From an uncultured delta proteobacterium (GTDB taxonomy: Bacteria; Desulfobacterota; Desulfomonilia; UBA1062): DNA of 64,000 nt. Made by a program: the position numbers and the translations under genes. The notes under the pieces are model-generated. The model was not told the origin of the DNA, searched no databases, and saw nothing but the letters and a program-made list of their open reading frames with translations. This document shows positions 1 to 64,000 of the stretch, in pieces. The DNA is taken from assembly GCA_963785235.1 (NCBI GenBank), contig CAWAUM010000001.1, forward strand, positions 608,001-672,000, in the 5' to 3' direction. Positions within the stretch are counted from its first letter, which is position 1. Each line of letters begins with the position of its first letter.

Positions 1-2
1 AG

Positions 3-755
3 GAACTCATCAGCCTGTGGGGCTGGAAGAAGCCTGAAGGGACCACGGGTGTGGACAGCATGCTCGATGTCGATTCGGAAAAACTCAAGCAGGCCTCCAG
101 GCAGCGGCTGCGGCTCTGGGATATCTCGGATGCCCAGATCGACCGCATCGTCAGGACCGGCAAGCCAGAACGGACCCTGACCATTGCAAGTCCGGTCTCT
201 GGTTACGTGGTGAAGCGCTATGCCACAAGGGGCATGCGGGTCATGGCAGGCGAGCCCCTGTTCGACATCGTGGACCTCAGCAGGGTGTGGGTCGTCTCCC
301 AGGTGAGCGAGCCTGACATGGCCCTGGTGAAACCAGGTCAGGAGGCGCGCATCACCGTGACAGGCCTGCCCGGCACGGTCTATTCGTCACGCATCGACTA
401 TGTCTACCCGGTGATCAATGAACAGACCCGGACGCTCGAGGTGAGGAGCACGCTGCCGAATCCGGGGGAGACCCTCAAGCCCCAGATGTTCGCCACGGTG
501 GAGATCTCTGTGAACCTCGGTAAAAGGCTTGCCGTGCCCGAGGATGCGGTCATGGACACGGGCGAGCGCCAGATCGTGTACGTGGACAGGGGTGAGGGCA
601 TGTTCGAGCCACGAGCGGTGACGAGCGGCATCCGTGCGGGAGGCAGGAGGGAGATCGTCTCGGGATTGAAGGCAGGAGAGCGTGTTGCCGCATCCGCCCT
701 GTTCCTCATCGATTCCGAGGCCCAGCTCAGGGGCGTTGCGCCTGCGGTGAAGTGA
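3..755 (+). CDS. cusB: CusB/CzcB-family RND periplasmic adaptor subunit (5' partial)
   Basis: Frame open from window start; typical MFP motifs (IASPVSGYV, DLSRVWV, LKPQMFA, AVPEDAV); precedes CusA. Confidence 0.85.
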   Translation, partial: ELISLWGWKKPEGTTGVDSMLDVDSEKLKQASRQRLRLWDISDAQIDRIVRTGKPERTLTIASPVSGYVVKRYATRGMRVMAGEPLFDIVDLSRVWVVSQVSEPDMALVKPGQEARITVTGLPGTVYSSRIDYVYPVINEQTRTLEVRSTLPNPGETLKPQMFATVEISVNLGKRLAVPEDAVMDTGERQIVYVDRGEGMFEPRAVTSGIRAGGRREIVSGLKAGERVAASALFLIDSEAQLRGVAPAVK

Positions 756-816
756 GGCCGGGGTAAATGGGAAACTTCTGCAAAACGTACCGGGCTGAGG
801 AAAGATCCTTTACAGG

Positions 817-898
817 CCTGATCAATTCTTTCATTTCCCCCATTACGCCTTCTCTTTGGGCTATTAAGCCGTTGGGGGAAATGAAAGAATTGATTAGG
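817..898. repeat. 26-bp inverted repeat with 30-nt loop between cusB and cusA
   Basis: cctgatcaattctttcatttccccca (817-842) pairs with tgggggaaatgaaagaattgattagg (873-898), one G-T mismatch. Confidence 0.85.
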
Positions 899-948
899 TA
901 AGGTTTTATGTTTGCCATAACATCATCCATAGAGACGGGAAGGCCCGT

Positions 949-3900
949 ATGATTGAAAAGATCATCGACTGGAGCGCGAGGAACAAGTTTCTCGTTATCC
1001 TCATCACCGCGCTGACTATCCTCTGGGGCGTCTGGGCTTTGGAGCGGACACCCCTCGATGCCCTGCCGGACCTCTCCGACACCCAGGTGATCATCTATAC
1101 CGAGTGGCCCGGCCGCAGCCCGGACCTGGTGGAGGATCAGATCACCTACCCCATATCCGCCACACTCCTTGCTGCGCCCAAGGTCCAGGCAGTCCGCGGA
1201 TTCTCCTTCCTCGGTTCTTCGTTCATCTATGTGATCTTCGAAGAGGGAACGGACATCTACTGGGCGCGGAGCCGTATCCTCGAGAACATCCAGGCGGTGA
1301 GAAACAAGATCCCCTCCGATGTCAACCCGGTGCTGGGCCCTGATGCCACGAGCCTGGGCTGGGGATTTTCCTATGCCCTCATCGATGAGAACGGGCAGCA
1401 CAACCTGGCGGAATTGCGCACCATGCAGGATTACAACCTCAAGCTCGCCCTGGAGAGCGTCCCGGGGGTTTCCCAGGTGGCATCAGTGGGCGGCTTCGTG
1501 AAGCAGTACCAGGTAAATGTGGACCCGTTACGGCTCAAGTCATACAACATATCGCTGGACAGCGTGATGGGCGCAATCAAGGGGAGCAACCTCGACGTGG
1601 AGGGAAGGCTGCTGGAGCTCTCCGGCGCCGAATACATGATCCGGGGCAGGGGGTACATCAAAGGCATCGCCGACCTGGAGAACGTGCCCGTGGCCGTTGG
1701 AGTGGGCGGCACCCCGGTCCTGCTCAGAGACATCGCATCGGTTCAGCTCGGGCCTGAGATAAGGCGCGGCGTAGCGGACCTGAACGGCAAGGGCGAGGTG
1801 GCAGGCGGGATCGTGATAGTGCGCTTCGGCGAGAACGTGCTCAATGTCATCGACAGGGTCAAGCTCAAGATCGCCAAAGACATCGCCCCATCATTGCCCG
1901 AAGGGGTGAAGATCGTAACCACCTATGACCGCTCCGACCTGATCCACCGGAGCATCGAAACGCTCACAGGCGAGATCATCAAGCTGGCCATTGCCGTGAG
2001 CGTGGTATGCCTGGTCTTCCTCTACCATCTCCCCAGCGCCTTAGTGGTGATACTCACCCTGCCGGTTGCCATCATCATGTCCTTCATCTGCATGTTCTAC
2101 TTGGGGCTCACCTCGAACGTCATGAGCCTAAGCGGCATAGCCATAGCCATCGGCGCCATGGTGGATGCGTCCATCATCATGGTGGAAAATGCCCACAAGC
2201 GTCTCGAGGAGTGGGAGGAGTCGGATAAGAGGGAGTCGCGTGTCGACGTCATCATCCATGCCGCCAAGGAGGTGGGGCCGTCGCTCTTTTTCTCGCTGCT
2301 CGTGATCACGGTCGGGTTCCTGCCTGTGTTTACCCTTCAGGAACAGGCGGGCAGGCTCTTCAAGCCGCTGGCCTTCACCAAGACCTTTGCCATGCTCTTC
2401 TCATCGCTCTTGGCCGTCACGCTCACGCCCATGCTCATGACCTTTTTCATCCGGGGGAAGATCAGGCCCGAGGATCGTAACCCCGTCAGCAGGGTCTTGC
2501 GGTGGGTCTATGAACCTGTTGCCAGGCTGGCCCTGAAGTTCCCCAAGGCCGTCATCGTTATCGCGCTCATCATCATGGCAGCAACCGTATATCCCTTTAT
2601 GAAGCTCGGCAGGGAGTTCATGCCGCCTTTAAATGAGGGAACGCTCTTCTACATGCCGGTCACCGCACCTGGCCTTTCCATCAGTGAGGCAAAGAGGCTC
2701 CTCATCATACAGGACGCACTCATCAAGAAAGTCCCCGAGGTCGAGTCCGTGTTCGGCAAGGCAGGAAGGGCGGAGACCCCCACCGACCCTGCGCCGCCCG
2801 AGATGTTCGAGACCATCATCAACCTCAAGCCCGAGAGTCAGTGGCGGCCGGGTGTCACCATGCAGGACATCAAGAACGAGCTGGGTGATGTCCTGACGAT
2901 CCCAGGCGTGTCCAACTCTTTCACCATGCCCATCAAGGCGCGTATAGACATGCTTGCCACGGGCATCCGCACGCCCGTGGGCATCAAGATACTCGGGAGC
3001 GATCTGAATGAAATCGAGCGAATCGGGAATGGACCTGGAGGCAGCGCTGAAGGATGTGCCCGGGACACGTAGCGTCTATGCCGAGCGGGTGACTACCGGG
3101 TACTTTATCGACTTTGTCGTGAGGAGGGAGGCTGCCGCACGGTACGGCCTGGGCGTGGAGCAGGTGCAGAACGTTGTCCAGTCCGCCATCGGCGGTATGA
3201 ACCTCACTACCACGGTGGAAGGCAGGCAGCGCTATCCGGTGAACCTGCGCTATGGACGTGAGCTGAGGAATGACGTCGGGAAACTCAAGGAGGTGCTCGT
3301 GCCGGTCATGCCCGGCCAGGCCTCGGGCAGCTCCGGCATGGCAGCCCGCAACACAGGGCACGCTCGGAAAGCTCGCCTGGATTCCGCTTTCAGAGCTGGC
3401 GGATGTGAAGATCATCCGCGGACCCACGGTGATCAAGAGTGAAAAGGGGCTTCTGAACGCCTATGTGTACATCGATTTCTCGGGCAGGGATGTGGGCGGC
3501 TACGTGGACGAGGCCAAGCAGAAGGCGGCTTCGGTCAAGGTCCCTGCCGGCTACCGGCTGGAATGGAGCGGAGAGTACGAGTACCTCCTGAAGACCCATG
3601 AGAGCCTGAAGGTGGTCATCCCTCTGACGCTCTTCATCATCTTCGTGCTCATCTACCTGAACACGAACTCGGTGGTCAAGACCGCCATCGTTCTGCTCGC
3701 AGTACCCTTCTCTCTCGTGGGGTCCTTCTGGCTGCTCTACCTGCTGGGCTACAACCTGAGCATCGCCGTGTGGGTCGGCATCATCGCGCTCGCCGGTCTT
3801 GATGCGGAGACAGGGGTTATCATGCTGCTCTACCTGGAACTGGCCCATGAACGGTGGAAGAAGGAAGGCAGGTTGACAAGCATGGGAGAGCTCAAGGAAT

Positions 3901-4130
3901 CCATCATGGACGGTGCGGTCAAGCGCATCCGGCCCAAGATCATGACCGTGAGCGTCATCCTTGCGGGGTTGGTGCCCATCATGTTCAGCACCGGCACCGG
4001 GGCCGATGTGATGAAGCGCATCGCCGCGCCCATGGTGGGCGGCGTCATAACCTCAACCATCCTGGAACTTATAATTTATCCAAGCATTTATTTTCTCTGG
4101 AAGGGCAAAGGAATCAGGGAAACTGAATAG
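949..4130 (+). CDS. cusA: CusA/SilA heavy-metal RND efflux permease, split by two frameshifts (~3027, ~3355)
   Basis: [58 protein letters not shown]; three overlapping ORFs (949-3072, 3008-3442, 3270-4130) make one protein. Confidence 0.9.
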
Positions 4131-4270
4131 AGCCCTCACCCATCATGAGGAAAAGGCAAACAGAGGTGCAGTCTGGCATGAGACCTTGCCTTTAAAAAGC
4201 TTTACAAACTATGGTTCAGACGAATGCCGAAATATGAATAACCCACCCGGCTGGAGAGACAAACCTTTGT

Positions 4271-5140
4271 TCAGAAGGTTCTGATGACCGAAACACCCAA
4301 ACTATTGGTGCCTATTACAGGTTTTACAACAAGTCTTCCACCATCGGAAGTAGTTATTCCCCTGTTTACTATGTCAAATTCTCTTGAAGTTGAAAGCGAA
4401 GCAATCCCCGACAGGGCAATGGTTCCAAATATGTCTGTTAGGTAGTGTTCCCCAGCTTCAACCCGTGCCCATCCAATGAGGGCTGTTGCAATTGTTGCAG
4501 GGATTCCCATTCTCCAGCCGTAGTATTCCCAGCCCTTGAACATCAATACTGATATTCCTACCATGTGTCCACTTGGGAAAGAAGAAACCCCTCTGAAAAC
4601 GTCATTGATGCCCCCGCTTCGTTCATCCTCAAGTCCCCTTTCTATATTAGGTCTTTGGTGAAATGGTATTTGAGAGATGGCGCCGACTTCAAGAAGTACA
4701 AGCATGTGTGTTGCCGTAACATCCATGGAAAACTGAGTCAGTTTTTCATTATTTGTTGCACGACCCCAAAAGTAGCCACCAACTTGGATAATTGGGATAT
4801 TAATAATCCAACCATTAATATCGCCGGCCTTTTGACCATATTTACCCAGAACATCGGCTCTTTGAATTACCTCTTGCTGGTGCATTTCGTCCACGGAAAG
4901 CAGATAGGTCATTCCTCCTGTGGCCCCCAGGAGGAGTACAGAATCCCAATTTGTAAATTGGTTCAAAAATCCTTTTCCAGAAAGCTTCAGAACATCTATA
5001 GCATCTTGTCCTACGGCATGTTCTCTTGAAATGAATTGCCTGGAAGAATTTTCACTTTCTGTATTGTTTTGGCTGTACGCAGATATAGGTAAAAAAAGTT
5101 GGATTAGTAAAAACGCTATAAAAAAATAAGTATCCTTCAA
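4271..5140 (-). CDS. PAP2-family phosphatase with signal peptide
   Basis: RP..., SFPSGH and RV...HY.TD acid-phosphatase motifs. Confidence 0.75.
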   Translation of the reverse strand: MKDTYFFIAFLLIQLFLPISAYSQNNTESENSSRQFISREHAVGQDAIDVLKLSGKGFLNQFTNWDSVLLLGATGGMTYLLSVDEMHQQEVIQRADVLGKYGQKAGDINGWIINIPIIQVGGYFWGRATNNEKLTQFSMDVTATHMLVLLEVGAISQIPFHQRPNIERGLEDERSGGINDVFRGVSSFPSGHMVGISVLMFKGWEYYGWRMGIPATIATALIGWARVEAGEHYLTDIFGTIALSGIASLSTSREFDIVNRGITTSDGGRLVVKPVIGTNSLGVSVIRTF

Positions 5141-5182
5141 AGTTGAGTGTTCCTGCTCGGCTGTACCCGGATAAGCGACCTC

Positions 5183-6949
5183 TCAGCGCTGCACCCACTC
5201 GACTGCGCCGAATTTGGCTTCGCCAAGCCACGTATAAACGAGGCCGACAGTTCCCGCCCTCTGGTGCGTTTCAGCCCGGTTCTCAAACTGCGCATCACGG
5301 ACTGACCCGATGTATTGTATCCCGAGGGCGTGATGGTTGTAAATGCGAACGGTGAATCCCATGTTCAGGCGCTGGATGGTTTCATTTCCTCCCGGGTCAT
5401 CACTACCCATGCCGGACACGTAGTATAAGCGTCCTGTCAGGTCGAGCATGGCCCTGTTGCCAAAGATGAGGCGGAGCGCGAGCAGACCCTGTGGTGCAAT
5501 GCCGAAGTGGTAGTCGCGCAGGTCCTCGGTTGCGGTGTCAACACCGGCTTCAGGCTCGGGCTGGGTGTCATTGCCGGCCGCAGCGTAACCGACACCCCCG
5601 AGAACCGAACCCTGGAGTGCTACCATTCGCGAAAGCCACCATTGATAGGTAGTGCCGAGAGCGGCCGACGTGCTTGAGACGCGGAAGATGTGCGGCGATA
5701 TATAGTCATAACCGCCATAGAGGCCCCATATCCCGCGATAGGAATTGCCGATCTCGTAGTCCTTTCCCAGCAGCAGGCCTCTGATCATGATATTTTCAAT
5801 AGGGTTATCTGAGTTGCCTATTGTGGTGGCTTCAAAATGGAAATAGTCGAAAGGACGCGTGTACCTATATCCGGGCTTCCCGGGCAGCCCGTAGGCCATC
5901 AGGAAGTCCCCGGTCGCCTCGGTCTTGTCAATGGTATCATCTTGGTCGCTCAGGTGCACATTCTTACTTACCCCCAGGCGCACCCGCCAGAAGGTGGCCG
6001 GATCATGGCTCGGAAACACTGGCTTGAACCGGTTGCCGAAGGCAAGGCGATTGATACCCGTGGCCGGTGAAATCACTGTTGCGCCAAACTCGCGCCAGAA
6101 CCCGGGTTTGCTGCCATCGCCCTCGAGCACCAGGCCGGACATCCGGAAGAGTGCCTCCCCGAAGAAGCTCCCGCCGAAGCCGCTGGCTATCTGGTCATTG
6201 TAGGAGGGACGCGTGTTCTCCCCGCCCGTTTCCCAGAGAAAGCTGCCCGCGTTGTCGTAGACGAGCGCTTCCCAGTAATTGAGGCCTGCAGACCTGGCGA
6301 AGCCATGGTACATGGATCCCTGATACGGGTGTGCGAACTGGTTTATGTTGAAGGCGTCCGAGTCGATCCCCCAACCTCCGTGAACGATGTGGTTCCGGAA
6401 GGTTTTCCAATTCGTGGAGTAGACTTTTTTTCCTCCCGTGTACTCGTCGGAGTAGGCGTACCGGTCATACCTGTTCAGGAGAAAGAGGAATGCCGGGATT
6501 TCGAGTGCCGGGATGAGGTAGCTCTTGCCATCCCCCGTCCCCCAGGGTTCGGCCTGTGTCGTCTCCTCGGGCTTTTCCTCCAACAGCTTTTTACTGCCCA
6601 TAGAGATATTTACAATCCGGTTCGGGGCCATAGGGGAAAGCCCCGTCACATCAGGTGCCGACATAGTGATATATCCGGGTTTTGAGGCTATGAGGGTATA
6701 ATTCCCCAGGGCTGGAATTGCCACTGAATAGTTACCCGACGCATCAGTAGTCCCTGATCCTGCCAGCGTACCGATATTTATATCCTTTACTGTGATGATT
6801 ACCCCGTCAATACCCTGGTTGTCAGAGAGATCCTTTACGGAGCCCGAGATACCGCCTCCCTGGGCAAAGGCCCAGCTGCCAACAGAGATCACTATTCCCA
6901 CAAGGGGCACTATAAGAATCGTCTTAATTGTTTTTGTTGCATGGTTCAT
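5183..6949 (-). CDS. Outer-membrane/secreted protein: carboxypeptidase-regulatory-like N-domain plus DUF3943
   Basis: Signal peptide, ISGSV...GTTDASGNY beta-sandwich, D.D.F.INQFAHPYQGS.Y..ARS motif, beta-strand-rich C-terminus. Confidence 0.65.
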   Translation of the reverse strand: MNHATKTIKTILIVPLVGIVISVGSWAFAQGGGISGSVKDLSDNQGIDGVIITVKDINIGTLAGSGTTDASGNYSVAIPALGNYTLIASKPGYITMSAPDVTGLSPMAPNRIVNISMGSKKLLEEKPEETTQAEPWGTGDGKSYLIPALEIPAFLFLLNRYDRYAYSDEYTGGKKVYSTNWKTFRNHIVHGGWGIDSDAFNINQFAHPYQGSMYHGFARSAGLNYWEALVYDNAGSFLWETGGENTRPSYNDQIASGFGGSFFGEALFRMSGLVLEGDGSKPGFWREFGATVISPATGINRLAFGNRFKPVFPSHDPATFWRVRLGVSKNVHLSDQDDTIDKTEATGDFLMAYGLPGKPGYRYTRPFDYFHFEATTIGNSDNPIENIMIRGLLLGKDYEIGNSYRGIWGLYGGYDYISPHIFRVSSTSAALGTTYQWWLSRMVALQGSVLGGVGYAAAGNDTQPEPEAGVDTATEDLRDYHFGIAPQGLLALRLIFGNRAMLDLTGRLYYVSGMGSDDPGGNETIQRLNMGFTVRIYNHHALGIQYIGSVRDAQFENRAETHQRAGTVGLVYTWLGEAKFGAVEWVQR

Positions 6950-8824
6950 AGCTGCTCCTTTTCCTCTCCATTGAACGGGATCTCGAGTTCATAGACACCG
7001 GATTCAAGGTGGGTCTTCATGGGGTGTCCTGTCTTGGAGAACACCTTCATCATGGGGGTGTTCCGGGCCAGGACATCTGCCGTGAATCCTTTGATATTCT
7101 TCTCTTTGGCTATGCGGACCAGGTACTGGAGGAGAAACGTGCCGATGCCCCGGTTCTGCCAATCCTGGTGGGTGGTGAAGGCGACCTCGGCAAAGTTGGA
7201 ATGAGGGTCGCGGATGTATTGCCCTACCGCAACGATCTGCTCCCTGCTCTCGGGTTCTTCTTTGCCCGTGATCGCGACAATGGACATCTTGTCATTGTAG
7301 TCAATGGCGGCCATGGGCATGGCAACCTTGTGGGAAAAGGACTTGAGGCTATGGAAGAACCGGGTATAAATGTCCTGCTCAGGCAGGGCATACATCTGAT
7401 CCTGAATTGCCCGTTCATCCGTGGCCTTTACCGGTCGGAAGAAGATCTGGGTTTCTTTCTTGTCGGTCCAGTAGGTCTCATATTCCTTCGGATAGAGCAC
7501 TACAGGCAGGGTCTGATCCTTATAAATATAGCCTTGGTTCTTGGCTGCCTCCAGCAACCCCTCGCGGAAGTCTGGATGGGCTATATTGATCAGTACCATG
7601 GCCCGATCCCGTATGGATCTTCCCGTGCACATAGGCAATTCCATATTCCGTGACCACATAATGGATGTCACCCCGGGTGACGACAACACCACTGCCGGCA
7701 GAGAGATAGGGGACGATCCTGGATATTTTTCCATCATCCGTGGTGGATGGCAGCACCATGATGGATTTGCCCCGTTTGGACATGGCAGAACCCCGGACAA
7801 AATCCACCTGCCCGCCGATGCCGCTATAAAAATCAAAACCTAGAGAATCGGAGCATACCTGTCCGGTAAGATCCACGGTGAGCGCGGAATTGATGGAGAC
7901 CATCCTGTCATTCTGGGCGATTACATAGGGATCGTTGACATACTTGCACGGCCGGAATTCAAAGAGCGGGTTGTTGTGTACGTAGTCATACAGTCGCTTT
8001 GTTCCCATGCAGAAGGATGCGACGATTTTTCCGGGATTCAGCGATTTTTTCTTGCAGGTGATGACACCCGCCTCTATGAGATCGATGAGGCCTTCGGTGA
8101 AGGTTTCGGTGTGAATACCCAGGTCTTTTTTGTTCATGAGGTAGGGAAAGACCGAATTGGGTATCTTTCCCACACCTGTCTGGATAGTGGATTCGTTTTC
8201 GATGAGATCGGCGATAAGTTCACCGATGGCCTTGGCAATATCGCCTGGTGCTTTCTGTACGAACTCCAAAAGTGGGACATCGTTCTCCACAAAGGCATCG
8301 ATCTCGCTCACATGGAGGAAGCTGTCGCCCAGTGTGCGGGGCATGTTCGGGTTCACCTCTGCCACGACATACTGGGCAACCTTGGCTGCCGTCTTGGTTA
8401 TATCTACCGAGATCCCCAGGCTTACATACCCGTTATTGTCGGGAGGGGACACGGTGATGAGGGCAACATCGATGTGCATGCTGCCGCTTTCCATGAGCAG
8501 CGGGATCTCCGAGAGGAAGATGGGAGTATAGTCCGCCCTGCCTTCCTTGATGGCGGCACGTGTGTTTGCGCCGATGAACAGTGCGTTGTGGCGGAAGTGC
8601 TCAGTATATTTCTCATCAGTATATGAGGCTAGGCCGAGATCCAGAAAATGGATGATCTCGGTGTCTGCAAGGTTCTGAGCCACATCGATGAGTGTCTTTA
8701 CCAGGAGTTGGGGCTCGCCGCACGCAGAGCCGATGAATATCCGCGCCCCCCTCCTGATCCGGGAGAGTGCGGTTGTCGCATCGGTGAGCCTTTCTTTATA
8801 GGTGTCGTTCCAGTTGAGTATCAT
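6946..8824 (-). CDS. Acetyl-CoA hydrolase/4-hydroxybutyrate CoA-transferase fused to C-terminal GNAT; frameshift near 7620
   Basis: LGIHTE, VDLTGQVCSDS, GIGGQVDFVRG, VVTEYGIA in 7520-8824; continues in another frame to AEVAF...WQNRGIGT GNAT motif. Confidence 0.85.
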
Positions 8825-8833
8825 AGTAAACTC

Positions 8834-9793
8834 CTATTGATGCCCGTCTGCGTTTTTGGGCTGAACCTTTGTGGGACCGGATTGTTCGTGTTCAATTCCC
8901 CCAACTTCCCGTTGCTTCTGCCGATGCTGAACATAGGCATCGCGTATGGCCTCGTAGGGATCAATGGCCGCCCCTTTGAGGGTCTCATAATCACCGATGC
9001 TCAGCGAGGTATAGTTCACCGCCTCATATACACTGACCCCCAGACTGGTGTACCAGGGACGGATATAGGAAACGGGGTGCAAATAATAATCACCGGCGAG
9101 ATCTACCGAATCCCGGGCACTTGAGGGCCCCACGAGGGGCCAGACAATGTAGAAACCATGCCCGACGCCATAAACTCCGAGCGTTTGTCCCAGATCCACG
9201 TCATTTTTCTCTAAATTCAGTTTCTTGTCGGATGCAAGGTCAAAGAGGCCCCCGATACCCCAGATGGTGTTGATAGTGAAGCGGCCAAGCTCCTTTGCGG
9301 AGGATGTTATTTCCGCCTGGAGCAGGCAGCTGACAAAGCGGATCGGAAACCCGAGATTGTAAAAGAAATTTTTAACGCTTACCCGTGCGAACTCAGGCAC
9401 GATCATACCATAGCCTTGGGATACCGGTTTGAGTGCCCAGAAGTAGAACTTGTCGTTGAACTGGTACATGGCCCGGTTGAACGGTTCCATAGGGTCTGAG
9501 ATGGTTACTGTCGGCTCTTCTTCGCCCGTGTAATCACCGAGATTCTCATATGTGGCCCCTGTCTGATCCTGCATGGAAACGGGTTTGTCTTTCGCCTCGA
9601 CACCCACGGTTTGTGGTTGTACGGGTATCTCCGGGGGGGTCACAGGGCTTTGTTCCGACTGGGAGTCGTTCGAGGCCTGCAGGGGGGCGGCGGTTGAAAG
9701 GGAAGGGCCCGTGGAGGGCGCCTGGTCAGGATTGTGGGCACAGCCTGCGGCAAAAAGGGCGAACAGGGCTATCAGATATGCATACTGTTTCAT
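8834..9793 (-). CDS. mlaA: MlaA/VacJ lipoprotein
   Basis: Lipobox AAGC; DPMEPFNR, RFTINTIWGIGGLFD, DLGQTLG, GPSSARD, DPYEAIRDAY. Confidence 0.9.
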   Translation of the reverse strand: MKQYAYLIALFALFAAGCAHNPDQAPSTGPSLSTAAPLQASNDSQSEQSPVTPPEIPVQPQTVGVEAKDKPVSMQDQTGATYENLGDYTGEEEPTVTISDPMEPFNRAMYQFNDKFYFWALKPVSQGYGMIVPEFARVSVKNFFYNLGFPIRFVSCLLQAEITSSAKELGRFTINTIWGIGGLFDLASDKKLNLEKNDVDLGQTLGVYGVGHGFYIVWPLVGPSSARDSVDLAGDYYLHPVSYIRPWYTSLGVSVYEAVNYTSLSIGDYETLKGAAIDPYEAIRDAYVQHRQKQREVGGIEHEQSGPTKVQPKNADGHQ

Positions 9794-9802
9794 GTTGTGG
9801 TC

Positions 9803-10396
9803 CTAGTGCTCTTTCACCTTTTTTCGCAGGATTTCCAGCAGCTGCTCGGGTGTATTCTTCTCCAGGATATTGTTGAACTGGGTTCGATAGTTCTGGACCA
9901 GGCTGACATTTTCAACAATGACGTCGTATACTTTCCAAGTCCCGCTGCTTAAGATAACCCGATAGAAAATAGGGATTTTATTTGACGAGGTGATAACGTG
10001 CGTCTGTACCTCGACCTGATTTTCCGTGAGCTTGATTTCCTTCTCATAAGTAATTTTCTCGTTGGTGTAGGAAAGGATTTTATCCACATAAGCCTTTTCC
10101 AGCACCTCCTGAAAGAGCTGGACGAATTCTTGGCGCTGGGCGGTATTCAGCTTGTTCCAGTTTCGCGCCAGGGTGCGCTTGGAGAGTTCGACTTCGTCGA
10201 ACATGCTTCCATAGATAGACCGGAGTTTTTCTTTCTTGGTCACTTTGGCCGAATCGGCCTTGAGTGCCGGATCGCGCAGCACATCAAGCACTTTGTTGAC
10301 ATTAGCCTGGACCGTAGAGAGTGGTGCGTCGGCATATGCGGGAAGCAAAGAAAAAAAGATCATGAAGATTGCTAACCCACCAATTTTTAATTTCAT
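9803..10396 (-). CDS. mlaC: MlaC/Ttg2D phospholipid-binding protein
   Basis: WKVYDVIVENVSLVQNYRTQF motif; signal peptide. Confidence 0.9.
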   Translation of the reverse strand: MKLKIGGLAIFMIFFSLLPAYADAPLSTVQANVNKVLDVLRDPALKADSAKVTKKEKLRSIYGSMFDEVELSKRTLARNWNKLNTAQRQEFVQLFQEVLEKAYVDKILSYTNEKITYEKEIKLTENQVEVQTHVITSSNKIPIFYRVILSSGTWKVYDVIVENVSLVQNYRTQFNNILEKNTPEQLLEILRKKVKEH

Positions 10397-10423
10397 AAGA
10401 GAATCCTCCTTACGTTTCTTTCA

Positions 10424-10880
10424 CTATGGCTTCTTGACTTCACCGAAGACATATTTGCTGATGAGTTCTGCGATATCCAGGGGCGGTTGCGTTTCGGTAA
10501 TGATACCTCCTGGTTTAAGGAGTGCACTTCCGCCTCCAGGGTCTATGCTGACATCCATATCGCCGATCAGTCCTTCCGTTTTAATGGAAGCGATGGCATT
10601 ATCATATATATTGATACCCTCATGAATCCTCAGCTCCACCACGCCCTTCTGGTTTTTCTGATCGATGGTAAGTCGCTCCACCCGTCCGACCTCAATGCCC
10701 GATATATACACGAGGCTCCCGACTCTCAGCCCTGTAACCGTGGTGAAACGGGCGAATAGGGAGTAGGAATTGTCGCCCATAAAAGGAAATGTGACCGAGC
10801 GTAACTGTCATATACCCTACGCAGAGCAGCCCGATAACGAGAAAAATGCCTACTGCAGTTTCAATCGAGTACTTTTTCAT
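10424..10880 (-). CDS. mlaD: MlaD MCE protein; frameshift near 10785
   Basis: ETAVGIF TM segment (10692-10880) then GLRVGS.V.ISGIEVGRV and IKTEGLIGD (10424-10780). Confidence 0.85.
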
Positions 10881-10884
10881 GACG

Positions 10885-12139
10885 TTACTCCTTTGTGGAA
10901 CACAGAAGCCGGCCTATTTCCTTTTGCCCTGATTTTGCAGATTTGAAGACGGCTTCTATGTCGGTATTTGGTTGTCCTTGGGCCAACCCGGCGTGGATCG
11001 CTATCTCGATACATTCCCCTGAAACTCCTCGCCTGCGGCCCCTGATGCGAATGTCACGAATTCCCTGCTCCTGGAAATCCTTGATGAAAACCTTCAGGAT
11101 TTCTTCAGCCTCAGCCAGATCCGAATAGGGCAGGACCGTCACAAACTCATTGGCACCACGGCGCGTGGAAAATCCCCCGATGGCCCCGAAATGTTTATCA
11201 ATGTATACCCCCATGGCATGTAACACCTGCTGCGCCTCCTCGTAGCCCAGGCCTTCTACAATTTCATCGAGCATATACAGGGTAAAAATCGCCACGGTAT
11301 AGGTATTCCCGATAGTTTTTTGTTTCAGCTGAGCATGATACAAGACATTGAACTGCCTCCTGGAGTGCAGGCCCGATCAATTCATCCCGCAATCCTTCCA
11401 GGCTTTGGATGACCTCGTCTTTAAAAGGGTGATCGAATTTATCAAGCTCTTCCGGAGTGCCCTGAAAAACGATTTTTCTATCATAGAGGGCAAGAATACG
11501 GTTTGAGATGAAATACACATCGGGAATCTCGTGACTGACCAGGACCGCAGTAAAACCGAATCTCTTCTGGTACTGGGCGATCATGCTCAGGATTGCATTT
11601 TTTCGGACAGGGTCCTGCCCGGAAGTGGGTTCGTCAAAAAGCACGATCTGTGGATCTATGACCAGGGAGCGTGCCAGGGCCACACGCTTCTGCATACCGC
11701 CGGAGAGTTCGGAGGGAAACTTGTCGGCCGCATCCGACAACTCTGTCTGTTCGATTCTGGCCATCACCAGAGAGTCTATTTCAGCCTTGCCCTTTCTCGT
11801 TGTTTCGCGTAGCGGCAGCGCAATATTTTCATAAACGGTCATGGAGTCGAACAGGGCATTGTCTTGAAACATGTAGCTCATCCGGGCAAAGGAGGCGATC
11901 TTCTCGTGTTTTTTCATTTCAGCAAAGGGTTTGCCCCGGAAAAGGATGGTCCCTTCATCGGGGGTGAGCAGCCCGATGATATGCTTGAGCAGGACACTCT
12001 TGCCGCCGCCGCTCAGGCCGATGATGGTCGTGACCTGCCCCTCGAAGATCTGGAGGTTTACCCCCTCGAGGACTGTTTTGGATCCGAATCTCTTTGTGAC
12101 ATCCTTGAATTCGATCAGCGGCGTATCCATGGGGCTCAC
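10885..12139 (-). CDS. mlaF: MlaF-type ABC ATPase probably fused to a degenerate GGDEF-like domain; frameshift near 11360
   Basis: Walker A GLSGGGKS, LSGGMQKR, FDEPTSGQD; then DELxGL and, in shifted frame, RRGANEFVTVLP ...I.IHAGLA fold pattern. Confidence 0.7.
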
Positions 12140-12918
12140 ATCAGAAGGGATGTCACGACATAGTCCGACACCAGAATGAGGACACAGGAGATCACGACGG
12201 CCGAGGTGGTGGCAAGCCCGACGGCCTTGGCCCCATGGCTATCCGTGCGCATATGCGCGAAATATCCCTGGTAACAGCAGACAGTGGAGACGATGAGAGC
12301 AAAAACGATTGCCTTGATGAAACCGTCGGTGATATCTTTCATGTCCAGACTGGTTTGAACACGATAAAAATAGGTTCCGGCATTCGCACCCAGAAGCAGT
12401 ACCCCGGAGATATACCCGCCGATTATGCCGATGAGATCAAACAGTGCGGTGAGCAGGGGAAAGCTGATGACTGCAGCGACAATCCTTGGACTGATGAGAT
12501 ACCCAATCGGGTTGATGCGCATGGTGTAAAGCGCGTCAATCTGCTCGGAGATACGCTGGATGCCTATCTCTGCACTGATGGCGGACCCTGCCCTGGCTGC
12601 AATCATGATGGCTGCGAGAACAGGCCCCAATTCCCTGACCAGGGTCAGGGATACAAGGACGCCGAGCGCTCCTTGAGCGCCGACTGAATTCAATGCATAA
12701 TACGTTTGGAGGCCTAGGACCATACCCGTAAACAGGCCGACGAGCATGATGATCAACATGGACCGTGCCCCGATGTAATAAATATGCTGGACAATCTTGG
12801 ATAGCTGCTTGTGCCTTATGATCTTCAGCAATGCCAGAATAAGGAAAATGCCCGCAGCACCTAAATTATCGATCCCATTGATCACCACCCTCCCGATAGC
12901 AGCAAATGGTCGCGACAA
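12136..12918 (-). CDS. mlaE: MlaE ABC permease (true start may be upstream, ~12983, with a frameshift)
   Basis: RELGPVLAAIMIAARAGSAISAEIG, EQIDAL, GAKAVGLATTSAVV. Confidence 0.9.
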   Translation of the reverse strand: MSRPFAAIGRVVINGIDNLGAAGIFLILALLKIIRHKQLSKIVQHIYYIGARSMLIIMLVGLFTGMVLGLQTYYALNSVGAQGALGVLVSLTLVRELGPVLAAIMIAARAGSAISAEIGIQRISEQIDALYTMRINPIGYLISPRIVAAVISFPLLTALFDLIGIIGGYISGVLLLGANAGTYFYRVQTSLDMKDITDGFIKAIVFALIVSTVCCYQGYFAHMRTDSHGAKAVGLATTSAVVISCVLILVSDYVVTSLLM

Positions 12919-13080
12919 GATCGAAAAAAGGCGCCTTTCGGCTTCATTCTCAGGGGGGTCAGACTGTTTGAATCAAGAGCCATGGTTAATATCCCATAAG
13001 ATCATAAAAAATCAGATAGATATGCCGAATACGGGAAAGTACCTTTCTTTGTGTAATGATAGGGAACATACAAATGTATG

Positions 13081-13227
13081 AGCAAATGGCCTGCCAATAG
13101 CAGAAAAAAGCTCATAATATTATAATCAACCTATGAAAACGGTTAGTTAAATGAATAGGACAGCAGCTCAGAAAAATGAACTGCTTCTTTTAGCCTCCAT
13201 ATTTGGTGGACCCTCAATATGTTGAGG
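13081..13227 (-). promoter_or_regulatory. Sigma54 promoter cassette P1 (heads the mla operon)
   Basis: Minus-strand TTGGCAGGCCATTTGCT at 13081-13097; palindromes cctccatatttggtgg (13194) and cctcaatatgttgagg (13212). Confidence 0.85.
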
Positions 13228-13253
13228 GGTATCTCACGGGGGAATTCCTTCCT

Positions 13254-13568
13254 CTACTTCACGATCAGATTGTTCTTGATGGATTTAACCCCTTGGACGC
13301 TCGTTGCGATTTGGCCGGCTTTATCGACGGCCTTTTGAGAATTAACGAAGCCGCTCAATTGAACAGTGCCCTGGTAAGTTTCAACACTGATCTGGAATGA
13401 TTTGAGAAAATCATCTTCTGCAATCAGAGCTTTTATCTTGGTTGTGATGACTGAATCGTCAACGTATTCACCGGTGCTTTGATGTGTGGGTGTCGATGCA
13501 CAGCCCACAACAACGGTGATCAGCATAAGAAGCACTAAGCAGTTGATAACAATATTTCTATTTTTCAT
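13254..13568 (-). CDS. BON-domain (OsmY-like) lipoprotein
   Basis: VVGC lipobox, STGEYVDDSVITTKIK, ISVETYQGTVQLSGFV. Confidence 0.9.
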   Translation of the reverse strand: MKNRNIVINCLVLLMLITVVVGCASTPTHQSTGEYVDDSVITTKIKALIAEDDFLKSFQISVETYQGTVQLSGFVNSQKAVDKAGQIATSVQGVKSIKNNLIVK

Positions 13569-13675
13569 AGCGATTAATCCTCCTTGGTATATTTGATTGT
13601 GATATGGTTCACTACGAGAAACTTTCTCCTGACAGTATCTTTTTCATAAAATCCTTCTTTTATCCTTCTGATGCT

Positions 13676-13900
13676 TTATTTTTTTGCTCCACCTCCAATG
13701 ATGACCAGCGCAATTCCGCCCGCAAGCGCAATGCCACCCAAAATGGGTGAAAACGGGATGGTTTTCTCAGTCTCTTGGGTAGCTTGTATGGGGCCAATAT
13801 CAATGATCTTCTCGCGGCTTGTGTAAGTAATGCCCTGGTAGGCAAGGGCCATTACTCCGAAGACGATTAATACAATTCCAGTAATCATTGCCGGCTTCAT
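13676..13900 (-). CDS. DUF3185-like small membrane protein
   Basis: GIVLIVFG...YQGITYT.REKIIDIGPI.A...KTIP..PILGG pattern. Confidence 0.7.
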   Translation of the reverse strand: MKPAMITGIVLIVFGVMALAYQGITYTSREKIIDIGPIQATQETEKTIPFSPILGGIALAGGIALVIIGGGAKK

Positions 13901-13942
13901 AATAATTGATCTCCTTCCTGAACAGGTTTACGCGTCTCATCC

Positions 13943-14092
13943 CTATAATGGTCTTCGCCCCTGAATGACCCGGACCAGTACCACAACGATGGCAATGACC
14001 AGCAGGATATGTATGACCCCACCCATCGTGTAGCCACTGATCAATCCGAGAAGCCATAGAATCAAGAGAATCACACAGATGGTCCAAAGCAT
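13943..14092 (-). CDS. lmo0937/DUF5670-family small membrane protein (49 aa, not in ORF track)
   Basis: Manual translation MLWTICVILLILWLLGLISGYTMGGVIHILLVIAIVVVLVRVIQGRRPL; AGGAG RBS upstream. Confidence 0.85.
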   Translation of the reverse strand: MLWTICVILLILWLLGLISGYTMGGVIHILLVIAIVVVLVRVIQGRRPL

Positions 14093-14152
14093 GTTCGACT
14101 CCTTTCTGAGGACAGAATCTTTGCATTCAGTTTTATAGGAGAAGATTAACTG

Positions 14153-14458
14153 TTAAATCTCCTCCATACCTGCCAGATGGAGCCCGGAGTGGAACATCAT
14201 TTCATAGGGCCCTTCGAGAAGGTTCATCGCCCCCCGCAGCACCTTAAAATGTTCCGACTTCAGGTGGGTCATAAGGTTCTCCTGGGTATCCCATTCTTCA
14301 AGAAGAAAGAGTTGATTTTCATTTTCGATATTCTGGCAGATGTCGCAGTGCCGGCATCCATTCTCCATCCTTGTGGATCCGCACAGTGAAGCAATCGTCT
14401 GTGTCAACTCCAGACGCTTCTCAGAAAGGACATTCATTCGTATGATTACCAGGATCAT
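14153..14458 (-). CDS. Antibiotic biosynthesis monooxygenase (ABM) domain protein
   Basis: ENGC...EEWDTQENL..HLKSEHF pattern; ATG lies only ~5 nt past the predicted P2 start site (near leaderless). Confidence 0.8.
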   Translation of the reverse strand: MILVIIRMNVLSEKRLELTQTIASLCGSTRMENGCRHCDICQNIENENQLFLLEEWDTQENLMTHLKSEHFKVLRGAMNLLEGPYEMMFHSGLHLAGMEEI

Positions 14459-14473
14459 ATGATTGACTGTAAA

Positions 14474-14622
14474 AGCAAATGGTCTGCCAATTGCCGGAAG
14501 AAGATCATAATGTTGGAATCAATCCTTTAATAACATATTGTTAGATGAGTAAAAGAGAGCAGCAGAAAATATGAAATGCTTCGTTTAGCCTCAATATATG
14601 GTGGAACCTCAACATATTGAGG
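14474..14622 (-). promoter_or_regulatory. Sigma54 promoter cassette P2 (ABM-lmo0937-DUF3185-BON)
   Basis: TTGGCAGACCATTTGCT at 14474-14490; IHF consensus match AATCAATCCTTTA at 14517-14529; palindromes at 14589 and 14607. Confidence 0.85.
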
Positions 14623-14700
14623 GAGACTCTTCATTGTCTCAATGCTTCCCTTCAAACACCTGACTAGGTTCCGTGATAGACGCGTCCACCTGGAAGTCCA

Positions 14701-15486
14701 TTAATTTTGGCGGCTTCCTTTTTGTATGAATACCGACTGGCTGTGAACGGGGAATGCATAGGGTTCAACGGTGTTGGGTTCAGAGAAACTGCTTGTTTGA
14801 TCCTCCAAGACCTGCTTCAATTTCTCCATGGATCTCATCTGGATTTGTCTGACACGTTCTCTGCTTACCCCAAGCTGAGTGCCAATCTCCTTGAGCGTCA
14901 TGGGTGGATCCGTTAAATAACGCTGTCTTAAGACAGATGCCTCTCTTTGGGAGAGGGAATTGAAGCAGTGATTGAGCAGAGATGAAATATTGTATGATGT
15001 CTGCTTGCCATAGAACAATTTTTCCGGGTCGTTACCATCGGTAAGGAAGTCAACCCACCGGTCCTTGTCGGGGTCATCATTTCCGAGATGTTCATCCAAT
15101 GATAACAAGTTTTTGGCATGACTCAGACTCCCTGTGTTTACCTTTGCACTCTTGCTCATGAAGGACATGATGAAGGCCTTGATCCACCAGGCCGCATAGT
15201 AAATGAATGGTATTCCGCGTTCAGGATCGAAGCGGTTCAGCGCTCGTATCATCCCAAGATTCCCTTCCTGAATAATATCAAGATAATTGTGGCCGCAATA
15301 AAAATACTTCCTGCTCACCTTCACCACAAACCTGAGGTTTGCTTGTATTATTTGCTGCCCGGCAGATTCATTGCCTTCCTGATATTGTCGTGCAAGTTCA
15401 TATTCTCTTTCATTGGAAAGAGTAGGGTAGTGCTGAATTTCCCGGTAATAATGTTGAAACTCATCATAATTATTAATAGTGCCCAT
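14701..15486 (-). CDS. Sigma-70 family factor, RpoH/RpoD-like, shortened region 3
   Basis: ANLRFVVKV, DIIQEGNLG, FDPERG, YAAWWIKA, TLKEIG..LGVSRERVRQIQ. Confidence 0.85.
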   Translation of the reverse strand: MGTINNYDEFQHYYREIQHYPTLSNEREYELARQYQEGNESAGQQIIQANLRFVVKVSRKYFYCGHNYLDIIQEGNLGMIRALNRFDPERGIPFIYYAAWWIKAFIMSFMSKSAKVNTGSLSHAKNLLSLDEHLGNDDPDKDRWVDFLTDGNDPEKLFYGKQTSYNISSLLNHCFNSLSQREASVLRQRYLTDPPMTLKEIGTQLGVSRERVRQIQMRSMEKLKQVLEDQTSSFSEPNTVEPYAFPVHSQSVFIQKGSRQN

Positions 15487-15608
15487 AAATAGTCCTTCCC
15501 TCCTAAAATCACCTTGCCGTCTGGTGTGTTATCTGATGATGAACTCAAGTTAATAAATTGGCTCGCACTGCATAAGTAAATGAGCTATCTCCATTTATTC
15601 ACAGTAAT

Positions 15609-15757
15609 AGCAAAGGGCCTGCCAATAGCCGGAGGAAGATCATAAGCATGATTACATCCATTGATAACAGTTGGTTGGATGAATAATAGAGAACAGCAGG
15701 ATAACCTGAAATGATTCGTTTACCCTCAATATTTGGTGGACCCTCAACATATTGAGG
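15609..15757 (-). promoter_or_regulatory. Sigma54 promoter cassette P3 (sigma factor 1)
   Basis: TTGGCAGGCCCTTTGCT at 15609-15625; palindromes at 15724 and 15742. Confidence 0.85.
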
Positions 15758-15879
15758 GATACTTTGGATATGGGACAAGTGGATATACAAAAAATGAAGT
15801 CCATGAAGAAGTTCAGAATTCTATCGCCAAGATCATGAAGAACTATTGTTTGGACGAGAATAGAGCTTATCTTCACAGG

Positions 15880-16668
15880 TCACTGACTCACATTTGTCAG
15901 TTCATCAGTGGTAGTGCTGGTTACTGTTTCAGTAGACGAGCCTATGGTGATTACGTCCATAGTGCTCGAGACTTTCTTGACAAATCCTACATTTTTGCCA
16001 TACCAGGAAAACCATGTGGAAGTTATAATCTCGGTTCCACCAACGAATGCGATGGTCATGGTAGAGGATTCCTGAGCCTTTACGGTTTCAAAAGTTCCTG
16101 CAGGCACGGTAACAGTCTCCATACCAAGGGCCTTGAGGGTATATTCCGTGGTCCTTGTACCGACCTTTATGCCACTGGCAGAATTAAAGAGATCCTCGGT
16201 GCTGGACTTGGAGTATACCACGCCCACAGTCCAGTCAGACGGTATGACGCCCGTAGAGGAACTGCTGTCAATATTCGTAAATACTATGGAATCATCACTG
16301 ATAACGATGCTTGAAGAACTGAGATAGGTGAACACTTTGTCTACGTCGTTTAACTCGATAGTTTCCACAATATATGGTCCTGAAATAGCTCCAGAATAGC
16401 CGTATTTACTGGGAATGGTCGCTTCGTGGGCATAGCTGTAGCCTAGGGTATATTCGCTTTGAATATTTTTTTCATCCGTAGTGTCCACCATGGTTTCTTT
16501 GAAGGTATAAACCTTAGTGATATCCCTGTTGGTATAATCATCCGAATGAATGATATTTGTTTCTGCTTCACTGGACCCACCACCACCTCCTCCGCCGCAG
16601 GCAAAAAGTATTATCCATACGAGGGCTGATAGTAGGAATCTACATTTTATAAGAGAAATTCTCATCAT
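15880..16668 (-). CDS. Hypothetical lipoprotein
   Basis: LFAC-GGGGGG lipobox; ETVTVPAGTFET and WYGKNVGFVK beta-rich motif. Confidence 0.7.
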   Translation of the reverse strand: MMRISLIKCRFLLSALVWIILFACGGGGGGGSSEAETNIIHSDDYTNRDITKVYTFKETMVDTTDEKNIQSEYTLGYSYAHEATIPSKYGYSGAISGPYIVETIELNDVDKVFTYLSSSSIVISDDSIVFTNIDSSSSTGVIPSDWTVGVVYSKSSTEDLFNSASGIKVGTRTTEYTLKALGMETVTVPAGTFETVKAQESSTMTIAFVGGTEIITSTWFSWYGKNVGFVKKVSSTMDVITIGSSTETVTSTTTDELTNVSQ

Positions 16669-16720
16669 TTTTACCTCTCTCCCTTAGCCTAAACGAACCC
16701 CGGTTTCCCTTGAAGGGATA

Positions 16721-17029
16721 TCAGAATGGTGCGCTCCTGGATGTCAGCAGGTTGTTTAATCCCTTCGCATCAGTGTTTGTGAACGTGACTGCCATGCCTG
16801 TGTGGTTTTTCCAGGCAACATAACCTTCCACCCATATGACCTTGCCGAAATCTTCGGCATCGAGACTGGCCATCAGGTATCCTTTCACTTCAGGGGCATA
16901 TCCGGTCTGCACATACATGCCTCCTTTACTTATATCAATTACCCTTCCCATCTTATCGGGGTGGGCATCGTCACGGTAATCTACCCTCATGTTTACTCTT
17001 ACCCGTTTATTGTTTCTATTTTCCGACAT
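16721..17029 (-). CDS. Stand-alone PilZ domain protein
   Basis: RxxxR (RNNKR) and DxSxxG (DISKGG) c-di-GMP motifs; GMAVTF. Confidence 0.85.
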   Translation of the reverse strand: MSENRNNKRVRVNMRVDYRDDAHPDKMGRVIDISKGGMYVQTGYAPEVKGYLMASLDAEDFGKVIWVEGYVAWKNHTGMAVTFTNTDAKGLNNLLTSRSAPF

Positions 17030-17080
17030 CCTTGACCTCCCTTACTCATTGCTTGATAGTCATCATGGTAGTGCTTCAGG

Positions 17081-17230
17081 AGCAAATGGCCTGCCAACAG
17101 ACTAGGGGGGGACAGAAAAATGGATTCAATTCATAATAACAGGTAGTTAGTTGAATATGAGGAGAGCAGCAGAAAAGTGAGAATTGACTCGCTTGGCCTC
17201 AATATTTGGTAGAACCTCAATATATTGAGG
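17081..17230 (-). promoter_or_regulatory. Sigma54 promoter cassette P4 (PilZ-lipoprotein)
   Basis: TTGGCAGGCCATTTGCT at 17081-17097; site at 17197 and perfect palindrome CCTCAATATATTGAGG at 17215-17230. Confidence 0.85.
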
Positions 17231-17443
17231 GATGATTTGAAGGTATGTGTACTGTCTAATCTTTTTTTTCCTCCTGTCGGACTATGCCTAACTTATGCAT
17301 CCTCATTATTAAGGTACGCAAGTGGGGATCCAGACTCGTTGGGTCACTGTCCTTTCCTTCCATGTACCAGTTGGGTTCAGAAAGGATCTTATTAATTTTC
17401 AATAATCAATAATATGGATACTAGGCTACTATGCTGCCTGGTC

Positions 17444-17884
17444 TTATATTTTTCTCTCCAACCTTTTTTTAATATTCATAAGACCCAGATCAGCTTCTTG
17501 TCTGTTGCGTTCCATGATCACTTTCTCCACCGGCTTTCCCAATACCCGACTTGGGGTTGAATATTCTATATCCAATGCCAAGATAGTCGCATCACCATTA
17601 TTTTTGAGGTTATAAATCCATTTACTGTGTAGGCCATGTACGCCTTTGCTTTCCACGACTATCCTTTCCTCGGGGATATGTTCAATTTTTATGGATTCGC
17701 CATTAAATTTTATTTCACCTATCTTCCAAGACCATTCGTAATGAGTTCCGACCCCAGACCCGCTTACATCCTTAACCTCAATCATGTTCGTCAACCAATC
17801 AGGTTCATTCCAGGGATTATCAATATAAGCAAAAACCTTATTAACTGGCGCTTTGATCTCAATACTCTTGTGAATCCTGTGCAT
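17444..17884 (-). CDS. SRPBCC/polyketide cyclase-like protein
   Basis: SIEIKAPVNKVFAYI.NP...PDW, GVGTHY, C-terminal helix. Confidence 0.8.
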   Translation of the reverse strand: MHRIHKSIEIKAPVNKVFAYIDNPWNEPDWLTNMIEVKDVSGSGVGTHYEWSWKIGEIKFNGESIKIEHIPEERIVVESKGVHGLHSKWIYNLKNNGDATILALDIEYSTPSRVLGKPVEKVIMERNRQEADLGLMNIKKRLERKI

Positions 17885-17932
17885 ATGATATCCCTCCTTC
17901 TTTCGTTTCTAGGGTGCCAACCTGTGTTCATT

Positions 17933-17972
17933 AAAAAAGAAGCAGGGCTATTACTTGACTAACCCTGCTTCT
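17933..17972 (-). terminator. Intrinsic terminator after PEP-CTERM gene
   Basis: agaagcaggg/ccctgcttct stem followed by a T-run on the minus strand. Confidence 0.65.
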
Positions 17973-17985
17973 CCATACTCATCCT

Positions 17986-18414
17986 TTAGACAGTCTTGAT
18001 TTTTATCTTCTTTCCGAGTCCTGCAAGCCCGATTAGACCCGTTCCCAAAAGAAGCATGGTTGCAGGCTCAGGTACAGGCGCAGGATTATCGTTTTCATTC
18101 CCGTTCTGTTCAAGCCCGTAACTGCCTGTAGGACCAAGGTCAGCGATATTGAGATTACTCGGGAGTGAACCATTGAAAACAGAACTTCTCAGAACATTCG
18201 TCAGAACCCCTACCTCGGACCTAAGCGAGGTGCTGCTCACATCAAGGGCAGGCCAAGCCTGAGAGAGGTAGTTATTGACGAGGTTCTGATGCCGGGTGAT
18301 GGTCAGGCCCGTGTAGTAAAAGGCCCCATCACCAAGATTGATGATGCAGGCTCCAGCCTGAAAAGCGAAACCTAAAACCATCACGATTGACAGGATTAGT
18401 TTTGATAGTTTCAT
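17986..18414 (-). CDS. PEP-CTERM sorting domain protein
   Basis: Signal peptide; VPEPATMLLLGTGLIGLAGLG plus basic tail. Confidence 0.9.
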   Translation of the reverse strand: MKLSKLILSIVMVLGFAFQAGACIINLGDGAFYYTGLTITRHQNLVNNYLSQAWPALDVSSTSLRSEVGVLTNVLRSSVFNGSLPSNLNIADLGPTGSYGLEQNGNENDNPAPVPEPATMLLLGTGLIGLAGLGKKIKIKTV

Positions 18415-18454
18415 TTTTTTTGAACTCCTTTGTTTCCAGTACTTTTAAACTTTT

Positions 18455-18492
18455 AAAAAATGAGGGAGGGTTTATACAAGCCCCCTCCCTCA
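18455..18492 (-). terminator. Terminator-like hairpin just upstream of the PEP-CTERM gene
   Basis: tgagggaggg (18461-18470) / ccctccctca (18483-18492) with minus-strand T6. Confidence 0.6.
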
Positions 18493-18536
18493 AAAGGTAT
18501 GGGGGTTTTCGTTTTGGTTACTGTTTTTACGCATTT

Positions 18537-18971
18537 TTAGGGGGGATATTCTTGATGCAGTGTTGTGACTTTACTGTCAGCCTGTGTCTTGACCTTATAG
18601 ACAACCTTAATTCTTGAAGAGCTCGATATGACTGCATTGCTTTGGGCATCGTACTCCTGCTTTGTTATCCCTCTGACCCTGTCTATGACTCGATAATGAT
18701 TTGTCTGACTGCAAAATGGGCAGGTAACATCAATTGCAATAAGGTCATGACTCAAGTCGATCCCTTCCTTTTGCAGGTAGGACATCCCTGTTGAGTAATT
18801 GTCCTGGGACAGGAAAGACTCAACCGGAATGCTTTTATTGCATCCGGGGTAGAGACATTTGAAGATGTTGTAGTCGATAGTCCTTCCTAAACCATACATA
18901 ATAATCTCCTTTGGGAGAGTCCTTATTAATTGTATCTTCATTCTCAACGTGTGCTTAATAAGAACTCTCAA
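18537..18971 (-). CDS. Hypothetical protein, possible zinc ribbon (start may be at MYGL)
   Basis: CLYPGC and CPFC cysteine pairs. Confidence 0.5.
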   Translation of the reverse strand: MRVLIKHTLRMKIQLIRTLPKEIIMYGLGRTIDYNIFKCLYPGCNKSIPVESFLSQDNYSTGMSYLQKEGIDLSHDLIAIDVTCPFCSQTNHYRVIDRVRGITKQEYDAQSNAVISSSSRIKVVYKVKTQADSKVTTLHQEYPP

Positions 18972-18983
18972 ACACTGAAAAAC

Positions 18984-19619
18984 TTAATTATCATATTCCT
19001 TATTCTGTTTATTTTTCTGACCTTTTTCAGGTTTTCCATGCTGAGCTTTATCTTGTTGTTGTGGCTGTGAGTGCTGTGATCGGACATTCCCGGATTGTGG
19101 TCGAGCATGCTGTTGTGGTCGATTATGGGGCTTCAAACCTTGGACACCCCAGGTATTTTGCTTCTCCCAATGTCTGTTCTTTTCCCAGTTGCTCCAGTTC
19201 CGTTGGACTTGCTCGTGGGGTATTCGCTGGTGGTTCCACCGATGTCCTGCCCAACGATGGTCCCTGTAGTTATTCCTCCAACCTGACGGTACTCTTCTAT
19301 AAAAGGAGGGTACCCTTTGATAGTGGGTCCAACCTGAGTCATAGTGGTGTGAGCGATACCAGTGTCCTTGCCACGGACGCCACCACCAGCCATTGTAGAA
19401 AAAGATGTCCACATCTACGTCAGGGGCAGCATAGACATCCGTCTCAGGTATGACTACCACCTCTAGAGGTCCTGAAGATATGATGAGTGGAGGCAGAGAA
19501 ATGCTAATGCCTACATCTACCGTTGCCATCGCTGAAATAGGAAATAAAAGTACCAACGCTAAAAGAATTGCTCCGAAAATTATCTTTTTCATTTTGTAGC
19601 CCGCTTTATCCATGCCCAA
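18984..19619 (-). CDS. Secreted Trp/His/Arg-rich protein (YXWGXW-like)
   Basis: Signal peptide, VDVGISISLPP, FFYNGWWWRPWQGHWYRS, low-complexity tail. Confidence 0.7.
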   Translation of the reverse strand: MGMDKAGYKMKKIIFGAILLALVLLFPISAMATVDVGISISLPPLIISSGPLEVVVIPETDVYAAPDVDVDIFFYNGWWWRPWQGHWYRSHHYDSGWTHYQRVPSFYRRVPSGWRNNYRDHRWAGHRWNHQRIPHEQVQRNWSNWEKNRHWEKQNTWGVQGLKPHNRPQQHARPQSGNVRSQHSQPQQQDKAQHGKPEKGQKNKQNKEYDN

Positions 19620-19662
19620 TTTAACTCCATGTAACCTTGGCGTTGTAGTAATACTCTCCCTG

Positions 19663-20049
19663 TCAGAATACGTTCGTGCTGTTGCATATGCATCTTACTT
19701 CAACCCCGTTTTCAATCCTGGCAAGATTCTTCACGACGGTGTAATCCAATCCGGCTATTTCTCGTGCATTTCTTGCAGTCTTAGGAGGATTAGACTTGAA
19801 TACCGGATTATGCCACGGAGATGGTTCCTTCCCGGGATATGGTAGGTGAGTGGGTGGAACCCGTAGACCCAGCCTGCATAAGGATGCCTCACTCACTGTA
19901 GACCCATACGATGGATGATCTGCTGCAGTAATAGTGAAGAGCGCAAAGAAATCTCCCGATAAAGTTTCCTGCCACCCAATGAAATTCGCATCTGAATTCG
20001 AACCAGGTGTATTCATGTGTTCAGGCATGTTAGCCTCCGTTTGCATCAA
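19663..20049 (-). CDS. Hypothetical protein
   Basis: ORF directly behind P5; GGAGG RBS before the ATG of MPEH; no recognised family. Confidence 0.45.
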   Translation of the reverse strand: MMQTEANMPEHMNTPGSNSDANFIGWQETLSGDFFALFTITAADHPSYGSTVSEASLCRLGLRVPPTHLPYPGKEPSPWHNPVFKSNPPKTARNAREIAGLDYTVVKNLARIENGVEVRCICNSTNVF

Positions 20050-20077
20050 GTAATCCTAGTGGTGTAGGTGAGTAAAA

Positions 20078-20226
20078 AGCAAATAGCCTGCCAATAGCCG
20101 AAGGAAGATCAATAATATAGATTAAACAATTAATTACAAATTGTTAGGCGAAGAAGAGAGAGCCGCAGGAAAGTATGAAATGATCCATTTGACCTCAATA
20201 TTTGGTGGTTCCTCAGCATATTGAGG
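20078..20226 (-). promoter_or_regulatory. Sigma54 promoter cassette P5
   Basis: TTGGCAGGCTATTTGCT at 20078-20094; palindromes at 20193 and 20211. Confidence 0.85.
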
Positions 20227-20268
20227 GATAGGGCAATGGCCCCCCTGGAATCAATACCAAGTGATTTT

Positions 20269-21303
20269 TCATTTTCTTAGTTTCCATTTTCTTGTTAGTA
20301 GTTGGGCTGTTGCTATTTGGGAAGATGTCATTTTTTGAACAACCATATCCCTTATCTTGGCAGCTTCCTCATCTCCTTGTGCAGCAGCAAGGTTGGTCCA
20401 TATGTGCGCCCGAACAAAATCTCTTGGTACACCTTGGCCATATGCATACATAACCCCAAGGTGGTACTGGGCACTGGAATTGCCCTGATCGGCCGCTTTT
20501 CTGCACCACCTCATTGCCTCGGCATAGTCCTGTGGAACGCCTTGGCCATTTGCATACATAGCCCCAAGGTTGTACTGGGCACCGGCATGCCCCTGCTCGG
20601 CCGCCTTTCTGTACCACCTCGCAGCCTCGGTATCGTCTTGTATTACGCCTTGGCCATCTGCATACATAACCCCAAGGTTGTACTGAGCTCCGGCATTCCC
20701 CTGATCAGCCGCTTTCCTGAACCACCTCACCGCTTCTGAATAGTCCTGTACTACACCTTGTCCATTAAGATACATCCACCCAAGGGTGTACTGGGCATCG
20801 GCATCGCCCTGGTCAGCCGCCTTTCTATGCCACCTCATCGCCTCCATATAGTCCTGTGGTACACCTTGGCCATGTGCATACATACCCCCAAGGTTGTACT
20901 GGGCCTCGGCACGTCCCTGATCAGCCGCTTTCCAGTACCACCTGACCGCCTGGGCATAGTCCTGTGGAACACCTAGGCCATGTGCATACATGACCCCAAG
21001 ATTGTTTTGGGCACCGGCATGCCCCTGAACGGCCGCCTCCCTGTACCACCTCAATGCCTCGTCATCGTCTTTCGGAACACTTTGGCCATTAAAATACAAC
21101 CCTCCAAGGCTGTACTGGGCTCCGGCATCGCCTTTTTCTGCCCGTTTCATCAATTCATGTAATGGGGCTTTGTAGTCCCCACTATCGAAAGATTCATGGT
21201 CATCCCCTCTGGATATGTTAGGGAATATCAGGAGAAGCAAAGTTGTAAGAATAATTGCCATTTTCATGGAATTTTCCTCATTAAGAAGGCAGCATCTGGT
21301 CAA
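20269..21303 (-). CDS. Sel1-like repeat protein, secreted (likely start MKMAII)
   Basis: About seven 36-aa repeats AQYNLG.MY..GQGV.QDY.EA.RWYRKAADQG, visible as 108-bp DNA repeats. Confidence 0.95.
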   Translation of the reverse strand: MTRCCLLNEENSMKMAIILTTLLLLIFPNISRGDDHESFDSGDYKAPLHELMKRAEKGDAGAQYSLGGLYFNGQSVPKDDDEALRWYREAAVQGHAGAQNNLGVMYAHGLGVPQDYAQAVRWYWKAADQGRAEAQYNLGGMYAHGQGVPQDYMEAMRWHRKAADQGDADAQYTLGWMYLNGQGVVQDYSEAVRWFRKAADQGNAGAQYNLGVMYADGQGVIQDDTEAARWYRKAAEQGHAGAQYNLGAMYANGQGVPQDYAEAMRWCRKAADQGNSSAQYHLGVMYAYGQGVPRDFVRAHIWTNLAAAQGDEEAAKIRDMVVQKMTSSQIATAQLLTRKWKLRK

Positions 21304-22144
21304 TGGAAGAAATGAGGGCCTTCTTCAGTTTGACCTTTGATTTATTCTCGATCTGCCGTACCCGTTCCTTGGATATGGCATACTGCCTTCCAAGGTCTTC
21401 CAATGTCGCAGGGGTTTCGGTCATGATACGATGCTGCGTGATATAACGTTCTCTTGGTGTGAGATTGTCCATGGCCTGGTCGATCTCCTTTTTCATAAAG
21501 GAGGTCTGCTGCGATTCAATGATACGGTCTTCGGGGCTCAACGTCGTATCAGCAAGAGAATCCAGGAAGGTGGTATTACTCCCGTATGTTATAGGGTTGT
21601 CCAGGGACTGGTCCCTGTTTGTCAGCCTCAATATGATCTCCTCGATCTGTTGGGGGTCGGCATTGAGGCGTAAGGAGAGGGCCTGGGACTGCTCGCTGAT
21701 ATCTTCACCTACGACTTCCTCTTCAGCCGTAATACGGTTGAGTCCATAAAACAGTTGTTTCTGCAGTCTGGTCGTACCGAGCTTGACCTGGGAGAAGAAC
21801 CGTAAGATATAATCATGGATCATTGCCTTGATCCACCATATTGCATAGGTCATGAGCCGATACCCTTTGTGCGGATTGAACTTCTTCACTGCGATCACCA
21901 GCCCTATAATCCCTTCCTGAATTGTATCTTCCAGGGGCAGGCCATACCCGGCATAATCCATGGCGATCCACACTACGTTTTTGAGATTGGCAGTTATGAG
22001 GCGCTCCGCAGCATCAAGATCGCCTTGATCCTTCAGAAGGACAGCGAATTTATATTCTACCTCTTTGGTGAGATGGGGAACGTGTTTGAACCGATCTATA
22101 AGTTCACCAACAGCATGATCGCGTATGACAGGATAAGGCATCAT
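21281..22144 (-). CDS. RpoH (sigma32)-like sigma factor
   Basis: YAGYGLPLEDTIQEG, KKFNPHKGYRLMTYAIWWIKAMIHDYILR, RpoH-box-like VKLGTTRLQKQLFYGL, ISKERVRQIE. Confidence 0.9.
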   Translation of the reverse strand: MMPYPVIRDHAVGELIDRFKHVPHLTKEVEYKFAVLLKDQGDLDAAERLITANLKNVVWIAMDYAGYGLPLEDTIQEGIIGLVIAVKKFNPHKGYRLMTYAIWWIKAMIHDYILRFFSQVKLGTTRLQKQLFYGLNRITAEEEVVGEDISEQSQALSLRLNADPQQIEEIILRLTNRDQSLDNPITYGSNTTFLDSLADTTLSPEDRIIESQQTSFMKKEIDQAMDNLTPRERYITQHRIMTETPATLEDLGRQYAISKERVRQIENKSKVKLKKALISSIDQMLPS

Positions 22145-22353
22145 GAACGCATCCTTGTGAAGCCGGCGGATTCTGCAGGTCTGCTGGGATTAATGGAAAC
22201 GGTTGACTGAAGGGCTCGAGCAATTTTTTCTGCAACGATACGGGGCGACATATCTTTATCAGGATTGAAGACATCACTTCTTTGCTGTCCCCACCCCGGA
22301 TCCAGGAGTTCGGTCCTGATAACATCAAGAATATCTAACAGGTCTACGCTCAT
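22141..22353 (-). CDS. Small hypothetical protein, translationally coupled to sigma factor 2
   Basis: ATGA overlap with the sigma gene; first ORF after P6. Confidence 0.5.
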   Translation of the reverse strand: MSVDLLDILDVIRTELLDPGWGQQRSDVFNPDKDMSPRIVAEKIARALQSTVSINPSRPAESAGFTRMRS

Positions 22354-22439
22354 TTTTTTTGTATAACCTTATCCCTTTTTATTGGTGCTCACGGTGTCAA
22401 AAATAACTACTCGATAGTCATCATGACAGCTACTGTAAT

Positions 22440-22587
22440 AGCAAAGGGCCTGCCACTAGCCGAAGGAAGATCCGAAATCGGAATCGATCATTGATAACAT
22501 GTGGTTAGATAAAGCGGATAGGGAGCCAGTAAGGTGTGAAATGATTCATTCAGCCTCAATATTTGGTGGTACCTCAACATGTGGAGG
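22440..22587 (-). promoter_or_regulatory. Sigma54 promoter cassette P6 (ORF-sigma factor 2-Sel1)
   Basis: GTGGCAGGCCCTTTGCT at 22440-22456; palindromes at 22554 and 22572. Confidence 0.85.
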
Positions 22588-22820
22588 GATTCTTTGAAGG
22601 GAGATGGGTATTCTCATCCGGGTTTTTTGTCTCCGACCGGACTACATCAAGCCGGCAAGAATGCCGAACCACATGAGAGTGGAGTACCACGGTATGGATT
22701 CAAATAAAAACATAGTAAGGAACCCCCTGTTTCCCGGTTTAACAAAGGGCCCAAGAGCGCTACGCATGGCGCTTCGCTCCTGGGCCACTTCGTCCGTCAG
22801 ATATGATTCTCTTTCCCAGC

Positions 22821-23768
22821 CTACTGCATGGGTGTTTGCGCGTCGCGTTGGATGATGATTTCGACGCGACGATTGTTGGCGCGACCCTCGGGGCTGGCGT
22901 TATCAGCAATTGGGGTTCCCTCGCCAAGCCCATGGGCCTTGATACGATCGGCCTGGTAGCCTCGCTCCACGAGATAGTTTCGAACTGCGTCTGCCCGGCG
23001 CTGCGACAGGTCGAGGTTGTAGCTGTCAGAGCCCTGTGAGTCGGTGTGTCCCTCGATGATGAGGTTGCGCTCACGGGTTGTGAGCAGTACATCGCTCACT
23101 TGGTCGAGTCGCGACCGCGCCGAGGGCAACAAGGTCGACTTGCCGGATGCGAAAAGCACACTCCCGGATAGGGTGATGATTATTCCGCGCGGGTCCTCCT
23201 TGACCGCGGCCAGCTTAGCCAGGGCTTCAGCCATTCGTTGCTCGGCATCGTTCTGCGCCGCCAGCGCTTCAGCCGCTCGTTGCTCGGCATCGGTCCGCGC
23301 CTTTTGCTCGTCGGAAAGCTGCTCTGCCGTCTTTTCGCCGCTGAGCTCAGAGGCCGCAAGCGCCGTCTGTGTATCGCTCAGGTCCTGCTTCGTCTTTGTA
23401 ACAATCTTGCCCTGCGTCGTTTGATAATCTTTACTCGATTGAGTCTGGCTCTTTTTCTCCATAGCGATGGAGGCCGTTGCTTCAGCTAACTCTGCCTTGC
23501 GCTGGGCGACATAGGCGAGGTCTCGCGTATGATACGAGTCGGGATTCTTCTGGAAGGATTGTTCCGCCTTGTCGAGCGCTTGTTTCGCCACATGCAACTC
23601 CGCAGGAGCGGCCTGGGCCGCAACGCCAGTGCTTGCGCGCTGGTATGCTCCGCGGGCGTTGACGAGCTCCTTCGGGGCGGTGGACGCACAGCCGGCGAAG
23701 AGCGTGACGACCGTGATGAGGATCAGATATTGTATCGTTTTCATATAATGCTCCTTTCTTTGGGTCAT
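22821..23768 (-). CDS. DUF4398 + OmpA-family lipoprotein
   Basis: FAGC lipobox, coiled coil, VLFASGKSTL, EGHTDS, LSQRRADAV, NRRVEI. Confidence 0.9.
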   Translation of the reverse strand: MTQRKEHYMKTIQYLILITVVTLFAGCASTAPKELVNARGAYQRASTGVAAQAAPAELHVAKQALDKAEQSFQKNPDSYHTRDLAYVAQRKAELAEATASIAMEKKSQTQSSKDYQTTQGKIVTKTKQDLSDTQTALAASELSGEKTAEQLSDEQKARTDAEQRAAEALAAQNDAEQRMAEALAKLAAVKEDPRGIIITLSGSVLFASGKSTLLPSARSRLDQVSDVLLTTRERNLIIEGHTDSQGSDSYNLDLSQRRADAVRNYLVERGYQADRIKAHGLGEGTPIADNASPEGRANNRRVEIIIQRDAQTPMQ

Positions 23769-24130
23769 GGGTTGTCTTGCCGGAGTTTGCGCACACGCTC
23801 CAATGCTGCCCGGGCCTCCGATTTTTCGGCATCCTCGTGGGAGAGTGCGACAGCCAGCTCGGCATCGGCTTCGGACCGCAACAGCATAGACGCGGCCTCA
23901 TCCTTCTCGCCTTTCGCAGACAGCTTCTGGGCGAGTTCCAGTTCTTCTTTTGCCATTTGCAGATGAAGCGAGGCTTGCGGTACCTTGGCCGCCCCGACCT
24001 CCTCTGCGGCACGGATCCCCGACGTAGAAGCCTCGGAGCGCAGCGGGGCGTTTGCGCATCCCGCAGTGATGAGAGTGGCCATGACGGCCATGGAGAACAT
24101 CATAATTACGATCTTGGATAGGTGTCTCAT
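23765..24130 (-). CDS. DUF4398 lipoprotein
   Basis: TAGC lipobox; IRAAEEVGA, AKEELELA, EADAELA. Confidence 0.8.
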   Translation of the reverse strand: MRHLSKIVIMMFSMAVMATLITAGCANAPLRSEASTSGIRAAEEVGAAKVPQASLHLQMAKEELELAQKLSAKGEKDEAASMLLRSEADAELAVALSHEDAEKSEARAALERVRKLRQDNP

Positions 24131-24263
24131 TGAATCCTCCTTTAGCTACTGATTTTCACTCATCCGAATTCAGTTGTTACGGATTGAGTCGATAGTGACG
24201 TATTCAAAAAGATGTTCCTTTGTTAGACGAATTCATTTTGAGTTCTCGTGCACGATAAGCACT

Positions 24264-24416
24264 TCATATCCGCCCCAGCAGCAGCAGAATGATCAAAATC
24301 AGAACAATCAATCCGAGTCCTCCGCTGGGATAGTATCCCCAGCTCTTACTGTGAGGCCAGGTTGGCAGTGCTCCGACCAAGATGAGAATCAAAATGACGA
24401 TCAGTATCGTACCCAT
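24264..24416 (-). CDS. DUF3309-family small membrane protein (50 aa, not in ORF track)
   Basis: Manual translation MGTILIVILILILVGALPTWPHSKSWGYYPSGGLGLIVLILIILLLLGRI; AGGAG RBS. Confidence 0.9.
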   Translation of the reverse strand: MGTILIVILILILVGALPTWPHSKSWGYYPSGGLGLIVLILIILLLLGRI

Positions 24417-24495
24417 GTTTTTCTCCTTTTATAGCGTGAGCTATTGACCTTACCTCTGCCCTTCAACCTTCAAGTTGATTTTTAACAAGTTTAAG

Positions 24496-24643
24496 AGCAA
24501 ATGGCCTGCCAATAGCCAAAGAAGATCAGATAAATGCAATCAGTCATTAATAACTGATGGTTAGATGAAAAGGAGAGGGTGGTATAACGTGTACAAATGA
24601 TCCGTTGGGCCTCCGTATTTGGTGGAGCCTCAACATATTGAGG
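24496..24643 (-). promoter_or_regulatory. Sigma54 promoter cassette P7 (DUF3309-DUF4398-OmpA)
   Basis: TTGGCAGGCCATTTGCT at 24496-24512; palindromes at 24610 and 24628, just past the activator stop codon. Confidence 0.85.
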
Positions 24644-24668
24644 GATACTTGGTTGAAAGGTAGACAGC

Positions 24669-26649
<1,981 letters not shown>

Positions 26650-26659
26650 GTTTTCGCAC

Positions 26660-27004
26660 TCATGAATTCCTGGGTTTCAGATCGATGCCTACAAGAAACT
26701 TTTCCGTATCCGACATGTCGCCGATGAGCCTCCGCAGGGGCAGGGGGAGTTTCTTGATGAGCGTTGGGGCGGCAACAATCTGCTCTCCCTTGGCAAGATT
26801 GGGCTGCTGGTAGATGTCTATCACCTCGAGTTCGTAGCTCCCGGCCAGGTGTTTATCACAGAGTTTCTGGACATTGGCGATCGCCTGGGTCGACTTTGGG
26901 GTCATACCGGTAACATACAGCCGGAGAATGTACTTTGACGGGTCTCTCTTGGTTGCCGCTTTTTCGAATTCCGCAGTGCTCGTTTTCACTCTTTTCATAT
27001 CCAT
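26660..27004 (-). CDS. kaiB: KaiB-family protein (copy 2)
   Basis: [26 protein letters not shown]...[22 protein letters not shown]. Confidence 0.9.
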
Positions 27005-27039
27005 CTCTGGTTCACCTTAAATTGATTCTTTATCATCCG

Positions 27040-27366
27040 TCAGACAGGACGAATGTCGAGTCCCACCAGCACACGTTCTGTGTTGGCCAGATCACCGATA
27101 ATCTTTTTAATCGGTTCAGGAAGCTTCCTCACCAGTGTCGGTATGGCAATAATCTGGTCCCCTTTAGCAAGCTGGGGGTTCTTTAAAAGGTCTATCACCT
27201 CAATGCGGTATTTCCCGGCGAGGTGCTCTTCGCAGATCTTCTTTAAATTAGCAAAGGCCGTTATGGATTTCTGGGTCTGACCGGCTACATATAACCGGAG
27301 GTTCCAGATTTCATCCGTAGCAGCGGTCTTTGATTTCTTCCCTTTTTCTGGTGAGACAGTTTTCAC
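27040..27366 (-). CDS. kaiB: KaiB-family protein (copy 1)
   Basis: [48 protein letters not shown]. Confidence 0.92.
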
Positions 27367-27367
27367 C

Positions 27368-29116
27368 TTACTCTCCTTTCCCTCTTTTTTTTGAACGCGA
27401 CGCCTGGGGAGCTGAAGGTTTCCCCTTGCGAAGATGCGCCATTTCCAAGCGGTCTTTTGCCAGGACAGCCTGTCTTATCCTTTCTTCTTCGGCCATCAGA
27501 TGCACCTCTTGGGTTTCCACATCGAATTCGGCACGCAGCGCTGCTATCTTTGTATCAAGGGCTTTTCTCTTGCGCTCCTGCTCGCGGAGCCTGCGATCCG
27601 CCTCACGCCGGCTTGCCAGCTCAGAGGCCCTTTCTCCGGCTTCCTGGGCCGCCCGGGCACTGCCCGTTAATACCTCGCCGGAACCGGTATAGATGTCGAT
27701 GAGGTCAATTCCCTGGTTCGTGAGCAGGAACTCTTGAATCTGGTTGGAGTGGGCCATGCCGCGGGACTTCAGAATGTACAGGCCCCGGTTGCGTTCCCCG
27801 TTGAGCTCGATATCCCGCAGGAGAAGCCACGTATCGATCAGAGAAGATACCTCTTCGCTTGTGTGTTCAAGGCTGCCTCCAAAATGGGTGAGGTCCGTAA
27901 GGAAAGTGGAGATCTTTTTCATCTTCAAATGGTCGATCAGGCGCGTTAATATGGATTTGACCTCTGATGTTGTTCCCGCGGCGCTCAGGTTGCTGATGGG
28001 GTCTATAATGAAAACCTGGGGATTGAAATCATCGATCACCTTGTGGAAGGTGAGAAGATGCATCTCAAGGCCGTAAAGGGTAGGCCTTGTCGAATGAAAC
28101 TTGAGAAGCCCCTTCTTTACCCACCGGGAGAGATCCAGGCCGATGGAGCCCATGTTCCGGATGATCTGGCTGGGGGATTCCTCGAAGGCGCAATACAGGC
28201 ATCGCTCACCCCGCCTGCAGGCGGCTTCGGCAAAGGTGGCAGACAAACTTGATTTGCCTGTGCCCGCCGTACCTGAGACGAGGATGGTGGTGCCCCGGTA
28301 GAAACCCTTCCCATCGAGCATTGCATCCAGCTTGGGGACGCCTGTGGCGATGCGCTCTCTGGAAACGGGGTAGTCGAGTCCCAGCGAGGTGATGGGCAGG
28401 ATGGAGAAGCCGCTCTCGTCTATCAGGAAAGGATACTCGTCGGCGCCGTGAGATGAGCCGCGGTACTTGACAATACGCAGACGGCGGGTGGAAATTTGCT
28501 CCTCGATGCGGAAGTCCAGAAGGATAACGCAATCAGCCACGTATTCTTCGAGCCCGTAGCGCGTCAGCATCTTGTCGCCGCTTTCCCCCGTAACGATGGC
28601 CGTCACACCGCGGTCTTTCAGCCAGTGGAAAAGCCGGCGAAGCTCTGCCCGAATGATTGCGGCATTAGAAAGCCCGGAGAAAAGTGCTTCTATGGTATCC
28701 AGGACAACCCGCTTGGCCTTGATGGAATCAATGGCACTGCCCAGGCGGATGAACAATCCTTCCAGGTCGTACTCGCCCGTCTCCTCAATCTCGGATCGTT
28801 CGATGTAGACGTGGTCCATAGTAATGAGTCCCTGCGATATCATGTCATTGACATCAAAACCCAGCGAGATGAAATTCTTCGCAAGATCCTCGGGCGTCTC
28901 CTCGAAGGTCATGAAGACGCCTGGCTCTCCATAATCCATGGCGCCCCGCATGAGAAACTCCATGGCGAAAAGTGTTTTGCCGCAACCCGCACTGCCGCAG
29001 ATCAGGGTTGGCCTGCCTTTGGGAAGCCCTCCCTTGGTGATCTCATCGAGACCCTTGATGCCTGTCGGGCATTTTTCAAGAACCTCAACTGCATGTTTTA
29101 CCTTAACCATCTTCAT
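27368..29116 (-). CDS. kaiC: Double-domain circadian clock protein KaiC (KaiC2-like, C-terminal coiled coil)
   Basis: Two Walker A motifs ([16 protein letters not shown]), two FEE catalytic motifs, KYRG/KSRG fingers, VSSLIDT at the phosphosite position. Confidence 0.95.
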
Positions 29117-29455
29117 CTCCTGGCATTATTACTAAGAATGTTATTATAGCAAAAAGCCATTTTCTGGCAATAAAAATAATTCAGTAATATCAGAGTGATA
29201 TTTCCCTGCATCAAAGATAAATCTTCCCTCGGTCTCTTCAAGGATCCACCTGGAAGGTTTCATATGATCACTATCGTATCCGTGCAATGAACCACCTCCA
29301 CAAGCCGGCATGCATAAGACTGCTCAGGGTCGTTATAAAAGCAAACATGACGAGAAATAGTGCAAGCCATTTCAGGTTCAGGAGAGAAATGCTTTGAAGG
29401 TCAAATTTCACCGTCTACTCCTTTGGGGTAAATATATATGCATAAGGTGACAGAG

Positions 29456-29773
29456 CTATTTTACAATAAGGTCGTTTTTTACCGATTTCACGCCCTCAAT
29501 GCCTCCGGCAATCTCTCCTGCCTTTCTCACACTGCTTTCGGAATCAACAGAACCGCTTAGATGGACCACCCCTTGATACGTCTTGACATCGATCTGGAGA
29601 GATTTCAATGTTGGCTCATATAAGATTTCGGTTTTTATCTTGGTTGTTATAATCGAGTCATTGAAATACTGGCCCGTGCTTTCGTGTTCTTTTGTGGCGG
29701 CGCAACCTCCTGAAAAAGCGGTCATCATCCCGATGCAGACCAGAAATATCACTAAACCATCTCGATATCCCAT
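29456..29773 (-). CDS. BON-domain lipoprotein (second copy)
   Basis: STGQYFNDSIITTKIK, VKTYQGVVHLSG; paralog of 13254-13568. Confidence 0.85.
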   Translation of the reverse strand: MGYRDGLVIFLVCIGMMTAFSGGCAATKEHESTGQYFNDSIITTKIKTEILYEPTLKSLQIDVKTYQGVVHLSGSVDSESSVRKAGEIAGGIEGVKSVKNDLIVK

Positions 29774-30012
29774 GAAGACATCTCCTTTGCCGTCTAGAAC
29801 TACACCAGGAATTTCATGGAGTCCTTGTTTTTGGCACCATATATATAATAATCATCAGATTTTCCCAGACAAGGGTGCATGATTACAATGAAAACATGGA
29901 GTCGGTACTTGTCAAATACCAACGCTGTTACTACTAAGCGTATCTGATGGATAGATGGTTAAGCTCAATTTATAGACATAGCCGGCAGAGTTTGCGGAAA
30001 GGAGATCGGATC

Positions 30013-30720
30013 ATGAGATCAAAAACCATATGGTTCCCAGACAGGGCCATTCTCACCATATTGTCCGGTTTCTTCGTGTTACTGATAACCGCTTCTCCGC
30101 CTTCCTTTGCAGCTACATCGGCCAGCACGGAAGCATCCGAGGGAGATAAAGACATTCGTTCTTTCCGTGTTTCCATAGGCGAATATTATCATGTCCCGCA
30201 AAGAGAGGTTGCTGCCATTCAAGAAAGGGGAATTAGTGAAGAAGAGTTGCCTGTGGTATTCTTCATTGCCCAAAGGGCGCATGTGAAGCCCAAGGCTGTT
30301 GTGGCACTGCGCTTGAGAGGCATGAAATGGATGGACATAACCCTTCAATACGGTTTGAGCCCTGATATATACTATGTCCCGCTCAGGAAGTCACCTCCCT
30401 ATGGGCATGCCTATCGCTATTACATCAAACATCCGAAAGGCAACTGGAAAAGAGGGGCCCTCAGAGATGCGGATATCGTGAATCAGGTAAACCTGAAGTT
30501 CATATCAGAGCATCACAGATATGCCCCTGAAAAGGTTATGAAGTACCGGGCTCAGGGAAAAAGCTTTGTTGTCATTGACCGAGACACCAGACAGGGGAAA
30601 CAGGGAAAGACCCGGTACCAGGCCCAGCAGGCAAACAAGCCCGGCGATTATAAGAGCAATGATAAAAACCGCAAAGATAACACCCTTCAAGAAAAAGGCC
30701 CAGGCAAGGGGAATGGGTAA
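30013..30720 (+). CDS. Hypothetical secreted protein
   Basis: GGAG RBS, signal peptide, EELPVVFFIA, PPYGHAY, basic tail. Confidence 0.65.
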   Translation: MRSKTIWFPDRAILTILSGFFVLLITASPPSFAATSASTEASEGDKDIRSFRVSIGEYYHVPQREVAAIQERGISEEELPVVFFIAQRAHVKPKAVVALRLRGMKWMDITLQYGLSPDIYYVPLRKSPPYGHAYRYYIKHPKGNWKRGALRDADIVNQVNLKFISEHHRYAPEKVMKYRAQGKSFVVIDRDTRQGKQGKTRYQAQQANKPGDYKSNDKNRKDNTLQEKGPGKGNG

Positions 30721-30862
30721 AAAGGGTGAAGATAATTAAAAATCGAGAAGAGCCTCCCTTGCACGGAACAGGTTTTTTTCGGTTCTTAAAAGTATAATCC
30801 GGGGTAAAGACAATGCCCGGTTTGTCTCCATGACCAGGGGAGACACGGAACCATGAAGCCGT

Positions 30863-32097
30863 TCACTTTTCTTTAACGCCCCAGAAGATCGCCTCGATGC
30901 CGCATGTCAGGATGATGGTCTTTTTCCAGTTGTCCCCCAGGGACCATTGCAACTCGGGTTCAACATAGTAATAAATCCAGCGTGCCCTGAGCTGGTTTTT
31001 ATGGAGGAATTTGGCGCTGACCACGTGCCTGGACCAGGGGGCCCCCAGAATACCCAGGCGGATCGCTGCACCGCGAGCCAGGTCCTTGCCGCCCATGAGG
31101 CGGACGACGTCCGGCTCCTGGAGCAGCTCCTTTGCATAACCGAAGATCAGGCCGAAGTCCCATAACCAGCCGTGTTCACCGTTTTTATCCTTTTTATCGG
31201 AATCCATCTTATCCCTGGTCCACCTCAGGGAACTCGTGAATCTGGTATCCCACGAGTTCACCCACCTGTCCGCAATAAAGCTCGTAATCTCTCCCTCTTT
31301 ATCTTTACTGTCCCAGTAGATCTTCTGATGGGGATAATACATCCAGGAGCCTCGCTCAAACACGGTGTCCGCGGAAATACTGGCGTTCAAAGTGGGAGGG
31401 TTTTTTATCTTCACGCCCAGGGAGGTGCTGAAATATTCGTGAAAGCTCTTGGCCACACCAACCCGCAAAGACGTATCACGTTGTGGAAGGGGATTGCCGG
31501 GGAGTTCCCCGGGTCGGTGGTGGTAATGTAGATCTTGTAAAGATTCGCATCGGGCAGCCTGAAATCTGCATCGAGTTCGAAGGGCACCTCTGTGGTGAGC
31601 GAATTATCGGGTTCCAGGGTGAGAACTATGGGAAGGCCCATCAGCCACCGGGAAGGAGGGACTTCGGATGGTTCCTTCCCCTCAGGAACAAACCATCCGT
31701 TCACCCTTTCGACCTTTCGATGGAAAAAGACATAGAAATTGTCATGATATCTGTCCAGTCTTTGCCCGAAAGTTTCTTGAACGGGTTCCTCGCCGGCAGG
31801 GGCGGCAGGAACCTTGGATAAATCATCCCCTTCGGGAACACCAGGTTTTCCAAGGGTATCCACCTCAACGGGCGCAACAGGGGCGGGAGGACTTACTGGA
31901 GTGGTTATCTCCTTCTCTGGTGGGCGATCCTCGTCCTTGACCGGGCTCGTTTTTTGAGGATTATCCATCTCTTTGCTCATATCTGTATCACACAGGCCAG
32001 GTCCGGCCACGCTCAGAATGGCTATGACGAGAATGAGCAGTTTCCACCGTAGTCTCTTCTTCATCCTGATAGATCTCACCCCGGATTGCTTCGGCAA
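30863..32097 (-). CDS. Hypothetical exported/outer-membrane protein, frameshift near 31495
   Basis: Signal peptide and Pro-rich linker (31411-32097) overlap a beta-strand-rich ORF (30863-31468). Confidence 0.5.
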
Positions 32098-32333
32098 GAC
32101 AGCCTCTCTTATTTCTGATCACCGCATCCTGCTAACTAGTAATAAATATAATGCAGAATTTTGAAGAATCAACTTGGGCACAGAGCCGGCAGTTTCAAAA
32201 AGGCAGCGTTATTTAATCAAAGGTACGCTGTATTGATATAATTTGTGGTGGTTATTATATAGTATGCAGCACTATAGAAAATTATAGTGAGATCATCATT
32301 GGGAGATCAATAAAATTCTTCATATGGTACGTC

Positions 32334-32543
32334 TTGACTGGGATATGGGTGGTGCTCCTGATCCAGAGTTTCATAGCCTCCATGATAGCTGTGAAGGTTA
32401 TTCTGTACAGAAAGATCAGGGTTTCGTTGAAGGAAGGAAAGGTAGCAAGAGATCGCTGTTTCGCAAGACGAAATCCAAAGCAAGATGAAAGACGCTGGAG
32501 GAAAAGGTCGAGGATTTCCATCCCGAAGCATCTCGACTTGTAA
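32334..32543 (+). CDS. Small hypothetical membrane protein (start uncertain)
   Basis: Hydrophobic N-terminus, basic tail; upstream of 32568. Confidence 0.35.
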   Translation: MTGIWVVLLIQSFIASMIAVKVILYRKIRVSLKEGKVARDRCFARRNPKQDERRWRKRSRISIPKHLDL

Positions 32544-32567
32544 AGTCTGAAAAAGGAGGAATCAACC

Positions 32568-33068
32568 ATGTACGAAGGATTTATGAACCTCATTGAAAAA
32601 CATGCTGAGAAAATCACCAAGGAAGTTGTTAAAGACGTCCAGACCCGGGAAGAAACCAGGCATTACTGGGAGATCTCAGAGGACGTAACAGAAGATCGCA
32701 TTTCCCAGGTGGTTCGCAACGTGTATTTAAGGCTCGGAAACTGGCTGAGCAAGGACAAGCCAAAAAATACCCTGTTTGCTTACTATTCCGATCTTGGCGC
32801 AAACCGGTGCAAGGAAGGCTTTCCTCTGGACGAGGTCGTCATGGTCTTTCAACTCATCAAGAGGGCTATCTGGCATGAGCTCAGGGATCAGATTGCGGTG
32901 GACAGCGGCTTTACACTGAACCAGTTCATGGAGATCAATTACTACGTGAATTTGTTCTTTGACCGGATCATCCATGCCCTTGTTACCGGCTACCAAGAGG
33001 AATTGGGAAAGACTGTTACGAACGCTGGAAAAGAAAAGCTGCTCCTGACAAAGATCTTCAAGAAATAA
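32568..33068 (+). CDS. All-helical sensor-like protein (RsbRD_N/HisK_N globin-like)
   Basis: GGAGG RBS; LG..R.KEGFPLDEVV...KRAIW and FFDR......GY pattern. Confidence 0.55.
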   Translation: MYEGFMNLIEKHAEKITKEVVKDVQTREETRHYWEISEDVTEDRISQVVRNVYLRLGNWLSKDKPKNTLFAYYSDLGANRCKEGFPLDEVVMVFQLIKRAIWHELRDQIAVDSGFTLNQFMEINYYVNLFFDRIIHALVTGYQEELGKTVTNAGKEKLLLTKIFKK

Positions 33069-33176
33069 AAGATTCCAGGCCCACAGAGTGTATGCATGAG
33101 GGCCCCAGAGAAAATATCGTGACCAATGATTACTGATAAGAAGCCCTTATGGGCGTCAAGACGAAAGGAGAAAAAC

Positions 33177-33566
33177 ATGAGGATCCTGATGTACTACGAC
33201 GGGACAGAATATGCCAGGGATGCCCTGCCTGTGGTGAAGATGCATGCAAAGGCCTTTCTGGCCGCTGTAGATATAGTGTGCTCGCTTCACAAGGGTGGAG
33301 AGCCGCAGCTTGATGAGATTGATAGATTGGAAACCGATCTTGCATATCTCAAGGTTGTCCTGGAAAAGGAGAAGATTACTACCGAGACGCACCTCCTGAT
33401 CAAAGGCAATGATGCAGGTGAAGATGTAATCCGTTTCGCCAAGGAGCGCCAGGTGGATGAGATCATCATGGGGACTGAAAAGAAATCCAGGGTTGAGAAA
33501 TTCATACTGGGCTCAGTAGCTCAGCATGTGATCATCAATGCCCATTGTCCGGTGGTTATCGTCTGA
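33177..33566 (+). CDS. Universal stress protein (UspA family)
   Basis: ILMYYDGT, DEIIMG, ILGSVAQHVI.NAHCPVVIV. Confidence 0.9.
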   Translation: MRILMYYDGTEYARDALPVVKMHAKAFLAAVDIVCSLHKGGEPQLDEIDRLETDLAYLKVVLEKEKITTETHLLIKGNDAGEDVIRFAKERQVDEIIMGTEKKSRVEKFILGSVAQHVIINAHCPVVIV

Positions 33567-33758
33567 TTGAGTGGTTGTTCTATTGAAGCTGTATGCATTG
33601 CGGGAGCATCAGTGGGACGAGTTGCTCATGATGCACAAAGAGCAGATTAGACTGCTGAACTTGCTGATAGAAGATCGCAAAGGGGTAAAGCAGGAGAGGA
33701 AATAGGCCCTTCAGAATACACCACGCAAAAGACAGGGCACCTTTATCTTCCTGGATTC

Positions 33759-35024
33759 TTACCCCTCTTTTGCCTGGGGTTTCCTGGTCAGGAATCCTGA
33801 CAAAAATAACGCCAGCAATGTGTATGTAAGGAACAGGTAATAGCCCGGCTGGAGGGAAGTGCCATTCGTTGTTAAGATCTCCATTCCCTTGCAGAATGAT
33901 TTTAATTGATCGAACTGGCTGGCAATAATTCCATTAAATCCTATATATGCCATGAATATGGCAACAACCATGACATCGGCCATGGACCATTTCCCGGATT
34001 TTAAAACAAAAAACTTAATCACCGGGTTCTCCCTTGCCTGGTGATAATTGTAATAATACCCCATTGTCGAGGTTATTTTTAACAGGGGAAATAGAACACT
34101 GAAGGTAATCATCAAGACCCCGACAAACTTCATCTGAATATCCTTGTGAGTAATCATGATCCAGAATACATCCAGAATGCTTTTGCTTTGGAAATACAAG
34201 ACCTGGCTCTCAAAATGGATGGCATGCCCCATCAACACAAAACTCATCAGTGATACTTTTGCTTCAAGATCTATCATGGGCGTTATAACGCCGGGCACCA
34301 GCAGTATGATAAGAGACAGAACAAGGAGTATATACCGGGCCGGGGCCAAGGGGTGCTTGCTGAAACCGGACAAGGCAAACAGGATAACCGACAGAGTGAT
34401 CAGCAAGATAGCCTCATAAAAAATCAGGTTCTCCTTATCCGAGATTGCCTTATTGAGGTTGATCCTCGCACTTTCGATATCCTTAGAATGAGTCCAGAGA
34501 AGGATGCGGTTTATTTGAGATCTATCCTGCGTATCGAAGGTTTGGCTGGAATATAGTTCCAGCTGTTTGTTCAGCATGGTCTTTATCTGGTCGCTTGTTT
34601 TCGATTTCGTCATCTCATGTATGATGGCATCCGCATATTCAGGGATGCCTTTTTTGATATCTTCCAGGCTGACAAAAGTATTTATAAAGGATTGCTTGAC
34701 CCAACCCTTCACGGAGCCTGCATTCCCTGCCCTGATTTTTTTGTCGACGAGATCAATAAGTCTATTCAGTTGAACTTCGACATGTTTTCGTAGTTCCTGT
34801 TCATTCGTCCTTGACAAATAAAGCTTATTGATCTCCTCGGTAAGAATAACGGTAATTTGCCGTTTCCATTCGTCAACACTGAAAAGACCGTATTTGACGT
34901 GGTTGAGTTCGGCATAATAGTTTTTGTTCTTCTGGTTGGTAATTGAATTTGAAATAATTTGTTGGCATACAATAACCGATGAGATGATGATTAGTAAGGG
35001 TAAGAACAGTTTGAGCAGTTTCAT
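33759..35024 (-). CDS. Paraquat-inducible protein A-like membrane protein
   Basis: FSVLFPLLK, GKWSMADVMVVA, L.PGYYLF. Confidence 0.75.
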   Translation of the reverse strand: MKLLKLFLPLLIIISSVIVCQQIISNSITNQKNKNYYAELNHVKYGLFSVDEWKRQITVILTEEINKLYLSRTNEQELRKHVEVQLNRLIDLVDKKIRAGNAGSVKGWVKQSFINTFVSLEDIKKGIPEYADAIIHEMTKSKTSDQIKTMLNKQLELYSSQTFDTQDRSQINRILLWTHSKDIESARINLNKAISDKENLIFYEAILLITLSVILFALSGFSKHPLAPARYILLVLSLIILLVPGVITPMIDLEAKVSLMSFVLMGHAIHFESQVLYFQSKSILDVFWIMITHKDIQMKFVGVLMITFSVLFPLLKITSTMGYYYNYHQARENPVIKFFVLKSGKWSMADVMVVAIFMAYIGFNGIIASQFDQLKSFCKGMEILTTNGTSLQPGYYLFLTYTLLALFLSGFLTRKPQAKEG

Positions 35025-35336
35025 TGTAGTGACCTACTTTGATTAACAGGTATATTTGCCTTGACCTGTTATCACTTTAAATAACTATCCTCCTGAAGGA
35101 TTATCTCAAAACCATTACCTCAGAAAGAAAAAGACAGGTTCCAGCCTACCAAGAGAATAATGTGTTTCTATAGCAATAACTAGTGCTGAAAAACCAATTT
35201 TGTAAAAGCATGTACAATTTTAACCAACTTCTCGGTTTGTCAGATATATAACATATTGTTATCACAAGGCCAAAAATACTGGCGCGGTTATTGTATATTC
35301 CAAATGATGGTAATGTCTATGAATATGGGGGAAATT

Positions 35337-35540
35337 ATGAATACTGAAGAACTACGAGCCACACATGGTAATGTGGAGAATGCAAGATTAAGAATCTCCG
35401 ATTTGTTCGCCCAGTGCCTTAATGAAATAGAGAAGACGGCATCTGCAGCAGGTCTTACAATGAGGGATGTCGGCGTCGATGTGGAAAAGTATGTTGTATC
35501 TGGAAATTCATGTATTTTTGAAATGAAGTTGCAGATGTAA
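35337..35540 (+). CDS. Small hypothetical protein, paralog A
   Basis: Aligns ungapped with 35584-35781 (QC..I.K..A..L.M.DVGV.VEKY..SG.S.I...KL). Confidence 0.7.
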   Translation: MNTEELRATHGNVENARLRISDLFAQCLNEIEKTASAAGLTMRDVGVDVEKYVVSGNSCIFEMKLQM

Positions 35541-35583
35541 CATAAGATTTCATAATCGATTCATAGGTAAAAGGGAGGAAATC

Positions 35584-35781
35584 ATGGAACGCATTGTGGA
35601 ACAACAAGCTAATATCGAGCGCACGCGGAAGATGATTTTCGTTCTGCTTACCCAGTGTATCACGGACATCCAAAAGGCAGTCGCCGCATCGGACCTCAAG
35701 ATGCAAGATGTAGGAGTTGGGGTTGAGAAGTACCAGACATCTGGGGATTCATACATCATCGATTTGAAGCTGTGCGTTTAA
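35584..35781 (+). CDS. Small hypothetical protein, paralog B
   Basis: GGAGG RBS; paralogous to the preceding ORF. Confidence 0.7.
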   Translation: MERIVEQQANIERTRKMIFVLLTQCITDIQKAVAASDLKMQDVGVGVEKYQTSGDSYIIDLKLCV

Positions 35782-35813
35782 AAGATTTTTTTGAGAAACA
35801 GCCATTCCTGCAG

Positions 35814-36161
35814 CTATTCTTTTCCCTTGCGTCGTTGATCCGGCGGCTTTTTGCGTGCATCAATCATATGAAGAAAGGTGAGGATGGGGTGTCGGTAGAG
35901 CATACGGGGGCCGGAATATCTCATCACTGATTGAATCTTTACCTTCATGTTTACGTTGTAGCAGTGCGCCGGGCAAAGGCCGCAGGCAGGTTTATTTTCC
36001 TGAAACGGGCATTTCTGAAGGCGTAGAAGGGAATACTCCAACAGGGAGGTACACTCAGGGCATAGACCGTTTATGTTTCCGTGATGTCCATGGCAGTGCA
36101 GGGCTATCATGGCTTTGATGGTGCGGCGTTCCCGTTCTCTTCTCCGGATTGAGTAAGACAT
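35814..36161 (-). CDS. YgbA-like (nitrous oxide-stimulated promoter family) protein
   Basis: RE..TI.AMI.L.C...H, LCPEC..L..Y...RL.KCPF.E.KP.C..C..HCY, MRYSGPRML..HP. Confidence 0.85.
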   Translation of the reverse strand: MSYSIRRRERERRTIKAMIALHCHGHHGNINGLCPECTSLLEYSLLRLQKCPFQENKPACGLCPAHCYNVNMKVKIQSVMRYSGPRMLYRHPILTFLHMIDARKKPPDQRRKGKE

Positions 36162-36259
36162 AGATGTAATCCCTTTAGGAGTATACGCAATTATAGTGGG
36201 AATGTGAATCTGAAGCTGTTTAGATTGACTGCCCATGGGGCTTGGGTCTGTCCTTTGCC

Positions 36260-37861
36260 TCACACCTCAGGGTGAATGGATGGTTGTGAAGGTTCTTTGT
36301 GCAGCGGAGTGATGGGGATGACAGAGGTAGCGAAGATTTCTGCCTTGTCTGTAAACTCATCCACAACACGATCATACCCGCCCTCCAGGCTGTATGCGAA
36401 ATCATTGTATGCCATTAAGGTGAGGATGGTGGATATCCTCACCCGTTTGCTGAACACCTTGGGCAATATCTTCAAGATGAATCTCGACCGGTCGGTATTG
36501 CGGGATAGGAGCATGCTGCAGAGCCTCAGTGCGAAGATAAGGCGGTAGGCGAACTTAATCGGGTCGAGCTCGTTGGAGTTTTTCCAGAAGTCCATATCCC
36601 AGTAATAGTTCAGCTTTTTCCAGATGGAGTCAAAAGAATACACAGTCTGCACAATCCTTCGGTATCCATCTGAGAGTTCGCTCATAGATAGACTGGGATG
36701 CTTGAAGACAACATGCTTGGCGTCGTACTTGCTCCAGTCCTTGTGGATGATCCTCCCCTCCTTTTCCAGGCGTTTGTACAGCTCTGTCCCGGGAAAGGGC
36801 GTGAGGACATTGATGAGCGGCATGAGGAGATTGGTTTCGTCTATGAAGTCTATCAGCTCATCGAAGATCGCCTCGGAATCAAAGTCATACCCCACGATGA
36901 AGGCGCTGTGGACCATTATACCGTATGACTGGATCTTCTTTATTGCCTCTTTATAATTATATCTCTGGTTGATCTCCTTGTGCATGGCCGCAAGGTTATC
37001 TTTGGAGATGGATTCGAATCCAATGAGAATGGCCCCGCACCCGCTGTCCCTCATGAGGCCAAGGAGCTCATCCTCCTGGGAGATGTTGATGGAAGCCTGG
37101 CACGACCAGTTGAGATTGTGCTCTTTGATGGCCTTGAACAGCTCTCGGGCGAATTGTTTGTTGGCAATGATATTGTCATCGGCAAAGAAGATGGCGTTCT
37201 TTTTTTTATATTTTGATCCCGTGCTGTTGATATCCTCTATCTCGGTGATGACCTGTGCTATGGTTCTGTTCCTGATCTTCTGTCCGTCATAGGCATACAC
37301 CGAGCAGAATTCACAGTGGAAAGGGCAGCCTTTTGTGGTCTGTATGATATTCTGAAGGTAGTTGTCTTTTGAAAGGGAGGTTCTCACCGTTACAGGTGAT
37401 TTTGTCAGATCGGTAAAGGAACCTGCCTTGTAAATCTTTTTCAGCGTTCCCGCTTCGGCATCCTTCAGGAGTGTAGACCAGACATTCTCGGCTTCGCCTA
37501 CGACCACGCTGTCGCAATACTGCTTAGCCTCTTCCGGACACATGGACGGGTGTATGCCGCCCAGGACGGTCTTGACCCCTCTACCCCGGTAGTTACGTGC
37601 GATTGCATAGGCCCTGTTGGCATACATGGTCCTGACGCTGATCCCCACAAGGTCCGCTTCCCAGGTATAATCGATCTCCTCGATATTTTCATCGAACACC
37701 CTGATCTCATGTTGGGGCGGGGTCAATGATGCCAGGGTGGGGATTGCCAGTAAATAGGAGATGTATTTTTTGGAAAGAAGAAAATTCGAATAGAACTTAT
37801 AGTCATAGAAGCTCCTTGATCCATCGGAGCTGTTCTTGGGTATGATTAGGGCAATCTTCAT
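36260..37861 (-). CDS. B12-binding radical SAM protein
   Basis: ADLVGIS, VLGGIHPS, VVGEAE, KGCPFHCEFC, FFADDN, TPFPGT. Confidence 0.9.
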   Translation of the reverse strand: MKIALIIPKNSSDGSRSFYDYKFYSNFLLSKKYISYLLAIPTLASLTPPQHEIRVFDENIEEIDYTWEADLVGISVRTMYANRAYAIARNYRGRGVKTVLGGIHPSMCPEEAKQYCDSVVVGEAENVWSTLLKDAEAGTLKKIYKAGSFTDLTKSPVTVRTSLSKDNYLQNIIQTTKGCPFHCEFCSVYAYDGQKIRNRTIAQVITEIEDINSTGSKYKKKNAIFFADDNIIANKQFARELFKAIKEHNLNWSCQASINISQEDELLGLMRDSGCGAILIGFESISKDNLAAMHKEINQRYNYKEAIKKIQSYGIMVHSAFIVGYDFDSEAIFDELIDFIDETNLLMPLINVLTPFPGTELYKRLEKEGRIIHKDWSKYDAKHVVFKHPSLSMSELSDGYRRIVQTVYSFDSIWKKLNYYWDMDFWKNSNELDPIKFAYRLIFALRLCSMLLSRNTDRSRFILKILPKVFSKRVRISTILTLMAYNDFAYSLEGGYDRVVDEFTDKAEIFATSVIPITPLHKEPSQPSIHPEV

Positions 37862-38199
37862 TATGGCCGTTTTCCTCTCATGGGTTCTAAGGTGAACAAT
37901 AAGGTAGGACTTTTTCTCGGTGGCAAGTGTCAATTCTCCTTACGGGCATAAAATTAAAATTTCAATCCAAGACTCCGGAACCACCGACGATTGTTATATG
38001 ATAACAATTGCAGGCAATAACTGATCTTCGGTGTGACCGTAAGCCTCTTCCATAACAAATGCAATCAGCATATGCCTGTAAAAAGCTGTTTTACCGATAT
38101 TTTACATGAACATGGGTGGAAGGCTTTTTAAACCCTGAAAGAGAATATGACCTTCCCTGAGAATAATTTCAGGAGCGTTTATTCATTTTACCACTGTCA

Positions 38200-38824
38200 T
38201 TACTGATGTGACGCGTCTGGTATAATGGAGGCCAGAGAATCGCTAATCTCCTGGCTGAAAGAATCGATGATACGGTTATAGGCATTTACAAGGGCATTGT
38301 AATCATGTGATCGCACGGGTTCTCTGTATTTCGAAACCTTGTTGATAAGAACCTTTTTAGCCTGTTCGTCCGTAATGGACCATTGGACATGGAACAAGGC
38401 CTGACCACCAAGTGTTCCATCAAGGCGAATCACCTCGGCGGACAGTCTGTATGTGATCTGTTTCGATAGTGTCTTCGGCAGTATCACGATGTCAATGCAT
38501 GGTACTGAGCTCAGGTTTAGTGCGATCACGCGGGTGAGCGTATCTTTTAACGGTTCAGCCCAGATATTGAGCTCTGAAAGTTTGTACTCATTATCATTAA
38601 CCTTTGTCATTATTTGCGGCCGGTCAAGATAGTGGGGTAGATTGATCGGGTTGAGGGCCACGGTAAAGATTTTATCATTTTGACAGGGCTTACGTAATTC
38701 CTTCTGAGAAAGATCAAGGGCATTCAGGACAAAAAACCTTGTAGGTTGTGAAGTTACGCACCCTGTCAGCAGAAAGGGGGTAATGCATAAAAGGATAGAG
38801 ACAAGCAGACGTCGCATAGTCATG
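38200..38824 (-). CDS. PqiC/ABC auxiliary lipoprotein
   Basis: LTGC lipobox, LPHYLDRPQI, WAEPL. Confidence 0.85.
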
Positions 38825-38827
38825 AGT

Positions 38828-39805
38828 TCATTCTCCCTGATATTCTCTTTTGCCATGCAGCAGGGCTTCGGGATGACGATTGAGATAGTCGGACAGGTTT
38901 TGGAGTGAATCGGAGGCCTCAGAGATTTTTTCCAGTGTCTGGGAGAGTTGATACATTGCCGGTGAATCACCCGAGCTTACGTGCTCCAGGGCCTTGAATG
39001 TCTTTTCGGCCTGCGCCATGGCTGAACGGGCTGCATCGGCTGTCTGTTCAATGCCGGTCTGGAGGGATGATGAGCGTTTGTCAAAGTTCTGCACCATCGT
39101 TCTTGAGTCTGCCAGTGTCCCTTTAATATCCGACGCAATAGGCTCGACATGGCTGTTGATGTTTTCTATGAGCCTTCGCATGTCTTCAAGGGCAAGATTC
39201 ATGTTATGGATGCCCTTTATCAGTTCAGGGGATGTCGCAGCCTTTTCCATTCCCTCGATGGCCGATGTCAGTTTATTTACCAGGGCACCCAGAGGCAGCT
39301 TTTCAATTGTCTTGGTAAACTCCTCAATGCTTGATGGGATGGTGGGTATTTCAGGGTACTTGAATCCCGACCTGGTCAGTTTCACAGGCTTATCTGGATG
39401 AAAATCGAGACCCACCACAAGCTGGCCGGTAAGGAGGTTCTGATACTGGAGCTGTGCCTTGAGCCCCTGTTTGATCAGTCCGTTCAGAAAGGCCTTTGCA
39501 TCTATCTTGCCATGGGAATTCGTGATGCTGTGGGGGTTCAGCTCAGCGAGGACGGCAATCTGAACCGATTTTGTTTCAGGGTTAAAACGCAGGCTGATGT
39601 CGCTGACCGCCCCGACCTTGACGCCCTTGAACATGACCGGGGCGCCGATATTGAGCCCTTTGACCGATCCATCGTAAAACATGACATAGGTGGGCTGGTT
39701 GGAAAAATATCTGCCTGCGCCGAAGGTCATCAGCCCAATGATAGCCAGGATGATGGCGCCCAGGACAAAAGCCCCTACCAATGTTTTACTCGGTTTTATG
39801 TTCAT
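38828..39805 (-). CDS. MCE/MlaD (PqiB-like) protein
   Basis: GSVKGLNIGAPVMFKGVKVG, GLKAQL...NLLTGQL, EIPTIPS. Confidence 0.9.
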   Translation of the reverse strand: MNIKPSKTLVGAFVLGAIILAIIGLMTFGAGRYFSNQPTYVMFYDGSVKGLNIGAPVMFKGVKVGAVSDISLRFNPETKSVQIAVLAELNPHSITNSHGKIDAKAFLNGLIKQGLKAQLQYQNLLTGQLVVGLDFHPDKPVKLTRSGFKYPEIPTIPSSIEEFTKTIEKLPLGALVNKLTSAIEGMEKAATSPELIKGIHNMNLALEDMRRLIENINSHVEPIASDIKGTLADSRTMVQNFDKRSSSLQTGIEQTADAARSAMAQAEKTFKALEHVSSGDSPAMYQLSQTLEKISEASDSLQNLSDYLNRHPEALLHGKREYQGE

Positions 39806-39835
39806 CTCCTTTTCATCCTTTTTTGTCCTTCAGGA

Positions 39836-40642
39836 TCATCGCCTCGTGGTGTCATTCATATCAAGTCCTTTTGCCCCCCTGGTGAGGAAGGCGATCACTT
39901 TCGGATCGCTCGATTCCTCAAGGAGTTTCTTCGGGTTTCCGAAGGCTAATATTGTTTTGGCCTCCTGGTCAAGGAAGATCGAGGTACTCCCTATGGCGAA
40001 GATGCTCGCCAGGTCATGGGTGATGACAACAACTGTGGTCTTAAGGCTGTCGGACAGCTCAAGGATCAGGTCATCAAGGAGGCGCGCATTGACAGGGTCA
40101 AGCCCGGCCGATGGCTCATCGAAGAACAGTATATCCGGATCCAGTGCCATGGCACGGGCCAGTGCAGCCCTTTTCTGCATGCCGCCGCTGAGCTCTGATG
40201 GATACAGGTTTTCAAAGCCGCGCAGGCCCACAAGAGAAAGTTTGAGAGATACGATTTCGCTGACCTGTTTCGCACTGAGATCCGTATACTCTTCAAGGGG
40301 CAGTGCTACGTTTTCTGCCAGGGTCATGGAACTCCACAGGGCATTTTTCTGATACAGAATCCCCACCTGCTTCAGTATCCTGCTGCGGACATGGTGATCT
40401 GATTCCCAGAAATTAACCGTATTGTAAAAGACCTGGCCCTTTACCGGCTGTTTCAATCCGATCAGAAATTTCAGCAGGGTGCTCTTCCCGCAGCCGTTCC
40501 CCCCCATGATGATGAAGATGTCTCCGCGTTCAATGGAAAAACCAACACCGTCCAGGACGGTATAATTATCATACGCCAGGGTAAGGTCGCGTACCGTGAT
40601 GTGTGCCTTGTTCAAATCAGGACCTTCAGTTGCATGTTCCAT
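39836..40642 (-). CDS. MlaF-like ABC ATPase
   Basis: GGNGCGKS, LSGGMQKR, FFDEPSAGLD. Confidence 0.9.
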   Translation of the reverse strand: MEHATEGPDLNKAHITVRDLTLAYDNYTVLDGVGFSIERGDIFIIMGGNGCGKSTLLKFLIGLKQPVKGQVFYNTVNFWESDHHVRSRILKQVGILYQKNALWSSMTLAENVALPLEEYTDLSAKQVSEIVSLKLSLVGLRGFENLYPSELSGGMQKRAALARAMALDPDILFFDEPSAGLDPVNARLLDDLILELSDSLKTTVVVITHDLASIFAIGSTSIFLDQEAKTILAFGNPKKLLEESSDPKVIAFLTRGAKGLDMNDTTRR

Positions 40643-40644
40643 GA

Positions 40645-41799
40645 TCAGACCTTGAGAATGCTTGTTATGACCGCAATGATCCCGTCAGTGATAACGATCA
40701 GCACAATGCCGACAACCACTGCCCTTGTTGCCGCATAACCTACTGCAGATGCGCTCCTGTCCACGTGCATCCCGTGGAAGCATCCCGACATGGCAATTAT
40801 GACGGCAAAGATAGCACTCTTGATTATCCCGATGTAAAGATGGTTGAGCTTCAACGCCAGGCGTGTCTGCTCATAGTATTGGTTGAGAGGAATATCGTAC
40901 ATGCCCACACCTACGAATGCTCCTCCCAAAATCCCCACGATGTCCGCATAGATGCACAGGAGCGGCATCATCAAGACCAGTGCGATCACGCGGGGCATCA
41001 CCAGAAACTCCATAGGTGAAATGCCCAGGGTCTTCAGGGCATCGATCTCCTCGTTTGTCTCCATGGTGCCGAGCTGGGTGGCAAAGGCGGCGCCTGTGCG
41101 ACCCATCATGATGATGGCTGTCATCATGGCCCCCATCTCGCGTGCCATGCCGATCCCTACGAGATTGGCAATATAGATCTGGGCGCCGAATATCTTTAAC
41201 TGGACTACGCCCACAAACCCCAGGATGAGGCCTACCAGCACACTGATAAGGGATACAATGGGCAAGGCCTGCGCCCCGCATTCATAAATGAGAAGCCCAA
41301 GATCCGAACGGCGGTAACGGGCCTTTCCCCGGAGAAACCTTGTCAGCGCAATAAATGCCTCGCCCAGGAACTCAAGTACGCTTAAAGAATAGCGGACAAG
41401 TTTAAAGGTATGCTCCCCGAGATTGGCAAGAAAAGATGCGTCTGCATTTTTTTCCGGCAGGCCTTCTGCCCCCAAACTCCCTGATGCGAGCCTTAGCAGG
41501 CGTACCACACCTTGCGGCAACCCGAGTGTGTCCATTGTGATCTGTGTGGAAGAACACCGGTCTGAAAGATTGACCAGGAAGGTGAGAAGGCTGCTGTCCC
41601 AGGCATCAAGACTGGAGTAATCGAAGATGATGGTTCGTGTGCCGGGCCTCATGGCGGCCTGGTACATGACCTCATCGGCTGCAGGGTGATCCTGCCCGGT
41701 TTTCCAGGTGCCCTTCAGATGGACAAGAAGGGTTCCTTCTTCGTTCCGGCTGAAATCAAGCGTTCCCGGGGAGGTTGCCATTATTTTGCTTTCATTCAT
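40645..41799 (-). CDS. STAS-MlaE ABC permease
   Basis: N-terminal STAS-like WDSS; REMGAMMTAI..GRTGAAFA..LGTM..NEEIDAL. Confidence 0.9.
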   Translation of the reverse strand: MNESKIMATSPGTLDFSRNEEGTLLVHLKGTWKTGQDHPAADEVMYQAAMRPGTRTIIFDYSSLDAWDSSLLTFLVNLSDRCSSTQITMDTLGLPQGVVRLLRLASGSLGAEGLPEKNADASFLANLGEHTFKLVRYSLSVLEFLGEAFIALTRFLRGKARYRRSDLGLLIYECGAQALPIVSLISVLVGLILGFVGVVQLKIFGAQIYIANLVGIGMAREMGAMMTAIIMMGRTGAAFATQLGTMETNEEIDALKTLGISPMEFLVMPRVIALVLMMPLLCIYADIVGILGGAFVGVGMYDIPLNQYYEQTRLALKLNHLYIGIIKSAIFAVIIAMSGCFHGMHVDRSASAVGYAATRAVVVGIVLIVITDGIIAVITSILKV

Positions 41800-41844
41800 T
41801 GGTATTGCTTCTATAATAAACCGAATCCAACCACAATTCCACGT

Positions 41845-44694
41845 TTACATCTGAGCCTTGAAGATGAAATTTGCAAAGCCCTCTTTCTCATGGGTCTTGT
41901 ATCCGTACTGGATGCCGAGTTCTATGGGCAGGACGGCCAGCAGAATGCACCTGTTCGTCAGGGTTGCACCTATGGATGTCTGTGCCCTGCGGTTCCACGA
42001 ATTCCAGTCCAAGCCCCCATCCCACCCTGCACCATAATCCACAAAGACAGACCCTTTGACGAGGTTGCTGTGGTATGCATAGAGCCCCAGGCCGCCATCG
42101 GCATACAGGATCGGGAAATGATACTCCGCACTCATCAGCAGGTTCTTGCGTCTGTCAAGACCGCCTTTGGGGTCGTCATCATCATACCCCCTGGGGATGC
42201 TCAAGTCCTTTGAATAGGTGAGAAGACCATTCTGTGCCTGATGGGTTAGGGTCAGCGCCAGACCCTGGTGCTGGAAATATGATGGTACATACTGTGTTGC
42301 TGAGGCAATGCCGTTGTAGCCGGGCAGCTCACCGCCAAGGTCTGACAGGCCCTTTTCATAGGAAAGGAAAACATCCTCCCCCCAGGATGATACCATGTCC
42401 CTGGGTGACGCATTCGGTATCCTGGACAGTTTCAACTCACCGAAGACCCCGATTGATTGGTTATTGTCATGGGCAATATCCACATCATCATCCAGGCTGC
42501 TGAAATACCTCAGCCGGGGTCCTATGCGTAGCGTTGACGAAATCATGCCGGGCACTATTTGATGGATCATGGTTATTCCGGCTGAAAGTTCGCCTCCCCT
42601 TTCCCGGTACCAGTAGTCTTCTCCCTCTCCCACGATATTGCCCTCAACTGAAGTGTCATAGAGCCGCGCCATTATGGTGGGCCAGAACGATTTGTTGGTG
42701 AGGTTGATATCGTAGCCGGCCCGGTTGGATTTAAATCCGTACAGGAGATTTGCGGTATAGCTGGTTATCCCCACCGGGTCTGCACCCATAAGAAGCACGC
42801 CGGCCTGGGCCCCCTTCTCATCGGAGCTGATATAGGGGATATGGACAAAGGGCTTGTACGCCTGCAAGGGGATGCCTGTAGTGCCCGTAAAGGCAACGTC
42901 CGGCTGCAGCCGCTTCAGGTCGGGCTGTTCTATTACCTGTGCCTCTTTGGTTTCGTGAGGTTTGCCCGATATCGGATTGAAGGGCAGGGTGCAAACCTGC
43001 TTTACCCCCCTGATGGTATTGGAGTATGACAGGTCCTTTCCATCCGGAGATAGGTGCGGGTCTCCTGCCAGGTAGGGGACCGATGTCAGCTGAAAGAGCC
43101 TTTTGTCGGCAAGGTCCCAGGCATAGATGTTCCAGATGCCGCTGCGGTCTGAAGAGAAAATGATCCACTTCCCATCTGGAGAAAATTCCGGTTCGTTGTC
43201 TTCACAGACGTCTGCGGCGAACAGCAGTTTCATGGTCCCTGTTGCGGGGTTGATCAGGACAATGTCCGAGTTCCGGCCGCTCTTCACCACCGCTGCGATT
43301 CGAGAGCCGTCCGGTGACCAGCAAGGTGCATCAAAGTACATGCCCGGTTTCGAGATCAGCTCTCTGATATTCGTCCCATCCGCATTGAGGAGCACCAGGT
43401 CGATCCACATGCCGTTCCTGCGGGTGGCGACAATCGTCTTCTTGTCCGGTGAGAGACAAGCTGAATAGATATGTGCATCCTTTGTCAACCGCTCATGTTT
43501 CTGGGTCTTCGGGTCAAAGATCACAAGGTCGGTGGTGTCAATCTGCCCTTCGCCAAGGGGGTGATAGAACACCTCGGGCATAAGAAGGCGTCCGTCAGGC
43601 AGCCTCCTGGCCGAGAGGTTCGCCAGATTGCCGGTTTCGGTCTGGGATACGGTCTTCTCTGTGCCAGGGTCAACCTCCACCAGGGCGGTCTTCTTATCGT
43701 AGCCTTTCCTGAGTCCGATTATGGTCCCGTTTTCCGTCCAGAAGTGTGATTCAAGGCTGTCCAGGGTCCGGTCATCCCCAAGGACGACCTTGCCCTGCGG
43801 CAGGCCTACGGAAAGGGCCTTGTCTCTCGTTGTGCGCGTGTAGGCCAGATAATCGCTTAAAAAATCCTGGTAGAACTGCTGGGGGTATTTCCCGGTCACA
43901 AGTTCCATGGCTTCAGCAGTGCCACCCAGGGGGTGCTCGGCCTGGTGCCGGCTCAGGCGTGCGAATGCATCCTGCCCGTATGTTCGGTTCAGGTAATCGA
44001 CCATATGATATCCGGCCAGGTATATCCTGCCGCCGGGCGGGGCATAGGGAGACGATACCGCCGCCGAATTGAGGTCCCACAGGCCGTGGCCTTCGGTGAA
44101 GGACATCATCTCGCCCTTGAAAAGGGGAGAGCGCCCGCGGCCGCCATCGGTGAACATGGTCTCGGTGTTGGTGGTGATACCTTCAAGGACCCATCCGGGT
44201 GACAGGGCATTGGATATGGCAAGGCCTTCACCAAGGACCTTGGTCAGTCCGCCGTACCACCCGAGCCGTGTGGTTATGTGGACATAGTGGGTATATTCAT
44301 GGGTAAACACGAGGTCCATGAGGTCGGAACCGGGTCCGAACCCCCGAACAGTATAGAGTGGTGTTTCATACAGGGATATCTTGCTGGGGAATACCTCCAT
44401 GAATCCGTTAAAGAGGTCCGTGCCCGGGTCAAGGACTATGGGGCAGGGGCGTGGCTCAACGCCGAGATAAGCCGTGACGTCTTTATGAACCTCCTCGCAC
44501 AGCGAGAGCACGCGCTGGGCCAGCAATTCATGGCCTTTTGGATAATAAATGATGAAGTTATCCGTTTGAACCGTGCACCACTGTAACGCCGGGTCATACC
44601 GCGCAGAGGCATTCAGCGGTATTGTGAGGATCATAACCGTACAGGCAAGGAAGATGAGTAACTCCTTATGCAGGAATCCAAGATGGTGTTTCAT
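41845..44694 (-). CDS. Secreted/outer-membrane protein: HEYTH peptidase-like domain, TolB/PD40 propeller, beta-barrel-like C-terminus
   Basis: HEYTHYVH...W..EG, WSPDGSRI, FSPDGKWIIFSSDRSG, aromatic-ended beta strands. Confidence 0.75.
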   Translation of the reverse strand: MKHHLGFLHKELLIFLACTVMILTIPLNASARYDPALQWCTVQTDNFIIYYPKGHELLAQRVLSLCEEVHKDVTAYLGVEPRPCPIVLDPGTDLFNGFMEVFPSKISLYETPLYTVRGFGPGSDLMDLVFTHEYTHYVHITTRLGWYGGLTKVLGEGLAISNALSPGWVLEGITTNTETMFTDGGRGRSPLFKGEMMSFTEGHGLWDLNSAAVSSPYAPPGGRIYLAGYHMVDYLNRTYGQDAFARLSRHQAEHPLGGTAEAMELVTGKYPQQFYQDFLSDYLAYTRTTRDKALSVGLPQGKVVLGDDRTLDSLESHFWTENGTIIGLRKGYDKKTALVEVDPGTEKTVSQTETGNLANLSARRLPDGRLLMPEVFYHPLGEGQIDTTDLVIFDPKTQKHERLTKDAHIYSACLSPDKKTIVATRRNGMWIDLVLLNADGTNIRELISKPGMYFDAPCWSPDGSRIAAVVKSGRNSDIVLINPATGTMKLLFAADVCEDNEPEFSPDGKWIIFSSDRSGIWNIYAWDLADKRLFQLTSVPYLAGDPHLSPDGKDLSYSNTIRGVKQVCTLPFNPISGKPHETKEAQVIEQPDLKRLQPDVAFTGTTGIPLQAYKPFVHIPYISSDEKGAQAGVLLMGADPVGITSYTANLLYGFKSNRAGYDINLTNKSFWPTIMARLYDTSVEGNIVGEGEDYWYRERGGELSAGITMIHQIVPGMISSTLRIGPRLRYFSSLDDDVDIAHDNNQSIGVFGELKLSRIPNASPRDMVSSWGEDVFLSYEKGLSDLGGELPGYNGIASATQYVPSYFQHQGLALTLTHQAQNGLLTYSKDLSIPRGYDDDDPKGGLDRRKNLLMSAEYHFPILYADGGLGLYAYHSNLVKGSVFVDYGAGWDGGLDWNSWNRRAQTSIGATLTNRCILLAVLPIELGIQYGYKTHEKEGFANFIFKAQM

Positions 44695-46079
44695 GGTTTG
44701 TCCTTGCTCTCATATTTTTGTGCGATTCTCCTCTTGGCATCATACACCTCCATGCCGGTTATGCAGATGCTCAACCAGAAGAGACCGCCTGCATAGCCTG
44801 CGAGTACGTCGCTCAAATAGTGTACCTGGAGGTATATCCGGCTGAAGCCGATCATGAACACAATGAAGCCGGCCATTGCCATGGAAAAGGCCTTAACCCT
44901 CCATGAGCCTATTGTGCGCACCAGCAGATAGACGATCATACCGTAGAATATCATGGATGTCATGGCGTGTCCGCTTGGGAAGCTCCATCCATATACGGTA
45001 ATAAGGGTTGTCTCGCTGATGGGCCTTGGCCGGTGTATTATGGCCTTCAAAATATTGTTCAGAATGCTTCCCCCGACAATGGCGGCTGTGAATCCCGTTG
45101 CCTTTTCAAAACGCTTTATCAGCAGCAGGTAGGTGATAACGGCAATGGTGCAAGGCGCGATAAATTTCATTCCGCCCAGCAGTGTGACCGCCTCCATCAC
45201 ATTGTTTGCCAAGGGCGATCTGAAATAGAGAACCCTTCCGAGAACCCATTGATCAACATCCACAAAGGGATCACCGGTGAGGATGTCTTCAGTGATGCCG
45301 CCGAATATCCAGATGAAGACAATGCTTATGCTCAGGCCTATGGTGAGGTGCAGCCCAAGGTATGAGCCCGGTGAGAGCCTCCTGGCAATGAAGGCTACAA
45401 ACTCAGGGTGCTGCTGCTCAAACCTTGTAACAAGAGGCGAAGTGGGTATTTCCCTGAACCACTGGTAAATATCCTCCCGGTTTTCAGAGAGCTTTTCATA
45501 GAGATAGACAAACAGGGCTATAACCAGGATCATGAACAGAGCGAACACCCCGGCCCTGCCTGCCCATTTTTCCACGAACTGCCAGCTCTGCCCGAAGAAA
45601 TATCCAAGGGAGATGAAGCAGACGGTCCAGATGATCGCGCCTGCAACGTTGAATAATGCAAATCTTCCATAGGGCATGGCCGACATGCCGGCTGTGAAAG
45701 GTGTCAAGGCACGGAGAAGGTGGACAAACCTGGCCCAGAATACGGTCTTTCCACCGTGCCGGGCAAAATATCCTTCCACCTTTTGCAGGTGTTCACGCCT
45801 GAACAGGAACAGCCTCTCATGCCTGGAGAAATAATCTCTCCCAAAAGCCTTGCCCAGTGCATAGCCGGTGCTGTCGCCCAGGATCGCCCCAAGGGCTATC
45901 ACTATCATGCAGTATCCGAGTTCGAGATAACCGTGTGAAGCCAGGAACCCTGCCAGCACAACCACGGTTTCACCCGGTACGAGAACACCTAGGAATGCAG
46001 AGCTTTCGAGAAAAGGGGCCAGGAAGATGAGTGCATAGCCCCAGTTGCCAAGGGTGCTTATGCTGTTAAGGATTGTCAC
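44691..46079 (-). CDS. DedA/VTT + PAP2 bifunctional membrane protein
   Basis: LESSAFLGVLVPGE, GAILGD..GY, ARFV; RPRP, SFPSGH, SRIYLQVHYLSDV. Confidence 0.9.
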   Translation of the reverse strand: MTILNSISTLGNWGYALIFLAPFLESSAFLGVLVPGETVVVLAGFLASHGYLELGYCMIVIALGAILGDSTGYALGKAFGRDYFSRHERLFLFRREHLQKVEGYFARHGGKTVFWARFVHLLRALTPFTAGMSAMPYGRFALFNVAGAIIWTVCFISLGYFFGQSWQFVEKWAGRAGVFALFMILVIALFVYLYEKLSENREDIYQWFREIPTSPLVTRFEQQHPEFVAFIARRLSPGSYLGLHLTIGLSISIVFIWIFGGITEDILTGDPFVDVDQWVLGRVLYFRSPLANNVMEAVTLLGGMKFIAPCTIAVITYLLLIKRFEKATGFTAAIVGGSILNNILKAIIHRPRPISETTLITVYGWSFPSGHAMTSMIFYGMIVYLLVRTIGSWRVKAFSMAMAGFIVFMIGFSRIYLQVHYLSDVLAGYAGGLFWLSICITGMEVYDAKRRIAQKYESKDKP

Positions 46080-46270
46080 ACAATATCTCTTTCACCCGGC
46101 CCACTGCACCGCTGACCAGGCGAACTTTGATCCCGTGAGGATGGGTGGGGGATTTCGTGAGGATATCCTTCACGATACCTTCTGTCAGGGTTCCTGAATG
46201 CCTGATCGGGTTTCTGTACAATACGTACGCGAGACCCCGGTTTGATATCAGATCGAGTTTTTCCATTCAT
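46066..46270 (-). CDS. YwbE/DUF2196 family protein, frameshifted near 46205
   Basis: MNGKTRSDIKPG..V.IV.K.DQ joined to G.LTEGIVKDILTKS..HPHGIKVRL.SG.VGRV. Confidence 0.8.
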
Positions 46271-46285
46271 ATATTGTTGATCCTT

Positions 46286-46700
46286 TTACGATTCCTCGAA
46301 CAGGATATCCTGGGCGCCATGCCAGAGCACGAGGCGGCCCATGTCCTGCAGAAACTCGCAGCCCTGTATGACCGTCAAAAAATGGTTGCCTGCCAGCTGG
46401 CCCATCTTGCTGGCAAAGCGGGTGGGGCCGTAGGGGAACAGGATCTCGGTTTCGCTGTAGCCCCCTGGATAGAACAGGATCTCGCCTGGTGAGGGGTAGC
46501 TGGTGGCGTTCTCTATACCCGTATCCAGCCTGAAATCGCCCAGCGGTATCCAGCAGGCCTCGCCGCTCCAGCGCGCGTGGATGAGCTTCTGTGCGTAGGG
46601 CAGGAGTGTCCTGAACTGAGCGCATGTCCTGGGGGCAAGCCCTTCTTCCATACGTGCGATGAACTCGAACGAGTGCAACGGTTATCCTGAGCTTAGTCAT
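46286..46700 (-). CDS. DUF3830 (cyclophilin-like) protein; frameshift near the start
   Basis: APRTC..F...LP, IHARWSGEA.W, ENATSYP.PGEIL.YPGG.SETEI, LAGNHFLT. Confidence 0.75.
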
Positions 46701-46832
46701 GCCTTCTCCTGGGTCCATATATCCTGCAAACCCGAGACGATCTCATAAATGGATACTACAGGGCAACAGGATTCATGGCAAGTGCAAGAGGTATATTCAT
46801 TTACAGTGAACTAATTGCATAACTCGCTGGTT

Positions 46833-46896
46833 GTCATTCCCGCGAAAGCTTCGAATCCAGGTATTTACCCAGGTCCCTGCTTTCGCGGGGGGTGAC
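46833..46896. repeat. Degenerate REP-like palindrome pair (GTCATTCCCGCGAAAG type)
   Basis: gtcattcccgcgaaagc ... gctttcgcggggggtgac. Confidence 0.65.
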
Positions 46897-46907
46897 TCTC
46901 GGCGGTG

Positions 46908-47300
46908 TCAGGCCGTTCTTCTGATCCAGAACACCAGCGCCGGAAGTACCATGACAGCCATCAGCACCAACGGCCAGAGGTTACCGGCAAAGATATTGTA
47001 TGCCTGAAGCAACTGCTCCCAGGATAGATGCGAGATATAACGTCCCATGACGAACTCGAACAGCACCGTGAGCACCAGCCATATTAGCCCCACCAAGGTG
47101 GCTTGGCCAAGCGAATGCAGGGGCCACCTGGAACTCAGAAGCCAGACATAAACCCCGAAGATGAGGATGAGAGTCACACTCGAAAGCTGGTGAGCGTGCA
47201 TCTCAGACATTGCCTTACCATAGGTGAACTGACGCAGAGTTCCGTTCAAGATAGCCATAAGGACCATTGGCAGCCATGCCAGCGAGTACCGTAATATCAT
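46908..47300 (-). CDS. Hypothetical membrane protein
   Basis: Four TM segments; AILNG.LR, FEF..G.Y, YN...G.LW. Confidence 0.7.
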   Translation of the reverse strand: MILRYSLAWLPMVLMAILNGTLRQFTYGKAMSEMHAHQLSSVTLILIFGVYVWLLSSRWPLHSLGQATLVGLIWLVLTVLFEFVMGRYISHLSWEQLLQAYNIFAGNLWPLVLMAVMVLPALVFWIRRTA

Positions 47301-47364
47301 TCCTTCCCTCTTCGGTCCAATGTGCATCAGCGGCCAGGAGGAAGTACAACGTCTCAGTGCAGCG

Positions 47365-47834
47365 CTTTGTTCGCGCTTTTTACCTTTGGGCCACTGCAAC
47401 CTTTACCACGACTTTATGGAGTTGTCCTGACGATATCAGCGGCATATGCGCATCTTCCGGGAAGAAGATCGCAAAGCTCCGCTTTCAGTTGAGAGCCAGG
47501 CATCAGGTTCGTCCATGAAGAACTGCACATCAGCTTTCTGATCATATTCCCCGGATGGCTGTTTACACAATGACTTGGGCTTCCATCCCATATCATCCGT
47601 TCCTTCCAAAACCAATTGGATATCAATGTATTTCTCATGCGTTTCGAGTTGAGCATCCTCTTTCTTGCGGCCAGGAGACCTGGAAATCATCGCATAGACG
47701 CGCTCCCCGTCTATCTCGTATTTATCCGCCGGCATATCCTTCAGCTCGGGGCGCAAGAGAAACTCGATTGCCTTTGCAAATCCCTTGTTCAGGGCCAGAT
47801 AGCAGTGTGCATTCCCAAGTATATCCAAGATCAT
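47365..47834 (-). CDS. YhcH/YjgK/YiaL (DUF386) protein, frameshifted near 47465 (3' end approximate)
   Basis: MILD.L, E.H.KYIDIQ, YD...D..F; FAIFFPEDAHMP readable after frame change. Confidence 0.75.
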
Positions 47835-48117
47835 GTCTATACCTTCCTGGAATCATATTGTTACGAAAGTATAATTGAAAGCAAATGTATAAAAAATGGC
47901 CCATGGTCAGCAGGACTTCAGATGAGGTTTATACAATAGAGCATATCCTTAATAAAATTGCCATTAGTATTGATAACTTATAATGGGCTTGACAGCCAAA
48001 GACTCCATCGGGTACGTCTTTGCCCGAAGCCTTCGTGCATTAAAAGGCCCTCGACTTGCCGTGAATGGTGTTCATTGAGCCGATAGTGCGGTAGAGATAA
48101 TTTAAAGGGGTACAGCT

Positions 48118-49044
48118 ATGAAAATCATTGTCTCCGGATCACTGGCATACGACAGGATAATGGACTTTCCCGGACACTTCTCAGACCATATCCTTCCCGA
48201 TAAGATACATGTCTTGAACATCTGTTTCCAGGTGAACAGCATGAAGGAGAAATTCGGAGGTACTGCGGGCAACATCGCTTATGCACTGACCCTGATGGGC
48301 GAGAAACCTGTCATCTCTGCAGCTATCGGCCGTGATTACCAGCGGTATTTCGAAGGGCTGGCAAAAAATGGGATCTCTACCGAGTCCATCCGCATCATCG
48401 AGGACGATTTCACGGCAAGCGCCTACATAACCACCGACCGGGCAGACAACCAGATAACCGGGTTCCACCCGGGCGCCATGAAATATACCTCTGAGCTGGA
48501 TTTTGACAAGCTCGACCCCAAGGACACCATCCTCATCATCTCGCCGGGCAACCTGGATGACATGGTGAACTATCCGCGCGCCTGCAAGGCAAAGGGGATC
48601 GGCTATATCTTCGACCCGGGGCAGGCACTGCCCATGCTGGAGGCACAAGACCTGATCCAGGCAATAGACGGGTGCCGGATACTGATCACCAATGATTATG
48701 AACTGGAACTGATCATGAGCAAGACCGCCCTGGACAAAAAGGCCTTACTGAGCCACGCAGGCGCCGTCATCACCACCCTGGGAGAAAAGGGATCGCAGCT
48801 CTGCACACAAGAAGGCGAGGTGCACATTCCCGCAACCAAGGCAAGGCAGGTGGTTGACCCCACAGGCGCGGGAGACTCGTTCCGGGGAGGCCTTATCAGC
48901 GGCCTGGTACAGGGTAAGGATATGGAGCAGTGCGCCAGGATGGGCAGCGTTTGCGCGTCTTTTTCCGTTGAGTGCTACGGCACCCAGGAATATCGGTTCA
49001 GCACCGATGAATTCAACGAAAGGCTGCGCACCTGTTCGGGATGA
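48118..49044 (+). CDS. PfkB-family carbohydrate/nucleoside (adenosine-like) kinase
   Basis: GSLAYD.IM, GGTAGNIAY, FDPGQ, DPTGAGDSFRGG. Confidence 0.9.
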   Translation: MKIIVSGSLAYDRIMDFPGHFSDHILPDKIHVLNICFQVNSMKEKFGGTAGNIAYALTLMGEKPVISAAIGRDYQRYFEGLAKNGISTESIRIIEDDFTASAYITTDRADNQITGFHPGAMKYTSELDFDKLDPKDTILIISPGNLDDMVNYPRACKAKGIGYIFDPGQALPMLEAQDLIQAIDGCRILITNDYELELIMSKTALDKKALLSHAGAVITTLGEKGSQLCTQEGEVHIPATKARQVVDPTGAGDSFRGGLISGLVQGKDMEQCARMGSVCASFSVECYGTQEYRFSTDEFNERLRTCSG

Positions 49045-49099
49045 GGGTCTGACATAGAGTTATTTAGCGGATGCTTCATTGTTCGCCACAGGCGTATAT

Positions 49100-50930
49100 A
49101 TGAATGAAAATTCCCTGACAAGTCTGAAAACCATCTTCGGGTACGAGTCTTTCAGGCCCCATCAGCGCGAGGTCATCGAGGGGCTCATCGAAGGTCAGGA
49201 TGCCTTTGTCCTTATGCCCACCGGCGGCGGCAAATCGCTGTGCTACCAGATACCGGCCCTGCACCGTGCAGGCGTGGGCATCGTGGTTTCGCCCCTGATC
49301 TCTCTCATGAAGGATCAGGTCGATGCCTTGAGGGCCTGCGGCGTAAAGGCGGCCTTTTACAATTCCTCCCTGGAAAGCGCCGAGGCCAGGAGCGTGCTGG
49401 CCATGCTGCACGGCCAGGAACTGGACCTCTTGTATGTCGCCCCGGAGCGGTTGATGAGCGATGAGTTTGTCGAGCGGCTCCGCGATATCCCCATCGCCCT
49501 GTTCGCCATTGACGAGGCGCACTGCATCTCCCAGTGGGGGCATGACTTCAGGCCCGAATACCGGAAGCTGGGCAGGCTCCGCAGCCTGTTCCCCCAGATC
49601 CCCATGATAGCCCTGACCGCAACGGCCGAGACGCATACCCTTAAGGACATCCTGGAACGCCTGGGCCTGCAGCAGGCCCGGTGCTTTATCTCAGGGTTCG
49701 ACCGGCCCAATATCCGTTATACCGTGGTTGAAAAACAAAGACCTTTTGCCCAGTTGAGCGCATATCTGCAGGCCAACCCCGAAGGGGCGGGCATAGTATA
49801 TTGTCTGAGCCGTAAACGGGTGGACAGGGTGGCGGACCAGCTCGTCCAGGCGGGTTTTATCGCAGCTCCCTACCATGCGGGTCTTACTGCAGGGCAACGA
49901 AAGAAGACCCAGGACGACTTTCTTCACGACGATATCCGCATCATCGTGGCCACGGTAGCTTTCGGCATGGGCATAGACAAGTCTAATATCCGCTTCGTGG
50001 TGCACTACGATATCCCAAAAAACATCGAGGGCTACTACCAGGAGACAGGCCGTGCCGGACGCGATGGCCTTGCCGCCGAGGCACTGCTGCTGTTCAGCTA
50101 TGGAGATATAGCCATTGCGCGCGAGCCTGATCGAGAATACGAGTGATCCCGATCAGAAACGCATCGAGGTGCACAAACTCGGCACCATGGTAGGTTTTGC
50201 CGAGGCCTTGAGCTGCAGGCGCCGCATCCTTCTGGGCTATTTCGGCGAGCGCCTGGAGCACGATTGCGGCAATTGCGATATATGCCTGCACCCGAGAGAG
50301 CTTGTTGATGTCACGGAAGATGCACGCAAGGCCTTGTCCTGCGTCTTTCGTGTGGGGCAGCGCTTCGGCATGGCACACGTAATCGATGTGCTGCGCGGTT
50401 CCAAGAAAGAGAGGCTCATGGAACTCGGTCACGACAAGCTTTCCACCTACGGGATCGGCGCGGACAAGGGCCAGGAATACTGGAGCAGCCTGCTGCGCCA
50501 CCTGGTTCACCACGGGTTCCTTTTGCAGGACGTGGGTGATTATTCGGTGCTCAAGCTCACCGCTTCAGCCTGGCCTCTGTTGCACGGCGAAAAGAACCTC
50601 ACCATGGCGGAGCCTCGTGTTCGTGTAAAGGCGGAGCCGGCGCCCAAGCGCTCCCGCCGGAAGGCCGGGGACATGGAGTATGATCACGGCCTGTTTGAGA
50701 TACTGCGTGTCCTGCGGAAAAAACTGGCTGATGAAGAAAAAGTGCCGCCTTTTGTCATCTTCAGCGATGCCTCCCTTATCCAGATGGCTGCCGGTCATCC
50801 CGCCACGAGTGAAGAGCTGCACCTCATCCACGGGGTGGGCGACTACAAGCTCGAACGCTATGGCCCCCATTTCCTCGAAGCGATACGCAGGTTTTCAGCC
50901 GGCAGCGGGGCAACAGGGAATGATGCATAA
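49100..50930 (+). CDS. recQ: DNA helicase RecQ; frameshift near 50120
   Basis: PTGGGKSLCYQ, DEAHCISQWGHDFRPEY, QETGRAGRDG, CRR...CGNCDIC, RQC and HRDC (VPPFVIFSD). Confidence 0.95.
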
Positions 50931-50967
50931 TAAAGCCGGATATTGAGGTTAAGATGGAAAAAATTGA

Positions 50968-51053
50968 TCCGTTAAAAACCTCCATCTTGCAGCCTTGAAG
51001 GACCGATAAAATTAGCATCCCACAAAGGCTGCAAGATGGAGGTTTTTAACGGA
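50968..51053. repeat. Perfect 29-bp inverted repeat with 28-nt loop between convergent genes
   Basis: tccgttaaaaacctccatcttgcagcctt / aaggctgcaagatggaggtttttaacgga. Confidence 0.9.
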
Positions 51054-51098
51054 CCTGGTTTTTACTCACCTTAAACGCATATCCCGGGCAGTGAAGTG

Positions 51099-51732
51099 TT
51101 ATTGCACCGGCTTTGCTGTAAGCTTGGGCACAAGTGCCTTTGACCAGGCCTTGATGGCGTTCCAGTCGCGGAAGTCACCCTCAGGCACCTTGACGAAATA
51201 TTTCACAGCGATGCGTGCAAAAAGGCCCAGCTTGGAATAGTCCATCTTGCCGGCAAAAAGCCCCACATCAACAGGCTTTACCTGCTCCCGCAGAGGGTCA
51301 AGATAGGCATCCACGGTCTTGCGGTTCGCGGGCGTGTCGTCCTTCATGGTCATGCAGACCACAAAATAGGCCATGGGAATGCCCCTGAGCTCGGATTGGT
51401 GGTTTTTCACAAAGGCAAACACCTCGGGCTTCACCTTCCCAATCCGGATGGCGCTGCCTAGTACTACGCCGTGGTATCCGGCCAGGCTCTTCACTGATTC
51501 TACAGGCTTCACATCCACCTTGGCACCGTTCTCGGCCAGTGTCTTGCCGATGATATCCGCCACCTCTGCCGTGGAGCCGGCCCATGTGTCATAGACTACC
51601 AGAATGCTGTTCGACATGCCTGTCTCCCCATAGCTTATATCGACGAGTTTGATGTCCTTGGAACTGCAGCATGCAAGAAGGCTGAATCCCAGCATGCACA
51701 ACCACACCATCCATGATTTATTATGTGACATG
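51099..51732 (-). CDS. Flavodoxin-domain (HemG-like) protein with export/lipoprotein signal
   Basis: ILVVY.T..GST.EVA..I, VVLGSAI, FAGK.D, GDFRDW. Confidence 0.8.
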
Positions 51733-51756
51733 TTTGCATACCTCCTATGAATAAAA

Positions 51757-53280
51757 TTACTCCTGCTGCTCATTATGGCTGTTGGTGAGTGTCAGGAATA
51801 TCCCGGCGAGCATGGCATAGCCAAGTGCAAGGGTATAATGCACATGTGATGCTACTTTCCAGGGCAGATATACCTCACCCGTGGGCAGGACGGAATGGAT
51901 AATGCCGAACATGCTGAAAACTGCGCAGAGGAGGGCATACAGAGCGGCCATCCTGGGCCTGCGGTCAATGACAAAGGCCATCATGCCCCCCCAGAGCAGT
52001 GCTGTCATGATAAACCCGTTGCTGAGAACGGTCAGTGTCTGGAGCAGCACGCTCAGCCGCACCGGCAGCTTGTCCGGGGTGATACCGGCAGCACCCAGGA
52101 ACTGGCCGAGGATGATCATGATGAGGCTGGCGATAACGGGCAGAAAGCTGAAGCTTACCGCCTCTGAATGCTCGGGAGGGGATTCCCTGTATGCCTGCCG
52201 CACGATCTCGAAACCGATGAACATGAAGATCGGCGCCAGGACCGCACGCGGGATCAGGCTCACGATCAGTGAGAGCAGACCCACCAGCGAGCCCAGGCCC
52301 ACCAGCAGCCCGGTGAGCAGCGTATACCTCCAGGTGGCGCCCATCTTTTTGTAGGCCGGGTGGCCGATGTACGGCGTAGTCTGCGCCACACCGCCGAAGA
52401 AGGCGGCAATCAGCGAGGTCAGCGCCTCTGTCAAGAGGATGTCCCTGGTTTTGTAGTCGTCGCCTGCCAGCCGTGCGCTCTCGGTGTTGTTGATCCCGCC
52501 TATGATGGTCAGCAGGCCGAAGGGAATGGCTATGGGCAGGTACTGGATAGCCTTTGGCAGGTCATTCAGGAAGCCTGTGGAGAAGACCGGGATGCACAGC
52601 TTCATCTCAAAGGAAGGCTTGACGAATTCCGGGAGGTACCCGCTGTAACCCAAGATAAAATGCAGCGCAGTGCCCAGCAGCACGGCAGCCAGCACGCCCG
52701 GGATTCTGCCCGGGAGCTCGAGCCGGCCCAGGAGCACCGCGAAGATAAGCCCGAGGGCCACCATGCCCACCACGACCTCGTTGAAGATCTCTATCAGGGG
52801 CAGAAAGCCCAGCAGCATGAGGCCCACCCCGGCGATGGATCCCAGGAGACCGGCCGTGGGAATGATGCGCTGCACGAAGCCGCCCAGGAAGGAGGTGATG
52901 AGTTTGACAATGCCGATCATGAACAGGGTCGCCATGCCGATGTGCCAGGTGAGTTCGGCGTCGCGCGTGGCGATATAGGCCGGGCCCAGAACGGCATAGG
53001 CAAGGCCTATGGACGACGGGGTATCAAGGCCGAGCGGCATGGCGGTGACGTCGGAGCGCCCTGTCTTCTTCATGAGGCGCAGCGCCAGCCAGGTATAGAT
53101 GAGGTCGCCGAAGAGGACGCCGATGGCCGTACCGGGGATCATGCGTTTCAGAATGATCTCGGCTGGGTAGTTGAAGGTGAAGATCAGTATCGAGCTCAGA
53201 AAGACGAGCACCCCGAGATTGTCGAGAAAAAGGGCCAGAAAGGCCGTCGTTTCGCCCCCGAGGCTGTGTCTGTCACGCAT
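51757..53280 (-). CDS. NCS2/AzgA-like xanthine/uracil/vitamin C permease
   Basis: LFLDNL, DVTAMPLGLDTP, NTESA..AGD.Y, PYIGHPAYK.MG; many TM helices. Confidence 0.8.
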   Translation of the reverse strand: MRDRHSLGGETTAFLALFLDNLGVLVFLSSILIFTFNYPAEIILKRMIPGTAIGVLFGDLIYTWLALRLMKKTGRSDVTAMPLGLDTPSSIGLAYAVLGPAYIATRDAELTWHIGMATLFMIGIVKLITSFLGGFVQRIIPTAGLLGSIAGVGLMLLGFLPLIEIFNEVVVGMVALGLIFAVLLGRLELPGRIPGVLAAVLLGTALHFILGYSGYLPEFVKPSFEMKLCIPVFSTGFLNDLPKAIQYLPIAIPFGLLTIIGGINNTESARLAGDDYKTRDILLTEALTSLIAAFFGGVAQTTPYIGHPAYKKMGATWRYTLLTGLLVGLGSLVGLLSLIVSLIPRAVLAPIFMFIGFEIVRQAYRESPPEHSEAVSFSFLPVIASLIMIILGQFLGAAGITPDKLPVRLSVLLQTLTVLSNGFIMTALLWGGMMAFVIDRRPRMAALYALLCAVFSMFGIIHSVLPTGEVYLPWKVASHVHYTLALGYAMLAGIFLTLTNSHNEQQE

Positions 53281-53563
53281 AGTCCCTCCGCTAAGAAAAA
53301 GATTACATCAAGATTGACCGGAATGCCAGATTGATTGAAGGGGGCTGAATTCATGAGAAGATATCTCTGTCATCTCGAACAGAATTAGAGATCTGATTTT
53401 CGGGATCATCCGAACCAAGCGTTGTAAGTGTCTGTTCAAGACCTCACCTTTTGCGGGATTCGGGTATGGCAGCAAGGTTGAGTATTTTGCTTTTCAAAGA
53501 GCACTGCATTTGTTTTAATATATTCCAAATTGCCGTGATGCATGGAATAGTTATAGGACGCAT

Positions 53564-54760
53564 ATGAAAAACACGATTAGTTTAGCCAAGAGATCCGACG
53601 AAACGAAACAGGCCCCGGACAAAAAAATGAAGCTCTGGGGTCTTCCTGAAAAATTATCCTCGGGACTCACCGAGATCATCCTGCTCTTTCTCGCTTCACG
53701 AGTGGTTCTGACGATCGTAGGTGTTCTGTCAATCACCATCATTGGACGCAGGACGGGCGGCAGGCTGGAATGGGAACATCCTGTGTATAGCTGGCTTGAT
53801 ATATGGGGACAGTGGGACACGGGATGGTATCTTGATATTGCACAAAACTGGTATGCGGCACAGGCGCACTATCAGAATTACTGCAATTACGCCTTTTTCC
53901 CATTCTACCCGACCCTCATCAAACTCCTCGGCGCTGTCATAGGCAACCATTTTTACGCAGGCCTGATCATCTCGAATGTGTCGCTTCTGGGGGCTGCTAT
54001 CCTTCTTTACAAGCTCGTGGAGATTGATCATGACCAGGAGGTTGCACTTCGTTCAGTTAAATACCTGTTTATCTGGCCGACCTCCTTTATCTTGTCCGGT
54101 GTGTTATCCGAGGCCCTTTATCTGATTCTCGTAATCGGCTGCTTTTACTATGCACGTAAAGGTGCATGGCTTAAAGTCGGCATGGCCGGATTTTTCCTTT
54201 CACTGACAAGGGTCCCCGGCGTTTGCGTTGCCATGCCTTTGTTCTATGATTACATGAAAGAAAAGAACTTCAAGTTGAAAAGCATCAGGTTTGATATCCT
54301 TGCACTGGCCCTTCTGCCCTTGGGGTTACTGGTATTCAGCGTATATAACTATTATTTAACCGGAGATTACCTGGCCTTTGCCCATATTCAGCAGACAGGC
54401 TGGGGGCATCATTTCAAAAATCCTTTCAAGAGCTTGATAAATGGAATGTTCGGGAGTGAAGTAAGCCCCCGCATCGTTGTAGCTGCATGGTTTACCGGTT
54501 TCACCATGGCCTCTCTTGCCATTTTTTACCGGAGAATACCCACTTCCTACTTACTCTTCTGTTTCATATCTCTTTTTCTCCCCCTCACAAAAGGGTTGGG
54601 TTCCATGCCCCGTTACACGGTTGTCCTGTTTCCGGTTTTTATCCTGTTTGCGCTGCTGGGAAAGGATAAGAAGATGGATAACGCTTTAACGATCATCTTC
54701 GCCGTTCTGCAGGGATGCTTCATGATCTTCTGGAGCGTCGGGGATACTCTTATGATGTGA
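53564..54760 (+). CDS. GT-C membrane mannosyltransferase-like (PIG-V/GT76)
   Basis: WD.GWY..IA..WY, AFFPFYP, SEAL, SMPRY. Confidence 0.8.
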   Translation: MKNTISLAKRSDETKQAPDKKMKLWGLPEKLSSGLTEIILLFLASRVVLTIVGVLSITIIGRRTGGRLEWEHPVYSWLDIWGQWDTGWYLDIAQNWYAAQAHYQNYCNYAFFPFYPTLIKLLGAVIGNHFYAGLIISNVSLLGAAILLYKLVEIDHDQEVALRSVKYLFIWPTSFILSGVLSEALYLILVIGCFYYARKGAWLKVGMAGFFLSLTRVPGVCVAMPLFYDYMKEKNFKLKSIRFDILALALLPLGLLVFSVYNYYLTGDYLAFAHIQQTGWGHHFKNPFKSLINGMFGSEVSPRIVVAAWFTGFTMASLAIFYRRIPTSYLLFCFISLFLPLTKGLGSMPRYTVVLFPVFILFALLGKDKKMDNALTIIFAVLQGCFMIFWSVGDTLMM

Positions 54761-54852
54761 TGCCCTGTATCGATTGGTACAGGACCCTCTTTTAAGGCAA
54801 TCGCTATTTATCCTGCCCTTGGCAAGGTCAATATTTTTCGAGTTCAGGATTC

Positions 54853-56217
54853 TCAAGCTCGCAGGTTTGACGTTGACAACTTCCCCGCAACACGCCCGGC
54901 AATGTCCTGGCCTTCTCTAAAAAGGTTGTGTATCCAGAGATATTTAAACAATCCTATTCTCCCGGATATTTCCAGATTTTGAAAACGGGAGAGATATTCA
55001 AATATCGACAATACTTTTTCCTTATAATCCTTTTCCAGCACAGGGTATGCATTGACTATCCTTTCATCTGTGCACCCGATAATATCTTTGTCCCTGATAA
55101 GCCCGGTCTCAATGATCTGTTCCCGGACCTTCTTCATGAAATCAGTGTGATCTGCATTCCACTGCCACTCATGCTCGAAACATGGGACTTCCAATACGAA
55201 GGATGTCATTCCCTGTGGTGACATGGACCTGCTCCTGTTTTTAGGCTCATAACCTCTTGTAAAAATGAATCTGTCCGCAGGGAAATATATGGTTGCAGCG
55301 TTATTTATTTCGTTACCGCGAAGGAGAAACACGGCAAGCCTGATGTTCCTGAACTTCAACGACTTTGCCGTATCCAGGATATCCTGTGGAGGGGCAGGCC
55401 TCATCATGGTGATGAAATCAGCGATCGCCAGGGTTGATACGACCTGATTGATTCTGATGGGATCATGCCCGTTTATCATAATCCCTTCTATCCGGTTACC
55501 ATCATGTACGATGCCTGTTACCCTGCTGTTTAACCGGATATTCTCGAAACCTATGAATTGGGCTATCGCATCACTTAATTGTCCGATACCACGATCCGGA
55601 TAATAGAACTCGCCTTCATAATGCGCAGATTCTGCATATCTTCTCGAGATGAAATTCTTTAAAAGGGTGATGAGGGTCATATTCTTCAGCCGTTCACCCG
55701 AGACTTCCGGAGACAACATATTACAAGGCACTCCCCACAGTTTGCGGGAATAATTGAGAAGAAACCGTTCAGCTATGGACCTGCCGTAAGAAGAAACAGC
55801 AAAGCCTTCGAAATCGTCACTGCATCCTTTTTGGCAGCGGCTTTTTAAAAAATCCATGCCGGATCTTATGGTGAAACATTTATCCATTCTGGTAAAGACA
55901 TCCTGAAACTCCAGTGGGAAGGATAAAAACCGGCCGTTATCGAAGATTTTACTCGGGGCATTTATACGCTTCAGGCAGTCCCCTAAAAGATTTTTTACCT
56001 GCTCTGTGATCTCCTCATCCTTGTCATGTATCCTATGGGCGCCGGTATCAAACATGAACTCATCTATTTGTATTGTTCTGCAATTACCGCCCGGTTTATC
56101 AAGGGCATCAAAGACTGTTGATGGAACATCATTGAGTTTTAGGTAATAGGCTGCAGAAAGACCGGATATGCCGCCGCCTAGAATCAGAACATTCTTCTCA
56201 TATGGTGCTGTTTTCAC
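54853..56217 (-). CDS. FAD-dependent oxidoreductase (protoporphyrinogen oxidase/UDP-galactopyranose mutase-like)
   Basis: GGGISGL, FDTGAH, Y..KLWG, F.YP..GIG, AYPV, GR.GLFKY. Confidence 0.8.
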   Translation of the reverse strand: MKTAPYEKNVLILGGGISGLSAAYYLKLNDVPSTVFDALDKPGGNCRTIQIDEFMFDTGAHRIHDKDEEITEQVKNLLGDCLKRINAPSKIFDNGRFLSFPLEFQDVFTRMDKCFTIRSGMDFLKSRCQKGCSDDFEGFAVSSYGRSIAERFLLNYSRKLWGVPCNMLSPEVSGERLKNMTLITLLKNFISRRYAESAHYEGEFYYPDRGIGQLSDAIAQFIGFENIRLNSRVTGIVHDGNRIEGIMINGHDPIRINQVVSTLAIADFITMMRPAPPQDILDTAKSLKFRNIRLAVFLLRGNEINNAATIYFPADRFIFTRGYEPKNRSRSMSPQGMTSFVLEVPCFEHEWQWNADHTDFMKKVREQIIETGLIRDKDIIGCTDERIVNAYPVLEKDYKEKVLSIFEYLSRFQNLEISGRIGLFKYLWIHNLFREGQDIAGRVAGKLSTSNLRA

Positions 56218-56324
56218 AATAGGTGTCCAATCCAGTTGTTGATAAGCATCTCAAAGAGATGATTATTGTCAGCAATTAACACCAACCTGATATAGAATAA
56301 CAAGGTTATAATTTGAGAATGCCT

Positions 56325-56778
56325 TCAGTTAAACAGGGTAAATTTCCTGACGAAAAAATTCCAGCAAAATACCAATATTGCAGCAATGATTTTAGATGCA
56401 AGATAATGTAAATGAGTCTTTTCCGTAAAGAACCACATGAATAATAAGCTCAATCCAAGCCCTGTCACTCCGATCATTCCGAAGATAAAAAACTCAATCC
56501 ATCGCGATTGAATCGTGCGTCTGTTGAAAACCCATACGATGCTGAAGGCATATTTGACACTGACTCCTATTGAATAACGCTATAGCTGCAGATACCAAAT
56601 AATAAACATGAAGGAATTCCGTAAGCGTGTACAGAGATCCAAAATCCGCTGCAAAGGCAATTCCTCCAACAAGGGTATAGCGAACTAACTGAATTAATGT
56701 ATTGTTCGATTTAAAGATAAAAAAATCATTGATCGTTTTCCTGATGAACAATCCAGAGGCAGTTGAAGATGGAGCCAT
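56325..56778 (-). CDS. GtrA-family flippase-like protein, frameshifted near 56570
   Basis: RYTLVGG.AF.ADF...LTE...YYL.S; later HYL.SK......WNF..RK..LF. Confidence 0.75.
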
Positions 56779-56877
56779 GATTAACAAATCTCCCGATATA
56801 ACAAACAGATATTAATAAATCTCGTTATACTTATTTGAGTGATATTCGAATGTCAATTCTTAATCAGGCTGACCATG

Positions 56878-58816
56878 CTACAGCAAGGTTATTATATGGG
56901 CTATACCGCCTGCGACCACGAGGGCCACGGTGGTGTTCAGGGCGATGGAATACAGGGCGACCTTCCAACCACCCTCTTTCCAGAGGGTGGAAATGGTGGC
57001 CACGCAGGGGATGTAGAGCACGGTGAAGACCACGAGTACAAGTATCTGTCCGTGCGTCAGGATGGTCGAGACATCAGCAGTATCCAGCGCCTGGTTCAGC
57101 ATGAGGAGCGTGAGCTCCTTGCGGAAGATGCCGAGGAACAAGGTGATGCCGGTCTGGTCAGGGAGGCTCAGGATGCCCGAGGTGACGGGCGCCAGCAGGG
57201 CGTTCACCGGTTTGTCCAGCCCCACATGCGAGATAAAGGCAAGGGCCAGGCTCGAGACCACGATAACAGGCCAGGCAAAGGTGAGGAACTCCCTGAGCCT
57301 CCACCACACCTTTGAGGCCACCAGGCCGGGGTAGGGGCGCCGCAAAGGGGGCACGTCCATGATGATGCCGGGCGACATGTCCTTCTGCAGGCGCGACAGG
57401 GCAAACGATACCGCCAATGCCACCATGATGTTTCCGGCATAGATGGCAGTGGTGTAGACAGGGCCCAGATATTTGCCGGCAAGGGCCAGGATGATGACTG
57501 TCCTGGCCGAACAGGCGATGAACGGGATGATAAGCATGGTCAGCACCCGGTCGCGCTCGTATTCCAGGCCTCGGGCGGCCATGATGGCCGGCACGTTGCA
57601 CCCGTAGCCCAGGATGATGGGAACGGCCGATTTCCCGTGCAGGCCGAACCGGTGGAGGATGCCGTCCACCATGAAGGCGATCCTCGGCAGCAGGCCTGAA
57701 TCCTCGAGAATGGCGAGCAGGATGAGCAGGGGGACGAGGTAGGGCAGCACGATCCCCACACCGGAGACAAGTCCGTCATACAGCCCTGAGACGGCAACGG
57801 CGGCCAGCCCCCCGGTCATGCCCGTAAGCTTCAGCCTCAAGGCATCAAGCGGCGCTTCGATGAGGCCTGAAATGAAGTCCCCCATCTTGAACGATGCGAA
57901 GAACATGAAGAACAGCAGCCCGACGATTGCAACAAACCCGCCGATGGGGTTGATGATGAAGCGGTCGATGGTTTCCCTGATGTCGTGGCCGTGCTTGTGC
58001 CTCACCACGGCGACCTGTTCGAAGAGATCGAACACGTATGCGTGGCGGTGCGACGCGAACACGCCGGACTCGGGCCAGTTGTGCATCTCGGCCAGCTGCC
58101 GGCGCTTTTCAATGACATAGTGCAGGAATGGCTCGTCGGACTTTCCCACCGTGCGTTCGAATTCCTCATCCATCTCAAGGAGCCTGATGATCACGAACCG
58201 ATCATCCATGTCCAGGCTGTCCCTCAGGTGTTCCGGATAGCGTAGCGTGATATCGGCAATGCATTCTTCAACGTCACGGTCGTAAACGGGCTTTACCGGC
58301 TTGAACTCCTCCAGGGCCGCACTGAAGGCTGCCTCGAAGAGTTCGCGCACCCCGCTGCCTTCTACGGCTACGAGCGGGCAGGCCTTGCAGCCGGTCAGCG
58401 CGTTGAGTTTGGCAAGGTCGATCTCGATTCCCTTTGCCTGGGCCTCATCGAACATGTTCAGGCCGATCACCATGGGGATGTTCATCTCCAGGAGCTGCAT
58501 GGTGAGCTCCAGAGAGCGTTCCAGAAGCGATGCATCAAGCACGTTGATGATGACGTCTGCATTCCCTGAGAGCAGATAATCCCTAGCCTGTTTCTCGGCC
58601 ATGTCATGGGAGGAGATGGAGTAGGTGCCGGGCAGGTCGATGAGCCTTATTGTCCTGCCTTCGAAGTAATACCTTTGTCTCGGTGAATGTGACCGTGGTG
58701 CCTGCAAAGTTCCCGGTATTGACCTTGAAACCGGCTACTGCATTGAAAAGCGTGGATTTGCCGCAGTTGGGCTGGCCGGCTAGCGCAATGACAAGCTCGT
58801 CACGAGGGCTCTTCAG
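56878..58816 (-). CDS. feoB: Ferrous iron transporter FeoB; frameshift near 58672 (start approximate)
   Basis: IALAGQPNCGKST and GNFAGTTV read upstream; DLPGTYS, NMFD, EDSG..PR, GYGCNVPA, LYIPCVAT. Confidence 0.9.
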
Positions 58817-59102
58817 GGCTTACCTCCACTGTCCCGGCCATGCCGCGGCCGATCATGGTCCGTGCGCCTGAGGCCGTGTCTTCAACGAGCAGTGGTCCGT
58901 GAAAGGGCGCTGCCTTAATCAGGCGGATTATCTTCCCCTCGTGTATGCCGAACCCTGCCATGCGGGCACGTGCGGTTTTGCCGCCGTTGATCCCGGTGAC
59001 GACTGCTGTCTCGCCTTGCTTCAGATCCAATAACGTAAGTGGGTTCTTCTGCTGGGAGAATGGTTGATGTCTGTCGCATTGTGGTGTGAACCTTTCAATC
59101 AT
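58800..59102 (-). CDS. feoA: FeoA
   Basis: L.DL..GE, R...GI..G, APF.GP, IGRGMA. Confidence 0.85.
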   Translation of the reverse strand: MIERFTPQCDRHQPFSQQKNPLTLLDLKQGETAVVTGINGGKTARARMAGFGIHEGKIIRLIKAAPFHGPLLVEDTASGARTMIGRGMAGTVEVSPEEPS

Positions 59103-59171
59103 AGTATATGAGTCTTATTCGGCACTGACCGCACGGATGATTAACCGGGACAAGGGGATGTTTGCACCGCT

Positions 59172-59640
59172 TCATGCTTCACCTCCGTGATTCTGTTTGC
59201 TCCGGCAATCAGGGCACAATCCGATGAGCTCCAGGTGGTGGCTCTCCAGGATGAACCCGTGTTCCTTTGCCACCGCCTCCTGGAGGATCTCGATGGCCGG
59301 GTAGGAGAATTCCACCTTCATCCCGCAGTGCGAACAGACAAGATGGTCGTGGTGCTCGTGGTCCCAGATGTGCTCGTACCACACCCCGCCGGTGGTTGCG
59401 TCTTCCTGGATGGAGGCCCTTCGTATGATGCCCGCCTGGACGAGCAGCGCCAGGTTGCGGTACACGGTGGTCAGAGACAGGGTGTAACCCTGTGCATTGA
59501 GAAGGTCGAGCACGTGGTAGGGGTGGAAATGCCCGTCAATATTGCAAACAGTTCGCAATAAAGAGAGTCGTTCTTTTGTGAGTCTGCCGCCGCGTTGATG
59601 TTAGTATAGAGCTGAATTTAACAACACAATTACCATTAGG
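59172..59640 (-). CDS. Fur-family regulator (5' end frameshifted/uncertain)
   Basis: RLTKER upstream, SLTTVYRNL, HHDHLVC..CG, H.LE..G.C..C. Confidence 0.85.
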
Positions 59641-59731
59641 GGTGCAGGTTTTACATTCAGGCTTTGAGGTATTCTTGTTGCATATTAATACCAATAGAGG
59701 CTTATCAGGAGTCTGTCAAGCCCCCATTGGT

Positions 59732-60373
59732 TCATTGCTCATTTGAATCCTCGATCTTTACGATCTCCTTAAACAGGGGAAGGATGTCTTTCTCACTAAG
59801 TGTCCTGACCAGGTATGTTTCAAGAAAGCGCCAGATTTTTCTCCCCTGACCGACTACCCTGGACAGATTGACTGGAAGTGCAGATTTTCCTGATGAGCCT
59901 TGCCTTTCAATCATCTCCTGAGCATCCAGTATGGCTGAAGGCAGCTTTTTCCTATCGCCCACCGGGTCCAGGACGGACAAGCCGAGTAACATGGAATTGT
60001 CTTTTCCGCAAAAAATTGAACGGTAATCGTTTTTATAGAGCACAACGGGTTTCCCTGTGGCGAACGCAATGCCTGCCTCCGCCACGGCCCCTTCATCGGG
60101 TACCCTGCCGTTCATGTTGAAGACAAAGTATTCGCAGCGCTCCACGATCTGATAGACATCAAGTGCGAATATCGCACGGTTGATCCTGTCTTGCATCCCG
60201 AGGATATTGTTGTTTAACGGGGTGTTCACAAAGCCCAGGACGTACCGCTCAAGGCCGTCTCTGTGGGGAAGAAAAGTGCCGTAGCCGGCATCTTCAAGAA
60301 CCTTTGCTATGGCATTCATCCCGGCGATCTCTTCAGGGCAGAATAAGGGGCCTGAGCAATATACATTTTTCAT
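59732..60373 (-). CDS. Nucleoside 2-deoxyribosyltransferase-like protein
   Basis: VY.SGPLF, FLPHRDG, IF.LD, DEGA..E.G.A. Confidence 0.75.
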   Translation of the reverse strand: MKNVYCSGPLFCPEEIAGMNAIAKVLEDAGYGTFLPHRDGLERYVLGFVNTPLNNNILGMQDRINRAIFALDVYQIVERCEYFVFNMNGRVPDEGAVAEAGIAFATGKPVVLYKNDYRSIFCGKDNSMLLGLSVLDPVGDRKKLPSAILDAQEMIERQGSSGKSALPVNLSRVVGQGRKIWRFLETYLVRTLSEKDILPLFKEIVKIEDSNEQ

Positions 60374-60406
60374 GATTTTCAGTATAATCTCATAAGCCCG
60401 GCCGGC

Positions 60407-61375
60407 TCAATCCCCAATGGTTTTTAAAAAGTGGAGAAACCCATATAAGGCTGATCCCCACAGGCCATTATTCTCATTTGTATTTAAATAAATCGGTAGT
60501 CGATCAAGATAAGGGCTCTTCAGGGTGGATGTAACAAATTCATTCCGGAATGTATCGTTATTCACCAGGAATGGATAGTTGCCTGCAAGGCCGCCTGTTA
60601 TAAAGAGCAGGCCTGCAGGTGATAGCTTGGACAAACAATAGTTGCGGCAAGATCTTGCATAGAACCTTGCAAACCACCTGGTAGTATCACTGTCGGGGGT
60701 GATCTTTCTTGCAACCTGGTCAGGGGTAAGGTCTTCACCGGTTAAGAAATTATGCAACAGGGCAAGGCCGGGGCCTGAAACAACGGTGTCTCCTGTGGGG
60801 TAGGGGATTGCATGTTTGTCCATGATAAATGCCCTGAAATCAAGTTCCTCTTTGTCAATAAAGGGATAAGGTATCTGGCCTGCTTCAGCCGCAATAGGAA
60901 TGTAGCCGCCAGTGCCGTCCGTTTTCAGATAACAATGCCCCAAGCCTGTTCCGGCACCCACAACAGCGATGTCGCATGGCATGCATGATGTCCCGTCTTT
61001 GATCTTTATCTGGTCATCAAGCGGCTTTGTTAAACAGCCATAGCCTTGTGCCATGAAGTCGTTGATAAAATATATCGGAAGGTTGAAGCAATTTTTAAGC
61101 TGCGCAATATCAATTGCCCACAATACATTCACCATTTCCACCCTGGTGTCATCGAGCACCGGTCCCGGTACGGCAATGACCAGGGCGTCACAATCGTGAA
61201 TAGTGAGTTCGGGGCAGTCTGTAACCTGCTGAGAGATTAACTCGTCAAAAGAACTGGCATCACCGGTGCGTAACCAGATACTGTTTATTAATGTCATTGA
61301 ATACCGGGAATGAGCCTCGAATATGGCAAACCTGCTATTGGTACCGCCGATATCTATGACAAATATCTTTTTCAT
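60407..61375 (-). CDS. glk: Glucokinase
   Basis: DIGGTNSRF, AVPGPV, INDF.AQ, GAGTGLG, SGPGL. Confidence 0.85.
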   Translation of the reverse strand: MKKIFVIDIGGTNSRFAIFEAHSRYSMTLINSIWLRTGDASSFDELISQQVTDCPELTIHDCDALVIAVPGPVLDDTRVEMVNVLWAIDIAQLKNCFNLPIYFINDFMAQGYGCLTKPLDDQIKIKDGTSCMPCDIAVVGAGTGLGHCYLKTDGTGGYIPIAAEAGQIPYPFIDKEELDFRAFIMDKHAIPYPTGDTVVSGPGLALLHNFLTGEDLTPDQVARKITPDSDTTRWFARFYARSCRNYCLSKLSPAGLLFITGGLAGNYPFLVNNDTFRNEFVTSTLKSPYLDRLPIYLNTNENNGLWGSALYGFLHFLKTIGD

Positions 61376-61441
61376 TTTTTCTCCGAATGTTTTTCTTACC
61401 TGAGTCGTTTATTTTATATCACAGGGACTTGAACAATTCTA

Positions 61442-63133
61442 TTAGGCTTTCAGGGCATCGGCAAGCTTTCTTGATAGCTCGCTCAGCTGGTAGGGCTTCT
61501 GGATGAAGGAAACCGCCCCTTTTTCCATGAGCTGCTTTGCACGGCCGGTGAGACTGTAGCCGCTGGCCAGGATAACCTTTGCATCAGGGTTGATAGCGCA
61601 AAGTTCATCAAAGGTCATATCGCCGCTCATCTCGGGCATGATCATGTCGAGCATGATGAGGTCGATGTCCTTCCAACTGGATCTATATTGATCAATGGCC
61701 TCTTTGCCGCCGCGGGCGGTCAGGACCCGGTAACCGAGATTCTCGAGCAACTCCGCAGTCACCTCGAGGATGAATGCCTCGTCATCTACGACGAGCACAG
61801 CGCCACTGCCTTTGCGTATCTCTTCCGAAGCGTCCTTCTCATAAACAGGCATCTTGTCGGAAGACGGCAGATAGATAGTGAAGGTAGTTCCATGATTCAT
61901 CTCAGAGTATACGGTGATAATGCCCCGGTGTGCCTTGATAATGCCATAGACCGTAGCCAGGCCTAATCCGGTGCCGCGGCCCATCTCTCTGGTGGTGAAG
62001 AACGGCTCGAATACTCTCTCTTTTGTCTTCTCATCCATGCCGGCCCCGGTATCCGTCACCGAGGTCTTGATATATCTTCCGGCCGGCAGATCGTATGATC
62101 TGGTATAAGATTCGCTCAGGATGACGTTTTCTGTGGAGAGATACAAGCTGCCGCCGCCCTTCATGGCCTGCCATGCATTCACAAAAAGGTTCAGCAGCAC
62201 CTGCTCTATCTGGCCCCTGTCCACCTCGGCGGCCCAGAGGTCGGGTGAAAGCTTTAAGTATACGGCGATCTCCTTCTTTGTCCTGCCGAAGGTGTGCGAT
62301 GTCTGTTCGATGATCTCGTTTAAGTTTGCAGGTTTCACCTCATACCTGCCTCCCCGGGCGAAACCCAGGAGCTGGTCTGAGAGGTCGGCCCCGCTTTTTA
62401 TCTGCATTTCGATCCGCTTGAGCTTGTCGTAATGAGGATGCGAAGGATCAAGCCCCATGAGCATGATCTGGGTGTATCCCTGAATACCCATGAGGAGGTT
62501 GTTGAAGTCATGCGCAATGCCACCTGCCAGGGTCCCTATGGCCTCCATTTTCTGAGCCTGAAGGAGCTGATTCTCAAGGCGCTTCCTGTCGGTCACATCC
62601 AGATCCATACAGAATACCTCAACCACCTCATGGCCCTCAATGATGGGGAACATTGTGGAGAACACCCAGCGCGTTTCATTGTTTCGGTTGTGTACCTCCC
62701 ACTCTCTGGGCTCTGTGGGCTTGCACGTGGTCCATATCCGTTCAAGGGTATTCTTAAAGTCGGTCCTCGATTCCCGTGACAGGACTATATCCTGAAATAG
62801 ATTGCCTTTTGCCTCGTTGGCTGCATATCCGTAGATGGCTTTACATGCATTATTCCAGTGGAGGATAGTGCCTTGCCTGTCAAATCCCTGAATTGCCACG
62901 AAAGGGGTGTTTTCGATGATGGACTCGAACCGGCCGAGTGCATTCTTAAGCTCATCGTTCACCTGCATGAGCTCATGTGAACTCAGATCAAAGGCCCTCT
63001 CCAGCATGAGCCTGTCCTCGTCATTTTCGTGATAGGCCTTATCCACGGCCCTGATGAATTCCTGAAACCCCTCGGGGAGAGGCTCCATATCTTTAAGATA
63101 GCGTTTTATCTGTCGTCTGATAAGGCTGTGCAC
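61442..63133 (-). CDS. PAS hybrid sensor histidine kinase/response regulator
   Basis: QKMEAIGTLAGGIAHDFNN, NAWQAM, FEPFFTT, GTGLGL, VLVVDDE...LDMIMP. Confidence 0.95.
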   Translation of the reverse strand: MHSLIRRQIKRYLKDMEPLPEGFQEFIRAVDKAYHENDEDRLMLERAFDLSSHELMQVNDELKNALGRFESIIENTPFVAIQGFDRQGTILHWNNACKAIYGYAANEAKGNLFQDIVLSRESRTDFKNTLERIWTTCKPTEPREWEVHNRNNETRWVFSTMFPIIEGHEVVEVFCMDLDVTDRKRLENQLLQAQKMEAIGTLAGGIAHDFNNLLMGIQGYTQIMLMGLDPSHPHYDKLKRIEMQIKSGADLSDQLLGFARGGRYEVKPANLNEIIEQTSHTFGRTKKEIAVYLKLSPDLWAAEVDRGQIEQVLLNLFVNAWQAMKGGGSLYLSTENVILSESYTRSYDLPAGRYIKTSVTDTGAGMDEKTKERVFEPFFTTREMGRGTGLGLATVYGIIKAHRGIITVYSEMNHGTTFTIYLPSSDKMPVYEKDASEEIRKGSGAVLVVDDEAFILEVTAELLENLGYRVLTARGGKEAIDQYRSSWKDIDLIMLDMIMPEMSGDMTFDELCAINPDAKVILASGYSLTGRAKQLMEKGAVSFIQKPYQLSELSRKLADALKA

Positions 63134-63137
63134 AAGT

Positions 63138-64000
63138 TCATTCCTCGCTCAAGGCAGTGATGGTCATGGTCTGGTTGTGCAGTTCGCACGTGCCGCCCTT
63201 GGCAAAGGGTGATATCTCGCCGTAAGAATAGAATCCTGTATAGGTGGCGCCTTCTCCCAGGATGTCGCGCACCCCTTCCACTTCTTCTTCAATGCGCTGT
63301 TTGAGGATAAGCTTTCTCCCCACGCAGCTGATGAGGATTGCGAGCTCCGGGCTGCAGGGTCCAATGGTCTCGGCCGATGACCTGGCTGCGCCTACAGCGC
63401 CGTCGATGAGGCGCTCAAAGTTGGCCTTCATCAGCCGGGCATAGGCATTCGCGGGCATGTTGCCTGCAAAGGTCATGCTCTGTTCTTCCTCGTCCACCGA
63501 CAGAAGCGTTCTTACTACCGGCCTTGATGCATCATTCATCCTGAGGCTCAAGGGGAAGAGGAGTCCCGTGGCAGGAAGGCCCTTGGCGTGCTCTCCGAGG
63601 TACTGTTTGTACAGGGCCAGGGCGGATTTTCCGTCAAGCTCATAGAGGATGTTTCCCCTGGAACGGGTAATAAGTCGTTCCGGCCCGAAGGTATCCCAGC
63701 CGCCGAGAGAGCCGTATCCGACCTGCAGCGTGCTGCCATAGAAACCGATGGCCCCGACGGCATCCCTTGTTGGTTCGTTGTTGAGCAGGACATATGTCTC
63801 CTGGAACCTGTCACCGTCTCCGGAAAGGCCCCCGGTCAGGGTTGTACCGAAGGGCAGATGTTCCGTGAGCCCCCTCACGAGTTCAGAGCCGTTTATGTTG
63901 AGACCTTCGGACAGGACAAAGACATGTTTAAGGTTGTCCCCGGCAAGGGATATGGCCAGATCAGAGCCTGCCTTGTAGCTGTCTTCTATATCGTTTATCT
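63138..64000 (-). CDS. FIST-domain signal transduction protein (5' partial)
   Basis: GGLSGDG, GGW..FGP.R.IT, LYELDG..AL, SCVGRK, GFYSYGEI, LHNQTMT. Confidence 0.9.
   Translation of the reverse strand, partial: INDIEDSYKAGSDLAISLAGDNLKHVFVLSEGLNINGSELVRGLTEHLPFGTTLTGGLSGDGDRFQETYVLLNNEPTRDAVGAIGFYGSTLQVGYGSLGGWDTFGPERLITRSRGNILYELDGKSALALYKQYLGEHAKGLPATGLLFPLSLRMNDASRPVVRTLLSVDEEEQSMTFAGNMPANAYARLMKANFERLIDGAVGAARSSAETIGPCSPELAILISCVGRKLILKQRIEEEVEGVRDILGEGATYTGFYSYGEISPFAKGGTCELHNQTMTITALSEE

Follow-up and report, generated by a model that had tools for sequence, protein, structure and literature searches.

In Synechococcus elongatus, the KaiABC clock is linked to gene expression through SasA, CikA, and RpaA, with partners that read KaiC or KaiB-bound KaiC passing the Kai state to transcription. 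The KaiA-less operon reported for Rhodopseudomonas palustris and Rhodobacter sphaeroides comprises kaiC, kaiB, and a gene for a PAS/histidine kinase (PMC4794148), and the Rhodobacter KaiBC system is described as an hourglass driven by the change from ATP to ADP (PMC10076222). KidA is a multi-PAS protein whose PAS domains bind KaiB, and the same account describes PAS genes adjoining kai genes outside cyanobacteria (PMC9478674). Literature searches found no link between Kai proteins and sigma-54 in print.

We analyzed a window of 64,000 nucleotides of DNA from an anaerobic sediment bacterium; the genes and cassettes mapped below all lie on its minus strand. The arrangement resembles the R. palustris and R. 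sphaeroides operon in that kaiC and kaiB are followed by a gene for a PAS signaling protein, though two kaiB genes are present here. As the original prediction proposed, kaiC, two kaiB genes, and a gene for a PAS/sigma-54 activator with a GAFTGA motif form a tight block, confirmed by Pfam assignments and intergenic gaps of 1, 35, and 10 nt. The kaiC gene (27368-29116) encodes 582 aa matching Pfam PF06745 (E 1e-110) and NCBIfam NF006799 (739 bits; cut-off, 408). Its closest solved structure is Rhodobacter KaiC (8DBA; E 8e-196, residues 14-551 aligned), in an alignment that takes in the C-terminal coiled-coil extension and the SS phospho-site pair; by this comparison, KaiC is of the Rhodobacter type. 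In contrast to S. elongatus, this genome (93% complete) yielded no KaiA. The first kaiB copy (27040-27366; 108 aa; PF07689, 96.6 bits) scores 101.5 with the NCBIfam equivalog for cyanobacterial KaiB, short of its cut-off of 110, and the second (26660-27004; 114 aa; PF07689, 91.9 bits) has an acidic N-terminal extension; two kaiB genes per locus is the layout of most of the 80 KaiC loci that we sampled. Just upstream of kaiC, a sigma-70-type promoter-like site (29143-29170), recognized by consensus match only, combines TTGCCA, a 16-nt spacer, and TATAAT with a TG element (11 of 12 consensus matches), and is the top scorer of a consensus scan over positions 12800-30000.

The activator gene is split between two reading frames. 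The upstream frame (25246-26649; positions 1-112 of the Pfam Sigma54_activat profile) encodes an N-cap, two PAS domains, a signaling helix, and the AAA+ domain as far as Walker B, and alignment places the GAFTGA motif in this frame; the downstream frame (24669-25286; Sigma54_activat 111-167, AAA lid, HTH_8) supplies the end of the AAA+ domain, the lid, and a Fis-type HTH. An AAA+ domain with GAFTGA joined to a Fis-type HTH is also the layout of classical bacterial enhancer-binding proteins (bEBPs). The frameshift lies at 25262-25298, where DNA alignment with four intact relatives (from genomes G011, which is 97% identical in protein, G003, and G024, and a paralog from the same genome) reveals one base too many; tblastn pieces of the activator overlap at 25270-25298. 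The genome also encodes two intact paralogous activators of 553 aa, which have a different sensor end and a near-identical DNA-binding end, sharing with the activator an HTH stretch that starts LG[LM]. The upstream frame is 63% identical to a 553-aa paralog from about residue 193 and nearly identical from about residue 296, and the downstream frame is 82% identical to both.

The activator differs from classical bEBPs in its Kai-specific input domain. The N-terminal module (26110-26649) consists of the N-cap (residues ~17-61) and the first PAS domain (~61-176). A profile built from an alignment of 50 sequences, in which A31, I32, G35, D38, and N84 are invariant, gave 10 full-length matches across 41 genomes (160-276 bits), all of them within 2.5 kb of one of the nine KaiC genes of this type; the remaining matches span the PAS core alone and reach at most 88 bits. 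In the Kai-less relative G024, the activator is 23% identical over this region and lacks the N-cap. In these genomes, the module formed by the first 180 residues of the activator is thus confined to the neighborhood of kaiC.

The same module is also found on other effectors. Among the 69 sampled KaiC loci at which the effector after kaiB could be judged, a histidine-kinase ATPase domain follows in 40, a sigma-54 domain in 26, and neither in three; the 26 activator-type loci come from a single clade, and counts among kin are not independent. Pfam identified PAS kinases in all 16 of the sampled distant loci and likewise in two close loci (L089 and L090) whose modules are 72-74% identical to that of the activator, and fusions of the module to histidine kinases after kaiB occur in other phyla. 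In the 40 kinase loci, the protein in third place is a PAS kinase that carries this N-terminal module. In comparison with the R. palustris and R. sphaeroides operon, a likeness drawn from gene order and KaiC type, the effector here is a sigma-54 AAA+/HTH protein rather than a kinase; with such an effector, no response regulator would be needed, and candidate DNA targets stand next door. Likewise, S. elongatus uses a phosphorelay to an OmpR-type regulator, whereas the route proposed here runs through sigma-54 and an enhancer-binding ATPase. KidA, comparable in its PAS content and Kai association, tunes the period of the oscillator and carries c-di-GMP domains, but is no transcription factor.

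The candidate targets share a stereotyped promoter cassette. Ten TGGC-N7-TTGC motifs were observed in the window, compared with 2.93 ± 1.60 in shuffled sequences, none of 100 shuffles reaching ten. The stricter pattern TGGCAG[GA]C[CT][AC]TTTGC has seven minus-strand matches, at 13082, 14475, 15610, 17082, 20079, 22441, and 24497; an eighth occurrence of the motif, at 13722, falls within a small ORF and probably arose by chance. Aligned, the seven copies define a cassette of ~165 bp with 61 invariant columns, in which two tandem palindromes, with their centers about 127 and 109 bp ahead of the -24 GG, are followed by a conserved spacer and the TGGCAG...TTTGC promoter element; CCCTCAATATGTTGAGG and CCACCAAATATTGAGG precede the -24 element by about 110-130 bp. 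Tandem dyads about 100-150 bp upstream of GG-N10-GC are also found at NtrC-dependent glnAp2 and at the NifA UAS, though the present cassette is unusually stereotyped against classical bEBP enhancers in its fixed length, conserved spacer, and 11 copies. Cassette P7 (24488-24656; -24/-12 at 24497-24511) starts 13 nt past the activator stop codon, followed by P6 (22432-22600; 22441-22455), P5 (20070-20239; 20079-20093), P4 (17073-17243; 17082-17096), P3 (15601-15770; 15610-15624), P2 (14466-14635; 14475-14489), and P1 (13073-13240; 13082-13096). The seven predicted cassettes are all present in the block, each facing the next gene, but the genome contains 11: four further full copies were detected elsewhere (E 7.7e-34 to 7.4e-25; best non-cassette match, E 0.14), and two of the 11 lie just downstream of the genes for the 553-aa paralogs. 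The genome also contains rpoN. No IHF site could be assigned with confidence: the IHF consensus matches weakly, and no IHF-alpha protein was found above the family cut-off.

Behind the cassettes stand small stress and envelope genes, an operon for Mla lipid transport, and genes for two alternative sigma factors. Unit 7 (22821-24416) encodes a DUF3309 small membrane protein (24264-24416), a DUF4398 lipoprotein-like protein (23765-24130), and a DUF4398-OmpA protein (22821-23768), assigned from Pfam and ORFs. Unit 6 (20269-22353) contains a 70-aa ORF (22141-22353), a sigma-32-type sigma factor (21281-22144; NCBIfam sigma-32 subfamily NF005143, 250.4 bits; cut-off, 241), and a Sel1-repeat protein (20269-21303; Pfam). 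Unit 5 (17444-20049) has five genes, three for proteins of no known family and with no NCBIfam match (19663-20049, 18984-19619, and 18537-18971), then by Pfam a PEP-CTERM protein (17986-18414) and an SRPBCC/polyketide-cyclase-like protein (17444-17884). Unit 4 (15880-17029) encodes a PilZ-domain protein (16721-17029) and a DUF3108-like protein (15880-16668), both by Pfam. Unit 3 (14701-15486) encodes the other alternative sigma factor, of 261 aa, in which Pfam recognizes regions 1.2, 2, and 4; it is RpoH/RpoS-like but under every NCBIfam equivalog cut-off. Unit 2 (13254-14458) comprises an ABM-domain protein (14153-14458; Pfam), a small membrane ORF (about 13676-13900; from sequence), and a BON-domain protein (13254-13568; Pfam). 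Unit 1 (4271-12918; Pfam) contains genes for MlaE, an MlaF-GGDEF-like protein (split), MlaD (split), MlaC, and MlaA, together with an acetyl-CoA hydrolase/transferase-GNAT protein (split), a DUF3943 protein, and a PAP2 phosphatase; the G024 orthologs of the split genes are intact and fused. In Borrelia, the sigma-54 activator Rrp2 acts with RpoN to turn on the gene of another alternative sigma factor, RpoS. A sigma factor is likewise a candidate sigma-54 target here, with the differences that there are two sigma-32/RpoS-like targets alongside direct ones and that the upstream input is another.

Comparison across genomes argues that the activator family recognizes the cassette. Of 26 places where HTH identity is 73% or more, 24 have a cassette that begins 24-87 nt beyond the HTH, the exceptions being L051 and L102, the latter with 474 nt of sequence only; no cassette follows any of 11 intact activator genes whose HTH identity is at most 60%. 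The cassette is present in seven of 41 related genomes, six of which encode an activator whose C-terminus shows 72% identity or more; such a C-terminus occurs in none of the 34 cassette-less genomes. Furthermore, the Kai-linked activator of L033, in which the HTH has diverged (49%), is followed at the same place by a different tandem palindrome, with a TGGCAC-N5-CTGC element about 117 bp downstream. The predicted recognition of the cassette is thereby supported by genomic inference, and the ~165-bp unit is likely the activator's promoter cassette. The two intact 553-aa paralogs, whose HTH is the same, could act at all 11 promoters of the genome; RedR1 and RedR2 are reportedly a paralogous bEBP pair with common promoters, a convergence resembling that proposed here. 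In G024, G004, G001, and G005 (99, 92, 98, and 71% complete), no KaiB and no true KaiC were detected, yet the cassette or activator is retained there, which argues that the regulon can exist without Kai. Since cassettes also lie behind the two non-Kai paralogs, the original description of a Kai-gated regulon does not hold in that simple form, and Kai would be at most one of several inputs.

We lean slightly towards reading the block as a sigma-54 regulon island in which one of the activators has a Kai timer attached to it. That the regulon instead ignores Kai, with the activator's PAS domains sensing a small molecule, redox, or light and the kai genes merely co-transcribed, or with the module serving as a Kai input, seems to us unlikely. 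The four Kai-less genomes and the other sensor ends of the paralogs fit such a view, as does the PAS core of the module, which resembles PAS domains that bind heme or ligands, DosP among them (E 1e-10). CikA and KidA, which act on the cyanobacterial oscillator, provide an input-side precedent, and KidA is presented as a modulator of the oscillator rather than an output (PMC9478674). Against it stand the full-length module beside kaiC in every match, its absence from the Kai-less activators, and its union, at 66 of the 69 judged loci, with an effector that is either a kinase or a sigma-54 AAA+/HTH; a module so joined looks more like an output transducer than like an input alone. Even so, the direction of signaling cannot be read from gene order, and the module could feed into Kai instead. 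A specific link between Kai and the activator is supported by the module's constant place beside kaiC, but exclusive gating by Kai is not supported.

Two further explanations concern the activator gene and the cassette themselves. The Kai-linked activator may be a true pseudogene, with the seven promoters driven only by the intact 553-aa paralogs, which share its HTH, and Kai deprived of this output; the frameshift falls in the middle of the AAA+ domain and outside any long homopolymer. We consider this rather improbable, because four of 13 compared genes within 20 kb, the activator among them, are split alike within highly conserved operons, which makes an assembly error the most likely cause. 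The other sites (about 11372-11376, 10770-10780, and 7619-7623) all lie in unit 1, and the extra base at 7619 is absent from the metagenome contigs of one run. AcrB and three HU/IHF-like matches are also broken in the assembly. Both activator halves are otherwise undamaged, with no more stops and a C-terminal piece 97% identical to that of G011. As for the cassette, the idea of a selfish or structural repeat, multiplied by duplication, with another binder or none and an incidental -24/-12 look, is very improbable. Conservation does cover the whole 165 bp, beyond the recognizable elements, and a degenerate remnant of the activator 3' end (17271-17399; 58% identity over 43 aa by tblastn with the HTH) lies 30 nt upstream of P4, with a similar remnant preceding a cassette in L026, revealing spread by segmental duplication. 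However, all 11 genomic copies are intergenic and face the next gene, and among 45 cassettes from several genomes, constant in length within a few bases, the invariant columns fall in the palindromes and the TGG...TGC elements. The cassette is, moreover, confined to genomes with a matching HTH, and gene families recur behind it elsewhere: those of unit 7 are found again, ABM is the most frequent first gene, and in L046 a cassette precedes a PilZ gene with a sigma-70-family gene.

Under the regulon-island reading, KaiC would act as a KaiA-less hourglass or ATP/ADP-ratio sensor, like Rhodobacter KaiBC, and the N-cap/PAS1 module would read its state, probably via a KaiB-KaiC complex. The module may then release or hold back the formation of an AAA+ ring by the activator at the tandem palindromes, and at as many as 11 promoters this ring would open sigma-54 holoenzyme. 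Induction of two sigma-32/RpoS-like factors would broaden the response, and the 553-aa paralogs may bring other signals to these promoters, either by themselves or in mixed rings. A genuine frameshift would leave the Kai-linked activator dead in this organism. With activator and candidate targets side by side, the locus would make the output of KaiC-KaiB timers testable.

Pfam searches, motif shuffles and alignment of the cassettes confirmed the gene arrangement of the original prediction: an operon of kaiC, two kaiB genes and a sigma-54 activator gene, accompanied by seven cassettes. KaiC (27368–29116, minus strand) matches PF06745 in two stretches (E 1e-110), giving the two tandem RecA-like domains expected of this protein, and exceeds the NF006799 cut-off (739 versus 408 bits). 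The first KaiB (27040–27366, minus) and the second (26660–27004, minus) score 96.6 and 91.9 bits against a Pfam cut-off of 27, and both fall below the cyanobacterial KaiB equivalog cut-off of 110. Genes in the kaiC/kaiB/kaiB/activator block are separated by 1, 35 and 10 nt, and a strong match to a sigma-70-like consensus lies directly upstream of kaiC (29143–29170). The closest solved structure to KaiC is that of Rhodobacter sphaeroides (8DBA; E 8e-196), with an alignment that runs to query residue 551 and covers the C-terminal coiled-coil extension. KaiC contains the Walker A motifs GSAGCGKT and GTAGTGKS and, by this alignment, the catalytic FEE motifs; its SS phospho-site pair also aligns with that of the Rhodobacter protein. 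KaiA (PF07688) had no match in the genome of the window (G000, 93% complete), while a Synechococcus control was positive. By its domains, extension, SS pair and the absence of KaiA, this KaiC falls in the Rhodobacter-type, KaiA-independent class, and it may likewise form a dodecamer. Rhodobacter KaiC is described as an hourglass that assembles into dodecamers, needs no KaiA and is driven by the ATP-to-ADP ratio; in the available portion of that article, no kinase is named and output is mentioned just twice (PMC10076222).

Several further kai-related genes were noted. The genome contains an orphan third kaiB (112 aa; G000:C5:198993–199331, i.e., L115:4994–5332, minus) that resembles the second operon copy but is remote from the kai operon and flanked by unrelated genes. 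A KaiB match in the related genome G011 was rejected as evidence for a kai operon there, being a 96% identical ortholog of this orphan gene; no other KaiB was found in G011, where the contig starts inside the activator gene. Directly upstream of the window kaiC is a BON-domain gene (29456–29773, minus) that is similar to the BON gene of the second cassette unit and has no cassette. At another locus, L046, a cassette (6566–6736) sits 265 nt upstream of kaiC (start 7001), which would place that kai operon under its own activator; the window kaiC has the sigma-70-like site instead.

The activator gene lacks a single uninterrupted reading frame, with one extra base at ~25262–25298. Its upstream ORF (25246–26649, minus) encodes two PAS domains and positions 1–112 of the sigma-54 domain, and its downstream ORF (24669–25286, minus) encodes positions 111–167 of this domain, an AAA lid and a Fis-type HTH. 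The protein therefore bears PF00158 (spread over both pieces), PF25601 and PF02954; GAFTGA is present in the paralog alignment, giving the GAFTGA-containing AAA+ domain and C-terminal HTH of an enhancer-binding protein. Orthologs of the Kai-linked activator are unbroken (659–682 aa), and the base is extra relative to G011 (97% protein identity), G003 and G024 and to a paralog in the same genome. Four of 13 distinct genes that are intact in G003 and G024 are split in the window, namely those for the activator (24669–26649), MlaD (10424–10880), MlaF-GGDEF (10885–12139) and acetyl-CoA hydrolase-GNAT (6946–8824), and AcrB (949–4130) is likewise in two pieces. These five genes, all in the first 27 kb, are split by frameshifts or gaps when set against intact orthologs or complete Pfam profiles. 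In one metagenome run, contigs have one base fewer at 7619, the site of the acetyl-CoA hydrolase split. On the strength of these broken genes and the missing base, we consider it quite likely that the splits, including that of the activator, are assembly indels; the assembly seems rich in such errors. A contig comparison across four runs yielded short pieces of relatives only, and the activator frameshift site was absent among the rows listed. None of the runs listed as containing the window stretch was an RNA sequencing run, the best DNA run containing 0.33 of its words. Elsewhere in the genome, three of eight HU/IHF-like matches are interrupted by stops.

We compared the gene following kaiB at 80 KaiC loci from many phyla, which were picked by likeness to this KaiC and hence are mostly of its type. 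At most of these loci, the gene after kaiB(-kaiB) opens with a homolog of the first 170–300 residues of the activator, with identities of 27–47% in distant phyla and 64–87% in Thermodesulfobacteriota (one at 46%). Effectors were classed with small custom HMMs, the kinase HMM being derived from 18 of the same loci. Eleven loci were too short; among the 69 judged, 26 encode a sigma-54 domain after kaiB, 40 a kinase ATPase domain and three neither within 3.3 kb. At each of the 26 activator-type loci, KaiC shares ~75% identity or more with that of the window; 38 of the 40 kinase-type loci are distant, and L089 and L090 are close. Pfam identified PAS kinases in 16 of 16 sampled distant genes and in L089 and L090, and activators in L033, L038 and L039. 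The sigma-54 domain starts anywhere from 660 to 2190 nt past kaiB; the number of PAS domains before the AAA+ domain varies while the first module remains constant. This module, the first ~180 residues of the activator, comprises a first PAS domain preceded by a conserved N-cap that reads EAEETLRAIRxGEVDALVV...GD.VFTL.GAD.PYR in an alignment of 50 sequences. Solved structures match the PAS core only.

A profile built on the module (A4) gave a bimodal distribution across 41 genomes, i.e., G000 and its relatives. There were 10 whole-module matches (160–276 bits), all within 2.5 kb of one of nine KaiC genes of this type; the remaining matches covered the PAS core only and scored at most 88 bits. 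The activator of G024, a Kai-less genome, shares 23% identity over this region and lacks the N-cap. The location of every whole-module match near kaiC, and the missing N-cap in a Kai-less activator, indicate that the N-terminal module follows Kai; the AAA+/HTH end follows the cassette. In one relative, at G032:C44:4375–9680, genes with the Kai-type N-cap/PAS flank a single kaiC on both sides, and a second kaiC locus of this relative has its own.

A module-bearing PAS protein encoded directly after kaiB is the arrangement of the kaiC-kaiB-PAS/histidine-kinase operon class, which is already known (PMC4794148, available in part). However, members of that class have HisKA and HATPase domains, whereas the window protein has a sigma-54 AAA+ domain and HTH and no kinase domains. 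An unrooted tree of the module requires at least four changes between kinase and activator, two of them forced by well-supported branches; L105 was set to kinase by default in this tree, though no kinase domain was found there. As the tree is unrooted, no direction is claimed for the swap. The module is found across many bacterial phyla as well as in archaea, and a metagenome search returned 1199 protein clusters (E ≤ 1e-20), with the family common in wetland and sediment metagenomes. Among the best 120 of these clusters, 113 have a sigma-54 domain and seven have kinase domains; those that are named carry generic names only, e.g., ‘formate hydrogenlyase transcriptional activator’. Co-folding of both KaiB proteins with activator residues 1–180, using 50-row alignments for each, gave a score of 0.06 against a mark of 0.32, a value that counts neither for nor against a contact. 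PAS domains of KidA bind KaiB, and the portion available of the same article remarks that PAS genes also neighbour kai genes in organisms other than cyanobacteria (PMC9478674).

The window contains 10 occurrences of TGGC-N7-TTGC, compared to 2.93 ± 1.60 in shuffles, none of which (0/100) reached 10. Seven matches, P1–P7 (13082, 14475, 15610, 17082, 20079, 22441 and 24497, all minus), share the form TGGCAG[GA]C[CT][AC]TTTGC, and each forms the end of a ~165-bp cassette with 61 columns invariant among the seven. Each cassette contains CCCTCAATATGTTGAGG, followed by CCACCAAATATTGAGG and a conserved spacer. When 46 distinct cassettes from several genomes were mapped, the palindromes were centred ~127 and ~109 bp ahead of the -24 GG. 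An alignment of 45 cassettes shows a few bases of length variation, with the invariant columns in the palindromes and in TGG...TGC; the T-G-G and T-G-C are invariant throughout. The TGGCA-N7-TTGC spacing at seven sites, together with an rpoN gene in the genome (C11:186555), marks P1–P7 as candidate sigma-54 promoters. Conserved blocks in the spacer, TCTAAC...TGTTATTAA, only weakly match the IHF consensus, and none of the eight HU/IHF-like genes of the genome exceeds the IHF-alpha cut-off. An eighth TGGC-N7-TTGC match (13722) was rejected as a promoter, lying within a small membrane ORF without a cassette.

Exact or degenerate enhancer patterns recovered at most 22 of the 46 cassettes, and profile models were therefore used instead. 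With a profile of the seven cassettes, 11 full copies were identified across the 3.9-Mb genome; E-values for the four beyond the window were 7.7e-34 to 7.4e-25, and the next match had an E-value of 0.14. All seven predicted cassettes are thus present, but they are part of a genomic set of 11 that is accompanied by two further matching activators. These are two intact 553-aa paralogs, 99% identical to each other. Compared to the C piece of the Kai-linked activator, they show 82% identity and the same HTH; they are nearly identical to this activator from the signalling helix onward and unrelated at the sensor end. Of the ~32 sigma-54 activator genes in the genome, only the Kai-linked one and these two share this HTH at 82% identity or more.

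We searched for this HTH in the window, at the 80 KaiC loci and at 15 other loci (96 sequences). It occurs with at least 73% identity at 26 places, and in 24 of these a cassette starts 24–87 nt after the HTH; the other two have 3.4 kb (L051) and 474 nt (L102) of sequence. No cassette was found with 11 intact activator genes whose HTH is at most 60% identical, with ~920 nt of sequence for seven of the 11. Across the 41 genomes (G000 and its 40 relatives), matches to the cassette model were present in seven (G000, 11; G011, 10; G003, 7; G001, 2; G024, 2; G004, 1; G005, 1). Six of these seven, all but G001, also encode an activator whose C-terminus reaches 72% identity or more, compared to none of the 34 others. 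These genomic associations strongly support the predicted pairing of activator and cassette. At L033, the HTH of the Kai-linked activator is diverged (49% identity), and the stop codon of this gene is spanned by a tandem palindrome of another sequence (CCTGATATATCAGGA / TCCTGATATATCAG), with TGGCACACATCCTGC ~117 bp beyond it; in this single case, the architecture is retained but the operator differs. P4 and a cassette of L026 have lost their place behind an activator gene, yet 30–34 nt ahead of each lies a degenerate remnant of an activator 3′-end (HTH; 17271–17399, minus, and L026:13826–13894, respectively). Such remnants therefore indicate that cassettes spread by copying of the activator end plus cassette.

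The regulon also occurs without Kai. KaiB was not found in G024, G004, G001 or G005 (99, 92, 98 and 71% complete, respectively), and the KaiC family gave weak RadA-like matches only; all four genomes contain cassettes and three of the four encode the activator. In G000, the two intact 553-aa paralogs could serve all cassette promoters. Given the cassettes and activators without Kai and these intact paralogs, Kai can be at most one input, and exclusive Kai control of the regulon is not supported. Signalling from Kai to the activator, as originally predicted, is supported in part: the link is specific, as we infer from domain architecture and gene order only. The motif does co-occur with a different enhancer-binding protein, which the original prediction had named as a ground for refutation, insofar as this HTH and motif are shared by activators with sensor ends of another kind.

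In the window, the P1 unit encodes MlaE, MlaF-GGDEF-like, MlaD, MlaC, MlaA, acetyl-CoA hydrolase-GNAT, DUF3943 and PAP2 proteins; P2, an ABM protein, a small membrane ORF and a BON protein; P3, a second RpoH/RpoS-like sigma factor; P4, PilZ and DUF3108-like proteins; P5, three unknowns, a PEP-CTERM protein and an SRPBCC protein; P6, a 70-aa ORF, a sigma-32-type factor (NF005143, 250.4 bits versus 241) and a Sel1 protein; and P7, DUF3309, DUF4398 and DUF4398-OmpA proteins. In a survey of the first two ORFs after each of 49 cassettes, many of the 58 ORFs outside the window belong to families also seen behind the window cassettes (ABM, DUF3309, DUF4398/OmpA, PilZ with a sigma factor, and PEP-CTERM). 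Others encode Usp, dodecin, glutaredoxin, DUF932 or a PLD enzyme, and many have no family. Two of the four extra cassettes in G000 directly follow the intact 553-aa PAS/sigma-54 activators. Genes after the other, extra cassettes of this genome encode a PAS kinase-receiver hybrid with a CheB-CheR fusion; CsbD, YflT-like and DUF748 proteins; ABM-CsbD and a triple-BON protein; and a PKD protein with a GDSL lipase.

Some of these genes have unusual features. In the window (minus) and at L026:3102–4346, the MlaF ABC ATPase carries a fused GGDEF-like domain (414 aa, intact in G024), and a further fusion protein encoded within the Mla operon is acetyl-CoA hydrolase/transferase-GNAT (677 aa in G024); both are unusual additions for an Mla system. 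The ATG of the window ABM gene lies just 16 nt past the TTGC of the -12 element (14458–14489, minus), and the ABM genes of L056, L030, L037, L026, L045, L024 and L041 start 4–8 nt past the end of the cassette model; a transcript from such a promoter would be nearly leaderless. Behind the cassette at C1:369k, L001:2593–7304 (G000:C1:364592–369303) encodes the PAS kinase-receiver hybrid, the CheB-CheR fusion and a coiled-coil/PAS_10 protein, and such a hybrid likewise follows a cassette at L038. DUF932 proteins (~365–375 aa) come first after a cassette in three genomes (L068:12424–13548, L046:13532–14629 and L054:5141–6232), and none is encoded in the window’s block.

No description of a Kai-sigma-54 link was found in the main texts of open-access literature searched for KaiC or KaiB with sigma-54 terms and with the taxa concerned; in the available parts of two articles (PMC12288465; PMC6822775), Kai and sigma-54 terms occur together in unrelated contexts only. 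This locus adds to the known class of Kai-PAS-effector operons a sigma-54 effector with its operators and targets visible, which is a rare advantage. Tentatively, and with somewhat less than even confidence, we propose that these syntrophs, which are strict anaerobes and not phototrophic, use a KaiBC hourglass without KaiA to sense the energy state of the cell (ATP/ADP). Its direct route to transcription would be a dedicated Kai-binding N-cap/PAS module joined to a sigma-54 enhancer-binding ATPase, which would switch on a general-stress/envelope regulon that includes sigma-32/RpoS-like factors; the module would be a portable adaptor that was joined to kinases or sigma-54 activators at least twice. 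The putative transducer here is itself a transcription factor, with its operators and target genes adjoining, and the whole path is therefore testable in one reconstituted system. The ~180-residue N-cap/PAS module would be the obvious candidate region for contact with Kai.

Follow-up and report, generated by a model that had tools for sequence, protein, structure and literature searches.

Seven copies of one promoter cassette lie on the minus strand of the window, the whole 64-kb stretch of DNA analyzed here. Each copy is very probably a self-contained sigma-54 (RpoN) enhancer-promoter unit under one family of enhancer-binding proteins (bEBPs). This reading of the original prediction is supported in silico by the presence of rpoN, the GG-N10-GC boxes, adjacent activators bearing GAFTGA, and the orientation, spacing and co-occurrence described below. 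The cassettes apparently drive a stress-protection gene set that is conserved in many uncultured relatives of sulfate-reducing bacteria.

Results

Promoter boxes of the form TGGCAG(G/A)C(C/T)(A/C)TTTGCT start at 13081, 14474, 15609, 17081, 20078, 22440 and 24496, and these seven matches at up to two mismatches compare with 0.05 expected from shuffled sequences. Double sites of 34 bp are found at 13194-13227, 14589-14622, 15724-15757, 17197-17230, 20193-20226, 22554-22587 and 24610-24643 (seven matches at up to three mismatches versus 0.00 expected). The seven copies are thus where they had been predicted; the count holds for the window but not for the genome, in which a scan finds 11 full cassettes. 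In each cassette, the palindrome CCTCAA-N4-TTGAGG (UAS1) is followed exactly 18 bp on by a weaker site, CCACCAAATATTGAGG (UAS2). In all 11 genome copies, an AT-rich and partly conserved tract of 97-100 bp then leads to TGGC and TGGCAGGCCATTTGCT, a sigma-54-type GG-N10-GC box that is near-invariant among the copies. The weak site had been placed 113-116 bp from the promoter box, and on the plus strand it starts 113, 115, 115, 116, 115, 114 and 114 bp after the box start. The predicted 18 bp between the two sites, measured start to start, is found in 7 of 7 window copies and 11 of 11 genome copies. It is also evident that the strong site of P4 is a perfect palindrome, CCTCAATATATTGAGG, and that the IHF consensus WATCAANNNNTTR is matched exactly in P2 by AATCAATCCTTTA, both as originally described. 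The 18 bp between the centers of the two sites is a non-integral number of helical turns, which we count against the sigma-54 enhancer-promoter explanation.

The window cassettes, which would fire leftwards, precede the following minus-strand genes. P7 (24496-24643; sigma-54 box 24496-24511, UAS2 24610-24625, UAS1 24628-24643) faces a unit at 22821-24416 with DUF3309 (24264-24416), DUF4398 (23765-24130) and DUF4398-OmpA (22821-23768) genes. P6 (22440-22587; box 22440-22455, UAS2 22554-22569, UAS1 22572-22587) faces a 70-aa ORF of no known family, an RpoH-like sigma factor (21281-22144) and a Sel1-repeat protein (20269-21303), together at 20269-22353. Downstream of P5 (20078-20226; box 20078-20093, UAS2 20193-20208, UAS1 20211-20226), the unit at 17444-20049 holds three family-less ORFs, a PEP-CTERM protein (17986-18414) and an SRPBCC/polyketide-cyclase-like protein (17444-17884). 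The unit of P4 (17081-17230; box 17081-17096, UAS2 17197-17212, UAS1 17215-17230) lies at 15880-17029 and encodes PilZ (16721-17029) and a DUF3108-like protein (15880-16668). P3 (15609-15757; box 15609-15624, UAS2 15724-15739, UAS1 15742-15757) precedes a sigma-70-family factor (14701-15486) that is group-3-like and scores under all specific cut-offs. P2 (14474-14622; box 14474-14489, UAS2 14589-14604, UAS1 14607-14622), with its exact IHF-consensus match near 14518, precedes ABM (14153-14458), DUF5670 (13943-14092), a 74-aa membrane ORF and BON (13254-13568), spanning 13254-14458; transcription is predicted to start at about 14463, and the start codon (ATG) of ABM is 16 nt beyond the -12 C. 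P1 (13081-13227; box 13081-13096, UAS2 13194-13209, UAS1 13212-13227) faces an outer-membrane lipid asymmetry system at 8834-12918 (MlaE, an ABC ATPase, MlaD, MlaC and MlaA).

The four cassettes outside the window are located at C1:369312-369502 on the minus strand and at C2:135356-135547, C2:139034-139226 and C5:128190-128380 on the plus strand. Targets across the genome include ABM, CsbD, BON, OmpA/DUF4398, DUF3309, DUF5670, Mla, two sigma factors (one RpoH-like) and PilZ, and a hybrid kinase with CheB/CheR is a further one; a Shine-Dalgarno leader is present for targets other than ABM. From their annotation, the targets look like a general-stress or envelope gene set, and the regulon would be a stress programme with a downstream cascade. 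In the genome (93% complete), no RpoS equivalog scores above cut-off.

The genome has one rpoN gene and eight HU/IHF-family genes. Three paralogous PAS/AAA+/HTH_8 bEBPs, all with GAFTGA and near-identical HTH domains, are each encoded directly upstream of one cassette. The activator in the window (24669-26649, minus strand) has the arrangement PAS-PAS, sigma-54 AAA+ with GAFTGA, and HTH_8, and P7 begins 25 nt past its stop codon. Its gene is split in the assembly into frames 25246-26649 and 24669-25286 by one additional base within a run of A residues (about 25268-25271), a base that the contigs of four runs lack. The other two activators (L001:8506-10167 and L002:1192-2853) share 99% identity, and over the C-terminal 198 aa, HTH included, the window activator has 82% identity to both. 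The three paralogues have a common DNA-binding domain and differing sensors. Four other listed bEBP loci are on contigs C7 and C13, neither of which has a cassette.

Immediately upstream of the window activator, also on the minus strand, are genes for a double-domain KaiC with a long C-terminal tail (27368-29116; 739 bits versus a cut-off of 408) and two KaiB-family proteins (27040-27366 and 26660-27004), which score 101.5 and 94.5 bits, under the cut-off of 110, but are conserved in synteny. The best PDB match of this KaiC is 8dba (E = 8e-196), with an alignment that extends into the C-terminal tail. A sigma-70-like TTGCCA-16-TATAAT is present at 29143-29170, just upstream of kaiC. Among 80 related loci, kaiC-kaiB-kaiB is found upstream of the activator in 23; the synteny is kept in 23 of 23 testable loci, and all 23 activators carry the N-terminal module of the window type. 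In two genomes (G218 and G423), a PAS module of about 300 aa that is 70-72% identical to this N-terminus forms a fusion with HisKA_3-HATPase, after which a LuxR-type response regulator is encoded. Since one activator belongs to a Kai operon and its paralogues have differing sensors, the regulon would combine a timer or energy signal from KaiBC with further PAS inputs. No paper linking Kai to sigma-54 was found in a literature search.

At least one cassette is present in 71 of the 80 loci fetched by activator homology. The same cassette follows 64 of their 83 activator genes within 200 nt (UAS1 counted from the last codon), and in 51 of the 83 the distance is 27-39 nt. Of the 19 activator copies lacking a cassette in this range, at least one is at a contig end and several are more distant activators; in G004, a cassette lies right after the activator although the strict pattern misses it. 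We have further surveyed 401 genomes of the phylum, in which the motif occurs in 24 (17 of 254 genera), the activator C-terminus (E≤1e-80) in 22, and both in 18; a reversed-pattern control gave 0 matches. The motif is thus found in 18 of 22 activator-positive genomes versus 6 of 379 others, and four activator-positive genomes have no motif match. It is improbable, on this distribution, that the sites are bound by some other regulator (another bEBP, a repressor or a nucleoid protein) and that adjacency to the bEBP genes reflects co-inheritance only. The six motif-positive genomes with no activator match at E≤1e-80 could be read in that way, but the fixed distance of UAS1 from the activator gene argues against it, and genomes with a histidine kinase in place of the bEBP after kaiBC have neither motif nor cassette. 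A palindromic 16-bp site also suits a dimer of Fis-type HTH domains, as in the bEBP family.

Spacing in a set of 132 cassettes supports the selection on geometry proposed in the original prediction. The strict double-site pattern fails in 24 of them; among the 12 of these that were inspected, 10 differ by one base in a GAGG and 2 have a 19-bp offset. In the 108 that are measurable by the strict pattern, GG lies 130-136 bp from UAS1 in 107 cases and 132-134 bp in 97. Motifs and spacing are thus kept as predicted, but the intervening sequence has not simply drifted, because it contains further conserved blocks (AAACGAATCATTTCA, TCTAAC..TGTTATTAA and GAT) and keeps an average identity of about 59-64% even between genomes. 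The simple model does not account for the third block, AAACGAATCATTTCA, or for a spacer that is unusually well conserved throughout; both suggest additional binding proteins, which is in favor of another regulator. Only 3 of the 132 cassettes match the IHF consensus exactly; at up to one mismatch, it is found in only 62 (14.6% in shuffles), in both orientations.

Eleven dispersed copies that are alike over their whole length, with a patchy phyletic distribution, would also be expected of a mobile, non-autonomous MITE-like element with an outward promoter that spreads by transposition. However, this is very unlikely. Random orientation, which had been named in advance as a mark of such an element, is not seen, as 11 of 11 copies are intergenic and face the next gene, and in many lineages the cassette keeps a fixed place behind the activator stop codon. 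A 14-nt inverted repeat is found in the flanks of P7 alone, and the copies share no terminal inverted repeat (1 of 7). Spacer identity within the genome (0.64) is barely above that with copies in other genomes (mean 0.59, best 0.78), so there has been no recent burst. We give equally little credence to the approximately 170-nt unit being a structured RNA, whether an sRNA or a leader or trailer that acts in cis: a 7-bp hairpin can arise from UAS1, and no terminator-like site was found between the upstream genes and the cassettes, so that a read-through RNA would contain the unit, but the window has no Rfam match at gathering score, folds of the seven copies on both strands give z-scores of -2.3 to +0.8 with the palindrome as the only common structure, it is sequence and not pairing that is conserved, and the sigma-54 box is at the 3′ end of the unit, pointing away.

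Among the 115 first ORFs after cassettes in relatives, 37 encode ABM, 5 CsbD, 4 BON, 2 each DUF4398, LTXXQ and DUF5670, and 1 each OmpA, DUF3309 and KaiC; 40 have no Pfam family, and some of these may not be genes. The ATG of the ABM genes is 12-14 nt past the -12 C in 33 of 37 cases, a spacing with room for a transcription start at the sigma-54 position alone, which supports the predicted start sites indirectly.

Discussion

Under the sigma-54 enhancer-promoter reading, bEBP dimers (PAS sensor, AAA+ with GAFTGA, Fis-type HTH) would bind CCTCAA-N4-TTGAGG, centered near -151, and also the weaker site 18 bp downstream, near -133, and from these dimers an active ring would form. The conserved AT-rich tract near -75 to -55 would be bent, either through IHF/HU or through its intrinsic shape, so that the ring reaches the closed complex of RNA polymerase and sigma-54 at the promoter box. 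ATP hydrolysis would then open the promoter, and transcription would start about 12 nt past the GC. Literature searches found the motif named in no paper, and on that basis the enhancer motif may be new.

General stress regulons are known for sigma-B of Bacillus, RpoS of E. coli and EcfG/PhyR of alphaproteobacteria. The cassette targets resemble them in CsbD, YflT-like, BON/OsmY-like, OmpA-like and small membrane proteins and in secondary sigma factors, whereas the driver here would be sigma-54 with an enhancer-binding protein and not a dedicated sigma-70-family factor.

Tandem activator sites and an IHF bend are characteristic of the classical sigma-54 enhancer-promoters, such as NtrC-glnAp2, NifA-nifH, XylR-Pu and PspF-pspA. 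In the same phylum, OrpR acts together with IHF at the orp operons of Desulfovibrio vulgaris (PMC3897727, PMC8359166). In common with the classical cases and OrpR, as far as these systems are described, the cassettes have a promoter of the GG-N10-GC type and, over 100 bp upstream of it, inverted-repeat sites; an AT-rich, IHF-like tract separates the two, and a GAFTGA AAA+ activator whose HTH is of the Fis type is encoded in the vicinity. They differ in CCTCAA-N4-TTGAGG with its degenerate partner 18 bp away, which we did not find in print. They also differ in the conservation of the whole cassette of about 170 bp, spacer included, with its length fixed to a few bp among MAGs labelled as several orders, in its reuse up to 11 times per genome, and in the close start of the commonest target, ABM, which implies a putatively leaderless or near-leaderless mRNA. 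The sigma-54 regulome of D. vulgaris Hildenborough, in the part of the report available, is similar in its many bEBPs per genome, PAS one-component bEBPs and stress-related regulons (PMC4641369); neither TTGAGG nor CCTCAA is in the main text of that paper, and its supplements may list motifs.

A kaiC-kaiB-PAS/histidine-kinase operon has been described in the purple bacteria Rhodopseudomonas palustris and Rhodobacter sphaeroides (PMC4794148), and the R. sphaeroides KaiC has a C-terminal coiled-coil extension (PDB 8DBA; PMC10076222). The window resembles this operon, as presented in the accessible parts of those papers, in its KaiC and in having kaiB after kaiC and a PAS protein after kaiB. In contrast, the output domain in the window is a sigma-54 AAA+ plus HTH instead of a kinase, kaiB is present twice, and the genome sequence reveals a defined set of target promoters.

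Cassette architecture and genome-wide copies

The original prediction placed seven copies of a promoter cassette (P1 to P7) on the minus strand between 13081 and 24643 of the window. All seven were recovered there by a repeat search, which returned two seven-member families of 72 nt and 55 nt, and aligning the seven ~190-nt stretches with MAFFT gives a mean column identity of 76%. In the orientation of the genes, the order is CCCTCAATATGTTGAGG (UAS1, the strong 16-bp palindrome CCTCAA-N4-TTGAGG), a 2-nt gap, CCACCAAATATTGAGG (UAS2, its weaker partner), 97-100 nt of AT-rich sequence and the promoter box TGGCAGGCCATTTGCT, which is present as such or as a one-base variant in 7/7 copies. The double site has seven matches in the window at ≤3 mismatches and the promoter box has seven at ≤2 mismatches, compared with 0.00 and 0.05 expected from shuffles.

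A profile of the seven copies was then run over the 3.9-Mb assembly with nhmmer, a scan that the original prediction had proposed. Exactly 11 full-length copies were found (E from 1.9e-51 to 1.2e-26; next matches at E ≥ 0.25), and a second, broader profile from 132 cassettes (121 from relatives' loci and the 11 own copies) recovers the same 11. The offsets given in the original prediction are right: the first site begins 113-116 bp from the promoter box, and the two sites are exactly 18 bp apart in the window pattern matches and in all 11 genome copies. Taking as a sigma-54 promoter a TGGCAC-N5-TTGCW-like box with GG and GC exactly 10 nt apart, we found GG-N10-GC in 11/11 copies. Enhancers of sigma-54 activators were taken to be dyad-symmetric sites ~80-200 bp upstream of the promoter; in 11/11 copies the 16-bp palindrome and its degenerate copy lie at such a position, with UAS1 starting 132-135 bp before the GG. 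The genome has a single rpoN gene (contig C11; PF04552 above cut-off, 208.8 bits) and eight HU/IHF-family genes.

Among the 132 cassettes, the GG-N10-GC doublets are the most conserved columns. A strict pattern is passed by 108/132 cassettes, and the distance from UAS1 to the GG is 130-136 bp in 107 of these 108 measurable cassettes (16 at 132, 38 at 133 and 43 at 134 bp), the sole outlier row, at 92, being a mis-pick. Twenty-four cassettes fail the strict pattern; of 12 that were viewed, ten have one changed base in GAGG and two have a 19-bp offset. Three further conserved blocks can be seen: AAACGAATCATTTCA right after UAS2, TCTAAC..TGTTATTAA, and GAT ~15 nt before the promoter. The spacers of the source genome have an identity of 0.64 to one another, hardly above that to copies in other genomes (mean 0.59, best 0.78). 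On this comparison the cassette family is old and under purifying selection, without recent amplification.

The exact IHF-consensus match that had been reported in P2 is indeed there: WATCAANNNNTTR occurs exactly in 3/132 cassettes, P2 among them. At ≤1 mismatch and in both orientations, it is found in 62/132 cassettes vs 14.6% of shuffles, and the matches cluster ~35-50 nt upstream of the TGGC. An IHF-type bend site in the spacer is plausible but not established.

Two further candidate elements were considered and rejected. The AAACGAATCATTTCA block (cassette profile columns ~57-72, e.g., 15692-15707 of the window in P3) shares the 18-bp register of UAS1 and UAS2, though its sequence is unlike theirs; it was not accepted as a third activator site because only 5/16 positions match the site consensus. 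A divergent sigma-70 promoter on the plus strand was suggested by CTGCCA-16/17-(C/A)ATAAT patterns (9/12 matches) in 3/7 cassettes, at 13091-13118, 14484-14511 and 20088-20116. These weak patterns point back to the enhancer, their CTGCCA is the reversed sigma-54 box, and the region has no excess of sigma-70-like matches (28 vs 23.0 ± 4.8 expected).

The activator and its co-occurrence with the cassette

Directly upstream of P7 lies a PAS-PAS/sigma-54 AAA+/HTH_8 gene (24669-26649, minus strand), itself preceded by two kaiB genes and kaiC. A 553-aa PAS/AAA+/HTH_8 paralogue lies before each of the copies at C1:369k and C2:135k of the same genome (C1:369508-371166 and C2:133691-135349). These two paralogues are 99% identical (550/553 residues), and the shared sequence runs on until their cassettes begin, suggesting that activator and cassette were recently duplicated together. 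In its last 198 residues, which include the HTH, the window activator is 82% identical to the paralogues; it also has the GAFTGA motif. It is read in two frames owing to one extra base in the A-run at 25268-25271 (minus strand). The base at 25268/25269 is absent from contig pieces of four DNA runs from four studies (depth ~4-7), one of which is otherwise identical over 104 nt. Most likely, then, the frameshift arose in assembly or is private to this strain, and the gene is probably intact in nature. No NCBIfam equivalog was found for the activator family.

Using the 553-aa activator as a query against species-representative genomes, we obtained 80 loci, nearly all of them from MAGs with the labels Deltaproteobacteria, Thermodesulfobacteriota, Syntrophales/Syntrophaceae, Smithellaceae, Desulfatiglandales, Desulfomonilia, Desulfobacteraceae or Candidatus Electronema. 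At least one cassette is present in 71/80 loci, with 139 matches at E ≤ 1e-3, 121 of them spanning at least 140 profile columns. In 64/83 activator copies UAS1 lies ≤200 nt from the last aligned codon, and in 51 it lies at 27-39 nt. Five of 40 relatives from the same family or class have the double site at ≤3 mismatches; an activator orthologue adjoins the double site in G003, G005, G011 and G024, and a further relative, G004, has the activator without a pattern match and carries a profile-detectable cassette right after the gene.

The association was also examined in 401 evenly sampled genomes of the phylum (double site at ≤2 mismatches; activator C-terminus at E ≤ 1e-80). The motif was found in 24 genomes and the activator in 22, and a reversed-pattern control gave 0. 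Both are present in 18 genomes, the motif only in six, the activator only in four and neither in 373, so that the motif occurs in 18/22 activator-positive vs 6/379 other genomes; no P value is given for this overlap because relatives are not independent. The features expected of a cognate activator, an AAA+ domain with GAFTGA, an HTH and co-occurrence with the sites, are all found here. That a different protein binds the conserved sites is disfavoured by the adjacency of the activator to the sites and by this co-occurrence.

The cassette could also be a MITE, for which the original prediction expected random orientation across the genome. No such pattern was seen: each of the 11 copies lies between genes and points the same way as the gene downstream of it. 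No terminal inverted repeat is shared among the seven window copies. A flanking pair exists in P7 only (14 nt, 24455-24468/24651-24664, 86% complementary), the other inverted pairs being the two UAS sites themselves and one 10-nt pair inside P4. Together with the old divergence of the copies, these results speak against the MITE reading. A structured RNA or an sRNA (the latter also raised by the original prediction) is not supported either: the window has 0 Rfam matches and fold z-scores run from -2.3 to +0.8 without a common structure; a tRNA search of the window also gave no match.

Predicted target genes

The genes downstream of the cassettes form the predicted regulon. In the window, P1 precedes MlaE, an ABC ATPase, MlaD, MlaC and MlaA; P2 precedes ABM, DUF5670, a small membrane protein and BON; P3 a further sigma-70-family factor; P4 PilZ and a DUF3108-like protein; P5 five small genes, PEP-CTERM and SRPBCC proteins among them; P6 an RpoH-like sigma factor (NF005143, 250.4 bits, cut-off 241) and a Sel1-repeat protein; and P7 DUF3309, DUF4398 and DUF4398-OmpA. 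The targets outside the window are a PAS hybrid kinase adjoining a CheB/CheR fusion; ABM, then CsbD, a YflT/ActD-like protein and DUF748; ABM and CsbD (one frame in the ORF list), then a triple-BON protein; and a PKD protein with a GDSL lipase. Two of the window genes contain tandem repeats: at least six 108-bp units at 20320-21159 correspond to the Sel1 repeats in the 344-aa protein downstream of the RpoH-like factor, and a 42-bp tandem duplication (88% identical) at 23218-23301 lies inside the DUF4398-OmpA gene.

Similar families recur in relatives. The first ORF 3′ of the cassette (n = 115) is ABM in 37 cases, CsbD in five, BON in four, DUF4398, LTXXQ, DUF5670, DUF932 and His_Phos_1 in two each, and OmpA, DUF3309 and KaiC in one each; 15 belong to other families and 40 are without a Pfam family. 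Going by these family assignments, this is the gene complement of a stress response, general or envelope. In the source genome, which is 93% complete, no RpoS equivalog scored above the NCBIfam cut-off. The best match to the RpoS model (293 bits) is a 574-aa open frame, which by its length is probably the primary sigma factor.

Start codons of ABM genes

The ABM start codon lies close to the promoter box. The distance from the C of the -12 GC to the A of the ATG is 12-14 nt in 33/37 ABM genes of relatives (loci L017-L096), with 13 nt judged by eye from the upstream sequence in eight of the 33. The four other rows comprise two mis-called starts (with an upstream TTG), one of 7 nt and one without a nearby box. 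In the source genome, the distance is 12 nt in both ABM copies on contig C2 (locus L002) and 16 nt in P2 (14458-14475 of the window). In nearly all ABM first ORFs the Pfam match begins at residue 1, and the first codons (MILVIIRMKV...) differ at synonymous positions. A sigma-54 promoter would be expected to start transcription ~11-13 nt past the GC, in dependence on rpoN, and the ATG distance would indirectly fix the predicted start. Since the gap is too short for a Shine-Dalgarno sequence, ABM mRNAs from the predicted sigma-54 promoter should be leaderless or nearly so. If confirmed, leaderless ABM mRNAs at a sigma-54 promoter would represent an unusual coupling of initiation mechanisms.

Linkage to kaiBC

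In 23/80 loci, kaiC-kaiB-kaiB lies directly upstream of the activator, and the KaiC proteins are 60-92% identical. The window-type N-terminal 190 aa of the activator are found in 26 loci, namely all 23 with kaiC and three more in which the contig ends <1.5 kb upstream. The window KaiC (27368-29116, minus strand; 582 aa) scores 739 bits against NCBIfam NF006799 (cut-off 408), and the two KaiBs score 101.5 and 94.5 bits, just below the cut-off of 110. The best PDB match of KaiC is 8dba, with the alignment reaching into the C-terminal tail; excerpts of PMC10076222 describe 8DBA as the R. sphaeroides KaiC, which is independent of KaiA and carries a coiled-coil extension. The gene order looked for, a long-tailed double-domain kaiC and then kaiB, is thus found in the window. 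Two kaiB genes rather than one follow kaiC, and both are kept in relatives.

Just upstream of kaiC there is a strong sigma-70-like promoter with a TG (TTGCCA-16-TATAAT, 11/12 matches; 29143-29170, minus strand), and further upstream a BON-domain gene (29456-29773, minus strand). In two relatives' loci (L021 and L074), a cassette is also found upstream of kaiC. A complex prediction of KaiB1 plus KaiB2 vs the N-terminal 190 aa of the activator, run with alignments, scored 0.17 vs a mark of 0.32 and gave no answer.

Seven other genomes in the phylum sample have a KaiC at least 86% identical to that of the window. Activator and motif are both present in four of them (G175, G187, G291 and G321), the motif is present in G177, and G218 and G423 are without activator and without motif. 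In the latter two, kaiC-kaiB-kaiB is followed by a HisKA_3-HATPase protein and then a LuxR-type response regulator (L100, contig C37 of G218, 7388-9487; L101, contig C9 of G423, 6747-9329; both minus strand). The first ~300 aa of this kinase are 70-72% identical to the activator N-terminus, and no cassette was found in the 12.5-kb loci of either genome. Judged from these alignments, the kinase is a natural output-domain swap. The PAS module thus goes with KaiBC, and the cassette with the sigma-54/HTH output.

Discussion

The regulatory role of the cassette, binding by the activator and the extent of the regulon are all deduced from sequence. One possible reading, which we put forward tentatively and rate somewhat short of probable, is that the cassettes are the read-out of a KaiBC timer (an hourglass or energy sensor) in non-photosynthetic anaerobes, via a PAS-PAS/sigma-54 activator that switches on a general stress regulon. 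A portable PAS-PAS module of ~300 aa would take in the state of KaiBC; it would be fused to a histidine kinase in some lineages and to a sigma-54 activator in this one. The sigma-54 activator would directly turn on the general stress regulon from up to 11 rigidly built promoters, and the regulon would include the leaderless ABM mRNAs and an RpoH-like sigma cascade. If this KaiBC read-out is true, it would be the first case of a Kai system outside cyanobacteria with a sequence-defined transcriptional regulon, and would give a lineage where RpoS was not found a general stress response based on sigma-54.

Sigma-54 promoters that have an enhancer upstream and an AT-rich bend are a textbook kind of element. 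In the literature searched, no description was found of the site sequence, activator family, regulon, rigid conservation of the whole cassette, leaderless first gene or Kai-to-sigma-54 coupling. Matches to the motif strings there were of the primer type only, the promoter string gave 0, and nothing relevant was returned for sigma-54 with CsbD, BON or Desulfo-. 'TTGAGG' and 'CCTCAA' are absent from the main text of PMC4641369, PMC5520375 is without 'NtrC', 'enhancer' and 'synteny', and PMC12288465 and PMC10278575 mention KaiBC in general terms only. For enhancer geometry, the cassette is in effect a natural experiment: the two sites are nearly always spaced by 18 bp, and in MAGs labelled as several orders the distance from enhancer to promoter varies by no more than a few bp.

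The targets and output route of KaiBC outside cyanobacteria are an open question. Because the output protein here is a predicted DNA-binding activator with easily recognised sites, the whole regulon could be read from sequence, in dozens of uncultured genomes of the phylum (with labels such as Thermodesulfobacteriota, Syntrophales and Desulfatiglandales). Known kaiBC operons outside cyanobacteria, as described in sections of PMC4794148, end in a PAS histidine kinase whose targets are unknown. The operon of G218 and G423 is of this known kaiC-kaiB-PAS/HK type (PMC4794148, same sections). In contrast, the output of the operon in the source genome is a sigma-54 AAA+ domain plus HTH_8, not a histidine kinase.
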